Below, piece by piece: positions 1 to 64,000 of a DNA stretch of 64,000 nt (positions are counted from its first letter, which is position 1; each line of letters opens with the position of its first letter). Below the pieces are notes generated by a model. That model was not told the origin of the DNA. It made no database searches and saw only the letters and a list, made by a program, of their open reading frames with translations. Position numbers and translations under genes: made by a program. This DNA is from Mobula hypostoma (Eukaryota). The DNA lies in the NCBI RefSeq assembly GCF_963921235.1, contig NC_086108.1, positions 17,794,001 through 17,858,000 of the forward strand, written 5' to 3'.

Positions 1-255
1 TAGGCTCTTGAACCAAAGGGGATAACATAAGGTAAGGACATGTTCGGCACAGCTTTGTGGCTGAAGGGCCTGTAGGTTTTCTATGTTTCTAATATTAGTC
101 AACTTCACTTGCCCCATCATTGAAATGTTCCCACAACCAATGGTCTCATTTTCAAGGATTCTTCATCTCAAGTTCATGATTTTATTGCTTATTTATTGAT
201 TGATTGTTATTTCTTTCTTTTTGTATTTGTTCAGTTTGTTGTCTTTGGCGCACTT
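1..255 (+). mobile_element. Degraded 3' end of a Rex1/Babar- or L2-group LINE, interrupted by a CR1 tail
   Basis: Begins aggctcttgaacc and continues into a T-rich 3' UTR-like tract, resembling the 3' part of the element at 551-1405. Recognition only. Confidence 0.35.
28..91 (+). mobile_element. Isolated CR1 3' tail
   Basis: taaggtaaggacatgttcggcacagctttgtggctgaagggcctgtaggttttctatgtttcta closely matches the 3' end of the CR1 at 11828-11911, including the TTCTATGT tail repeat. Confidence 0.75.
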
Positions 256-391
256 GGGACTTCAGCTCCACCTCATCAATGGAACACTGCAGACTATCTC
301 TTGCAATTCCATGGATTGTCTTCTATTGTTTCTTTGCATTTATTGCACTGAGATCTTGCTTTTGAACAGTCCTTTTTAACTCTATGCTACA

Positions 392-550
392 TGTTGGGTG
401 GCGGGGTGGAGATACATCTCTACCAAAGGAGGTGTAAGGCACTTCTTCCCTTCGCTAGCCTGCAGGACACCCTTGAGCACTTAATTAGCACACCCACCCC
501 CCACCACCAATCAGGCTCATGTGAAGCCATGGGAGCAGGTAGTGGATGGT
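392..550 (+). mobile_element. 5' half of a dispersed SINE-like element (continues at 1406-1620)
   Basis: ggggtggagatacatctctaccaaagg...gtgaagccatggg recurs at 15468-15592. Confidence 0.7.
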
Positions 551-1405
551 AGTTCGCCGATGACACGACCGTGGTGGGTCTCATCAGCAAGAACAATGAG
601 TCAGCATACAGAGAGGAGGTGCAGTGGCTAATGGACTGGTGCAGAGCCAACAATCTGTCTCTGAATGTGAACAAAGCAAAAGAGATGGTTGTTGACTTCA
701 GGAGGACATGGAGAGACCACTCTCTGCTGAACATCGACGACTCCTCCGTAGCGATCATTAATTTCTTGGTGTTCACCTGGCTGAGAATCTCACCTGGTCC
801 CTCAACACCAGCTCCATATCAAAGAAAGCCCAGCAGTGTCTCTACTTTCTGCGAAGGCTGAGAAAAGTCCATCTCCCACCCCCCATCCTCACCACATTCT
901 ACAGAGGTTGTATTGAGAGCATCCTGAGCAGCTGCATCACTGCCTGGTTTGGAAATTGCACCATCTTGGATCGCAAGACCCTGCATGGATAGTGAGGTCA
1001 GCTGAGAAGATCATCAGGGTCTCTCTTCCTGCCATTACAGATATTTACACCACACACTGCATCCATAAAGTAAACAGCATTGTGAAGGACCCCACGCATC
1101 CCTCATTCAAACTCTTCTCCCTCCTGCCATCTGGCAAAAGGCACCGAAGCATTCGGGCTCTCACGACCAAACTAAGTAACAGTTTCTTCCCTTAAGCCAT
1201 TAGACTCCTCAATACCCAGAGCCTGGACTGACACCAACCTACTGCCCTCTACTGTGCCTATTTATTTTTTGTAATGCCTGCAATGTTTTGTGCACTTTAT
1301 GCAGTCCTCGGTAGGTCTGTAGTGTACTTTTTGCATTATTTTTACATAATTCAGTGTAGTTTTTGTATTGTTTCACATAGCACCATGATCCTGAAAAACT
1401 TTGTT
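551..1405 (+). mobile_element. 5'-truncated Rex1/Babar-like LINE: RT C-terminus, DUF1891-like region and 3' UTR (pseudogenised)
   Basis: Translates FADDTTVVGLISKNNESAYREEV...NNLSLNVNKAKEMVVDFRR, then after frameshifts ...IVKDPTHPSFKLFSLLPSGKR...SNSFFP. Confidence 0.8.
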
Positions 1406-1620
1406 GGTACATATCACAATTTCTGGTTCTGCAACCAATGACTCCAGGCAGACAATTTCTGAAGAGTATTGATAATGGCTGGGGTCACCCATCTTGTAAG
1501 GACAGTGCCCAGAAGAAGGCAATGGCAAACTTCCGTAGAAAAATTTGCCAAAAACAATCATGGTCATGAGACCATGATTGCCTGTGTTTTACAACATGCC
1601 ACATAATGATGGTGATGATT
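1406..1620 (+). mobile_element. 3' half of the SINE-like element with an RTE-type tail
   Basis: catatcacaa...gaagagtattgataatggctgg...cccagaagaaggcaatggcaaac...catggtcatg matches 15620-15780 and ends in (gat)n-like repeats. The agaaggcaatggcaaac motif resembles RTE/BovB-related 3' ends. Confidence 0.65.
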
Positions 1621-1873
1621 TTATGTATAGTTTGAATTATATGTGTTATCTAAACCTTCATACTTATGGCATTGCTGAAGCAAGATTTTCATTGTATCTG
1701 TAGCTCACCTTTCTTGTGCACATGACAATAAATGCAATTTAAAGACCTAAAATCTCAATGTTAAAGAGCCTATGTTCAAGTCAACCAAGGGTTAATTGCC
1801 AGAAGGCTTACAAATTCCCCATTCAGAGTTAGAAGAAAATCAGTAATGAAAGACTGACTTCTTTCTTTTGACA

Positions 1874-2530
1874 ATAGAACATAGAATAGTACAGCACAGT
1901 ACAGGCCCTTTGGCCCACAATGTTGTGCTGACCCTTAAACCCTGCCTCCCATATAACACCCCACCGTAAATTCCTCCATATACCTGTCTAGTCTCTTAAA
2001 TTTCACTAGCGTATCTGCCTCCACCACTCTCAGGCAGTATATTCTATGCACCAACCACTCTGAGTAAAAAACTTTCCTCTAATATCCCCCTTAAACTTCC
2101 CACCTTAAAGCCATGTCCTCGTGTATTGAGCAGCGGTGCCCTGGGGAAGAGACGCTGGCTATCCACTCTATCTTGTATACCTCTATCATGTCTCCTCTCA
2201 TCCTCCTCCTCCCCGAAGAGTAAAGCCCTAGCTCCCTTAATATCTGATCATAATACCTACTCTCTAAACCAGGCAGCATCCTGGTAAATCACCTCTGTAC
2301 CCTTTCCAATGCTTCCACATCCTTCCTATAGTGAGGCGGCCAGAACTGGACACAGTACTCCAAGTGTGGCCTAACCAGAGTTTTACAGAGCTGCATCATT
2401 ACCTCGTGACTCTTAAACTCTATCCCTCGACTTATGAAAGCTAACACCCCATAAGCTTTCTTTACTACCCTATCTACCTGTGAGGCAACTTTCAGGGATC
2501 TGTGGACATGTACCCCAGATCCCTCTGCTC
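1874..2530 (-). mobile_element. 5'-truncated CR1 LINE
   Basis: Minus-strand MLPGLESRYY...RRRMRGDMIEVYKI and an upstream RPHLEYCVQFW-coding region. Tail atagaacatagaatag lies at the left end. Confidence 0.85.
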
Positions 2531-2786
2531 AGGCTATCTGGGATCCATTTCTTGCCTACCTGGATGAGGCCAGGGACGGATGAGCAATTTCCTCCCAGCT
2601 GATTTCTCACGGTCCTCATTTGAGATTTAATGTTTAGTATTTTTGAGAACTTTGTACAATCGGCATCCCTCTAATGTTATGTCTCTTTTTGCTTATTTCT
2701 TTTTTATACATGTCTGAGCTGGTATGTTTTTGTTGATCTCATTTTTTTTTGTTGAAAATTTTGAAAATAAAGTATTTAAAAAAAAG
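2531..2786 (+). mobile_element. L1-clade 3' end (last codons of ORF2, 3' UTR, poly-A)
   Basis: atctgggatccatttcttgcctacctg encodes IWDPFLAYL, similar to IWHPYL ending the L1 ORF at 24120-24635. Ends aataaagtatttaaaaaaaa. Confidence 0.6.
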
Positions 2787-3705
2787 GTATTTGCTTTACT
2801 GCCTGATTTAAATGAATATATGATGATAATGGGTGGGGATGTTAACTGTTGTTTAAATCCTTTGATTGACAAGAACTCAACCAATCAGTGACTTCCAAAT
2901 TGCTCCACGTCACTTATTAACTCTTTTTGGACTGATTTTGGATTGATGAATTATGGAAGTCTCTACACCTGATAACAGAGAATATTCTTTCTTTTCACAT
3001 GTCTATAAAAAATATTTGAGGATCGATTATATTATAATCAATCCTCGCTTCTTGCGTAGTGTTAAAAATTGTGAATATGATGCTATTGCTATATCTGATC
3101 ATGCGCCTCTGAGTTTGTCTTTTGAATTTGATGATGTCATTCTTAACTGTCCACCATGGCGCATGTCTCAGACATTATTGCAAAACTCTGACTTTGTCAG
3201 CTTCATTGAAACTCAGATAAAATAATTTTTTTCTTTTTAATTATATAGGGGGTACGTCTAAATTAATCATATGGGATACATTTAAAGCATTTTTACGTGG
3301 TCAGATCATTTCTTATTCAGCTAAGCTTAAAAAACAGACTAAAGTAGAATTAGATAAGATTTCAAAACAAATTAAAGACTTAGATAATATTTATCCAATT
3401 TCCCTTAATATTGATTTACTCAAACAAAGGGTGGAACTTCAATCACAATATAATCTATTATTAACTCATCCTATTGAAGGCTATTTGCTTAAGTTAAAGA
3501 GCAAATTTTTTATGTTTGGAGATAAAAATAATAACATCTCAATTAAAAACAGCTAGAGCCAAAAGGCAAATTTTGAAAATCCTTAGGAAAGATGGTACCC
3601 TGGCTCGGGAATATGAAGAAATTAATAACATTTTTCAAGATTTTTATACTGAACTTTATAAATCTCAATGTCCAGTAGAATCTTCTAAAATGAATGCTTT
3701 CTTAC
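2787..3705 (+). pseudogene. L1-clade ORF2, piece 1: APE endonuclease C-terminal half and linker
   Basis: IMGGDVNCCLNPLID; EYSFFSHVYKKYLRIDYII...AISDHAPLSL; then EEINNIFQDFYTELYKS...MNAFL. Contains stops and frameshifts. Confidence 0.85.
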
Positions 3706-4457
3706 AAATGGCAAATGAAGTACAATGTTGGAAAGTGTATGGTTATGCACTTTGGCAGAAATAATAAACGGGCAGGCTATTATTTAAATGGAGAAAGAAT
3801 TCAAAGTTCGGAGATGCAACGGGACTTGGGAGTCCTCGTACAGGAATCCCTTAAGGTTAACCTCCAGGTTGAGTCGGTAGTGAAGAAGGCGATGCAATGT
3901 CGGCATTCATTTCTCGAGGAATAGAGTATAGGAGCAGGGGTGTGATGTTGAGGCTCTATAAGGCGCTGGTGAGACCTCACTTGGAGTACTGTGGGCAGTT
4001 TTGGCCTCCTTATTTAAGAAAGGATGTGCTGACATTGGAGAGGGTACAGAGAAGATTCACTAGCATGATTCCAGGAATGAGAGGGTTAACATATGAGGAA
4101 CGTTTGTCCGCTCTTGGACTGTATTCCTTGTAGTTTAGAAGAATGAGGGGAGACCTCATAGAAACATTTTGAATGTTGAAAGGCATGGACAGACTGGATG
4201 TGGCAAAGTTGTTTCCCATGATAGGGGAGTCTAGTACAAGAGGGCATGACTTAAGGATTGAAGGGCGCCCACTCAGAACAGAAATGCGAAGAAATTTTTT
4301 TAGTCAGAGGGTGGTGAATCTATGGAATTTGTTGCCACAGACGGCAGTGGAGGCCAAGTCATTGGGCATATTTAAGGCAGAGATTGATAGGTATCTGAGT
4401 AGCTGGGGCATCAAAGGTTATGGTGAGAAGTTGGGGGAGTGGGACTAAATGGGAGAA
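3706..4457 (+). mobile_element. 5'-truncated CR1 inserted into the L1 (3' UTR resumes at 7549)
   Basis: KWQMKYNVGKCMVMHFG...RLYKALVRPHLEYCGQFW...RRNFFSQRVVNLWN...GIKGYGEK. Confidence 0.92.
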
Positions 4458-7400
4458 AACATAGAAAACATAGAAAATAGGTGCAGGAGTAGGCCATTCG
4501 GCCCTTTGAGCCTGCACCACCATTTATTATGATCATGGCTGATCATCCAACTCAGAACCCTGCACCAGCCTTCCCTCCATACCCCCTGATCCCCGTAGCC
4601 ACAAGGGCCATATCTAACTCTCTCTTAAATATAGCCAATGAACTGACCTCAACTGTTTCCTGTGGCAGAGAATTCCACAGATTCACCACTCTCTGTGTGA
4701 AGAAGTTTTTCCTAATCTCAGTCCTAAAAGGCTTCCCCTTTATCCTCAAACTGTGACCCCTCGTTCTGGACTTCCCCAACATTGGGAACAATCTTCCTGT
4801 ATCTAGCCTGTCCAATCCCTTTAGGATTTTATACGTTTCAATCAGATCCCCCCTCAATCTTCTAAATTCCAACGAGTACAAGCCTAGTTCATCCAGTCTT
4901 TCTTCATATGAAAGTCCTGCCATCCCAGGAAACAATCTGGTGAACCTTCTTTGTACTCCCTCAATGGCAAGGATGTCTTTCCTCAGATTAGGGGACCAAA
5001 ACTGCACACAATACTCCAGGTGTGGTCTCACCAAGGCCTTGTACAACTGCAGTAGTACCTCCCTGCTCCTGTACTCGAATCCTCTTGCTATAAATGCCAG
5101 CATACCCTTCGCCTTTTTCACCGCCAGCTGTACCTGCATGCCCATTTTCAATGACTGGTGTATAATGACACCCAGGTCTCGTTGCACCTCCCCCTTTCCT
5201 AATTGGCCACCATTCAGATAATAAACTATTTTCCTATTCTTGCCACCAAAGTGGATAACTTCACATTTATCCACATTAAATTGCATCTGGCATGAATTTG
5301 CCCACTCACCCAACCTATCCAAGTCACCCTGCATCCTCTTAGCATCCTCCTCACAGCTAATACTGCTGCCCAGCTTCGTGTCATCCGCAAACTTGGAGAA
5401 GCTGCATTTAATTCCCTCATCCAGGTCATTAATATATATTGTAAACAACTGGGGTCCCAGCACTGAGCCTTGCGGTACCCCACTAGTCACTGCCTGCCAT
5501 TCTGAAAAGGTCCCGTTTATTCCCACTCTTTGCTTCCTGTCTGCTAACCAATTCTCTATCCACATCGATACCTTATCCCCAATACCGTGTGCTTTACGTT
5601 TGCACACTAATCTCCTGTGTGGGACCTTGTCAAAAGCCTTTTGAAAATCCAAATATACCACATCCACTGGTTCTCCCCTATCAACTCGACTAGTTACATC
5701 CTCAAAAAATTCTATGAGATTCATCAGACATGATTTTCCTTTCACAAATCCATGCTGACTTTGTCCGATGATTCACCGCTTTCCAAATGTGCTGTTATCA
5801 CATCTTTGATAACTGACTCCAGCAGCTTCCCCACCACCAACGTTAGGCTAACCGGTCTATAATTCCCCGGTTTCTCTCTCCCTTCTTTTTTAAAAAGTGG
5901 GGTTACATTAGCCACCCTCCAATCCTCAGGAACTAGTCCAGAATCTAACGAGTTTTGAAAAATTATCACTAATGCATCCATTATTTCTTGGGCTACTTCC
6001 TTAAGCACTCTGGGATGCAGACCATCTGGCCCTGGGATTTATCTGCCTTTAATCCGTTCAATTTACCTAACACCACTTCCCTACCAACATGTATTTCACT
6101 CAGTTCCTCCATCTCACTGGACCCTCTGTCCCCTACTATTTCTGGAAGATTATTTATGTCCCCCTTAGTGAAGACAGAACCAAAGTAATTATTCAATTGG
6201 TCTGCCATGTCCTTGCTCCCCATAATCAATTCACCTGTTTCTGTCTGTAGGGGACCTACATTTGTCTTTACCAGTCTTTTCCTTTTTACCTATCTATAAA
6301 AGCTTTTACAGTCAGTTTTTATGTTCCCTGCCAGTTTTCTCTCATAATCTTTTTTCCCCTTCCTAATTAAGCCCTTTGTCCTCCTCTGCTGAACTCTGAA
6401 TTTCTCCCAGTCCTCAGTTGAGCCACTTTTTCCGGCTAATTTGTATGCTTCTTCTTTGGAATTGATACTATCCCTAATTTCTCTTGTCATCTACGGGTGC
6501 ACTACCTTCCTTGATTTACTCTTTTGCCAAACTGGGATGAACAATTGTTGTAGTTCATCCATGCAATCTTTAAATGCTTGCCATTGCATATCCACCGTCA
6601 ATCCTTTAAGTGTCATTTGCCAGTCTATCTTAGCCAATTCACGTCTCATACCTTCAAAGTTACCCCTCTTTAAGTTCAGAACCTTTGTTTCTGAATTAAC
6701 TATGTCACTCTCCATCTTAATAAAGAATTCCACCATATTATGGTCACTCTTACCCAAGGGGCCTCTCATGACAAGATTGCTAATTAACCCTTCCTCATTG
6801 CTTAAAACCCAGTCTAGAATAGCCTGCTCTCTAGTTGGTTCCTTGACATGTTGGTTCAAAAAACCATCCCACATACATTCCAAGAAATCCTCTTCCTCAG
6901 CACCTTTACCAATTTGGTTCACCCAATCTACATGTAGATTGAAGTCACCCATTATAACTGCTGTTCCTTTATTACACACATTTCTAATTTCCTGTTTAAT
7001 ACCATCCCCGACCTCACTACTCACTGTTAGGTGGCCTGTACACAACTCCCACCAGCGTTTTCTGCCCCTTAGTGTTATGCAGCTCTACCCATATTGATTC
7101 CACATCTTCCCGGCTTATGTCCTTCCTTTCTATTGCGTTAATCTCCTCTTTAACCAGCAACGCCACCCCACCTCCTTTTCTTTCATGTCTATCCCTCCTG
7201 AATATTGAATATCCCTGAACGTTGAACTCCCATCCTTGGTCACCCTGGAGCCATGTTTCTGTGATCCCAACTATATCATAATCACTAATAACAATCTGCA
7301 CATTCAATTCATCCACCTTGTTACGAATGCTCCTTGCATTGACACACAAAACCTTCAGGCGCTCTTTTCCAACTCTCTTAGCCCTTATACAATTATGTTG

Positions 7401-7493
7401 AAAAGTGGCCCTTTTTGATGCTTGCCCTGGATTTGTCGGCCTGCCACTTTTACTTTTCTCCTTACTACTTTTTGCTTCTACCCTCACTTTACA
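4458..7493 (-). mobile_element. CR1 LINE with near-complete but disrupted ORF2 (endonuclease + reverse transcriptase), nested in the 3' UTR of the previous CR1
   Basis: VNARSIRNK, IMGDFN and GKSDHN endonuclease motifs; NYRPVSLT, DFQKAFDKV, GVPQGSVLGP and KFADD RT motifs; 397-aa open stretch at 4552-5745. Several stops and frameshifts. Tail aacatagaaaacatagaaaatag; flanked by tgggagaa at 4450-4457 and 7549-7556. Confidence 0.95.
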
Positions 7494-7579
7494 CCATTTT
7501 ATCATGAGCTGATCCATTCTCCCAAACCAGTGCAGAGAGACACTGGTTTGGGAGAATGGATCAGCTCATGATAAAATGG
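7494..7579. repeat. Perfect 39-bp inverted repeat with an 8-nt loop at the CR1 5' junction
   Basis: 7494-7532 ccattttatcatgagctgatccattctcccaaaccagtg; loop cagagaga; 7541-7579 is the exact reverse complement. Confidence 0.97.
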
Positions 7580-7642
7580 CGGAGTAGACTTGATGGGCCG
7601 AACGGCTGAATTCTGCTCCTTTGTCTTATGGTCTTATGGTCT
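7549..7642 (+). mobile_element. 3' UTR and tail of the CR1 at 3706-4457
   Basis: gggagaatggatcagctcatg...gatgggccgaacggctgaattctgctcc followed by a tcttatggtcttatggtc tail repeat. Confidence 0.88.
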
Positions 7643-8894
7643 GATGGAAAGATTGCTTTTCCTAAAATTTCTGTTGAGGATCAGAAAACTCTTGATGCTG
7701 AAATTCTGAATCCGAAATTCATAAAGCTATTTTTTCAATGCAATCTGGTAAGGCCCCTGGACTTGATGGCTATCCTGTGGAATTTTATAAATAAATTGGA
7801 AAATTGCTTTCTCCGTGTATATCGGAAATGTTTAAGGATTCTTTTGTGAAAGGTGATTTACCCTCTACTTTCTAAGAGGCTTCTATTTCTTTAATTCTTA
7901 AAAAGGATAAAGCTCGTACTGATTGTGCCTCATTATTTCGTTATTTCATTATTGAATGTTGATGCTAAGGTTCTGTCAAAGATAATGGCCAATCGGTTGG
8001 AGAATATTTTGGGTAAAATTATCTTTAAAGATCAAACATGCTTTATAAAGGGTCGTTATTCTTTTTCAAATGTTCCGAGATTATTTAACACTATATATTC
8101 GTCCTCCTTTAAAACTACACAATTCATCGTCCCTTTGGATGCTGAAAAAGCATTTGATCGAGTCGAATGGAAATATTTATTTAATGTTTTAGAGAAATTT
8201 GGCCTTGGTGTTAATTTTAATAATTGGATTAGAATGATATATAAAACTCCTATTGTTACCGTTATTACTAATAACTGTAGGTTTCCTTTTTTCAGCTTTC
8301 ATGGGGACAAGACAAGATTGTCCATTAAGTACTTTGTTATTTAATTTAATATTAGGACCCCTAGCTCTTCTTGAAGCTAAAGATATTTATGGGATTTTTG
8401 TAAATGAGACCATTCATAAGATTTCTCATTACCCTGACGATTTATTGGTTTATATCCAATCTTGAGTAATCTATTCCTGCCTTGCTAAAATTATTTAATG
8501 AATTTAGAGATTTTTCAGGATATAAAATAAATCTTAGTAAAAGTGAACTGTTTCCTTTAAATGAATCTGTTTCTATATACGATAATACTCCTTTCAAACT
8601 CATGGATTCTTTTAGATATTTAGGTGTTACAATCACTAAAAAATATAAGGATCTTTAGAATACAGAACATAGAATTACAGCGTATTACAGGCCCTTTGGC
8701 CCACAATGTTGTGCCGACCCTATTTTTGTTCCCTTGGTAGATTTTATGAACTATTTGTTTAGTAGATGGAGTCCACTTACATTTTCACTTGTTGGTCACA
8801 TCCATATAGTCAAAATGATGATTTTACCGACATTTTTATATTTATTTCCCAATATCCCTGTTTTTTTGACTAATAAGTTTTTTGATCAGGTTGA
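7643..8894 (+). pseudogene. L1-clade ORF2, piece 2: reverse transcriptase
   Basis: GKAPGLDGYPVEF, ISLLNVDAKVLSKIMANRL, LDAEKAFDRVEW, GTRQDCPLS, HYPDDLL, FRYLGVTI, VKMMILPTFLYLF...KFFDQV. Confidence 0.9.
8656..8720 (-). mobile_element. Isolated CR1 3' tail inside the L1 RT
   Basis: agaacatagaattacagc...acaggccctttggcccacaatgttgtgccgacc matches the tail at 1874-1935. Confidence 0.8.
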
Positions 8895-9968
8895 GTTGTC
8901 GCAGGTTGGGATGGTGCAGTGGCCCCCACCCTCCAGGTTGCTGAGGGATACGTCGCCGCGAAGCATGCAGGAATGTGGCGGTGGCCGGGAGGCGCACAGC
9001 GCATCTTTGGGAGGGAAGCCGAAATGGGCATACTGGTTAGTGGGATGCTGCCTGGCACGTGGTTGTCGGCCCAGATCAGTGCTGATTGCCGATTGTGTCG
9101 TCTCTGGTCTGGGCCGATGGTTGCGTGTCGGTAGCGCCTAGTTGATTGGCATGTTTGTTTCGGCTTTTTTCTTGGGGGTGTGCTGTGTGCCTCCCAACCA
9201 CGGTTGCATTCTCCGCGAATCGGTATCTGTCCGTGGCCTGGGGCTAGGGGTGGTGGGACACTGGGGTGTCATCTCATAGTCTGTTTCCATTAGAGCAGGC
9301 GGCTCATCTTCTTCAATCTCTGCCCGCCTGGAATTCGAAGGTCGAGGTTCGTCATCTGCTGTGGCTGATGTGGAAGGCTTGCTTGACTGCTGAGCCTCGC
9401 GCATTTTTCTATCACAGAGTTCTTTGTAAGGACTCAAACCATCCTGCAAATATCTCCTAAACCGACATACCCTTTCAAAAATAAAGTCGCACTTTATCAT
9501 TACTCATTCAGTTTTGATTGTTATCCTTTTTTCTTCCAATTGCATCAGCTCTTCATCTGTCAGATCTTGGTCATGGGATGCCAAAGCCTCTTCAACATCA
9601 TGTTTGTCAGCTTCCACAAGCCAAACTCACGTTTTCCTTACTTCATTCACCACGATCGAAACATTGAATTATGTCTAGTTTTACACTAAGTGTAACACCC
9701 TTATGAGCTCTTTTAGGCTTTTCCGATACCATAGAACTCATCTTGCAAATGGCTGCTCACAGGCTCGTGTTTAAGCAATGCCGGCAAGAATGCAGTTCCG
9801 AATCCGGGGGAGAGCGGCTGCTCGGGGCGTGCGCTGCCTTTTATCGCGCACTGATTTTTTTTTGTAACAGTGAAAACACCTTCTGAAAGTGAAAACACGG
9901 TACTAATATAGATCTTTCGTAACAGTGAGGTTTTGTGAAGCGAACGTTCGAAAAGCAGGGGACACCTG
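8895..9968 (-). mobile_element. Internally deleted, one-ended Tigger/pogo-like DNA transposon
   Basis: Right end ggggacacctg|ta gives a CAG terminus with TA target. Minus strand near 9520-9625 reads DVEEALASHDQDLTDEELMQLEE, resembling the Tigger transposase C-terminus. GC/CpG-richer than its flanks; no second terminus seen. Confidence 0.65.
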
Positions 9969-9970
9969 TA

Positions 9971-10152
9971 TTGCTTTGCACTGTTGTGACTATATGTTAT
10001 AATTATGTGGTTTTGTAAGTTTTAGTGTTGGTTTGTCCTGTGTTTTCTTGTGATATCATTCTGGAGGAACGTTGTACCATTTTTTTAATGCATGAATTTG
10101 TAAATGACAATAAACTAGGACTGAGTGTCCTCATAATCTAATCTAATCTAAT
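9971..10152 (+). mobile_element. LINE 3' end with (AATCT)n tail (Rex1/Babar- or L2-group-like)
   Basis: T-rich UTR, then atgacaataaa, then ataatctaatctaatctaat. Confidence 0.5.
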
Positions 10153-10169
10153 ATGTTGTAAAAAAAAAG

Positions 10170-10375
10170 ATCACTCCCTACTCTGTACATAGTTTTCTTC
10201 TTTCAATTGTACTTTCTTTCCTCTCCTTTCTGTAAGTGTATACCTCAGATAAATATTTTGTGGAGATTTATAACAAATATGATTATATGATATATATGTA
10301 CAGTATCTGAAATACATCTTATGGAAACGTTTGTTTGATGATGAAATTCAATAAAAATATATTACAAAAAAAAAG
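10170..10375 (+). mobile_element. Poly-A-terminated (L1-like) 3' end
   Basis: Ends ttcaataaaaatatattacaaaaaaaaa. Confidence 0.4.
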
Positions 10376-10600
10376 AATCTCTCAACCTCAGCTTTAAATA
10401 TATCCAATGACTTGTCCTCCAAAGCTTACAGTGGCAATGAATACTACGGACTTATTATGCTCTGGCTAAAGAAATTTCTCATCTGTTCTAAAACCATGTC
10501 TTTGTACTCTAGGCTGAACTTTCTGGTCCAAGACTCCCCAGCTATAGGAAACATACTCTCCATGTCCACTCTATCTAGGGCTTTCAATATTCATTAGGTT
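10376..10600 (-). mobile_element. Old CR1 3' fragment
   Basis: aagaaatttctc...catgtccactctatctagggctttcaatatt...taggttt parallels the minus-strand CR1 at 4610-4840. Confidence 0.6.
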
Positions 10601-11436
10601 TGAACCAACGCCGGATGACTAACTTAATTGCTTAAGTTAAAGAATCTGGTAAGCCAATATAAAAGAGTTGCTCCTAAATCACAGACCCTCTATGGACAGT
10701 GGCTGTCATAGAATAGTCTTAACCCTGTGATCGATGAATTAACTCAGATAAAAATCACCAGCTCACCCAAAGATGATTGTGACAGCGAACAAACCTGGAG
10801 GAGAATTTTGGGCTCTTCTGTGGGATTCACATCGTTATTCAAAGCTTCACTGTTACATCGTGCAACATTAAGGACCTCTGATCACCACATTAAATTTTTC
10901 AAGTTTAATTACTCTCCAGAATTCATTGTGGGCATTGAGACAGCGTGAAAACATTTGCCTGGCCACATACAGGTATTCTGAAATGTGGTGGTATTCATGT
11001 TATTGAAAGTGGTAAAATGGAACTGAAAAGCAAGTGACCAAGGTCTGCTTATATGAGACTTGGGTATTGTTAAATGCTAGGAAACAACTTGAAGTGGTTA
11101 ACTGATTATGAAAATTTGTTGATATTTTTAAGTTGAATTCTATATTTTCCAGTCTGGCTGAAATCCTTCCCAGAAATAACAGATATCTCAAGTACATCAC
11201 CCTGGTCCTGCCGGGATGTATCCTATTCCACTTGACTAAGTACCACCTTATCCAGTACTAGTGCTAATGTTTCAGGAATTTAAATCCCTTCCTCATGTCA
11301 ATTCTTAAGCTACTCATCCATTTGGTCTATTCCCATGGGGAATAATCCTAAAATGACTGCCCTTAAGTCTGGGTTTCTAATTTACCAAATGACTCCTATA
11401 GCACCTTATTCCTCTTTTTTTTTAAACCATAGTAAG

Positions 11437-11911
11437 AGTGCAGAAGAGATTTACAAGGATGTTGCCTGGATTGGGGAACATGCCTTATGAGAATAGGTTG
11501 AGTGAGGTCAACCGTTTCTCCTTGGAGCGACGGAGGATGAGAGGTGACATGATAGAGGTGTGCAAGATAATGAGAGGCATTGATTATGTGAATAGTCAGA
11601 GACCTTTTCCCAGGGCTGAAATGGCTAGCAAAAGAGGGTATAGTTTTAAGATGCTTGGAAGAAGGTACAGGGAAGATGTCAGGGGTAAGTTTCTTTTATG
11701 CAGAGAGTGGAATGGGCTGCAGGCGGCAGTGGTGGAGGCAGAAATGACTAGGATCTTTTAAGAGACTCCAGGATGGCTACATGGAGCTTAGAAAAATAGA
11801 GGGCTATGGGTAAAGCCTAGGTAGTTCTAAGGTAGTGACATGTTTGGCACAGCTTTGTGGGCCGAAGGGCCTGTATTGTGCTGTAGGTTTTCTATGTTTC
11901 TATGTTTCTAT
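11437..11911 (+). mobile_element. 5'-truncated CR1 with 3' tail
   Basis: VQKRFTRMLPGL...RRRMRGDMIEV; tail ttctatgtttctatgtttctat. Confidence 0.88.
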
Positions 11912-12843
11912 GATTCTATTATTTTATCTTTTATTTGGTATAATAAAAGACCAAGAATGAGTAAATGTCACTTACAAAAGTTGAAAAAGGATGGAGGTCT
12001 CGCTTTTCCTAATTTAAGAATGTATTACTGGGCTGTTAATGTACAATACATGTCCTTTCGGTTATATTGGGTTGATAAGAACGATCGGCCAACTTGGGTA
12101 GACTTGGAATTGAAAGCTGTAAAACAGTTTTATTTAACCTCTTTATTGGGAGCTGCTTTAACTATACAATTAGCTAAAGTTGCTAATTTAAATTTATACC
12201 CTATGCATTCTTTACAAACTTGGCTCCAATTTCTGCAAAATTTTAATCTTAAAAAATTTAAACTTTGTAGTTTAATTTATCGAAATTACCTTTTTAAGCC
12301 TTCCTTGAGTGATCCAATTTTTTTACTTTGGAAAAATAAAGGTATTAATTCTTTTTTGGATTTATTTAAAGAAGATAGACTTTTGAACAATTAGTTGATA
12401 AATATTCTATTTCATATTCACACTTTTTACAGTACCTTCAAGTTAGACATTTCTTACAAAAATATTTAAGTAATTTTCCTTACATATTGGATGCTGACCT
12501 GTTAGATACTATTATGAGTATGAACCCTTCGATGAAGGGTTCCATTGGAAGAATTTATAATTTACTATTACAATGGGATAAGCGCCCTTTATTTAAGATT
12601 AAACAAGATTGGGAAAAGGAACTTAATTTGACTTTTATGATGGAAGATTGGATGCAGATTCTGAAGCTGGTTAACTCTTCTTCTATCTGTGCTAGTCATT
12701 CACAGATTCAATTTAAAATTGTACATCATTACCATTTGATGAAGGAGAGATTGTCTAAAATATTCCCTAATGTTGATAGTTATTGTGATATATGTAAAAC
12801 TGAGACAGCTATATTGACACATATGTTTTTGGTCTTGTTCTAT
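11912..12843 (+). pseudogene. L1-clade ORF2, piece 3: C-terminal region to the zinc knuckle; 3' end missing
   Basis: DSIILSFIWYNKRPRMSK...KKDGGLAFPNLRMYYWA...QFKIVH...YCDICKTETAILTHMF. Confidence 0.88.
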
Positions 12844-12849
12844 ACAGAT

Positions 12850-13000
12850 CTACCACAGTGATCAGTGCTGGGTCTGTTGTTGTTTATTATCTGTATCAAT
12901 GATCTAAATGATAATGTTTTAAGCTGAACCTGCAAATTTGTGAATGACAGCAAGTTTGCAGGGTGTAATGGACAGTGAGGAAGACTATCAAAACTTGCAG
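12850..13000 (+). mobile_element. Degraded CR1 RT fragment
   Basis: ccacagtgatcagtgctgggtctgttgttgtttattatctgtatcaatgatcta corresponds to PQGSVLGPLLF..YINDL. Confidence 0.6.
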
Positions 13001-13004
13001 CTGG

Positions 13005-13190
13005 AGAAATCTCCCCAGGTCTTAACCAACATTTGTAACCTCAACCAAAACCTAAATGCAGACAATGTGGCTGTAATCATACTGTTGCCCAAGGAGAACT
13101 GTGGGATGTGTATTGGCTGTCTAATCACAATGCCTCACCTCCAAAGATTTTTGTTGACTGTAAAGCACCATAGGAAGTCCTAGGGTCACG
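13005..13190 (+). mobile_element. Possible ancient Deu-core SINE remnant (SacSINE1/AmnSINE1-like)
   Basis: ccaacatttgtaacctcaaccaa...attggctg...tccaaag...ttgactgtaaagcac..ggaagtcct is colinear with the Deu domain as recalled; not verified by search. Confidence 0.45.
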
Positions 13191-13609
13191 ACTGTCCATC
13201 TGACAAAGCAGCACATTTGACAGATTACCTCTTGTAGTGCAGCATGTTCTCAAATCCTTGCAACTCAAAGGCCGGCCCATTCTCATCAAAACAGGTCTAA
13301 TACCAACTGAGCATGGCAGCAGGTCAATAGTCAAATGATGATTTCACCAAAATCTGTGGCTCAACTGTGTTATCAAACAAAGTCTGACTCCAGACAAACA
13401 TCAAGGCAAGGCTGGCTGTAGGGATCTGTCTTAGAAAGAGGAGCAGAGAAGTTCAGGGCTCTGGTATCTGCTGTAAGGCTCTGATGATAGAAATCTATTG
13501 CATTCAAGACTTAGAGGAGCACAGTGATTTCAGAGGGTCAAAAGGTTGGAAGTTATGTGACAGAGACAGGAAAGGTCTGACCATGCTGCTTTCATGTCAG
13601 GGTAACAAT

Positions 13610-14210
13610 TATAGAAGTCAGGATGTTCTGTTCTAGTTGTACAAGATGTTCAAGGATGTAATGCTGAGGCTTTATAAGACACTCCTGAGGCCTCACTTGG
13701 AGTACTGTGAGGAGTTTTGGGCCCCTTTTTAAGAAAGGATGTGCTGACTTTGAACAGAATCCACTTGAGGTTCATGAGAATGATTCTGGGAATGAAAGGT
13801 TTATCATATGAGAAGATAGTAATGGTTCTGAGCCTGTACTCACTGGAGTTTTGAAGAATGAGGGGTGACCTCATTGAAACCTATGGAATGTTGAAAGGCG
13901 TAGATAGAGTGGATGTGGAGAGGATTTTTCCTATGATGGAGGAGTCTAGGACCAGAGGACACAGCCTCAGAAAAGAGGGATGTCGCTTTAGAACAGAGGT
14001 GAGGAGGAATTTCTTTAGCCAGAAGGTGGTGAATCTGTGGAATTCATTGCCACAGGTGGCTGTGGAGGCCAGGTCATTTGGTGCATCTGAGGCGGAAGTT
14101 GATGGGTTCTTGAAAGGTTACGGGGAGAATTCAGGAGAATGGATTTGAGAGGAAAATTGATTAGCCATGATGAAATGGTGGATCAGATTTGAAGAGCTGA
14201 ATGGCCAAAT
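13610..14210 (+). mobile_element. 5'-truncated CR1
   Basis: RPHLEYC; MRGDLIETYGMLKGVDRVD...RRNFFSQKVVNLWNSLPQ; 3' UTR follows. Confidence 0.85.
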
Positions 14211-14224
14211 ATAGTTGTATATTA

Positions 14225-14535
14225 TTAAGGCTGTACTTGGACTATTATGTACAGTTTTAGTAGGACAGATGTCTTTTAAGCTGAAAGGAATGCAAAGAGG
14301 TTTTTTGAGAATGTTGTCAGGATTTGAGTTGTGGAGTTATAGGAGGAGTTTGAGTAGACTATGACTTTGTTCCTTTGAGTGAAGGAAGCTGAGGGGCATA
14401 GATAGGGTGAATGTGCACAATCTTTTTGCCAGGGCAAAGGAATCAAACACCAGTGAGCATAGATTTAAGGTGAGAAAGGAAGGATTTAAAAGAGACCTGA
14501 GGAGTAACTTCTTCACATAGAGGGTGGTATATATA
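14225..14535 (+). mobile_element. Old CR1 fragment, left part (resumes near 15785)
   Basis: agatttaaggtgagaaaggaaggattt...aacttcttcacatagagggtggta corresponds to the NFFTQRVV region. Confidence 0.6.
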
Positions 14536-15435
14536 AAGTTCAAAGTAAATTTAATATGAAAGTATGCAGATGTCACCGTATCCTACCTTACAATTCCTTT
14601 TCTGGCAGGCATTTACAGGAAAATAAAGAAATACAATAAAATTTATGTAAAACTATAAGTAACAAAGATTGATAAACAGCCATTGTGGAAAAGAAGACAA
14701 AAACTGCAAATAATAAAGAAAGTAAATAAATAATAAATATTGAGAACATGAGTTGTAAAGTTGTTGGAAGTGAGTCCATAGGCTATGGAATCAGTTCAGT
14801 GTTGAATTGAGTGGAGTTGTCCACTCTGGTTCAGGAGCCTGATGATTATAGATAATAGACAATAGGTGCAGGAGTAGATCATTCAGCCCTTCGAGCCAGC
14901 ACCGCCATTCACTGTGATCATGGCTGATCATCCACTATCAGTATCCAGTTCCTGCCCTATCCCCATAACCTGATTGTAAGGTAATAACTGTTCCTGAACC
15001 TGGTGTTGTGGAACCTAAGGCTCTTGCATCTGCTGTACCACCCAATGGTGGTAGCGAGAAGAAAGCATGGCCTGGATGGTGGGGTCCTGGATGATAGATG
15101 CTACTTTCTTGTGTTAGTGCTCCCTGTAAACATGCTCAATGGTGGGAAGGGTTTTGTCTGAGAAGGATTGGGCTTTGTTCAGCACTTTCTGTAGACTTTT
15201 CCATTCCTGGGCATTCATATTTCCATACTGGACCAAGGTACAACCAGTCAGGGTACTCTCCATTGTACATCTATAGAAGTTTGTCAAAGTTTTAGATGAT
15301 GTACCGAATCTATGCAAACTTCCAAGAAAGTTTACTGCACTTACATCCCAGGACAGATCCTCTGATATGGTAACACCAAGGAATTTAAAGTTATTGACCC
15401 CCTTCACCTCTAATCCCCTAATGAGGACTGGCTCA
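14536..15435 (-). mobile_element. Rex1/Babar-like LINE 3' portion
   Basis: Minus-strand VNNFKFLGVTISEDLSW...TNFYRCTMESTLTGC...KSLQKVLNKAQ, homologous to 551-1405. A-rich UTR complement and aagttcaaagt tail at left. Confidence 0.75.
14853..14970 (-). mobile_element. CR1 3' end nested in the Rex1/Babar-like element
   Basis: aataggtgcaggagtag..cattcagcccttcgagcc.gcacc.ccatt...gatcatggctgatcatcca matches 4476-4585. Confidence 0.8.
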
Positions 15436-15454
15436 TAAATATAGAATGAGTTGC

Positions 15455-15780
15455 CCAGATGGGTGTTGGGGTGGAGATACATCTCTACCAAAGGAAGTGT
15501 AAGGCACTCCTTCCCTTTGCTAGCCTGCAGATCACCTTTGGGCAAAGTGTAGCGTCTGCCTAGCTCCCAATCAGGGTCACGTGAAGCCATGGGTGGATGA
15601 CTTATACAAGCAATTGATGCATATCACAAGTTCTGGTTATGCAACCACCGAAGAGTATTGATAATGGCTGGTGTCATCCGTCTTGTAAAGGCACCACCCA
15701 GAAGAAGGCAATGCCAAACCACTTTTGTAGAAAATATTGACAAGAGCGATCATGGTCATGGAAAGATCATGGCACATAAT
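15455..15780 (+). mobile_element. Contiguous copy of the SINE-like element with an RTE-type tail
   Basis: Colinear with 392-550 joined to 1406-1620. Confidence 0.75.
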
Positions 15781-15784
15781 ATAC

Positions 15785-15960
15785 GAGCCCAGAGGAAGTG
15801 GTTGAGGCAAGTACATGAACAACATTTGAAAGACCTTTGGACAAGTACATGGATAAGCTAGGTTTAGAGGGACATAGGCTAAGAGTGGCTAAATGTGTCT
15901 AGCTTAGATGGGAATCTTGGTTGACATGGACCGAAGGGCCCATTGCTAGACTCTATGACG
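15785..15960 (+). mobile_element. Old CR1 fragment, right part and 3' UTR
   Basis: ccagaggaagtggttgaggca...ttggacaagtacatggata...gaccgaagggccc...ctctatgac. Confidence 0.6.
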
Positions 15961-16419
15961 TTATAGAGTTTCTACATTATATTCATAATTTAACTCTCAG
16001 TAAGACAAAGGACTGATCCACATTTATTGGACATCATTTTCATTCAATTTCTTTCAATTCCATTTCTACTTCAGCCATTTAAATGACAGTTCAATAGATC
16101 GTCTTCTTTACTCATCAACAGCTGGTATTCAGGTACCAGCCCATTGAAGTGCAGATACACACAGGGATAATGTGTTGATGGCAACAAACTGTTTTGATCC
16201 AAAGGCAGGTTTCCAGCCTCATGCTATGAACTGTCTCAGCTCCCTTGAGGCTGGAATATAAACGATAGACTGAGAGATACCAGCTGCTCCATTAAATGTA
16301 AAAATGCACACTACCCTCCTTCTCAACTGTTCGGTTGTATGATCAAAGCTACAGTGTGGATTTATATTTACAGTTTATTCCTGGAATGTTATTTATTTCA
16401 TTTATTTTTTTATTTGTTT

Positions 16420-16670
16420 AGCAATACAGCACAGAACAGGCCCTATAAGCCCAGGCACTGCCCAGCAAACCCACTTATTTAACCGCAGGACAATTTACAA
16501 TGACCAATTAATGTACTACCTTTGAACTGTGGGAGGAGACTGGAGCACTCAGAGGAAACTCACATACACAGGGGAAGAACGTACAAACTCCTCATAAACA
16601 GTGACAGATCTGAACTCTGAACTCCGGACTCCGACGCCTCACACTGTAATAGCGTTGCACTAACCATTAT
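16420..16670 (-). mobile_element. V-SINE (HE1-like), tRNA-derived
   Basis: V-core complement actgtgggaggagactggagcactcagaggaaactcac...ggggaagaacgtacaaactcc. tRNA-like head remnant cactaacca at right; CR1-like tail cagcacagaacaggccc at left. Confidence 0.75.
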
Positions 16671-16859
16671 GAATGGTGGATGTGGGTATGACTGCTTCTG
16701 ACATTTAATGTTGCACCCCAATTGCTCCCAATCAGAGATTTTAACAAAAAGTTAACTACATTGGTGGATCAGACTTCAGACAAAAGATGGTAAGGATGAC
16801 AGATTCCCTCCCCCAGGAGAATCAGGTGAGATTTTTCAACTCTACAGTTGTACAGCTTT

Positions 16860-17370
16860 TTTTCACATTTGTTCAAGGGATGTGGGCTTCACAGGCTGAG
16901 CTAGCATTAAATTGCTTATGCCTAGTTGGCCTTGAAAAGGCTGCGGTTAGCTGCCTACTTGAACTACTGGAGTCTGTGAGGTGTGGGTAGTATTGTTATG
17001 GAGATAGTTCCAGGATTTTGATCCAGTGATGGTGAAGGGATGGTGCTGGTTTAGGGTGGATTTTCCAGATGGTGATGTTTCATACTTGTACTGCCCTTGA
17101 CCTTTTACCTATAGAGGTGGTGGGTTTGGAAGGTACTGTCTAAGGAGTTCTGGTGAGTTGCTTCAGTGTGTTCTGTCAATGGTAAAAATTGTCACTGCTA
17201 TAGTAGATAGCAGATGAGTGAATGGTGGTGGATGGGCTTGCTATCAATGGACTTGCTATGTCATGTTTGGTGTAGAGTTTCATGAATATTGCTGAAGCTG
17301 CACTTACCTGCCGAAATGGAGAGTATTCTATTACACTCCTGACTTAAGCCAGGTAGGTGATGGATTAGAT
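16860..17370 (-). mobile_element. Old L2/CR1-group LINE fragment
   Basis: ggatgtgggc...agcattaaattgc...ccttgaaaagg...gttccaggattttgatccagtgatggtgaagg resembles a common chondrichthyan LINE 3' region. Recognition only. Confidence 0.4.
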
Positions 17371-17398
17371 TTTGGTTGTATCTCACTTTTTCCCAGTC

Positions 17399-19161
17399 AA
17401 TGCTAGGAGTATTGCGGGGAAGGCGGATGAGTTGAGGGCGTGGATTGACACGGGGAATTATGACGTTATAGCAATTAATGAAACTTGGCTACAGGAGGGG
17501 CAGGACTGGCAGCTTAATATTCCAGGGTTCCGATGTTTCAGATGTGATCGAGGCAGAGGGATGAAAGGTGGGGGAGTAGCATTGCTTGTTAGGGAAAATA
17601 TTACAGCAGTGCTCAGGCAGGACAGATTAGAGGGCTTGTCCACTGAGTCCTTATGGGTGGAGCTGAGAAACAGGAAAGGTATGGCCACGTTAGTGGGATT
17701 GTATTACAGAACACCCAATAGTCAATGAGAATTGGAAGAGCAAATCTGCAGAGAGATAGCAGGCAACTGCAGGAAACATAAAGTTGTGGTGGTAGGGGAT
17801 TTTAATTTTCCTTATTTTGATTGGGGCTCCCATACTGTTAGGGGTCTAGATAGTTTAGAGTTTGTAAAATGTGTTCAGGAAAGTTTTCTAAATCAATATA
17901 TAGAGGGACCAACTAGAGGGGAAGCAATATTGGATCTCCTGTTAGGAAATGAGTTAGGACAAGTGACAGCAGTCTGTGTAGGGGAGTACTTTGGTTCCAG
18001 TGATCAAAACACCATTAGTTTCAACTTGATCATGGACAAGGATAGATCTGGTCCTAGGGTTGAGGTTCTTAACTGGAAGAAGGCCAAATTTGAAGAAATG
18101 AGAAAGGATCTCAAAAACGTGGATTGGGACAGGTTGTTCTCTGGCAAAGATGTGATCGGTAGGTGGGAAGCCTTCAAAGGAGAAATTTTGAGAGTGCAGA
18201 ATTTGTATGTTCCTGTCAGGATTAAAGGCAAAGTAAATAGGAATATGGAACCTTGGTTCTCAAGGGATATTGCAACTCTGATAAAGAAGAAGAGGGAGTT
18301 GTATGACATGTATAGGAAGCAGGGAGTAAGTAAGGTGCTTGAGGAGTATAAGAAGTGCAAGAAAAATACTTAAGAAAGAAATCAGGAGGGCTAAAAGAAG
18401 ACATGAGGTTGCCTTGGCAGTCAAAGTGAAGGATAATCCAAAGAGCTTTTACAGGTATATTAAGAGCAAAAGGATTGTATGGGATAAAATTGGTCCTCTT
18501 GAAGATCAGAGTGGTCAGCTATATGCGGAACCAAAGGAAATGGGGGAGATCTTAAAGAGGTTTTTTGCATCTGTATTTACTAAGGAAACTGGCAAGAAGT
18601 CTATGGAATTAAGGGAAACAAGTAGTGAGATCATGGAAGCTGTACAGATCGAAAAGGAGGAGGTCCTTGCTGTCTTGAGAAAAATTAAAGTGGATAAATC
18701 CCTCGGACCTTGAAGGAGACTAGAGTTGAAATTGCAGGGGCCCTGGCAGAAATATTTAAAATGTCGCTGTCTACAGGTGAGGTGCCAGAGGATTGGAGAA
18801 TGGCTCATGTTGTTCCGTTGTTTAAAAAAGGATCGAAAAGTAATCCGGGAAATTGTAGGCCAGTAAGTTTAACGTCGGTAGTAGGTAAGTTATTGGAGGG
18901 AGTACTAAGAGACAGAATCTACAAGCATTTGGATAGACAGGGACTTATCAGGGAGAGTCAACATGGCTTTGTGCGTGGTAGGTCATGTTTGACCAGTCTA
19001 TTGGAGTTTTTCAAGGAGGTTACCAGGAAAGTGGATGAAGGGAAGGCAGTGGATATTGTCTACATGGACTTCAGTAAGGACTTTGACAAGGTCCCGCATG
19101 GGAGGTTAGTTGGGAAAATTCAGTCGCTAGGTATATATGGAGAGGTGGTAAATTGCATTAG
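17399..19161 (+). mobile_element. CR1 ORF2 (endonuclease to mid-RT), 3'-truncated at the satellite border
   Basis: NARSIAGK, VVVGDFNFP, GSSDQN, NCRPVSLTSVVGK, QHGFVRGRSC, YMDFSKDFDKVPH. Breaks off before PQGSVLGP. Confidence 0.92.
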
Positions 19162-19229
19162 TACTAATCTAAGTCGAACATTTATTGTATTTGTCATACT
19201 GTCAAGATAGAGTCTTTACCAATTTGTTT
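19161..19229 (-). mobile_element. ~70-bp remnant of the satellite-embedded L1 (third copy)
   Basis: gtactaatctaagtcgaacatttattgtatttgtcatactgtcaagatagagtctttaccaatttgttt matches 24599-24667 and 28940-29008, with the same |catctt junction. Confidence 0.93.
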
Positions 19230-22200
19230 CATCTTAACATAACTTCCCGTATGATTCTGAGATGTTTGACACCTGTTATATCACTCAGCTATTCAAGATA
19301 AAAAAGTTTATTGCTCAGTGCATACAGTGCTTTGGCATTAAAAGTATATATTTGGATTTTACTCTAAAGTATGGAAGGCAAACCTTATGGAGTCATCTTA
19401 ATATAACTCCCCACATGATTCTCAGTTGTCTGAGAGCTGTTATATCACTTAGCTACTCAAGATAAAAGAGTTGATTTCTCACTGATTACAGTGCATTGGC
19501 ATTGAAAGAAGTATACATTTCAATTTTACTCAAATCTTCTGACTGCAAACCTATTGGAAACATCTTAACATTACTCCCCTCATGATTCTGAGATGTTTGA
19601 CACCTGTTATATCACTCAGGTATTCAAGATAAAAAAAGTTCATTACTCAGTGCATACAGTGCATCGGCATTAAAGGAAATATTTAAATCAATTTTACTCA
19701 ATAGTACTGAATGCAAACCTTATGGGAACATCTTAATATAACTCCCCACATGATTCTGAATTGTCTGAGAGCTGTTATATCACTTAGCTATTCAAGATAA
19801 AAAAAAGTTGACTTCTCACTGCATGCAGTGCATTGGCATTGAAAGAAGTATACATTTCAATTTTACTCAAAGGTACTAACAGCAAACCTGATGGAAACAT
19901 CTTAACGTAACTACCAATATGATTCTGAGTTGTTTAAGACCTGTTTAATCACTCAGCTCTTCAAGATAAAAAAGTTGATTTCTCAGTGCATACAGTGCAT
20001 TAGCATTGAAAGAAGTATACATTTCAATTGTACTCAAAATTGCTGACTGCAAACCTAAAGGAAACATCTTGACAAACTCCCCACATGATTCTTAGATGTT
20101 TGAGACCTGTTATATCATTCGGCTATTCAAGATAAAAATATTGATTTCTCAGTGCCAACAGTGCCTTGGCATTAAAAGTATATATTTCAATTTTACTCTA
20201 CAGTACTGAATGCAAACCTTATAGAAACATCTTAATATAAATCCCCACTTGATTTTGAGTTGTCTGAGAGCTGTTATATCAGTTAGCTATTTAAGATTAA
20301 ACAGTTGATTTCTCACTGCATGCAGTACATTGGCATTGAAAGAAGTATACGTTTCAATATTACTCAAAGGTACTGACTGCAAACCTGATGGAAACATCTT
20401 AACATCACTCCCTACAGTATTCTGAGACGTTGGACACCTGTTCTTTCACTTAGCTATTCAAAATAAAAAAGTTGATTTCTCAGTGCATACAGTGCATTAG
20501 CATTGAAAGAAGTATGCATTTCAATTTTACTCAAAATTGCTCACTGCAAACCTAATGGAAACATCTTAACATAACTCCCCACATGATTCTGAGATGTTTG
20601 ACACCTGTTATATCACTCAGATATTCAAGATAAAGAAGTTGATTTCTCAGTGCATATAATGCTTTGGCATTAAAGGAAATATATTTCAATTTTACTCAAT
20701 AGCACTGAATGCAAACCTCATGGAAACGTCTTCATATAACTCCCCACTTAATTTTGAGTTGTCTGAGAGCTGTTATATCACTTAGCTAATCAAGATAAAA
20801 GAAGTTGATTTCTCTCTGCATACAGTGCATTGGCATTGAAAGAAGTATACATTTCAATTTTATTCAAAGATACTAACAGCAAACCTGATGGAAACATCTT
20901 AACATAACTCCCTATATGATTCTGAGTTGTTAAGACCTGTTATATCAGTTAGCTATTCAAGATAAAAAGTTTATTTCTCATTGTATACAGAGCTTTGGCA
21001 TTAAAAGTATAGATTTCAATTTTACTCGAAAGTACTGAATGCAAACCTTATGGAAACATCTTAATATAACTCCCCACATAAATTTGACTTGTCTGAGAGC
21101 GGATATATCACTTAGCTATGCAAGATAAAAAAGTTAATTTCTCAGTGCATACAATGCTTTAGCATTAAAAGAAATACGTATTTCAATTTTACTCAATAGC
21201 ACTGAATGCAAACCTTATTGAAACATCTTAACATAATCCCCCACATGATTCTGACTTGTCTGAGAGCTGTAATATCACTTCACGATGCAAGATAAAAAAG
21301 TTGATTTCTCAGTGCATACAGTGCATTAGCATTGAAAGAGGTATACATTTCAATTTTACTGAAAGGTACGGACTGGAAACCTGATGGAAATATCTTAACA
21401 TAATACCCACATGATTCTAAGATATTGGACACCCGTTCAAGATAAAAAAAGTTGATTTCTCCCTGTATACAATGCTTTGGCATTAAAAGAAGTATGTTTT
21501 ACAATTTTACTCAATAGCACTGAATGCAAACCTCATGGAAACATCTTAGCATAACTCCCCACATGATTCTGCATTGTCTGAGAGCTGTTATATCAGTCAG
21601 CTATTCAAGATAAAAAAGTTGATTTTTCAGTGCATACATTGCTTTGGCATTAAAGGAAATATATATTTCAATTTTACTCAATAGCACTGAATGCAAACCT
21701 AATGGAAACATCTTAACAAAGTCACCACATGATTCTTAGATGTTTGAGACCTGTTATATCACTCAGCTATTCAAGATAAAAAAGTTGATTTCTCAGTGGT
21801 ATACAAGTACTTTGGCATTAAAAGAAGTATGTATTTCAATTTTACTCTACAGTACTGAATGCAGACCTTATGGAAACATCTAACATAACTCCCCACATGA
21901 TTCTGACTTGTCTGAGAGCTGTAATATCACTTCGCTTTGCAAGATAAAAAAAGTTGATTTCTCAGTGCATACAGTGCATTAGCATTGAAAGAAGCACACA
22001 TTTCAATTGTACTCAAAATTGCTGACTGCATACCTAAAGGAAACATCTTAACAAACTCCCCACATGATTCTTAGATGTTTGAGACCTGTTATATCATTCG
22101 GCTATTCAAGATAAAAATATTGATTTCTCAGTGCCGACAGTGCTTTGGCATTAAAAGTATATATTTCAATTTTACTCTACAGTACTGAATGCAAACCTTA

Positions 22201-23880
22201 TGGAAACATCTTAATATAACTCCCTGTATGATTCTGAGTTGTTTAAGACCTGTTACATCGCTCAGCTCTTCAAGAAAAAAAGTTGATTTCTCAGTGCATT
22301 CAGTGCATTAGCATTGAAAGAAGTGTACATTTCACTTTTACTCAAAGCTGCTGACTGCAAACTTAGTGGAAACACCTTAACATAATACCCACATGATTCT
22401 GAGATATTGGACACCCGTTATATCACTTAGCTATTCAAGATAAAAAAGTTGATTTCTCAGTGTATACAATGCTTTGGCATTAAAAGAAGTATGTTTTTCA
22501 ATTTTACTCAATAGCACTGAATGCAAACCTAATGGAAACATCTTAACAAAGTCCCCACATGATTCTTAGATGTTTGAGACCTGTTATATCACTCAGCTAT
22601 TCAAGATAAAAAAGTAGATTTCTCAGTGGTATACAAGTGCTTTGGCATTAAAAGAAGTATGTTTTTCAATTTTACTCAATAGCACTGAATGCAAACCTCA
22701 TGGAAACATCTTAGCATAACTCCCCACATGATTCTGCGTTGTCTGAGAGCTGTTATATCACTCAGCTATTCAAGATAAAAAAGTTGATTTTTCAGTGCAT
22801 ACATTGCTTTGGCATTAAAGGGAATATATATTTTAATTTTACTCAATAGCACTGAATGCAAACCTCATGGAAACATCTTAGCATAACTCCCAACATGATT
22901 CTGAGTTCTCTGAGAGCTGTTATATCACTTGGCTAATCAAGATAAAAAAGTTGATTTCTCAGTGCATACAGTGCATTAGCATTGAATGAAGTATACATTT
23001 CAATTTTAATCAAAGGTGCTTACTGCAAACCTGATGGAAACACCTTAACATCACTACCCACATGATTCTGAGTTGTCTGAGAGCTGTTATGTCACTTAGC
23101 TCTTCAAAATAAAAAAGTTGATTACTCACTGCATACTGTGCATTGGCAGTGAAAGAAGTACACATTTCAATTTTACTCAAAGGTACTAACTGCAAACCTG
23201 ATGGAAACACCTTAACATCACTACCCACATGATTCTGAGTTGTCTGAGAGCTGTTATGTCACTTAGCTCTTCAAGATAAAAAAGTTGATTTCTCCGTGTA
23301 TACAATGCTTTGGCATTAAAAGAAGTATGTTTTTCAATTTTACTCAATAGCACTGAATGCAGACCTCATGGAAACATCTTAGCATAATCGCAACATGATT
23401 CTGTGTTGTGTGAGAGCTGTAAAATCACTGAGCTATTCAAGATAAAAAAGTTGATTTTTCAGTGCATACATTGCTTTGGCATTAAAGGAAATATATATTT
23501 CAATTTTACTCAATAGCACTGAATGCAAACCTCATGGATACATCTTAATATAACTCCCCACATGATTCTGAGTTGTCTGAGAGCTTTTATATCACTCATC
23601 TATTCAAGATAAAAGAAGTTGATTTCTCACTGCATAAAGTGCATTGGCATTGGAAAAAGTATACATTTCAATTTTACTCAAAGGTACAGACTGCAAACCT
23701 GATGGAAACATCTTAACATAACTCCCCACATGATTCTGCGTTGTCAGAGAGCTGTTATATCAGTCAGCTATTCAAGATTATAAAAGTTGATTTTTCAATA
23801 CATACATTGCTTTGGCATTAAAGGAAATATACATTTCAATTTTACTCAATAGCACTGAAAGCAAACCCTGGATACATCTT

Positions 23881-24667
23881 TTTTAATATAATGTTTATTG
23901 AGTTTTCAAAAAGAATACCTGAAAAGATAATATCTACCCGACCCCTCCCCTTAACCCTCCCCCCCTCATATAAAGTCCTACCTAGAAAAGAAAAGAAGAA
24001 AAAAAAAAGAAGAGCTGCCTGGGTATTGGAAGGTTTCCACATGCTCCATGGAATTCAAAATAAATTTGATATACTTATTCGTTACTTTCCCCAAGGGACC
24101 AAGATCTTTATCGGAGTACTTAAATATGCCATCCTATCTTTTGTAAATAAGGGTGCCAAATATTCAAAAATGTTATATATTTATCTCTTAAATTATAAGT
24201 AATTTTTTCTGGTGGAATACAACTAGCCATTTCATTATTCCAATGATTCATACTTAAATACGAATCAGATTTCCAAGTAACTGCTATAGTCTTCTTAGCT
24301 ACTGCCAATGCAATTTTTATGAATTCTTTCTGATATTTATTCAATTTAAGTTTCGGCTTTATCCCTTCAATATCACCTAATAGAAATAATACCGGATTAT
24401 GTGGAAGTTGAGTTCCAGTAATTTGTTCCAAAAAGACTCTTAAATTTATCCAAAAGTGTTGAATTTTAAAACAAGACCAAGTAGAATGTAAGAAAGTACC
24501 AATTTCTTGATTACACCGAAAGCATTTATCGGATAGATTTGAATTTAATCTATTTATTTTTTGTGGTGTAATATATAATTGGTGTAAAAAATTATATTGT
24601 ATTAATCTAAGTCGAACATTTATTGTATTTGTCATACTGTCAAGATAGAATCTTTACCAATTTGTTT
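23881..24667 (-). mobile_element. 5'-truncated L1-clade insertion in the satellite, copy A
   Basis: 171-aa ORF with zinc knuckle CFRCNQEIGTFLHSTWSC ending IWHPYL; G-rich 3' UTR, AATAAA and short poly-A on the minus strand; catctt on both sides (23875-23880, 24668-24673). Confidence 0.93.
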
Positions 24668-27600
24668 CATCTTCACATAACTTCCCGCATGATTCTGAGA
24701 TGTTTGACACCTGTTATATCACTCAGCTATTCAAGATAAAAAAGTTGATTACACAGTGCATACAGTGCTTTGGCATTAAAAGTATATATTTGAATTTTGC
24801 TCTAAAGTATGGAATGCAAACCTTATGGAATCAACTTAATATAACTCCCCACATGATTCTCAGTTGTCTGAGAGCTGTTATATCACTTAGCTACTCAAGA
24901 TAAAAGAGTTGATTTCTCATTGCATACAGTGCATTGGCATTGAAAGAAGTATACATTTCAATTTTACTCAAATCTGCTGACTGCAAACCTATTGGAAACT
25001 CCTTAACATTACTCCCCTCATGATTCTGAGATGTTTGACACCTGTTATATCACTCAGGTATTCAAGATAAAAAAAGTTCATTACTCAGTGCATACAGTGC
25101 ATCAGCATTAAAGGAAATATTTAAATCAATTTTACTCAATAGAACTGAATGCAAACCTTTTGGAAACATCTTAACATAACTCCCCACATGATTCTGCGTT
25201 GTCTGAGAGCTGTTATATCACACAGCTATTCAAGATAAAAAAGTTGATTTTTCAGTGCATACATTGCTTTGGCATTAAAGGAAATATATATTTCAATTTT
25301 ACTCAATAGCGCTGAATGCAAACCTCATGGATACATCTTAATATAACTCCCTACACAGTACATTGGCAATGAAAGAAGTATACAATTCAATTTTTCTCAA
25401 AACTGCTGACTGCAAACCTAGCTGAAACATCTTAAGATAACTCCCCACATGATTCTGAGATGTTTGAGACCTGTTATATCATTAGCTATTCAAGATAAAG
25501 AAGTTTTTTTTGTCATTGCATACAGAGCTCTGGCATTAAAAGTATATATTTCAATTTGACTCTAAAGTACTGAATGCAAACCTTATGGAAACATTTTAAC
25601 ATAACTCCCCACATGATTCTGCATTGTCTGTGAGCTGTTATATCACTCAGGTATTCATGATAAAAAAGTTGATATCTCAGTGCGTACAGTGCATTGCATT
25701 GAAAGAAGTACACATTTCAATTTTACTCAAAGGTACTGACTGCAAACCTAATAGAAACAACTTAACATAACTCCCTATATGATTCTGAGTTGTTAAGACC
25801 TGTTACATCAGTTAGCTATTCAAGATAAAGAAGTTTATTTGTCATTGCATACAGAGCTTTGGCATTAAAAGTATATATTTCAATTTGACTCTAAAGTACT
25901 GAATACAAACCTTATGGAAACATCTTAATATAATTCCCCACATGATTCTGAGATGTTTGAGACCTGTGACATCACGCAGCTATTCATGATAAAAAACGTT
26001 GATTTGTCAGTGCATACAGTGCTTTGGCATAAAAAGAAGTATGGTTTTCAATTTTACTCAATAGCATTGAATGCACACCTTATGGAAACGTCTTAATATA
26101 ACTCCCCACTTAATTCTGAGTTGTCTGAGAGCTGTTATATGACTTAGCTATTCAGAATTAAAAAAAGTTGATTTCTCTCTGCATACAGTGCATTGGCATT
26201 GGAAAAAGTAAACATTTCAATTTTACTCAAAGGTACAGACTGCAAACCTGATGGAAAGATCTTAACATAACTCCCCACATGATTCTGAGATGTTTGACAC
26301 CTGTTATATCACTTAGCTATTGAAGATAAAAAAGTTGATGATTCTGAGCTGTCTGTGAGCTGTTATATACTTAGCTCTTCAAGATAAAAAAGTTGATTTC
26401 GAAGTGCATACAGTGCTTTGGCATTAAAGGAAATATATATTTCAATTTTACTCAATAGCACTGAATGCAAACCCATATGGAAACGTCTTAATATAACTCC
26501 CCACTTAATTCTGAGTTGTCTGAGAGCTGTTATATCACTTAGCTATTCAGAATTTAAAAAAGTTGATTTCTCTCTGCATACAGTGCATTGGCATTGAAAG
26601 AAGTATATATTTCAATTTTATTTCAAAGATACTAACAGCAAACCTGATGGAAACATCTTAACATAACTCCCTATATGATTCTGAGTTGTTAAGACCTGTT
26701 ACGTCGCTCAGCTCTTCAAGATAAAAAAGTTGATTTCTCAGTGCATGCAGTGCATTAGCATTAAAATAAGTGTATGTTTCAATTTTACTCAAAACTGCTG
26801 ACTGCAAACCGACTGGAAACATCTTAACATAACTCCCCACATGATTCTGAGATGTTTGAGACCTGTGACATCACTCAGCTATTCAAGATAAATAAGTTGA
26901 TTTCTCAGTGCATACAATACTTTGGCATTAAAAGAAGTATGTATTTCAAGTTTACTCAATAGCACTGAATGCAAACCTAATGGAAACATCTTAACCTAAC
27001 TCCCCACCTGATTCTGCGTTGTCTGAGAGCTGTTATATCACTCAGCTATTCAAGATTATAAAAGTTGATTTTTCAGTGCATACAGTGAATTGGCATTGGA
27101 AGAAGTATACATTTCAATTTTACTCAAAGGTACTGACTGCAAACCTGATGGAAACATCTTAACATAATTACCCACATGATTCTGAGATGTTTGACACCTG
27201 TTATATCGCTTAGCTATTGAAGATAAAAAAGCTGATGATTCTGAGTTGTCTGAGAGCTGTTATATCACTTAGCTATTCAAGATAAAAAAGTTGATTTCTC
27301 ACTGCATACAGTGCTTTGGCATTTAAAGAAGTATACATTTCAATTTTACTCAACAGCACTGAATTGAAACCTAGCTGAAACATCTTAACATAACTCCCCG
27401 CATGGTTCTGAGATATTTGACGCCTGTTATTTCGCTCAGCTCTTCAAGATAAAAAAGTTGATTTCTCAGTGCATACAGTGCATTAGCATTGAAAGAAGTG
27501 TACATTTTACTTTTACTCAAAACTGCGGACTGCAAACCTGATGGAAACATCTTAACATCACTCTCCACATGATTCTGAGATGTTTGACACCTGTTATATC

Positions 27601-28218
27601 ATTTTGCTATTCAAGATAAAAATTTTGATTTCTCAGTGCATACAGTGCTTTGGCATTAAAGGAAATATATATTTCAATTTTACTCAATAGCACTGAATGC
27701 CAACTTTATGGAAACATCTTAATATAGCTCCCCAATTGATTCAGAGTTGTCTGAGAGCTGTTATATTACTTAGCTATTCAAGATAAAAAAGTTGATTTCT
27801 CAGTGCATACAGTGCATTAGCATTGAAAGAGTGTACATTTCAATTTTACTCAAAACTGCTGATTGCAAACCTACTGGAAACATCTTAATATAACTCCCCA
27901 CATGATTCTGAGATGTTTGAGACCTGATACATCATTTAGCTATTCAAGATAAAAAAGTTTAATTCTCATTGCCTACAGTGCTTTGGCATTAAAACTATAT
28001 ATTTCAATTTTACTCTAAAGTACTGAATGCAAACCTCATGGAAACATCTTAACATAATTCCCCACATGATTCTGCATTATCTCAGAGCTGTTATATCACT
28101 TAGCTATTCAAGATTATAAAAGTTGATTTTTCAGTGCATACATTGCTTTGGCATTAAAGGAAATATATATTTCAATTTTACTCAACAGCACTGAATGCAA
28201 ACCTCATGGATACATCTT

Positions 28219-29008
28219 TTTTTTAATATAATTTTTATTGAGTTTTCAAAAAGAATACATGAAAAGATAATATCTACCCGCCCCCCCTCCCATTCACCCT
28301 CCTCCCCCATATAAAGTGCTACCAAGAAAAGAAATGAAGCAAAAAAAAAGAAGAGCCGCCTGGGTATTGGAAGGTTTCCACATGCTCCATGGAATTCAAA
28401 ATAAATTTGGTATACTTATTCGTTACTTTCCCCAAGGGACCAAGATCTTTATCGGAGCACTTAAATATGCCATCCTATCTTTTGTAAATAAGGGCGCCAA
28501 ATATTCAAAAATGTTATATATTTATCTCTTAAATTATAAGTAATTTTTTCGAGTGGAATACAACTAGTCATTTCATTATTCCAACGATTCATACTTAAAA
28601 GCGAATCAGATTTCCAAGTAACTGCTATAGTCTTCTTAGCTACTGCCAATGCAATTCTTATAAATTCTTTCTGATATTTATTCAATTTAAGTTTCGGCTT
28701 TATCCCTTCAATATCACCTAATAGAAACAATACCGGGTTATGTGGAAGTTGAGTTCCAGTAATTTGTTCCAATAAGACTCTTAAATTTATCCAAAAGTGT
28801 TGAATTTTAAAACAAGACCAAGTAGAATGTAAGAAAGTACCAATTTCTTGATTACACCGAAAGCATTTGTCGGATAGATTTGAATTTAATCTATTTATTT
28901 TTTGTGGTGTAATATATAATTGGTGTAAGAAATTATATTGTACTAATCTAAGTCGAACATTTATTGTATTTGTCATACTGTCAAGACAGAGTCTTTACCA
29001 ATTTGGTT
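28219..29008 (-). mobile_element. 5'-truncated L1-clade insertion in the satellite, copy B
   Basis: Same structure and breakpoints as copy A, 4341 bp downstream; catctt at 28213-28218 and 29009-29014. Confidence 0.93.
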
Positions 29009-30019
29009 CATCTTAACAGAACTCCCCGCATGATTCTGAGATGTTTGACACCTGTTATATCACTCAGCTATTCAAGATGAAAAAGTTGATTTTTCAGTGC
29101 ATACAGTGCTTTGGCATTAAAAGAAGCAGGTATTTCTATTTTACTCATTAGTACTGAATGCAAACCTTATGGAATCATCTTAATTTAACTCCCCACATGA
29201 TTCTCAGTTGTCTGACAGCTGTTATATCACTTAGCTACTCAAGATAAAAGAGTTGATTTCTCACTGCATACAGCGCATTGGCATTGAAAGAAGTGTACAT
29301 TTCAATTTTACTCAAAACTGCTTACTGCAAACCTATGGAAACATCTTAACATAACTCCCCACATGATTCTGAGACATTTGAGACCTGTTATATCAGTTAG
29401 CTATTCAAGATGAAAAAGTTTATTTTTCATTGCATACAGTGCTTTGGCATTGAAAGTATAGATTTCAATTTTACTCCAAAGTACTGAATGCAAACCTTAC
29501 AGAAACATCTTAATATAACTCCCCACATGATTCTGAGATGTTTGAGATCTGTTACATCTCGCAGCTCTTCGACACAAAAAAGTTAATTTCTCAGTGCAAA
29601 GAGTGCATTGCCTTTAAGAGAAATATATATTTCAATTTTACTTAATAGCACTGAATGCCAACCTTATGGAAACATCTTAACATAACTCCTCATATGATTC
29701 TGACTTGTCTGAGAGCTGTTATATCACCTAGCTATGGAAGATAAAAAAACTAATTTCTCTGTGCATACAGTGCTTTAGCATTGAAAGAAGTATCCATTTC
29801 AATTTTACTCAAAATTGCTGACTGCAAACCTAATGGAAACATCTTAACAAACTCCCCACATGATTCTGCGATGTTTGACACCTGTTATATCACACAGCTA
29901 TTCAAGATAAAAAAGTTGATTTCTCAGTGCATACAGTGCTTTGGCATTAAAAGAAGTATTTATTTCAATTTTACTCTACAGTACTGAATGCAGACCTTAT
30001 GCAAATATCTTAATATAAC

Positions 30020-31690
30020 TCCCCACTTGATTCTGAGTTGTCTGAGAGCTGTTATATCAGTTAGCTATTCATGATAAAAAAGTTGATTTCTCAGTGCATA
30101 CAGTGCTTTGGCATTAAAAGAAGTATGTTTTTCAAATTTACTCAAAGGTACTGACTGTAAACCTGATGCAAACATCTTAACATAACTTCCCACATGATTC
30201 TGAGTTGTTTGAGAGTTCTTATATACTTAGCTCTTCAAGATAAAAAAAGTTGATTTCTCAGTGCATACAGTGCATTAGCATTGAAAGAAGTGTACATTTC
30301 AATTTTACTCAAAACTGCTGACTGCAAACCCGATGGAAACATCTTAACATAACTCCCCACATGATTCTGCCATGTTTCAGACCTGTTACATCCCTCAGCT
30401 CTTCGAATTAAAAAAGTTGATTTCTCAGTGCATACATTGCTTTGGCATTAAAAGAAGTATGTTTTTCAAATTTACTCAACAGCACTGAACGCAAACCTGA
30501 TGGAAACATCTTAACTTCACTAACCACATGATTCTGAGATGTTTGACACCTGTTATATCACTCAGCTATTCAAGATAAAAAAGTTGATTTCTCACTGCAT
30601 ACAGACTATTGGCATTGAAAGAAGTATACATTTCAATTTTACTCAAAGCTTCTGACTGCAAACCTGATGGAAACATCTTAACATAACTCCCTATATGATT
30701 CTGAGTTGTTTAAGACCTGTTATATCACTCAGCTATTCAAGATAAAAAAGTTGATTACTCAGTGCATACAGTGCTTCGGCATTAAAGGAAATATTTAAAT
30801 CAGTTTTACTCAATAGTACTGAATGCAAACCTTATGGAAACATCTTAATACAACTCCCCACTTGATTCTGAGTTGTCTGAGAGCTGTTATATCAGTTAGC
30901 TATTCATGATAAAAAAGTTGATTTCTCAGTGCATACAGTGCTTTGGCATTAAAAGAAGTATGTTTTTCAAATTTACTCAAAGGTACTGACTGTAAACCTG
31001 ATGCAAACATCTTAACATAACTTCCCACATGATTCTGAGTTGTTTGAGAGTTCTTATATACTTAGCTCTTCAAGATAAAAAAAGTTGATTTCTCAGTGCA
31101 TACAGTGCATTAGCATTGAAAGAAGTGTACATTTCAATTTTACTCAAAACTGCTGACTGCAAACCTCATGGAAACATCTTAACATAACTCCCCACATGAT
31201 TCTGCCATGTTTCAGACCTGTTACCTCCCTCAGCTCTTCGAAATAAAAAAGTTAATTTCTCAGTGGATACAGTGCTTTGGCATTAAAAGAAGTATGTTTT
31301 TCAAATTTACTCAACAGCACTGAACGCAAACCTGATGGAAACATCTTAACCTCACTAACCACATGATTCTGAGATGTTTGACACCTGTTATATCACTCAG
31401 CTATTCAAGATAAAAAAGTTGATTTCTCACTGCATACAGACTATTGGCATTGAAAGAAGTATACATTTCAATTTTACTCAAAGCTTCTGACTGCAAACCT
31501 GATGGAAACATCTTAACATAACTCCCTATATGATTCTGAGTTGTTTAAGACCTGTTATATCACTCAGCTATTCAAGATAAAAAAGTTGATTACTCAGTGC
31601 ATACAGTGCTTCGGCATTAAAGGAAATATTTAAATCAGTTTTACTCAATAGTACTGAATGCAAACCTTATGGAAACATCTTAATACAACT
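30020..31690. repeat. Tandem duplication of a 5-monomer (835-bp) unit
   Basis: cttgattctg at 30026/30861 and caactccc at 30851/31686. Private variants gagagttcttatatact, ctgccatgtttcagac and cagactattgg occur in both halves. Confidence 0.9.
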
Positions 31691-34447
31691 CCCAACATGA
31701 TTCTGAGATGTTTGAGACCTGTTACATCACTCAGCTCTTCGATATAAAAAAGTTAATTTCTCAGTGCAAAGAGTGTATTGGCCTTAAGAGAAATATATAT
31801 TTCAATTTTACTCAATAGCACTGAATGCCAGCCTTATGGAAACATCTTAACGTAACTCCTCATATGATTCTGACTTGTCTGAGAGCTTTTATATCACTTA
31901 TCTATTCAAGATAAAAAAGTTGATTTCTCATTACATAGAGTCCATTAGCATTGAATGAAGTTTACATTTCTTTTTTAATCAAAACTGCTGACTGCAAACC
32001 TGATGGAAACATCTTAACATAACTCCCCACATGATGCTGAATTGTCTGAGAGCTGTTACATGACTTTGCTATGCAAATAAAAAAGTTGAGTTCTCAGTGC
32101 ATACATTGCATTAGCATTGACAGTGTATATTTCAATTTTACTCAAAATTGCTGACTGCAATCCTAATGGAAACGTATTAACATAACTCCCCACATTATTC
32201 TGAGATGTTTGACAACTGATATATCACTTAGTTAGTCAAGATAAAGAAGTTGATTTTTCCGTATATACAATGCTTTCGCATTAAAAGAAGTATGTTTTTC
32301 AAATTTACTCAACAGCACTGAACACAAACCTGATGGAAACATCTTATCCTCACTAACCACATGATTCTGAGATGTTTTACACCTGTTATATCACTTAGCT
32401 ATTCAAGATAACAATTTTGATTTCTCAGTGCATACAGTGCTTTGGCATTAAAGGAAATATATATTTCAATTTTACTCAATAGCACTGAATGAAAACTTTA
32501 TGGAAACATCTTAATATAGCTCTCCAACTGATTCTGAGTTGTCTGTGAGCTGTTATATCACTTAGCTATTCAAGATAAAAAAGTTGATTTCTCTCTGCAT
32601 ACAGAGCTTTGGCATTAAAAGTATAGATTTCTATTTTACTTGAAAGTACTGAATGCAAACCTTATGGAAACATCTTAATGTAACTCCCCACATGATTCTG
32701 AGATGTTTGAGACCTGTTACATCACTCAGCTCTTCGATATAAAAAAGTTAATTTCTCAGTGCAAAGAGTGCATTGGGTTCAAGAGATATATTTATTTCAA
32801 TTTTATTCAATAGCACTGAATGCCAACCTTATGGAAACATCTTAACATAACTCCTCACATGATTCTGACTTGTCTGAGAGCTGTTATATCACTTAGCTAT
32901 GGAAGATAAAAAAGTTGATTTTTCAGTGCATACAGTGCATTAGCATTGAAAGAAGTATCCATTTCAATTTTACTCAAAGATGCTGACTGCAAACCTAATG
33001 GAAACATCTTAACAAACTCCCCACATGATTCTGAGATGTTTGAGACCTGTTATATCACTCAGCTATTCAAGATAAAAATGTTGATTTCTCAGTGCATACA
33101 GTGCTTTGGCATTAAAAGCAGTATGTATTTCAATTTCACTCAAAGGTACGGACTGCAAACCTGTTGGAAATATCTTAACATAACTCCCCACATGATTCTG
33201 AGATGTTTGACACCTGTCATATCACTTAGGTATTCAAGATGAAAAAGTTGATTTCTCCGTGTATACAATGTTTTAGCATTAAAAAAAATATGTATTTCAA
33301 TTTTACTCAAAGGCACTTACTGCAAACCTGATGGAAGCATCTTAACATCACTACCCACATGATTCTGAGTTGTGTGAGAGCTGTTATCTCACTTCGCTCT
33401 TTAAGATGGAAAAAGTTGATTACTCAGTGCATTAAGTGTATTAGCATTGAAAGAAGTGTATATTTCAATTTTACTAAAACTGCTGACTGCAAACCTAATG
33501 GAAACTTCATAACATAACTCCCCATATTATTCTGAGATGTTTGACACCTGATATATCACTTAGTTATTCAAGATAAATAAGTTGATTTCTCAGTGCATAC
33601 AGTGCTTTGGCATTAAAAGAAGTATATAATTCAATTTCACTTAATAGTACTAAATGCAAACCTGATGGAAACATCTTAACATCACTCCCCACATGATTCT
33701 GAGATGTTTGACACCTGTTATCTCATTTAGCTATTCAAGATAAAAATTTTGATTTCTCATTGCATACAGAGCTTTGACATTAAAAGTATAAATTTCAATT
33801 TTACTCTAAAGTACTGAATGCAACCCTTATGGAAACATCTTAATATAACTCCCCACATGATTCTGAGATGTTTGAGATCTGTTACATCACTCAGCTCTTC
33901 GACATAAAAAAGTTAATTTCTCAGTGCAAAGAGTGCATTGGCTTTAAGAGAAATATTTATTTCAATTTTACTCAATAGCACTGAATGCCAACCTTATGGA
34001 AACATCTTAACATAACTACTCACATGATTCTGACTTGTCTGAGAGCTGTTATATCACCTAGCTATGGAAGATGAAAAAGTTAAATTCTCTGTGCATACTG
34101 TGCTTTAGCATTAAAAGAAGTATCCATTTCAATTTTACTCAAAATTGCTGACTGCAAACCCAATTGAAACATCTTAATAAACTCCCCACATGATTCTGAG
34201 ATGTTTGAGACCTGTTATATCACTTAGCTCTTCAAGATTAAAAAGTTGATTTCTCAGTGCATACCGTGCTTTGGCATTAAAAGAAGTATGTATTTCAATT
34301 TTACTCTACAGTACTGAATGCAGACCTTATACAAACATCTTAATATAACTCCCCACTTGATTCTGAGTTGTCTGAGAGCTGTTATATCAGTTAGCTATTC
34401 AAGATAAAAAAGTTGATTTCTCACTGCATACAGTGCATTGGCATTGA

Positions 34448-34647
34448 NNNNNNNNNNNNNNNNNNNNNNNNNNNNNNNNNNNNNNNNNNNNNNNNNNNNN
34501 NNNNNNNNNNNNNNNNNNNNNNNNNNNNNNNNNNNNNNNNNNNNNNNNNNNNNNNNNNNNNNNNNNNNNNNNNNNNNNNNNNNNNNNNNNNNNNNNNNNN
34601 NNNNNNNNNNNNNNNNNNNNNNNNNNNNNNNNNNNNNNNNNNNNNNN
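34448..34647. other. Assembly gap (200 N)
   Basis: Exactly 200 Ns, typical of a fixed-size scaffolding placeholder. Confidence 0.98.
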
Positions 34648-37600
34648 TTCATGCCACTGCAGTGTAAGACAAAAAAGTTGTTTTCTCAGTGCATACAATG
34701 CTTTGACAATACAAGTAGTATACATTTCAATTTTACACCAAAGTACTTACTGCAAACCTAATGGAAACACCTTAGGTTAACTTCCCACATGATTCTGAGA
34801 TGTCTGAAAGTTGTTTCATGCCACTGCAGTGTAAGACAAAAAAGTTGTTTTCTCAGTGCATGCAAAGCTTTGACAATACAAATAGTATACATTTCAATTT
34901 TACCCCAAAGTACTTACAGCAAACCTAATGGAAACACCTTAGGTTAACTTCCCACATGATTCTGAGATGTCTGAAAGTTGTTTCATGCCACTGCAGTGTA
35001 AGACAAAAAAGTTGTTTTCTCAGTGCATACAAAGCTTTGACAATACAAGTGGTATACATTTCAATTTTACACCAAAGTACTTACAGCAAACCTAATGGAA
35101 ACACCTTAGGTTAACTTCCCACATGATTCTGAGATGTCTGAAAGCTGTTTCATGCCAATGCAGTGTAAGACAAAAAAGTTGTTTTCTTAGTGCATGCAAT
35201 GCTTTGACAATACAAGTAGTATACATTTCAATTTTACACCAAAGTACTTACAGCAAACCTAATGGAAACACCTTAGGTTAACTTCCCACATGATTCTGAG
35301 ATGTCTGAAAGTTGTTTCATGCCTCTGCAGTGCTAAGACAAAAAAGTTAGTTTCTCAGTGCATGCAAAGCTTTGACAATACAAGTGGTATACATTTCAAT
35401 TTTACCCCAAAGTACTTACAGCAAACCTAATGGAAACACCTTAGGTTAACTTCCCACATGATTCTGAGATGTCTGAAAGTTGTTTCATGCCTCTGCAGTG
35501 TAAGACAAAAAAGTTGTTTTCTCAGTGCATACAATGCTTTGACAATTCAAATAGTATACATTTCAATTTTACCCCAAAGTACTTACTGCAAACCTAATGG
35601 AAACACCTTAGGTTAACTTCCCACATGATTCTGAGATGTCTGAAAGTTGTTTCATGCCACTGCAGTGTAAGACAAAAAAGTTGTTTTCTCAGTGCATACA
35701 AAGCTTTGACAATACAAGTGGTATACATTTCAATTTTACACCAAAGTACTTACAGCAAACCTAATGGAAACACCTTAGGTTAACTTCCCACATGATTCTG
35801 AGATGTCTGAAAGTTGTTTCATGCCACTGCAGTGTAAGACAAAAAAGTTGTTTTCTCAGTGCATACAAAGCTTTGACAATACAAATAGTATACATTTCAA
35901 TTTTACAGCAAAGTACTTACTGCAAACCTAATGGAAACACCTTAGGTTAACTTCCCACATGATTCTGAGATGTCTGAAAGTTGTTTCATGCCACTGCAGT
36001 GTAAGACAAAAAAGTTGTTTTCTCAGTGCATGCAATGCTTTGACAATACAAATAGTATACATTTCAATTTTACACCAAAGTACTTACAGCAAACCTAATG
36101 GAAACACCTTAGGTTAACTTCCCACATGATTCTGAGATGTCTGAAAGTTGTTTCATGCCACTGCAGTGTAAGACAAAAAAGTTGTTTTCTCAGTGCATAC
36201 AATGCTTTGACAATACAAATAGTATACATTTCAATTTTACCCCAAAGTACTTACTGCAAACCTAATGGAAACACCTTAGGTTAACTTCCCACATGATTCT
36301 GAGATGTCTGAAAGTTGTTTCATGCCACTGCAGTGTAAGACAAAAAAGTTGTTTTCTCAGTGCATACAAAGCTTTGACAATACAAGTGGTATACATTTCA
36401 ATTTTACACCAAAGTACTTAGAGCAAACCTAATGGAAACACCTCAGGTTAACTTCCCACATGATTCTGAGATGTCTGAAAGTTGTTTCATGCCACTGCAG
36501 TGTAAGACAAAAAAGTTGTTTTCTCAGTGCATACAATGCTTTGACAATACAAATAGTATACATTTCAATTTTACACCAAAGTACTTACTGCAAACCTAAT
36601 GGAAACACCTTAGGTTAACTTCCCACATGATTCTGAGATGTCTGAAAGTTGTTTCATGCCACTGCAGTGTAAGACAAAAAAGTTGTTTTCTCAGTGCATA
36701 CAATGCTTTGACAATACAAATAGTATACATTTCAATTTTACCCCAAAGTACTTACAGCAAACCTAATGGAAACACCTTAGGTTAACTTCCCACATGATTC
36801 TGAGATGTCTGAAAGTTGTTTCATGCCACTGCAGTGTAAGACAAAAAAGTTGTTTTCTCAGTGCATGCAAAGCTTTGACAATACAAATGGTATACATTTC
36901 AATTTTACAGCGAAGTACTTACAGCAAACCTAATGGAAACACCTTAGGTTAACTTCCCACATGATTCTGAGATGTCTGAAAGTTGTTTCATGCCACTGCA
37001 GTGTAAGACAAAAAAGTTGTTTTCTCAGTGCATACAAAGCTTTGACAATACAAGTGGTATACATTTCAATTTTACACCAAAGTACTTACAGCAAACCTAA
37101 TGGAAACACCTTAGGTTAACTTCCCACATGATTCTGAGATGTCTGAAAGTTGTTTCATGCCTGTGCAGTCTAAGACAAAAAATTTGTTTTCACAGTGCAT
37201 AAAATGCTTTAACAAGACAAATAGTATACATTTCAATTTTATAGCAAAGTACTTACTGCAAACCTAATGGAAACACCTTAGGTTAACTTCCCACATGATT
37301 CTGAGATGTCTGAAAGTTGTTTCATGCCTCTGCAGTGCTAAGACAAAAAAGTTAGTTTCTCAGTGCATGCAAAGCTTTGACAATACAAGTGGTATACATT
37401 TCAATTTTACACCAAAGTACTTACAGCAAACTTAATGGAAACACCTTAGGTTAACTTCCCACATGATTCTGAGATGTCTGAAAGTTGTTTCATGCCACTG
37501 CAGTGTAAGACAAAAAAGTTGTTTTCTCAGTGCATACAATGCTTTGACAATACAAATAGTATACATTTGAATTTTACCCCAAAGTACTTTCAGCAAACCT

Positions 37601-40600
37601 AATGGAAACACCTTAGGTTAACTTCCCACATGATTCTGAGATGTCTGAAAGTTGTTTCATGCCACTGCAGTGTAAGACAAAAAAGTTGTTTTCTCAGTGC
37701 ATACAATGCTTTGACAATACAAGTGGTATACATTTCAATTTTACACCAAAGTACTTAGAGCAAACCTAATGGAAACACCTTAGGTTAACTTCCCACATGA
37801 TTCTGAGATGTCTGAAAGTTGTTTCATGCCACTGCAGTGTAAGACAAAAAAGTTGTTTTCTCAGTGCATACAATGCTTTGACAATACAAATAGTATACAT
37901 TTCAATTTTACAGCAAAGTACTTACTGCAAACCTAATGGAAACACCTTAGGTTAACTTCCCACATGATTCTGAGATGTCTGAAAGTTGTTTCATGCCACT
38001 GCAGTGTAAGACAAAAAAGTTAGTTTCTCAGTGCATGCAAAGCTTTGACAATACAAATAGTATACATTTCAAGTTTACCCCAAAGTACTTACAGCAAACT
38101 TAATGGAAACACCTTAGGTTAACTTCCCACATGATTCTGAGATGTCTGAAAGTTGTTTCATGCCACTGCAGTGTAAGACAAAAAAGTTGTTTTCTCAGTG
38201 CATACAATGCTTTGACAATACAACTAGTATACATATCAATTTTACACCAAAGTACTTACAGCAAACCTAATGGAAACACCTTAGGTTAACTTCCCACATG
38301 ATTCTGAGATGTCTGAAAGTTGTTTCGTGCCACTGCAGTGTAAGACAAAAAAGTTGTTTTCTCAGTGCATACAAAGCTTTGACAATACAAATAGTATACA
38401 TTTCAATTTTACCCCAAAGTACTTACAGCAAACCTAATGGAAACACCTTAGGTTAACTTCCCACATGATTCTGAGATGTCTGAAAGTTGTTTCATGCCAG
38501 TGCAGTGTAAGACAAAAAAGTTGTTTTCTCAGTGCATACAATGCTTTGACAATACAAATAGTATACATTTCAATTTTACACCAAAGTACTTACTGCAAAC
38601 CTAATGGAAACACCTTAGGTTAACTTCCCACATGATTCTGAGATGTCTGAAAGTTGTTTCATGCCTGTGCAGTGTAAGACAAAAAAGTTGTTTTCTCAGT
38701 GCATACAATGCTTTGACAATACAAATAGTATACATTTCAATTTTACACCAAAGTACTTACAGCAAACCTAATGGAAACACCTTAGGTTAACTTCCCACAT
38801 GATTCTGAGATGTCTGAAAGTTGTTTCATGCCTCTGCAGTGTAAGACAAAAAAGTTGTTTTCTCAGTGCATACAAAGCTTTGACAATACAAATAGTATAC
38901 ATTTCAATTTTACACCAAAGTACTTAGAGCAAACCTAATGGAAACACCTTAGGTTAACTTCCCACATGATTCTGAGATGTCTGAAAGCTGTTTCGTGCCA
39001 ATGCAGTGTGAGACAAAAAAGTTGTTTTCTCAGTGCATGCAAAGCTTTGACAATACAAATAGTATACATTTCAAGTTTACCCCAAAGTACTTACAGCAAA
39101 CTTAATGGAAACACCTTAGGTTAACTTCCCACATGATTCTGAGATGTCTGAAAGTTGTTTCATGCCACTGCAGTGTAAGACAAAAAAGTTGTTTTCTCAG
39201 TGCATACAAAGCTTTGACAATACAAGTGGTATACATTTCAATTTTACACCAAAGTACTTACAGCAAACCTAATGGAAACACCTTAGGTTAACTTCCCACA
39301 TGATTCTGAGATGTCTGAAAGTTGTTTCATGCCACTGCAGTGTAAGACAAAAAAGTTGTTTTCTCAGTGCATACAATGCTTTGACAAAACAAATAGTATA
39401 CATTTCAATTTTACAGCAAAGTACTTACTGCAAACCTAATGGAAACACCTTAGGTTAACTTCCCACATGATTCTGAGATGTCTGAAAGTTGTTTCATGCC
39501 ACTGCAGTGTAAGACAAAAAAGTTGTTTTCTCAGTGCATGCAAAGCTTTGACAATACAAATAGTATACATTTCAATTTTACCCCAAAGTACTTACAGCAA
39601 ACCTAATGGAAACACCTTAGGTTAACTTCCCACATGATTCTGAGATGTCTGAAAGTTGTTTCATGCCACTGCAGTGTAAGACAAAAAAGTTGTTTTCTCA
39701 GTGCATACAATGCTTTGACAATACAAATAGAAAACATTTCAATTTTACACCAAAGTACTTACAGCAAACCTAATGGAAACACCTTAGGTTAACTTCCCAC
39801 ATGATTCTGAGATGTCTGAAAGTTGTTTCATGCCACTGCAGTGTAAGACAAAAAAGTTGTTTTCTCAGTGCATACAAAGCTTTGACAATACAAGTGGTAT
39901 ACATTTCAATTTTACACCAAAGTACTTACAGCAAACCTAATGGAAACACCTTAGGTTAACTTCCCACATGATTCTGAGATGTCTGAAAGTTGTTTCATGC
40001 CACTGCAGTGTAAGACAAAAAAGTTGTTTTCTCAGTGCATACAATGCTTTGACAAAACAAATAGTATACATTTCAATTTTACAGCAAAGTACTTACTGCA
40101 AACCTAATGGAAACACCTTAGGTTAACTTCCCACATGATTCTGAGATGTCTGAAAGTTGTTTCATGCCACTGCAGTGTAAGACAAAAAAGTTGTTTTCTC
40201 AGTGCATGCAAAGCTTTGACAATACAAGTAGTATACATTTCAATTTTACACCAAAGTACTTACAGCAAACCTAATGGAAACACCTTAGGTTAACTTCCCA
40301 CATGATTCTGAGATGTCTGAAAGTTGTTTCATGCCACTGCAGTGTAAGACAAAAAAGTTGTTTTCTCAGTGCATACAAAGCTTTGACAATACAAATAGTA
40401 TACATTTCAATTTTACACCAAAGTACTTACAGCAAACCTAATGGAAACACCTTAGGTTAACTTCCCACATGATTCTGAGATGTCTGAAAGTTGTTTCATG
40501 CCACTGCAGTGTAAGACAAAAAAAGTTGTTTTCTCAGTGCATGCAAAGCTTTGACAATACAAATAGTATACATTTCAAGTTTACCCCAAAGTACTTACAG

Positions 40601-43600
40601 CAAACCTAATGGAAACACCTTAGGTTAACTTCCCACATGATTCTGAGATGTCTGAAAGTTGTTTCATGCCACTGCAGTGTAAGACAAAAAAGTTGTTTTC
40701 TCAGTGCATACAATGCTTTGACAATACAAATAGTATACATTTCAATTTTACACCAAAGTACTTACAGCAAACTTAATGGAAACATCTTAGGTTAACTTCC
40801 CACATGATTCTGAGATGTCTGAAAGTTGTTTCATGCCACTGCAGTGTAAGACAAAAAAGTTGTTTTCTCAGTGCATACAAAGCTTTGACAATACAAATAG
40901 TATACATTTCAATTTTACCCCAAAGTACTTACAGCAAACCTAATGGAAACACCTTAGGTTAACTTCCCACATGATTCTGAGATGTCTGAAAGTTGTTTCA
41001 TGCCACTGCAGTGTAAGACAAAAAAGTTGTTTTCTCAGTGCATACAAAGCTTTGACAATACAAGTGGTATACATTTCAATTTTACACCAAAGTACTTACA
41101 GCAAACCTAATGGAAACACCTTAGGTTAACTTCCCACATGATTCTGAGATGTCTGAAAGTTGTTTCATGCCACTGCAGTGTAAGACAAAAAAGTTGTTTT
41201 CTCAGTGCATACAATGCTTTGACAATACGTATAGTATACATTTCAATTTTACAGCCAAAGTACTTACAGCAAACCTAATGGAAACACCTTAGGTTAACTT
41301 CCCACATGATTCTGAGATGTCTGAAAGTTGTTTCATGCCACTGCAGTGTAAGACAAAAAAGTTGTTTTCTCAGTGCATGCAAAGCTTTGACAATACAAGT
41401 AGTATACATTTCAATTTTACACCAAAGTACTTACAGCAAACCTAATGGAAACACCTTAGGTTAACTTCCCACATGATTCTGAGATGTCTGAAAGTTGTTT
41501 CATGCCACTGCAGTGTAAGACAAAAAAGTTGTTTTCTCAGTGCATACAATGCTTTGACAATGCAAATAGTATACATTTCAATTTTACACCAAAGTACTTA
41601 CAGCAAACCTAATGGAAACACCTTAGGTTAACTTCCCACATGATTCTGAGATGTCTGAAAGTTGTTTCATGCCTCTGCAGTGTAAGACAAAAAAGTTGTT
41701 TTCTCAGTGCATACAAAGCTTTGACAATACAAGTGGTATACATTTCAATTTTACACCAAAGTACTTACAGCAAACCTAATGGAAACACCTTAGGTTAACT
41801 TCCCACATGATTCTGAGATGTCTGAAAGTTGTTTCATGCCACTGCAGTGTAAGACAAAAAAGTTGTTTTCTCAGTGCATACAAAGCTTTGACAATACAAA
41901 TAGTATACATTTCAATTTTACACCAAAGTACTTACAGCAAACTTAATGGAAACACCTTAGGTTAACTTCCCACATGATTCTGAGATGTCTGAAAGTTGTT
42001 TCATGCCACTGCAGTGTAAGACAAAAAAGTTGTTTTCTCAGTGCATGCAAAGCTTTGACAATACAAATAGTATACATTTCAATTTTACCCCAAAGTATTT
42101 ACAGCAAACTTAATGGAAACACCTTAGGTTAACTTCCCACATGATTCTGAGATGTCTGAAAGTTGTTTCATGCCACTGCAGTGTAAGACAAAAAAGTTGT
42201 TTTCTCAGTGCATACAAAGCTTTGACAATACAAATAGTATACATTTCAGTTTTACCCAAAGTACTTTCAGCAAACCTAATGGAAACACCTTAGGTTAACT
42301 TCTCACATGATTCTGAGATGTCTGAAAGTTGTTTCATGCCACTGCAGTGTAAGACAAAAAAGTTGTTTTCTCAGTGCATACAAAGCTTTGACAATACAAA
42401 TAGTATACATTTCAATTTTACACCAAAGTACTTACAGCAAACCTAATGGAAACACCTTAGGTTAACTTCCCACATGATTCTGAGATGTCTGAAAGTTGTT
42501 TCATGCCTTGCAGTGTAAGACAAAAAAGTTGTTTTCTCAGTGCATACAAAGCTTTGACAATACAAATAGTATACATTTCAATTTTACCCCAAAGTACTTA
42601 CAGCAAACCTAATGGAAACACCTTAGGTTAACTTCCCACATGATTCTGAGATGTCTGAAAGTTGTTTCATGCCACTGCAGTGTAAGACAAAAAAGTTGTT
42701 TTCTCAGTGCATACAAAGCTTTGACAATACAAGTGGTATACATTTCAATTTTACACCAAAGTACTTAGAGCAAACCTATTGGAAACACCTCAGGTTAACT
42801 TCCCACATGATTCTGAGATGTCTGAAAGTTGTTTCATGCCACTGCAGTGTAAGACAAAAAAGTTGTTTTCTCAGTGCATACAAAGCTTTGACAATACAAA
42901 TAGTATACATTTCAATTTTACCCAAAGTACTTACAGCAAACCTAATGGAAACACCTTAGGTTAACTTCCCACATGATTCTGAGATGTCTGAAAGTTGTTT
43001 CATGCCACTGCAGTGTAAGACAAAAAAGTTGTTTTCTCAGTGCATACAAAGCTTTGACAATACAAATAGTATACATTTCAATTTTACACCAAAGTACTTA
43101 CAGCAAACCTAATGGAAACACCTTAGGTTAACTTCCCACATGATTCTGAGATGTCTGAAAGTTGTTTCATGCCACTGCAGTGTAAGACAAAAAAGTTGTT
43201 TTCTCAGTGCATACAAAGCTTTGACAATACAAATAGTATACATTTCAATTTTACCCCAAAGTACTTACAGCAAACCTAATGGAAACACCTTAGGTTAACT
43301 TCCCACATGATTCTGAGATGTCTGAAAGTTGCTTCATGCCACTGTAGTGTAAGACAAAAAAGTTGTTTTCTCAGTGCATACAAAGCTTTGACAATACAAC
43401 TAGTATACATTTCAATTTTACACCAAAGTACTTACAGCAAACCTAATGGAAACACCTTAGGTTAACTTCCCACATGATTCTGAGATGTCTGAAAGTTGTT
43501 TCATGCCACTGCAGTGTAAGACAAAAAAGTTGTTTTCTCAGTGCATACAAAGCTTTGACAATACAAATAGTATACATTTCAATTTTACACCAAAGTACTT

Positions 43601-46600
43601 ACAGCAAACCTAATGGAAACACCTTAGGTTAACTTCCCACATGATTCTGAGATGTCTGAAAGTTGTTTCATGCCACTGCAGTGTAAGACAAAAAAGTTGT
43701 TTTCTCAGTGCATACAAAGCTTTGACAATACAAATAGTATACATTTCAATTTTACACCAAAGTACTTACAGCAAACCTAATGGAAACACCTTAGGTTAAC
43801 TTCCCACATGATTCTGAGATGTCTGAAAGTTGTTTCATGCCACTGCAGTGTAAGACAAAAAAGTTGTTTTCTCAGTGCATACAAAGCTTTGACAATACAA
43901 ATAGTATACATTTCAATTTTACAGCAAAGTACTTACAGCAAACCTAATGGAAACACCTTAGGTTAACTTCCCACATGATTCTGAGATGTCTGAAAGTTGT
44001 TTCATGCCACTGCAGTGTAAGACAAAAAAGTTGTTTTCTCAGTGCATACAAAGCTTTGACAATACAAGTGGTATACATTTCAATTTTACACCAAAGTACT
44101 TAGAGCAAACCTAATGGAAACACCTCAGGTTAACTTCCCACATGATTCTGAGATGTCTGAAAGTTGTTTCATGCCACTGCAGTGTAAGACAAAAAAGTTG
44201 TTTTCTCAGTGCATACAAAGCTTTGACAATACAAGTGGTATACATTTCAATTTTACACCAAAGTACTTACAGCAAACCTAATGGAAACACCTTAGGTTAA
44301 CTTCCCACATGATTCTGAGATGTCTGAAAAGTTGTTTCATGCCACTGCAGTGTAAGACAAAAAAGTTGTTTTCTCAGTGCATACAAAGCTTTGACAATAC
44401 AAATAGTATACATTTCAATTTTACACCAAAGTACTTACAGCAAACCTAATGGAAACACCTTAGGTTAACTTCCCACATGATTCTGAGATGTCTGAAAGTT
44501 GTTTCATGCCTCTGCAGTGTAAAGACAAAAAAGTTAGTTTCTCAGTGCATGCAAAGCTTTGACAATACAAATAGTATACATTTCAAGTTTACCCCAAAGT
44601 ACTTACAGCAAACTTAATGGAAACACCTTAGGTTAACTTCCCACATGATTCTGAGATGTCTGAAAGTTGTTTCATGCCACTGCAGTGTAAGACAAAAAAG
44701 TTGTTTTCTCAGTGCATACAAAGCTTTGACAATACAAATAGTATACATTTCAATTTTACACCAAAGTACTTACAGCAAACCTAATGGAAACACCTTAGGT
44801 TAACTTCCCACATGATTCTGAGATGTCTGAAAGTTGTTTCATGCCACTGCAGTGTAAGATAAAACAGTTGTTTTCTCAGTGCATACAATGCTTTGACAAT
44901 ACAAGTGGTATACATTTCAATTTTACACCAAAGTACTTATAGCAAACCTATTGGAAACACCTTAGGTTAACTTCCCACATGATTCTGAGATGTCTGAAAG
45001 TTGTTTCATGCCACTGCAGTGTAAGACAAAAAAGTTGTTTTCTCAGTGCATACAAAGCTTTGACAATACAAATAGTATACATTTCAATTTTACACCAAAG
45101 TACTTACAGCAAACCTAATGGAAACACCTTAGGTTAACTTCCCACATGATTCTGAGATGTCTGAAAGTTGTTTCATGCCACTGCAGTGTAAGACAAAAAA
45201 GTTGTTTTCTCAGTGCATACAAAGCTTTGACAATACAAATAGTATACATTTCAATTTTACACCAAAGTACTTACAGCAAACCTAATGGAAACACCTTAGG
45301 TTAACTTCCCACATGATTCTGAGATGTCTGAAAGTTGTTTCATGCCACTGCAGTGTAAGACAAAAAAAAGTTGTTTTCTCAGTGCATACAATGCTTTGAC
45401 AAGACAAATAGTATACATTTCAATTTTACACCAAAGTACTTAGAGCAAACCTAATGGAAACACCTTAGGTTAACTTCCCACATGATTCTGAGATGTCTGA
45501 AAGTTGTTTCATGCCACTGCAGTGTAAGACAAAAAAGTTGTTTTCTCAGTGCATGCAAAGCTTTGACAATACAAATAGTATACATTTCAAGTTTACCCCA
45601 AAGTACTTACAGCAAACTTAATGGAAACACCTTAGGTTAACTTCCCACATGATTCTGAGATGTCTGAAAGTTGTTTCATGCCACTGCAGTGTAAGATAAA
45701 AAAGTTGTTTTCTCAGTGCATACAATGCTTTGACAATACAAGTGGTATACATTTCAATTTTACACCAAAGTACTTACAGCAAACTTAATGGAAACACCTT
45801 AGGTTAACTTCCCACATGATTCTGAGATGTCTGAAAGTTGTTTCATGCCACTGCAGTGTAAGACAAAAAAGTTGTTTTCACAGTGCATAAAATGCTTTAA
45901 CAAGACAAATAGTATACATTTCAATTTTATAGCAATGTACTTACTGCAAACCTAATGGAAACACCTTAGGTTAACTTCCCACATGATTCTGAGATGTCTG
46001 AAAGTTGTTTCATGCCACTGCAGTGTAAGACAAAAAAAGTTGTTTTCTCAGTGCATGCAAAGCTTTGACAATACAAATAGTATACATTTCAATTTTACCC
46101 CAAAGTACTTACAGCAAACTTAATGGAAACACCTTAGGTTAACTTCCCACATGATTCTGAGATGTCTGAAAGTTGTTTCATGCCACTGCAGTGTAAGATA
46201 AAACAGTTGTTTTCTCAGTGCATACAATGCTTTGACAATACAAATAGTATACATTTCAATTTTACACCAAAGTACTTACAGCAAACTTAATGGAAACACC
46301 TTAGGTTAACTTCCCACATGATTCTGAGATGTCTGAAAGTTGTTTCATGCCACTGCAGTGTAAGATAAAAAAGTTGTTTTCTCAGTGCATACAATGCTTT
46401 GACAATACAAGTGGTATACATTTCAATTTTACACCAAAGTACTTACAGCAAACTTAATGGAAACACCTTAGGTTAACTTCCCACATGATTCTGAGATGTC
46501 TGAAAGTTGTTTCATGCCACTGCAGTGTAAGACAAAAAAGTTGTTTTCTCAGTGCATACAATGCTTTGACAATACAAATAGTATACATTTCAATTTTATA

Positions 46601-49600
46601 GCAAAGTACTTACTGCAAACCTAATGGAAACACCTTAGGTTAACTTCCCACATGATTCTGAGATGTCTGAAAGTTGTTTCATGCCACTGCAGTGTAAGAC
46701 AAAAAAGTTGTTTTCTCAGTGCATGCAAAGCTTTGACAATACAAATAGTATACATTTCAATTTTACCCCAAAGTACTTACAGCAAACCTAATGGAAACAC
46801 CTTAGGTTAACTTCCCACATGATTCTGAGATGTCTGAAAGTTGTTTCATGCCACTGCAGTGTAAGACAAAAAAGTTGTTTTCTCAGTGCATACAATTGTT
46901 TAACAATACAAATAGTATACATTTCAATTTTACACCAAAGTACTTACAGCAAACCTAATGGAAACACCTTAGGTTAACTTCCCACATGATTCTGAGATGT
47001 CTGAAAGTTGTTTCATGCCACTGCAGTGTAAGACAAAAAAGTTGTTTTCTCAGTGCATACAAAGCTTTGACAATACAATAGTATACATTTCAATTTTACA
47101 CCAAAGTACTTACAGCAAACCTAATGGAAACACCTTAGGTTAACTTCCCACATGATTCTGAGATGTCTGAAAGTTGTTTCATGCCACTGCAGTGTAAGAC
47201 AAAAAAGTTGTTTTCTCAGTGCATACAAAGCTTTGACAATACAAATAGTATACATTTCAATTTTACACCAAAGTACTTACTGCAAACCTAATGGAAACAC
47301 CTTAGGTTAACTTCCCACATGATTCTGAGATGTCTGAAAGTTGTTTCATGCCACTGCAGTGTAAGACAAAAAAGTTGTTTTCTCAGTGCATAGAAAGCTT
47401 TGACAATACAAATAGTATACATTTCAATTTTACAGCGAAGTACCTACAGCAAACCTAACGGAATCACCTGAGGTTAACTTCCCACATGATTCTGAGAGGT
47501 CTGAAAGTTGTTTCATGCCACTGCAGTGTAAGACAAAAAAGTTGTTTTCTCAGTGCATACAAAGCTTTGACAATACAAATAGTATACATTTCAATTTTAC
47601 ACCAAAGTACTTACTGCAAACCTAATGGAAACACCTTAGGTTAACTTCCCACATGATTCTGAGATGTCTGAAAGTTGTTTCATGCCACTGCAGTGTAAGA
47701 CAAAAAAGTTGTTTTCTCAGTGCATAGAAAGCTTTGACAATACAAATAGTATACATTTCAATTTTACACCAAAGTACTTACTGCAAACCTAATGGAAACA
47801 CCTTAGGTTAACTTCCCACATGATTCTGAGATGTCTGAAAGTTGTTTCATGCCACTGCAGTGTAAGACAAAAAAGTTGTTTTCTCAGTGCATACAAAGCT
47901 TTGACAATACAAATAGTATACATTTCAATTTTACACCAAAGTACTTACAGCAAACCTAATGGAAACACCTTAGGTTAACTTCCCACATGATTCTGAGATG
48001 TCTGAAAGTTGTTTCATGCCACTGCAGTGTAAGACAAAAAAGTTGTTTTCTCAGTGCATACAAAGCTTTGACAATACAAATAGTATACATTTCAATTTTA
48101 CACCAAAGTACTTACAGCAAACCTAATGGAAACACCTTAGGTTAACTTCCCACATGATTCTGAGATGTCTGAAAGTTGTTTCATGCCACTGCAGTGTAAG
48201 ACAAAAAAGTTGTTTTCTCAGTGCATACAAAGCTTTGACAATACAAATAGTATACATTTCAATTTTACACCAAAGTACTTACAGCAAACCTAATGGAAAC
48301 ACCTTAGGTTAACTTCCCACATGATTCTGAGATGTCTGAAAGTTGTTTCATGCCACTGCAGTGTAAGACAAAAAAGTTGTTTTCTCAGTGCATACAAAGC
48401 TTTGACAATACAAATAGTATACATTTCAATTTTACCCAAAGTACTTACAGCAAACCTAATGGAAACACCTTAGGTTAACTTCCCACATGATTCTGAGATG
48501 TCTGAAAGTTGTTTCATGCCATTGCAGTGTAAGACAAAAAAGTTGTTTTCTCAGTGCATTGAAAGCTTTGACAATACAAGTAGCATACATTTCAATTTTA
48601 CACCAAAGTACTTACAGCAAACCTAATGGAAACACCTTAGGTTAACTTCCCACATGATTCTGAGATGTCTGAAAGTTGTTTCATGCCACTGCAGTGTAAG
48701 ACAAAAAAGTTGTTTTCTCAGTGCATACAAAGCTTTGACAATACAAGTGGTATACATTTCAATTTTACACCAAAGTACTTACAGCAAACCTAATGGAAAC
48801 ACCTTAGGTTAACTTCCCACATGATTCTGAGATGTCTGAAAGTTGTTTCATGCCACTGCAGTGTAAGACAAAAAAGTTGTTTTCTCAGTGCATACAAAGC
48901 TTTGACAATACAAATAGTATACATTTCAATTTTACCCCAAAGTACTTACAGCAAACCTAATGGAAACACCTTAGGTTAACTTCCCACATGATTCTGAGAT
49001 GTCTGAAAGTTGTTTCATGCCACTGCAGTGTAAGACAAAAAAGTTGTTTTCTCAGTGCATACAATGCTTTGACAATACAAATAGTATACATTTCAATTTT
49101 ACAGCAAAGTACTTACTGCAAACCTAATGGAAACACCTTAGGTTAACTTCCCACATGATTCTGAGATGTCTGAAAGTTGTTTCATGCCTCTGCAGTGTAA
49201 GACAAAAAAGTTGTTTTCTCAGTGCATGCAAAGCTTTGACAATACAAATAGTATACATTTCAATTTTACCCCAAAGTACTTACAGCAAACTTAATGGAAA
49301 CACCTTAGGTTAACTTCCCACATGATTCTGAGATGTCTGAAAGTTGTTTCATGCCACTGCAGTGTAAGACAAAAAAGTTGTTTTCTCAGTGCATACAATG
49401 CTTTGACAATACAACTAGTATACATTTCAATTTTACACCAAAGTACTTACAGCAAACCTAATGGAAACACCTTAGGTTAACTTCCCACATGATTCTGAGA
49501 TGTCTGAAAGTTGTTTCATGCCACTGCAGTGTAAGACAAAAAAGTTGTTTTCTCAGTGCATACAAAGCTTTGACAATACAAGTGGTATACATTTCAATTT

Positions 49601-52600
49601 TACACCAAAGTACTTAGAGCAAACCTAATGGAAACACCTTAGGTTAACTTCCCACATGATTCTGAGATGTCTGAAAGTTGTTTCATGCCACTGCAGTGTA
49701 AGACAAAAAAGTTGTTTTCTCAGTGCATACAATGCTTTGACAATACAAATAGTATACATTTCAATTTTACACCAAAGTACTTACTGCAAACCTAATGGAA
49801 ACACCTTAGGTTAACTTCCCACATGATTCTGAGATGTCTGAAAGTTGTTTCATGCCACTGCAGTGTAAGACAAAAAAGTTGTTTTCTCAGTGCATACAAA
49901 GCTTTGACAATACAAGTAGTATACATTTCAATTTTACACCAAAGTACTTACAGCAAACCTAATGGAAACACCTTAGGTTAACTTCCCACATGATTCTGAG
50001 ATGTCTGAAAGTTGTTTCATGCCACTGCAGTGTAAGACAAAAAAGTTGTTTTCTCAGTGCATACAATGCTTTGACAATACAACTAGTATACATTTCAATT
50101 TTACACCAAAGTACTTACAGCAAACCTAATGGAAACACCTTAGGTTAACTTCCCACATGATTCTGAGATGTCTGAAAGTTGTTTCATGCCACTGCAGTGT
50201 AAGACAAAAAAGTTGTTTTCTCAGTGCATACAAAGCTTTGACAATACAAATAGTATACATTTCAATTTTACCCCAAAGTACTTACAGCAAACCTAATGGA
50301 AACACCTTAGGTTAACTTCCCACATGATTCTGAGATGTCTGAAAGTTGTTTCATGCCACTGCAGTGTAAGACAAAAAAGTTGTTTTCTCAGTGCATACAA
50401 TGCTTTGACAATACAACTAGTATACATTTCAATTTTACACCAAAGTACTTACAGCAAACCTAATGGAAACACCTTAGGTTAACTTCCCACATGATTCTGA
50501 GATGTCTGAAAGTTGTTTCATGCCACTGCAGTGTAAGACAAAAAAGTTGTTTTCTCAGTGCATACAAAGCTTTGACAATACAAGTGGTATACATTTCAAT
50601 TTTACACCAAAGTACTTAGAGCAAACCTAATGGAAACACCTCAGGTTAACTTCCCACATGATTCTGAGATGTCTGAAAGTTGTTTCATGCCACTGCAGTG
50701 TAAGACAAAAAAGTTGTTTTCTCAGTGCATACAAAGCTTTGACAATACAAATAGTATACATTTCAATTTTACACCAAAGTACTTACAGCAAACCTAATGG
50801 AAACACCTTAGGTTAACTTCCCACATGATTCTGAGATGTCTGAAAGTTGTTTCATGCCATTGTAGTGTAAGACAAAAAAGTTGTTTTCTCAGTGCCTTGA
50901 AAGCTTTGACAATACAAGTAGCATACATTTCAATTTTACACCAAAGTACTTACAGCAAACCTAATGGAAACACCTTAGGTTAACTTCCCACATGATTCTG
51001 AGATGTCTGAAAGTTGTTTCATGCCACTGCAGTGTAAGACAAAAAAGTTGTTTTCTCAGTGCATACAAAGCTTTGACAATACAAATAGTATACATTTCAA
51101 TTTTACACCAAAGTACTTACAGCAAACCTAATGGAAACACCTTAGGTTAACTTCCCACATGATTCTGAGATGTCTGAAAGTTGTTTCATGCCATTGTAGT
51201 GTAAGACAAAAAAGTTGTTTTCTCAGTGCCTTGAAAGCTTTGACAATACAAGTAGCATACATTTCAATTTTACACCAAAGTACTTACAGCAAACCTAATG
51301 GAAACACCTTAGGTTAACTTCCCACATGATTCTGAGATGTCTGAAAGTTGTTTCATGCCACTGCAGTGTAAGACAAAAAAGTTGTTTTCTCAGTGCATAC
51401 AATGCTTTGACAATACAAATAGTATACATTTCAATTTTACACCAAAGTACTTACAGCAAACCTAATGGAAACACCTTAGGTTAACTTCCCACATGATTCT
51501 GAGATGTCTGAAAGTTGTTTCATGCCACTGCAGTGTAAGACAAAAAAGTTGTTTTCTCAGTGCATACAAAGCTTTGACAATACAAATAGTATACATTTCA
51601 ATTTTACACCAAAGTACTTACAGCAAACCTAATGGAAACACCTTAGGTTAACTTCCCACATGATTCTGAGATGTCTGAAAGTTGTTTCATGCCACTGCAG
51701 TGTAAGACAAAAAAGTTGTTTTCTCAGTGCATACAATGCTTTGACAATACAAATAGTATACATTTCAATTTTACACCAAAGTACTTACAGCAAACCTAAT
51801 GGAAACACCTTAGGTTAACTTCCCACATGATTCTGAGATGTCTGAAAGTTGTTTCATGCCACTGCAGTGTAAGACAAAAAAGTTGTTTTCTCAGTGCATA
51901 CAAAGCTTTGACAATACAAATAGTATACATTTCAATTTTACACCAAAGTACTTACAGCAAACCTAATGGAAACACCTTAGGTTAACTTCCCACATGATTC
52001 TGAGATGTCTGAAAGTTGTTTCATGCCACTGCAGTGTAAGACAAAAAAGTTGTTTTCTCAGTGCATACAAAGCTTTGACAATACAAATAGTATACATTTC
52101 AATTTTACACCAAAGTACTTACTGCAAACCTAATGGAAACACCTTAGGTTAACTTCCCACATGATTCTGAGATGTCTGAAAGTTGTTTCATGCCACTGCA
52201 GTGTAAGACAAAAAAGTTGTTTTCTCAGTGCATACAATGCTTTGACAATACAAATAGTATACATTTCAATTTTACACCAAAGTACTTACTGCAAACCTAA
52301 TGGAAACACCTTAGGTTAACTTCCCACATGATTCTGAGATGTCTGAAAGTTGTTTCATGCCACTGCAGTGAAAGACAAAAAAGGATGTTTTCTCAGTGCA
52401 TACAAACCTTTGACAATACAAATAGTATACATTTCAATTTGACGCCAAAGTACTTACACTAAACCTAATGGAAACACCTTAGATAAACTTCCCACATGAT
52501 TCTGAGATGTCTGAAAGTTGTTTCATGCCACTGCAGTGTAAGACAAAAAAGTTGTTTTCTCAGTGCATACAATGCTTTGACAATACAAATAGTATACATT

Positions 52601-55600
52601 TCAATTTTACACCAAAGTACTTACAGCAAACCTAATGGAAACACCTTAGGTTAACTTCCCACATGATTCTGAGATGTCTGAAAGCTGGTTCATGCCAGTG
52701 CAGTGTATGACAAAAAAGTTGTTTACTCACTGCATACAAAACTTTGACAATACAACTAGTATACATTTCAATTTTACACCAAAGTACTTACAGCAAACCT
52801 AATGGAAACACCTTAGGTTAACTTCCCACATGATTCTGAGATGTCTGAAAGTTGTTTCATGCCACTGCAGTGTAAGACAAAAAAGTTGTTTTCTCAGTGC
52901 ATACAAAGCTTTGACAATACAAATAGTATACATTTCAATTTTACACCAAAGTACTTACAGCAAACCTAATGGAAACACCTTAGGTTAACTTCCCACATGA
53001 TTCTGAGATGTCTGAAAGTTGTTTCATGCCACTGCAGTGTAAGACAAAAAAAGTTGTTTTCTCAGTGCATACAATGCTTTGACAATACAAATAGTATATA
53101 TTTCAATTTTACACCAAAGTACTTACTGCAAACCTAATGGAAACACCTTAGGTTAACTTCCCACATGATTCTGAGATGTCTGAAAGTTGTTTCATGCCAC
53201 TGCAGTGTAAGACAAAAAAGTTGTTTTCTCAGTGCATACAAAGCTTTGACAATACAAGTAGTATACATTTCAATTTTACACCAAAGTACTTACAGCAAAC
53301 CTAATGGAAACACCTTAGGTTAACTTCCCACATGATTCTGAGATGTCTGAAAGTTGTTTCATGCCACTGCAGTGTAAGACAAAAAAGTTGTTTTCTCAGT
53401 GCATACAAAGCTTTGACAATACAAATAGTATACATTTCAATTTTACAGCAAAGTACTTACAGCAAACCTAATGGAAACACCTTAGGTTAACTTCCCACAT
53501 GATTCTGAGATGTCTGAAAGTTGTTTCATGCCACTGCAGTGTAAGACAAAAAAGTTGTTTTCTCAGTGCATACAAAGCTTTGACAATACAAATAGTATAC
53601 ATTTCAATTTTACACCAAAGTACTTACAGCAAACCTAATGGAAACACCTTAGGTTAACTTCCCACATGATTCTGAGATGTCTGAAAGTTGTTTCATGCCA
53701 CTGCAGTGTAAGACAAAAAAGTTGTTTTCTCAGTGCATACAAAGCTTTGACAATACAAATAGTATACATTTCAATTTTACACCAAAGTACTTACAGCAAA
53801 CCTAATGGAAACACCTTAGGTTAACTTCCCACATGATTCTGAGATGTCTGAAAGTTGTTTCATGCCACTGCAGTGTAAGACAAAAAAGTTGTTTTCTCAG
53901 TGCATACAAAGCTTTGACAATACAAATAGTATACATTTCAATTTTACACCAAAGTACTTACAGCAAACCTAATGGAAACACCTTAGGTTAACTTCCCACA
54001 TGATTCTGAGATGTCTGAAAGTTGTTTCATGCCACTGCAGTGTAAGACAAAAAAGTTGTTTTCTCAGTGCATACAAAGCTTTGACAATACAAATAGTATA
54101 CATTTCAATTTTACACCAAAGTACTTACAGCAAACCTAATGGAAACACCTTAGGTTAACTTCCCACATGATTCTGAGATGTCTGAAAGTTGTTTCATGCC
54201 ACTGCAGTGTAAGACAAAAAAGTTGTTTTCTCAGTGCATACAAAGCTTTGACAATACAAATAGTATACATTTCAATTTTACACCAAAGTACTTACAGCAA
54301 ACCTAATGGAAACACCTTAGGTTAACTTCCCACATGATTCTGAGATGTCTGAAAGTTGTTTCATGCCACTGCAGTGTAAGACAAAAAAGTTGTTTTCTCA
54401 GTGCATACAATGCTTTGACAATACAAATAGTATACATTTCAATTTTACACCAAAGTACTTACAGCAAACCTAATGGAAACACCTTAGGTTAACTTCCCAC
54501 ATGATTCTGAGATGTCTGAAAGTTGTTTCATGCCACTGCAGTGTAAGACAAAAAAGTTGTTTTCTCAGTGCATACAAAGCTTTGACAATACAAATAGTAT
54601 ACATTTCAATTTTACACCAAAGTACTTACAGCAAACCTAATGGAAACACCTTAGGTTAACTTCCCACATGATTCTGAGATGTCTGAAAGTTGTTTCATGC
54701 CACTGCAGTGTAAGACAAAAAAGTTGTTTTCTCAGTGCATACAATGCTTTGACAATACAAATAGTATACATTTCAATTTTACACCAAAGTACTTACTGCA
54801 AACCTAATGGAAACACCTTAGGTTAACTTCCCACATGATTCTGAGATGTCTGAAAGTTGTTTCATGCCACTGCAGTGTAAGACAAAAAAGTTGTTTTCTC
54901 AGTGCATACAATGCTTTGACAATACAAATAGTATACATTTCAATTTTACACCAAAGTACTTACAGCAAACCTAATGGAAACACCTTAGGTTAACTTCCCA
55001 CATGATTCTGAGATGTCTGAAAGTTGTTTCATGCCACTGCAGTGTAAGACAAAAAAGTTGTTTTCTCAGTGCATACAAAGCTTTGACAATACAAATAGTA
55101 TACATTTCAATTTTACACCAAAGTACTTACAGCAAACCTAATGGAAACACCTTAGGTTAACTTCCCACATGATTCTGAGATGTCTGAAAGTTGTTTCATG
55201 CCACTGCAGTGTAAGACAAAAAAGTTGTTTTCTCAGTGCATACAATGCTTTGACAATACAACTAGTATACATATCAATTTTACACCAAAGAACTTACAGC
55301 AAACCTAATGGAAACACCTTAGGTTAACTTCCCACATGATTCTGAGATGTCTGAAAGTTGTTTCATGACACTGCAGTGTAAGACAAAAAAGTTGTTTTCT
55401 CAGTGCATACAATGCTTTGACAATACAAATAGTATACATTTCAATTTTACCCCAAAGTACTTACAGCAAACCTAATGGAAACACCTTAGGTTAACTTCCC
55501 ACATGATTCTGAGATGTCTGAAAGTTGTTTCATGATTGTGCAGTGTAAGACAAAAATGTTGTTTTCTCACTGCATACAATGCTTTGAAAATACAACTAGT

Positions 55601-58600
55601 ATACATTTCAATTTTACACCAAAGTACTTACAGCAAACCTAATGGAAACACCTTAGGTTAACTTCCCACATGATTCTGAGATGTCTGAAAGTTGTTTCAT
55701 GCCACTGCAGTGTAAGACAAAAAAGTTGTTTTCTCAGTGCATACAATGCTTTGACAATACAAATAGTATACATTTCAATTTTACACCAAAGTACTTACAG
55801 CAAACCTAATGGAAACACCTTAGGTTAACTTCCCACATGATTCTGAGATGTCTGAAAGTTGTCTCATGGCAGTGCAGTGTAAGACAAAAAAAGTTTGTTT
55901 TCTCAGTGCATACAATGCTTTGACAATACAAATACTAGGCATTTCAATTTTACCCCAAAGTACTTACAGCAAACCTAATGGAAACACCTTAGATTAACTT
56001 CCCACATGATTCTGAGATGTCTGAAAGTTGTTTCATGCCACTGCAGTGTAAGACAAAAAAGTTGTTTTCTCAGTGCATACAATGCTTTGACAATACAAAT
56101 AGTATACATTTCAATTTTACACCAAAGTACTTACAGCAAACCTAATGGAAACACCTTAGGTTAACTTCCCACATGATTCTGAGATGTCTAAAGTTGTTTC
56201 ATGCCACTGCAGTGTAAGACAAAAAAGTTGTTTTCTCAGTGCATACAATGCTTTGACAATACAAATAGTATACATTTCAATTTTACACCAAAGTACTTAC
56301 AGCAAACCTAATGGAAACACCTTAGGTTAACTTCCCACATGATTCTGAGATGTCTGAAAGTTGTTTCATGCCACTGCAGTGTAAGACAAAAAAGTTGTTT
56401 TCTCAGTGCATACAATGCTTTGACAATACAAATAGTATACATTTCAATTTTACACCAAAGTACTTACAGCAAACCTAATGGAAACACCTTAGGTTAACTT
56501 CCCACATGATTCTGAGATGTCTGAAAGTTGTTTCATGCCACTGCAGTGTAAGACAAAAAAGTTGTTTTCTCAGTGCATACAATGCTTTGACAATACAAAT
56601 AGTATACATTTCAATTTTACCCCAAAGTACTTAAAGCAAACCTAATGGAAACACCTTAGGTTAACTTCCCACATGATTCTGAGATGTCTGAAAGTTGTTT
56701 CATGCCACTGCAGTGTAAGACAAAAAAGTTGTTTTCTCAGTGCATACAAAGCTTTGACAATACAAATAGTATACATTTCAATTTTACACCAAAGTACTTA
56801 CAGCAAACCTAATGGAAACACCTTAGGTTAACTTCCCACATGATTCTGAGATGTCTGAAAGTTGTTTCATGCCACTGCAGTGTAAGACAAAAAAGTTGTT
56901 TTCTCAGTGCATACAATGCTTTGACAATACAATAGTATACATTTCAATTTTACACCAAAGTACTTACAGCAAACCTAATGGAAACACCTTAGGTTAACTT
57001 CCCACATGATTCTGAGATGTCTGAAAGTTGTTTCATGCCACTGCAGTGTAAGACAAAAAAGTTGTTTTCTCAGTGCATACAAAGCTTTGACAATACAAAT
57101 AGTATACATTTCAATTTTGCCCCAAAGTACTTACAGTAAACCTAATGGAAACAACTTAGATTAACTTCCAACATGATTCTGAGATGTCTGAAAGTTGTTT
57201 CATGCCACTGCAGTGTAAGACAAAAAAGTTGTTTTCTCAGTGCATACAATGCTTTGACAATACAAATAGTATACATTTCAATTTTACACCAAAGTACTTA
57301 CAGCAAACCTAATGGAAACACCTTAGGTTAACTTCCCACATGATTCTGAGATGTCTGAAAGTTGTTTCATGCCACTGCAGGGTAAGACAAAAAAGTTGTT
57401 TTTTTCAGTGCATACAATGCTTTGACAATACAAATAGTATACATTTCAATTTTACCCCAAAGTACTTACAGCAAACCTAATGGAAACACCTTAGGTTAAC
57501 TTCCCACATGATTCTGAGATGTCTGAAAGTTGTTTCATGCCACTGCAGTGTAAGACAAAAAAGTTGTTTTCTCAGTGCATACAATGCTTTGACAATACAA
57601 ATAGTATACATTTCAATTTTACCCCAAAGTACTTACTGCAAACCTAATGGAAACACCTTAGGTTAACTTCCCACATGATTCTGAGATGTCTGAAAGTTGT
57701 TTCATGCCACTGCAGTGTAAGACAAAAAAGTTGTTTTCTCAGTGCATAGAAAGCTTTGACAATACAAATAGTATACATTTCAATTTTACAGCAAAGTACT
57801 TACAGCAAACCTAATGGAAACACCTTAGGTTAACTTCCCACATGATTCTGAGATGTCTGAAAGTTGTTTCATGCCACTGCAGTGTAAGACAAAAAAAGTT
57901 GTTTTTCTCAGTGCATACAATGCTTTAACAATACAAATAGTATATATTTCAATTTTGCCCCAAAGTACTTACTGCAAACCTAATGGAAACATCTTAGGTT
58001 AACTTCCCACATGCTTCTGAGATGTCTGAAAGTTGTTTCATGCCACTGCAGTGTAAGACAAAAAAGTTGTTTTCTCAGTGCATACAATGCTTTGACAATA
58101 CAATAGTATACATTTCAATTTTACACCAAAGTACTTACAGCAAACCTAATGGAAACACCTTAGGTTAACTTCCCACATGATTCTGAGATGTCTGAAAGTT
58201 GTTTCATGCCACTGCAGTGTAAGACAAAAAAGTTGTTTTCTCAGTGCATACAATGCTTTGACAATACAAATAGTATACATTTCAATTTTACACCAAAGTA
58301 CTTACAGCAAACCTAATGGAAACACCTTAGGTTAACTTCCCACATGATTCTGAGATGTCTGAAAGTTGTTTCATGCCACTGCAGTGTAAGACAAAAAAGT
58401 TGTTTTCTCAGTGCATACAATGCTTTGACAATACAAATAGTATACATTTCAATTTTACCCCAAAGTACTTACAGTAAACCTAATGGAAACACCTTAGGTT
58501 AACTTCCCACATGATTCTGAGATGTCTGAAAGTTGTTTCATGCCACTGCAGTGTAAGACAAAAAAGTTGTTTTCTCAGTGCATACAAAGCTTTGACAATA

Positions 58601-61600
58601 CAAATAGTATACATTTCAATTTTACACCAAAGTACTTACAGCAAACCTAATGGAAACACCTTAGGTTAACTTCCCACATGATTCTGAGATGTCTGAAAGT
58701 TGTTTCATGCCACTGCAGTGTAAGACAAAAAAGTTGTTTTCTCAGTGCATACAATGCTTTGACAATACAAATAGTATACATTTCAATTTTACACCAAAGT
58801 ACTTACAGCAAACCTAATGGAAACACCTTAGGTTAACTTCCCACATGATTCTGAGATGTCTGAAAGTTGTTTCATGCCACTGCAGTGTAAGACAAAAAAG
58901 TTGTTTTCTCAGTGCATACAATGCTTTGACAATACAAATAGTATATATTTCAATTTTACCCCAAAGTACTTACAGCAAACCTAATGGAAACACCTTAGAT
59001 TAACTTCCCACATGATTCTGAGATGTCTGAAAGTTGTTTCATGCCACTGCAGTGTAAGACAAAAAAGTTGTTTTCTCAGTGCATACAATGCTTTGACAAT
59101 ACAAATAGTATACATTTCAATTTTACACCAAAGTACTTACAGCAAACCTAATGGAAACACCTTAGGTTAACTTCCCACATGATTCTGAGATGTCTGAAAG
59201 TTGTTTCATGCCACTGCAGTGTAAGACAAAAAAGTTGTTTTCTCAGTGCATACAAAACTTTGACAATACAACTAGTATACATTTCAATTTTACACCAAAG
59301 TACTTACAGCAAACCTAATGGAAACACCTTAGGTTAACTTCCCACATGATTCTGAGATGTCTGAAAGTTGTTTCATGCCACTGCAGTGTAAGACAAAAAA
59401 GTTGTTTTCTCAGTGCATACAATGCTTTGACAATACAAATAGTATACATTTCAATTTTACACCAAAGTACTTACTGCAAACCTAATGGAAACACCTTAGG
59501 TTAACTTCCCACATGATTCTGAGATGTCTGAAAGTTGTTTCATGCCACTGCAGTGTAAGACAAAAAAGTTGTTTTCTCAGTGCATACAATGCTTTGACAA
59601 TACAAATAGTATACATTTCAATTTTACACCAAAGTACTTACAGCAAACCTAATGGAAACACCTTAGGTTAACTTCCCACATGATTCTGAGATGTCTGAAA
59701 GTTGTTTCATGGCAGTGCAGTGTAAGACAAAAAAGTTTGTTTTCTCAGTGCATACAATGCTTTGACAATACAAATACTATGCATTTCAATTTTACCCAAA
59801 GTAGTTAAAGCAAACCTAATGGAAAAACCTTAGATTAACTTCCCACATGATTCTGAGATGTCTGAAAGTTGTTTCATGCCAGTGCAGTGTAAGACAAAAA
59901 AGTTGTTTTCTCTGTGCATACAATGCTTTGACAATACAACTAGTGTGCATTTCAATTTTACACCAAAGTACTTACTACAAACCTAATGGAAACACCTTAG
60001 GTTAACTTCCCACATGGTTCTGAGATGACTGAAAGCTGGTTCATGCCACTGCAGTGTAAGACAAAAAAGTTGTTTTCTCAGTGCATACAAAACTTTGACA
60101 ATACAACTAGTATACATTTCAATTTTACACCAAAGTACTTACAGCAAACCTAATGGAAACACCTTAGGTTAACTTCCCACATGATTCTGAGATGTCTGAA
60201 AGTTGTTTCATGCCACTGCAGTGTAAGACAAAAAAGTTGTTTTCTCAGTGCATACAATGCTTTGACAATACAAATAGTATACATTTCAATTTTACACCAA
60301 AGTACTTACAGCAAACCTAATGGAAACACCTTAGGTTAACTTCCCACATGATTCTGAGATGTCTGAAAGTTGTTTCATGCCACTGCAGTGTAAGACAAAA
60401 AAGTTGTTTTCTCAGTGCATACAATGCTTTGACAATACAAATAGTATACATTTCAATTTTACACCAAAGTACTTACAGCAAACCTAATGGAAACACCTTA
60501 GGTTAACTTCCCACATGATTCTGAGATGTCTGAAAGTTGTTTCATGCCACTGCAGTGTAAGACAAAAAAGTTGTTTTCTCAGTGCATACAATGCTTTGAC
60601 AATACAAATAGTATACATTTCAATTTTACACCAAAGTACTTACAGCAAACCTAATGGAAACACCTTAGGTTAACTTCCCACATGATTCTGAGATGTCTGA
60701 AAGTTGTTTCATGCCACTGCAGTGTAAGACAAAAAAGTTGTTTTCTCAGTGCATACAATGCTTTGACAATACAAATAGTATACATTTCAATTTTACACCA
60801 AAGTACTTACAGCAAACCTAATGGAAACACCTTAGGTTAACTTCCCACATGATTCTGAGATGTCTGAAAGTTGTTTCATGCCACTGCAGTGTAAGACAAA
60901 AAAGTTGTTTTCTCAGTGCATACAATGCTTTGACAATACAAATAGTATACATTTCAATTTTACACCAAAGTACTTACAGCAAACCTAATGGAAACACCTT
61001 AGGTTAACTTCCCACATGATTCTGAGATGTCTGAAAGTTGTTTCATGCCACTGCAGTGTAAGACAAAAAAGTTGTTTTCTCAGTGCATACAATGCTTTGA
61101 CAATACAAATAGTATACATTTCAATTTTACACCAAAGTACTTACAGCAAACCTAATGGAAACACCTTAGGTTAACTTCCCACATGATTCTGAGATGTCTG
61201 AAAGTTGTTTCATGCCACTGCAGTGTAAGACAAAAAAGTTGTTTTCTCAGTGCATACAATGCTTTGACAATACAATAGTATACATTTCAATTTTACACCA
61301 AAGTACTTACAGCAAACCTAATGGAAACACCTTAGGTTAACTTCCCACATGATTCTGAGATGTCTGAAAGTTGTTTCATGCCACTGCAGTGTAAGACAAA
61401 AAAGTTGTTTTCTCAGTGCATACAATGCTTTGACAATACAAATAGTATACATTTCAATTTTTCCCCAAAGTACTTACAGCAAACCTAATTGAAACATCTT
61501 AGGTTAACTTCCCACATGATTCTGAGATGTCTGAAAGTTGTTTCATGCCACTGCAGTGTAAGACAAAAAAGTTGTTTTCTCAGTGCATACAATGCTTTGA

Positions 61601-64000
61601 CAATACAAATAGTATACATTTCAATTTTACACCAAAGTACTTACAGCAAACCTAATGGAAACACCTTAGGTTAACTTCCCACATGATTCTGAGATGTCTG
61701 AAAGTTGTGTCATGGCAGTGCAGTGTAAGACAAAAAAGTTTGTTTTCTCAGTGCATACAATGCTTTGACAATACAAATACTATGCATTTCAATTTTACCC
61801 CAAAGTACTTACAGCAAACCTAATGGAAACACCTTAGATTAACTTCCCACATGATTCTGAGATGTCTGAAAGTTATTTCATGCCACTGCAGTGTAAGACA
61901 AAAAAGTTGTTTTCTCAGTTCATACAATCTTTTGACAATACTAATAGTATACATTTCAATTTTACAGCGAAATACTTACTGCAAACCTAATGGAAACACC
62001 TTAGGTTAACTTCCCACATGATTCTGAGATGTCTGAAAGTTGTTTCATGCCACTGCAGTGTAAGACAAAAAAGTTGTTTTCTCAGTGCATACAAAGCTTT
62101 GACAATACAAATAGTATACATTTCAATTTTACACCAAAGTACTTACAGCAAACCTAATGGAAACACCTTAGGTTAACTTCCCACATGATTCTGAGATGTC
62201 TGAAAGTTGTTTCATGCCACTGCAGTGTAAGACAAAAAAGTTGTTTTCTCAGTGCATACAATGCTTTGACAATACAAATAGTATACATTTCAATTTTACA
62301 CCAAAGTACTTACTGCAAACCTAATGGAAACACCTTAGGTTAACTTCCCACATGATTCTGAGATGTCTGAAAGTTGTTTCATGCCACTGCAGTGTAAGAC
62401 AAAAAAGTTGTTTTCTCAGTGCATACAATGCTTTGACAATACAAATAGTATACATTTCAATTTTACACCAAAGTACTTACAGCAAACCTAATGGAAACAC
62501 CTTAGGTTAACTTCCCACATGATTCTGAGATGTCTGAAAGTTGTTTCATGCCACTGCAGTGTAAGACAAAAAAGTTGTTTTCTCAGTGCATACAATGCTT
62601 TGACAATACAAATAGTATACATTTCAATTTTACACCAAAGTACTTACTACAAACCTAATGGAAACACCTTAGGTTAACTTCCCACATGATTCTGAGATGT
62701 CTGAAAGTTGTTTCATGCCACTGCAGTGTAAGACAAAAAAGTTGTTTTCTCAGTGCATACAATGCTTTGACAATACAACTAGTATACATATCAATTTTAC
62801 ACCAAAGAACTTACAGCAAACCTAATGGAAACACCTTAGGTTAACTTCCCACATGATTCTGAGATGTCTGAAAGTTGTTTCATGCCACTGCAGTGTAAGA
62901 CAAAAAAGTTGTTTTCTCAGTGCATACAATGCTTTGACAATACAAATAGTATACATTTCAATTTTACCCCAAAGTACTTACAGCAAACCTAATGGAAACA
63001 CCTTAGGTTAACTTCCCACATGATTCTGAGATGTCTGAAAGTTGTTTCATGCCACTGCAGTGTAAGACAAAAAAGTTGTTTTCTCAGTGCATACAATGCT
63101 TTGACAATACAACTAGTATACATTTCAATTTTACACCAAAGTACTTACTGCAAACCTAATGGAAACACCTTAGGTTAACTTCCCACATGATTCTGAGATG
63201 TCTGAAAGTTGTTTCATGCCACTGCAGTGTAAGACAAAAAAGTTGTTTTCTCAGTGCATACAAAACTTTGACAATACAACTAGTATACATTTCAATTTTA
63301 CCCCAAAGTACTTACAGCAAACCTAATGGAAACACCTTAGGTTAACTTCCCACATGATTCTGAGATGTCTGAAAGTTGTTTCATGCCACTGCAGTGTAAG
63401 ACAAAAAAGTTGTTTTCTCAGTGCATACAATGCTTTGAAAATACAACTAGTATACATTTCAATTTTACACCAAAGTATTTACCGCAAATCTGATGGAAAC
63501 ACCTTAGGTTAACTTCCCACATGATTCTGAGATGCCTGAAAGTTGTTTCATGCCACTGCAGTGTAAGACAAAAAAGTTGTTTTCTCAGTGCATACAATGC
63601 TTTGACAATACAAATAGTATACATTTCAATTTTACACCAAAGTACTTAGAGCAAACCTAATGGAAACACCTTAGGTTAACTTCCCACATGATTCTGAGAT
63701 GTCTGAAAGTTGTTTCATGGCAGTGCAGTGTAAGACAAAAAAGTTGTTTTCTCAGTGCATACAATGCTTTGACAATACAAATACTATGCATTTCAATTTT
63801 ACCCCAAAGTAGTTAAAGCAAACCTAATGGAAACACCTTAGGTTAACTTCCCACATGATTCTGAGATGTCTGAAAGTTGTTTCATGCCACTGCAGTGTAA
63901 GACAAAAAAGTTGTTTTCTCAGTGCATACAATGCTTTGACAATACAAATAGTATACATTTCAATTTTACACCAAAGTACTTACGCAAACCTAATGGAAAC
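34648..64000. repeat. Homogeneous 167-bp tandem satellite (about 176 monomers, runs off the window); candidate centromeric array
   Basis: atgccactgcag at 34651, 34818, 34985 (period 167). No transposon interruption; same orientation and shared motifs with the diverged array. Confidence 0.98.

What the first reader, a model, noticed from the sequence alone, without database searches (positions are those of the whole stretch)
19230..64000. Candidate centromere: layered 167-bp satellite with an old diverged flank and a young homogeneous core
Seen: transposon-dense DNA gives way to diverged, L1-invaded monomers, then to an uninterrupted near-identical array of the same 167-bp family in the same orientation. 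Known: primate alpha-satellite and plant centromeres have this layered layout and roughly nucleosome-sized AT-rich monomers. Inferred: this is a pericentromere leading into a centromeric core, probably in a cartilaginous fish. I do not recognise the monomer as a described satellite, but cannot exclude that it is one.
Basis: partly seen in the sequence, partly recalled or inferred. Interest (0 to 1): 0.75.

Follow-up and report, generated by a model that had tools for sequence, protein, structure and literature searches.

The report
Major 167-base satellite of a ray
This is the edge of a field of a very abundant 167-base repeat that is a reasonable but unproven candidate for the centromere DNA of a group of rays, with an old form and a young form sitting on either side of an assembly gap.

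Summary
The 167-bp tandem family at 19230-64000 is real and all in one orientation. (1) A 200-N assembly gap (34448-34647) lies exactly at the switch from diverged to homogeneous monomers, so they are not shown to be adjacent. (2) They are two separate subfamilies: consensuses 77.8% identical, no gradient on either side. (3) The 'L1 invasion' is one L1 insertion, later copied by local duplication. In support: the window is interstitial (per the scan's index). In the best-matching public DNA run, 85,954 of 29.4 million contig records lie on one monomer, which roughly suggests megabases of the family. Three other organism labels carry the family in tandem with different variants. That run's commonest alleles differ from this array's, so this array is one variant among several, not clearly the youngest core. 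No CENP-A, FISH or genome-wide mapping was possible. Layered centromeric satellites and satellite-gap-satellite layouts are well known. I found no description of this monomer, but could not search Repbase, Dfam, GenBank or the VGP satellite catalogue. The scan had not noted it on other DNA. Verdict: a new member of a known kind; centromere-associated about 0.6.

The parts
17396..19149 (+). LINE fragment (endonuclease and start of reverse transcriptase; CR1-like by my recall) that stops inside the RT domain at the junction with the satellite block
   Evidence: Pfam Exo_endo_phos_2 and RVT_1; tblastn extent
19150..19229 (-). Third, partial copy of the L1 piece; forms the left edge of the satellite field, so the edge is a rearrangement breakpoint, not a fading-out
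   Evidence: 94% identical to 24589-24670 and 28930-29010
19230..23876 (+). Diverged 167-bp monomers, block 1 (types A and B, loosely alternating)
23870..24667 (-). 5'-truncated L1 3' end with poly(A) tail and a 6-bp target-site duplication at a TCTT/AA site; copy 1
   Evidence: 177-aa frame 24120-24653 matches human L1 ORF2p C-terminus, E 4.6e-9; junctions printed
24668..28214 (+). Diverged monomers, block 2, with three truncated-monomer junctions
28208..29008 (-). Copy 2 of the same L1 insertion
   Evidence: 95.5% identical to copy 1 over 805 bp, same breakpoints, offset 4340 bp
29009..34447 (+). Diverged monomers, block 3; holds a recent five-monomer (835-bp) tandem duplication at about 30006-31675
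   Evidence: pairs 97-100% identical at offset 835
34448..34647 (.). 200-N assembly gap of unknown true size, exactly at the subfamily switch
34648..64000 (+). Homogeneous monomeric array, about 176 copies, no insertion, no regular higher-order repeat, almost no CpG; runs off the window. Monomer 40281-40447 equals the array consensus

Best explanation
The window shows the outer edge of a centromere-associated satellite field built from one of the genome's major tandem repeats. The family has gone through successive rounds of amplification. An old subfamily with two alternating monomer types (a decayed dimer-like repeat) survives as a 15-kb relic; it took one L1 insertion by target-primed reverse transcription and was then reshuffled by 0.8-5.4 kb local duplications. 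A younger, monomeric subfamily has been amplified and kept homogeneous by local duplication or unequal exchange. The two were joined across a gap by scaffolding. The homogeneous array is one local or chromosome-specific variant, not the commonest form in the best-matching run. Shown: anatomy, two subfamilies, single L1 event, very high abundance in one run, tandem relatives in three other organism labels. Inferred: megabase scale, age order, true neighbourhood across the gap, centromere association. Not shown: CENP-A binding.
For: Anatomy. Flank and core each form one side of a 100/100 branch (26 of 77 flank and 15 of 174 core monomers). Abundance: in run X1, 85,954 of 29,410,082 contig records lie on one monomer, summed depth 2.2-4.1 x 10^7 in the central bins, while the window's array holds only 3,899 distinct 31-mers. 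Head-to-tail joints in 4 of 4 runs laid (72, 17, 14, 8 contigs). The flank allele at column 137 (77 of 77 flank, 0 of 174 core) makes up 3-11% of depth in all four runs, so flank-type is a minority and core-like forms are shared by labels A-D, which suggests the flank split off earlier. Runs X5, X9, X13 share another variant at columns 56-65 that is rare in X1 (1% at columns 63 and 65, 16% at column 56): rapid lineage-specific turnover. Position: notes lie 16.5 Mb before and 22.5 Mb beyond the window on the same piece. [quoted passage not shown]
Against: No CENP-A, FISH, Hi-C or whole-genome map (no genome held). Only one side of the field is seen, so mirror symmetry is untested. The gap leaves adjacency unproven. 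No gradient in the flank. Summed contig depth is not a copy number (stated by the tool), laying at 80% likeness under-counts flank-type contigs, and I could not rank this family against other satellites; earlier notes report other sizeable satellites in this genome. X1 may be another individual or a sister species (it holds 0.84 of the words). No CENP-B box, no 10-bp AA/TT periodicity, no excess dyad symmetry. Melters et al. name exceptions (maize knobs, tammar wallaby) and find that monomer length is not diagnostic.
Confidence: 0.6

Rival explanations
1. A major but non-kinetochore satellite: a pericentromeric or interstitial heterochromatin block (like mouse major satellite or maize knobs), with CENP-A sitting on another sequence.
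For: All the features seen (homogeneous array, diverged edge, high abundance, fast turnover) also arise in non-centromeric satellites (general knowledge); maize knobs outnumber CentC (PMC4053949); no centromere-type sequence signal; other satellite blocks of 13.5 and 74 kb noted in this genome (unchecked).
Against: Abundance of megabase order and persistence across four organism labels fit a pan-chromosomal repeat; C-bands in rays are mainly centromeric; gap-flanking interstitial layout.
Confidence: 0.25
2. The layered picture is an assembly product: the diverged block is a relic of an old or abandoned centromere or a stray array, and the homogeneous contig was placed next to it by scaffolding, in a guessed orientation, though it belongs further in or on another chromosome.
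For: 200-N gap exactly at the switch, phase jump, zero shared 31-mers between the two sides, no intermediate monomers on either side; pure satellite contigs have little unique sequence to anchor them (general knowledge).
Against: Both sides are the same family in the same orientation (a 1-in-2 event by chance); contigs commonly break at just such transitions; steep steps between layers are real in human centromeres (10.1101/2021.07.12.452052, passages).
Confidence: 0.15

Closest known systems
Human alpha satellite with layered expansions (Altemose et al. preprint 10.1101/2021.07.12.452052, passages read)
   Same: About one nucleosome long, AT-rich, homogeneous TE-free array beside diverged monomers that hold L1 and segmental duplications; a steep step in divergence between the two; two monomer types in the old layer (A/B types of alpha satellite recalled, not from a call).
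   Different: Here the young array is monomeric with no regular higher-order repeat; only one old layer, with no age gradient, no inversion and one L1 event; no CENP-B box; the two parts are separated by a gap; symmetry and CENP-A untested. Sequence homology to alpha satellite was not tested and none is expected.
Xenopus laevis FCR/Fcr1 centromere repeat, about 174 bp (10.1101/2020.06.23.167643, passages read)
   Same: Non-mammalian vertebrate family of nucleosome-sized AT-rich monomers whose variants differ between chromosomes, as the allele mismatch between this array and run X1 suggests here.
   Different: FCR is proven by CENP-A ChIP and FISH; this family is not. Sequence not compared.
VGP Phase I satellite catalogue and its satellite-gap-satellite configurations (PMC13320880, supplement 2 part 2 read)
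   Same: Same layout: 9,254 such configurations in 540 assemblies; 128 satellite families already catalogued from cartilaginous fishes, with monomer lengths near nucleosome multiples.
   Different: That catalogue found no order-specific satellite shared by two or more cartilaginous fish species, whereas this family was seen in tandem under four organism labels (probably close relatives).
Putative centromere of red stingray chromosome 4 (10.1101/2025.06.08.657570, passages read)
   Same: A ray; a central region rich in tandem repeats with low CpG methylation frequency and low Hi-C contact across it.
   Different: The passages read name no satellite or monomer ('satellite' and '167' occur 0 times in the main text); its supplements were not seen.

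Membership tests
Centromeric satellite DNA | Bound by CENP-A / site of kinetochore assembly | not testable with these tools
   No ChIP or CUT&RUN data available
Centromeric satellite DNA | One large array at the primary constriction of most chromosomes | not testable with these tools
   No whole genome held; only the interstitial position is known
Centromeric satellite DNA | Very high copy number, usually the most abundant tandem repeat | tested here: inconclusive
   85,954 of 29,410,082 contig records in X1 on one monomer; rough 2-40 Mb under stated assumptions; rank among satellites not measured
Centromeric satellite DNA | Long homogeneous head-to-tail array free of transposons | tested here: met
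   174 full monomers, 97.0% pairwise, no insertion over 29 kb
Centromeric satellite DNA | Rapid turnover between related species | tested here: met
   Columns 56, 63, 65 differ between X1 and X5, X9, X13; shares come from the minority of contigs that could be laid there
Layered-expansion centromere (alpha-satellite type) | Older diverged layer of the same family flanking a homogeneous array | tested here: inconclusive
   Both present and same family, but separated by a 200-N gap
Layered-expansion centromere (alpha-satellite type) | Age gradient away from the core | tested here: not met
   Flank identity to core consensus flat over 15 kb, rho -0.08, p 0.48; to own consensus rho -0.04. Only one layer is visible
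Layered-expansion centromere (alpha-satellite type) | Accumulated TE insertions and inversions in the old layer | tested here: inconclusive
   One L1 insertion in three copies, no inversion
Layered-expansion centromere (alpha-satellite type) | Mirror symmetry on the other arm | not testable with these tools
   Array runs off the window
Layered-expansion centromere (alpha-satellite type) | Higher-order repeats in the active array | tested here: not met
   Largest lag z 3.3 against a 95% null maximum of 3.2 under local permutation; identity 97.0-97.4% at all lags 1-59
CENP-B-box-bearing satellite (mammalian type) | 17-bp CENP-B box | tested here: not met
   0 exact matches; best 6 of 9 core positions (motif recalled)
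L1 (LINE-1) insertion | ORF2 C-terminus, poly(A) tail, target-site duplication at a TTTT/AA-like site | tested here: met
   E 4.6e-9 to human ORF2p residues 1098-1247; zf-RVT clusters at 0.95-0.97; tail and 6-bp duplication. Pfam gave no family for this frame

The most novel reading that the evidence does not exclude
This is the functional centromere satellite of a lineage of rays, not yet described by sequence, and at least three generations of it can be read: an old two-type relic, a form shared by several related species, and a recent sweep in one lineage that is itself split into array-specific variants. That would give cartilaginous fishes a first probe for CENP-A and FISH work, and would show fast centromere turnover in genomes otherwise known for slow change.
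Probability: 0.4. Interest if true: 0.55.

Novelty: new member of a known kind. Interest (0 to 1): 0.35.

Why it matters
The searches I ran found no sequence-defined centromere satellite for any shark or ray; the Squalomix preprint says the putative centromeric structure 'remained uncharacterized in earlier studies'. A confirmed monomer would let centromeres be placed in ray assemblies and would make a test of rapid centromere turnover in this lineage straightforward. The architecture itself is textbook and is expected many times in any long-read vertebrate assembly, so a specialist would find it useful rather than surprising.

Tried and rejected
Whole-genome mapping: no genome held. Graded layering: rejected, no trend in flank or core; flank-type alleles in core monomers average 1.0 of 37 and show no trend with distance from the gap (rho 0.04, p 0.64). 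Repeated L1 invasion: rejected. Regular higher-order repeat in the core: not found. Origin of the monomer from a known RNA or from the neighbouring LINEs: 0 Rfam matches at E up to 1 on four monomers; no nhmmer hit at E below 10 in 1-19229 or in L1 copy 1. Nucleosome-phasing periodicity (p 0.90 core, 0.20 flank), dyad symmetry (p 0.57, 0.81) and DNA folding energy (p 0.58, 0.37): none beyond shuffles. The homogeneous array as a false duplication: unlikely, 103 distinct sequences among 174 monomers and longest exact repeat 1,001 bp. Sequencing runs: no RNA holder listed, which says nothing about expression. Labels E and F and the small runs of label C had small shares that I did not lay; the core monomer has a PstI site, so reduced-representation libraries could be enriched for it, and I drew no abundance inference from small runs. 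Six 12-15 base motifs of the monomer: 0 papers hold two or more. Earlier scan notes by sequence, near and relatives: 0 windows. PMC9233505 is not held.

Full report
OBSERVATION. Tandem Repeats Finder gives a 167-bp period from 19230 to the end of the window, at 80-81% matches up to 34445 and 97% from 34648. All monomers lie on one strand. I cut the field into 77 full diverged monomers (partial ones left out) and 174 full homogeneous monomers. Diverged monomers are 89.7% identical to their own consensus and 83.4% to each other; homogeneous ones 98.3% and 97.0%. At least 53% of 1-19229 is covered by LINE reading-frame fragments (Pfam RVT_1 or endonuclease hits for 4 of 9 frames scanned).

A run of exactly 200 N lies at 34448-34647, precisely where the two kinds of monomer meet. 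The monomer phase jumps from position 112 to 48, where 146 would be expected if 200 in-register bases were merely hidden, so this is a join of unknown length (that 200 N is a usual scaffolding gap size is my recall). The two sides are separate subfamilies. Their consensuses differ at 37 of 167 columns, 21 of them nearly fixed; they share no 31-mer; and a tree of 26 of the 77 flank and 15 of the 174 core monomers splits them at 100/100. The core consensus is further from the flank consensus (77.8%) than any flank monomer is (85% or more), so the core did not grow out of these local monomers. There is no gradient: flank identity to the core consensus averages 73.6% and is flat with position (rho -0.08, p 0.48), and steps from 72-76% to 93-99% across the gap.

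THE OLD BLOCK. The two 800-bp interruptions are 95.5% identical with the same breakpoints, and the end of a third copy forms the left edge of the field at 19150-19229. The monomers beside them are duplicated too (offsets 4340 and 5439 bp; 94.5-97.6% for the first three monomers after copies 3 and 1). The insert encodes the C-terminus of an L1 ORF2 protein (E 4.6e-9 to human ORF2p; zf-RVT clusters; no Pfam family), lies on the minus strand, ends in a poly(A) tail and has a 6-bp target-site duplication at TCTT/AA, which matches the L1 endonuclease preference (recalled). This is one insertion, copied afterwards. The old monomers fall into two types (34 and 43 monomers, 15 diagnostic columns; first component 14.2% against at most 4.8% in shuffles) that alternate more than chance (21 of 70 neighbours alike against 35 expected, p 0.00035, not corrected for duplicated segments). 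I read this as a decayed dimer-like repeat.

THE YOUNG ARRAY. It holds 103 distinct sequences among 174 monomers, no regular higher-order repeat, and a longest exact repeat of 1,001 bp. Carriers of rare variants lie closer than chance (median 24 monomers against 51) and several common variants shift along the array, as expected from local duplication. It has 10 CpG in 29 kb, no CENP-B box, and no excess of AA/TT periodicity, dyad symmetry or folding energy.

BEYOND THE WINDOW. No whole genome is held. Of 24 runs listed, 20 hold some sampled words, under six coded organism labels. I laid 4 of them (labels A-D) on monomer 40281-40447, which equals the array consensus. Records laid: X1 85,954 of 29,410,082; X5 20,521 of 34,216,178; X9 1,480 of 527,333; X13 351 of 5,200,301. 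All four show head-to-tail joints. Summed depth in X1 is 2.2-4.1 x 10^7 in the central bins. The tool states that this is no copy number. As a rough inference only, allowing a 5- to 31-fold overcount and a single-copy depth of 25-75 (the range of 6 of the 8 long X1 records listed), it corresponds to 2-40 Mb; recurrent read errors will inflate the record count. Two results matter. First, X1's commonest alleles are not this array's: column 45 G is 62% of depth against 0 of 174 monomers, column 115 G 89% against 28 of 174, column 81 A 31% against 0, column 109 G 20% against 0. Much of the family therefore lies in other arrays or further along this one, or X1 is another population or species (it holds 0.84 of the words). 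This fits array-specific variants of a multi-chromosome satellite, and counts against calling this array the youngest core. Second, X5, X9 and X13 lose 94-98% of their peak depth at columns 55-60, and the contigs that do lay there share other alleles (56 T 93-98%, 63 A 85-87%, 65 C 57-82%), two of which are the flank's alleles. The flank-specific allele at column 137 is only 3-11% in all four runs, though laying at 80% likeness under-counts flank-type contigs. The simplest reading, inferred, is three generations: flank type oldest, a core-like form shared by labels B-D, and a newer sweep in label A and in the window's genome. Earlier notes place the window 16.5 Mb from one noted locus and 22.5 Mb from another on the same piece, so it is interstitial, and call the organism a ray or devil ray (unchecked).

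HOW IT MOST LIKELY WORKS. New monomer variants are amplified in tandem, homogenise by local duplication or unequal exchange, and displace older ones, which then decay, take insertions and are rearranged. A family of this abundance and turnover is most often the centromere repeat (PMC4053949, passages), ray C-bands are mainly centromeric (PMC8033572, passages), and assemblies that are not gapless show metacentric centromeres as satellite-gap-satellite (PMC13320880 supplement 2 part 2). I give 0.6 to a centromere-associated field, 0.25 to a major non-kinetochore satellite and 0.15 to an assembly juxtaposition. That this particular 29-kb array carries CENP-A is less likely, about 0.3. Against the best reading: nothing functional was tested, only one side is visible, the rank among satellites is unknown, and monomer length is not diagnostic.

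COMPARISON AND NOVELTY. It works like the layered alpha-satellite centromere (10.1101/2021.07.12.452052, passages) and like Xenopus FCR with chromosome-restricted variants (10.1101/2020.06.23.167643, passages), but the age gradient and higher-order repeats were tested and not met, and the defining CENP-A test could not be run. The layout is common: 9,254 configurations in 540 assemblies. Eight searches (listings only unless named) found no description of a 167-bp or centromeric satellite in sharks or rays. Passages read in 10.1101/2025.06.08.657570, PMC13100897, 10.64898/2026.10.27.761883 and PMC11406177 (a Y-linked shark satellite only) name none. This is weak evidence: the VGP catalogue already lists 128 cartilaginous-fish families whose sequences I could not see (one supplementary file was too large), bioRxiv supplements were closed, older cytogenetic papers in subscription journals are not held, and Repbase, Dfam and GenBank could not be searched. 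The scan's own notes hold no look-alike.

VERDICT. A real, very abundant satellite family with a readable history and a fair claim to be centromeric; a new member of a well-known kind. Interest 0.35.

Noticed in passing
run X13, record 11, laid on window 40281-40447: A 377-base contig of low depth (4.9) under organism label D holds a monomer with 28 differences next to one identical to this array's consensus over 155 bases, although D's common form differs. It may be a low-copy pre-existing variant (library model), cross-contamination or a contig artefact; the tool flags it as near-identical and possibly this DNA's source.
   Followed up: no
window 34648-64000: The young array is almost free of CpG (10 in 29 kb, observed/expected 0.01, against 0.20 in the old block and 0.30 in the LINE-rich flank), so it cannot be silenced or mapped by CpG methylation.
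   Followed up: partly
monomer columns 41-65 (window 40321-40345): This segment is the most variable both between old and young subfamilies and between organism labels, while columns 17-32 and 117-136 stay nearly constant. Possible constraint, not tested.
   Followed up: partly
window 26258-26483 and 27155-27380: The same truncated junction (monomer cut after base 80, resuming at base 22) occurs twice, another sign of copying within the old block.
   Followed up: no
window 2640-12860: Fragments of what looks like one old L1-type element on the plus strand (endonuclease at 2950, RT at 7895, C-terminal part at 11831-12858) are split by nested younger LINE insertions, including a near-complete minus-strand RT frame at 4552-5772.
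   Followed up: no
window 17396-19229: A LINE stops in the middle of its RT domain and joins directly to the L1 piece that starts the satellite field, with no tail: a deletion or duplication breakpoint.
   Followed up: partly
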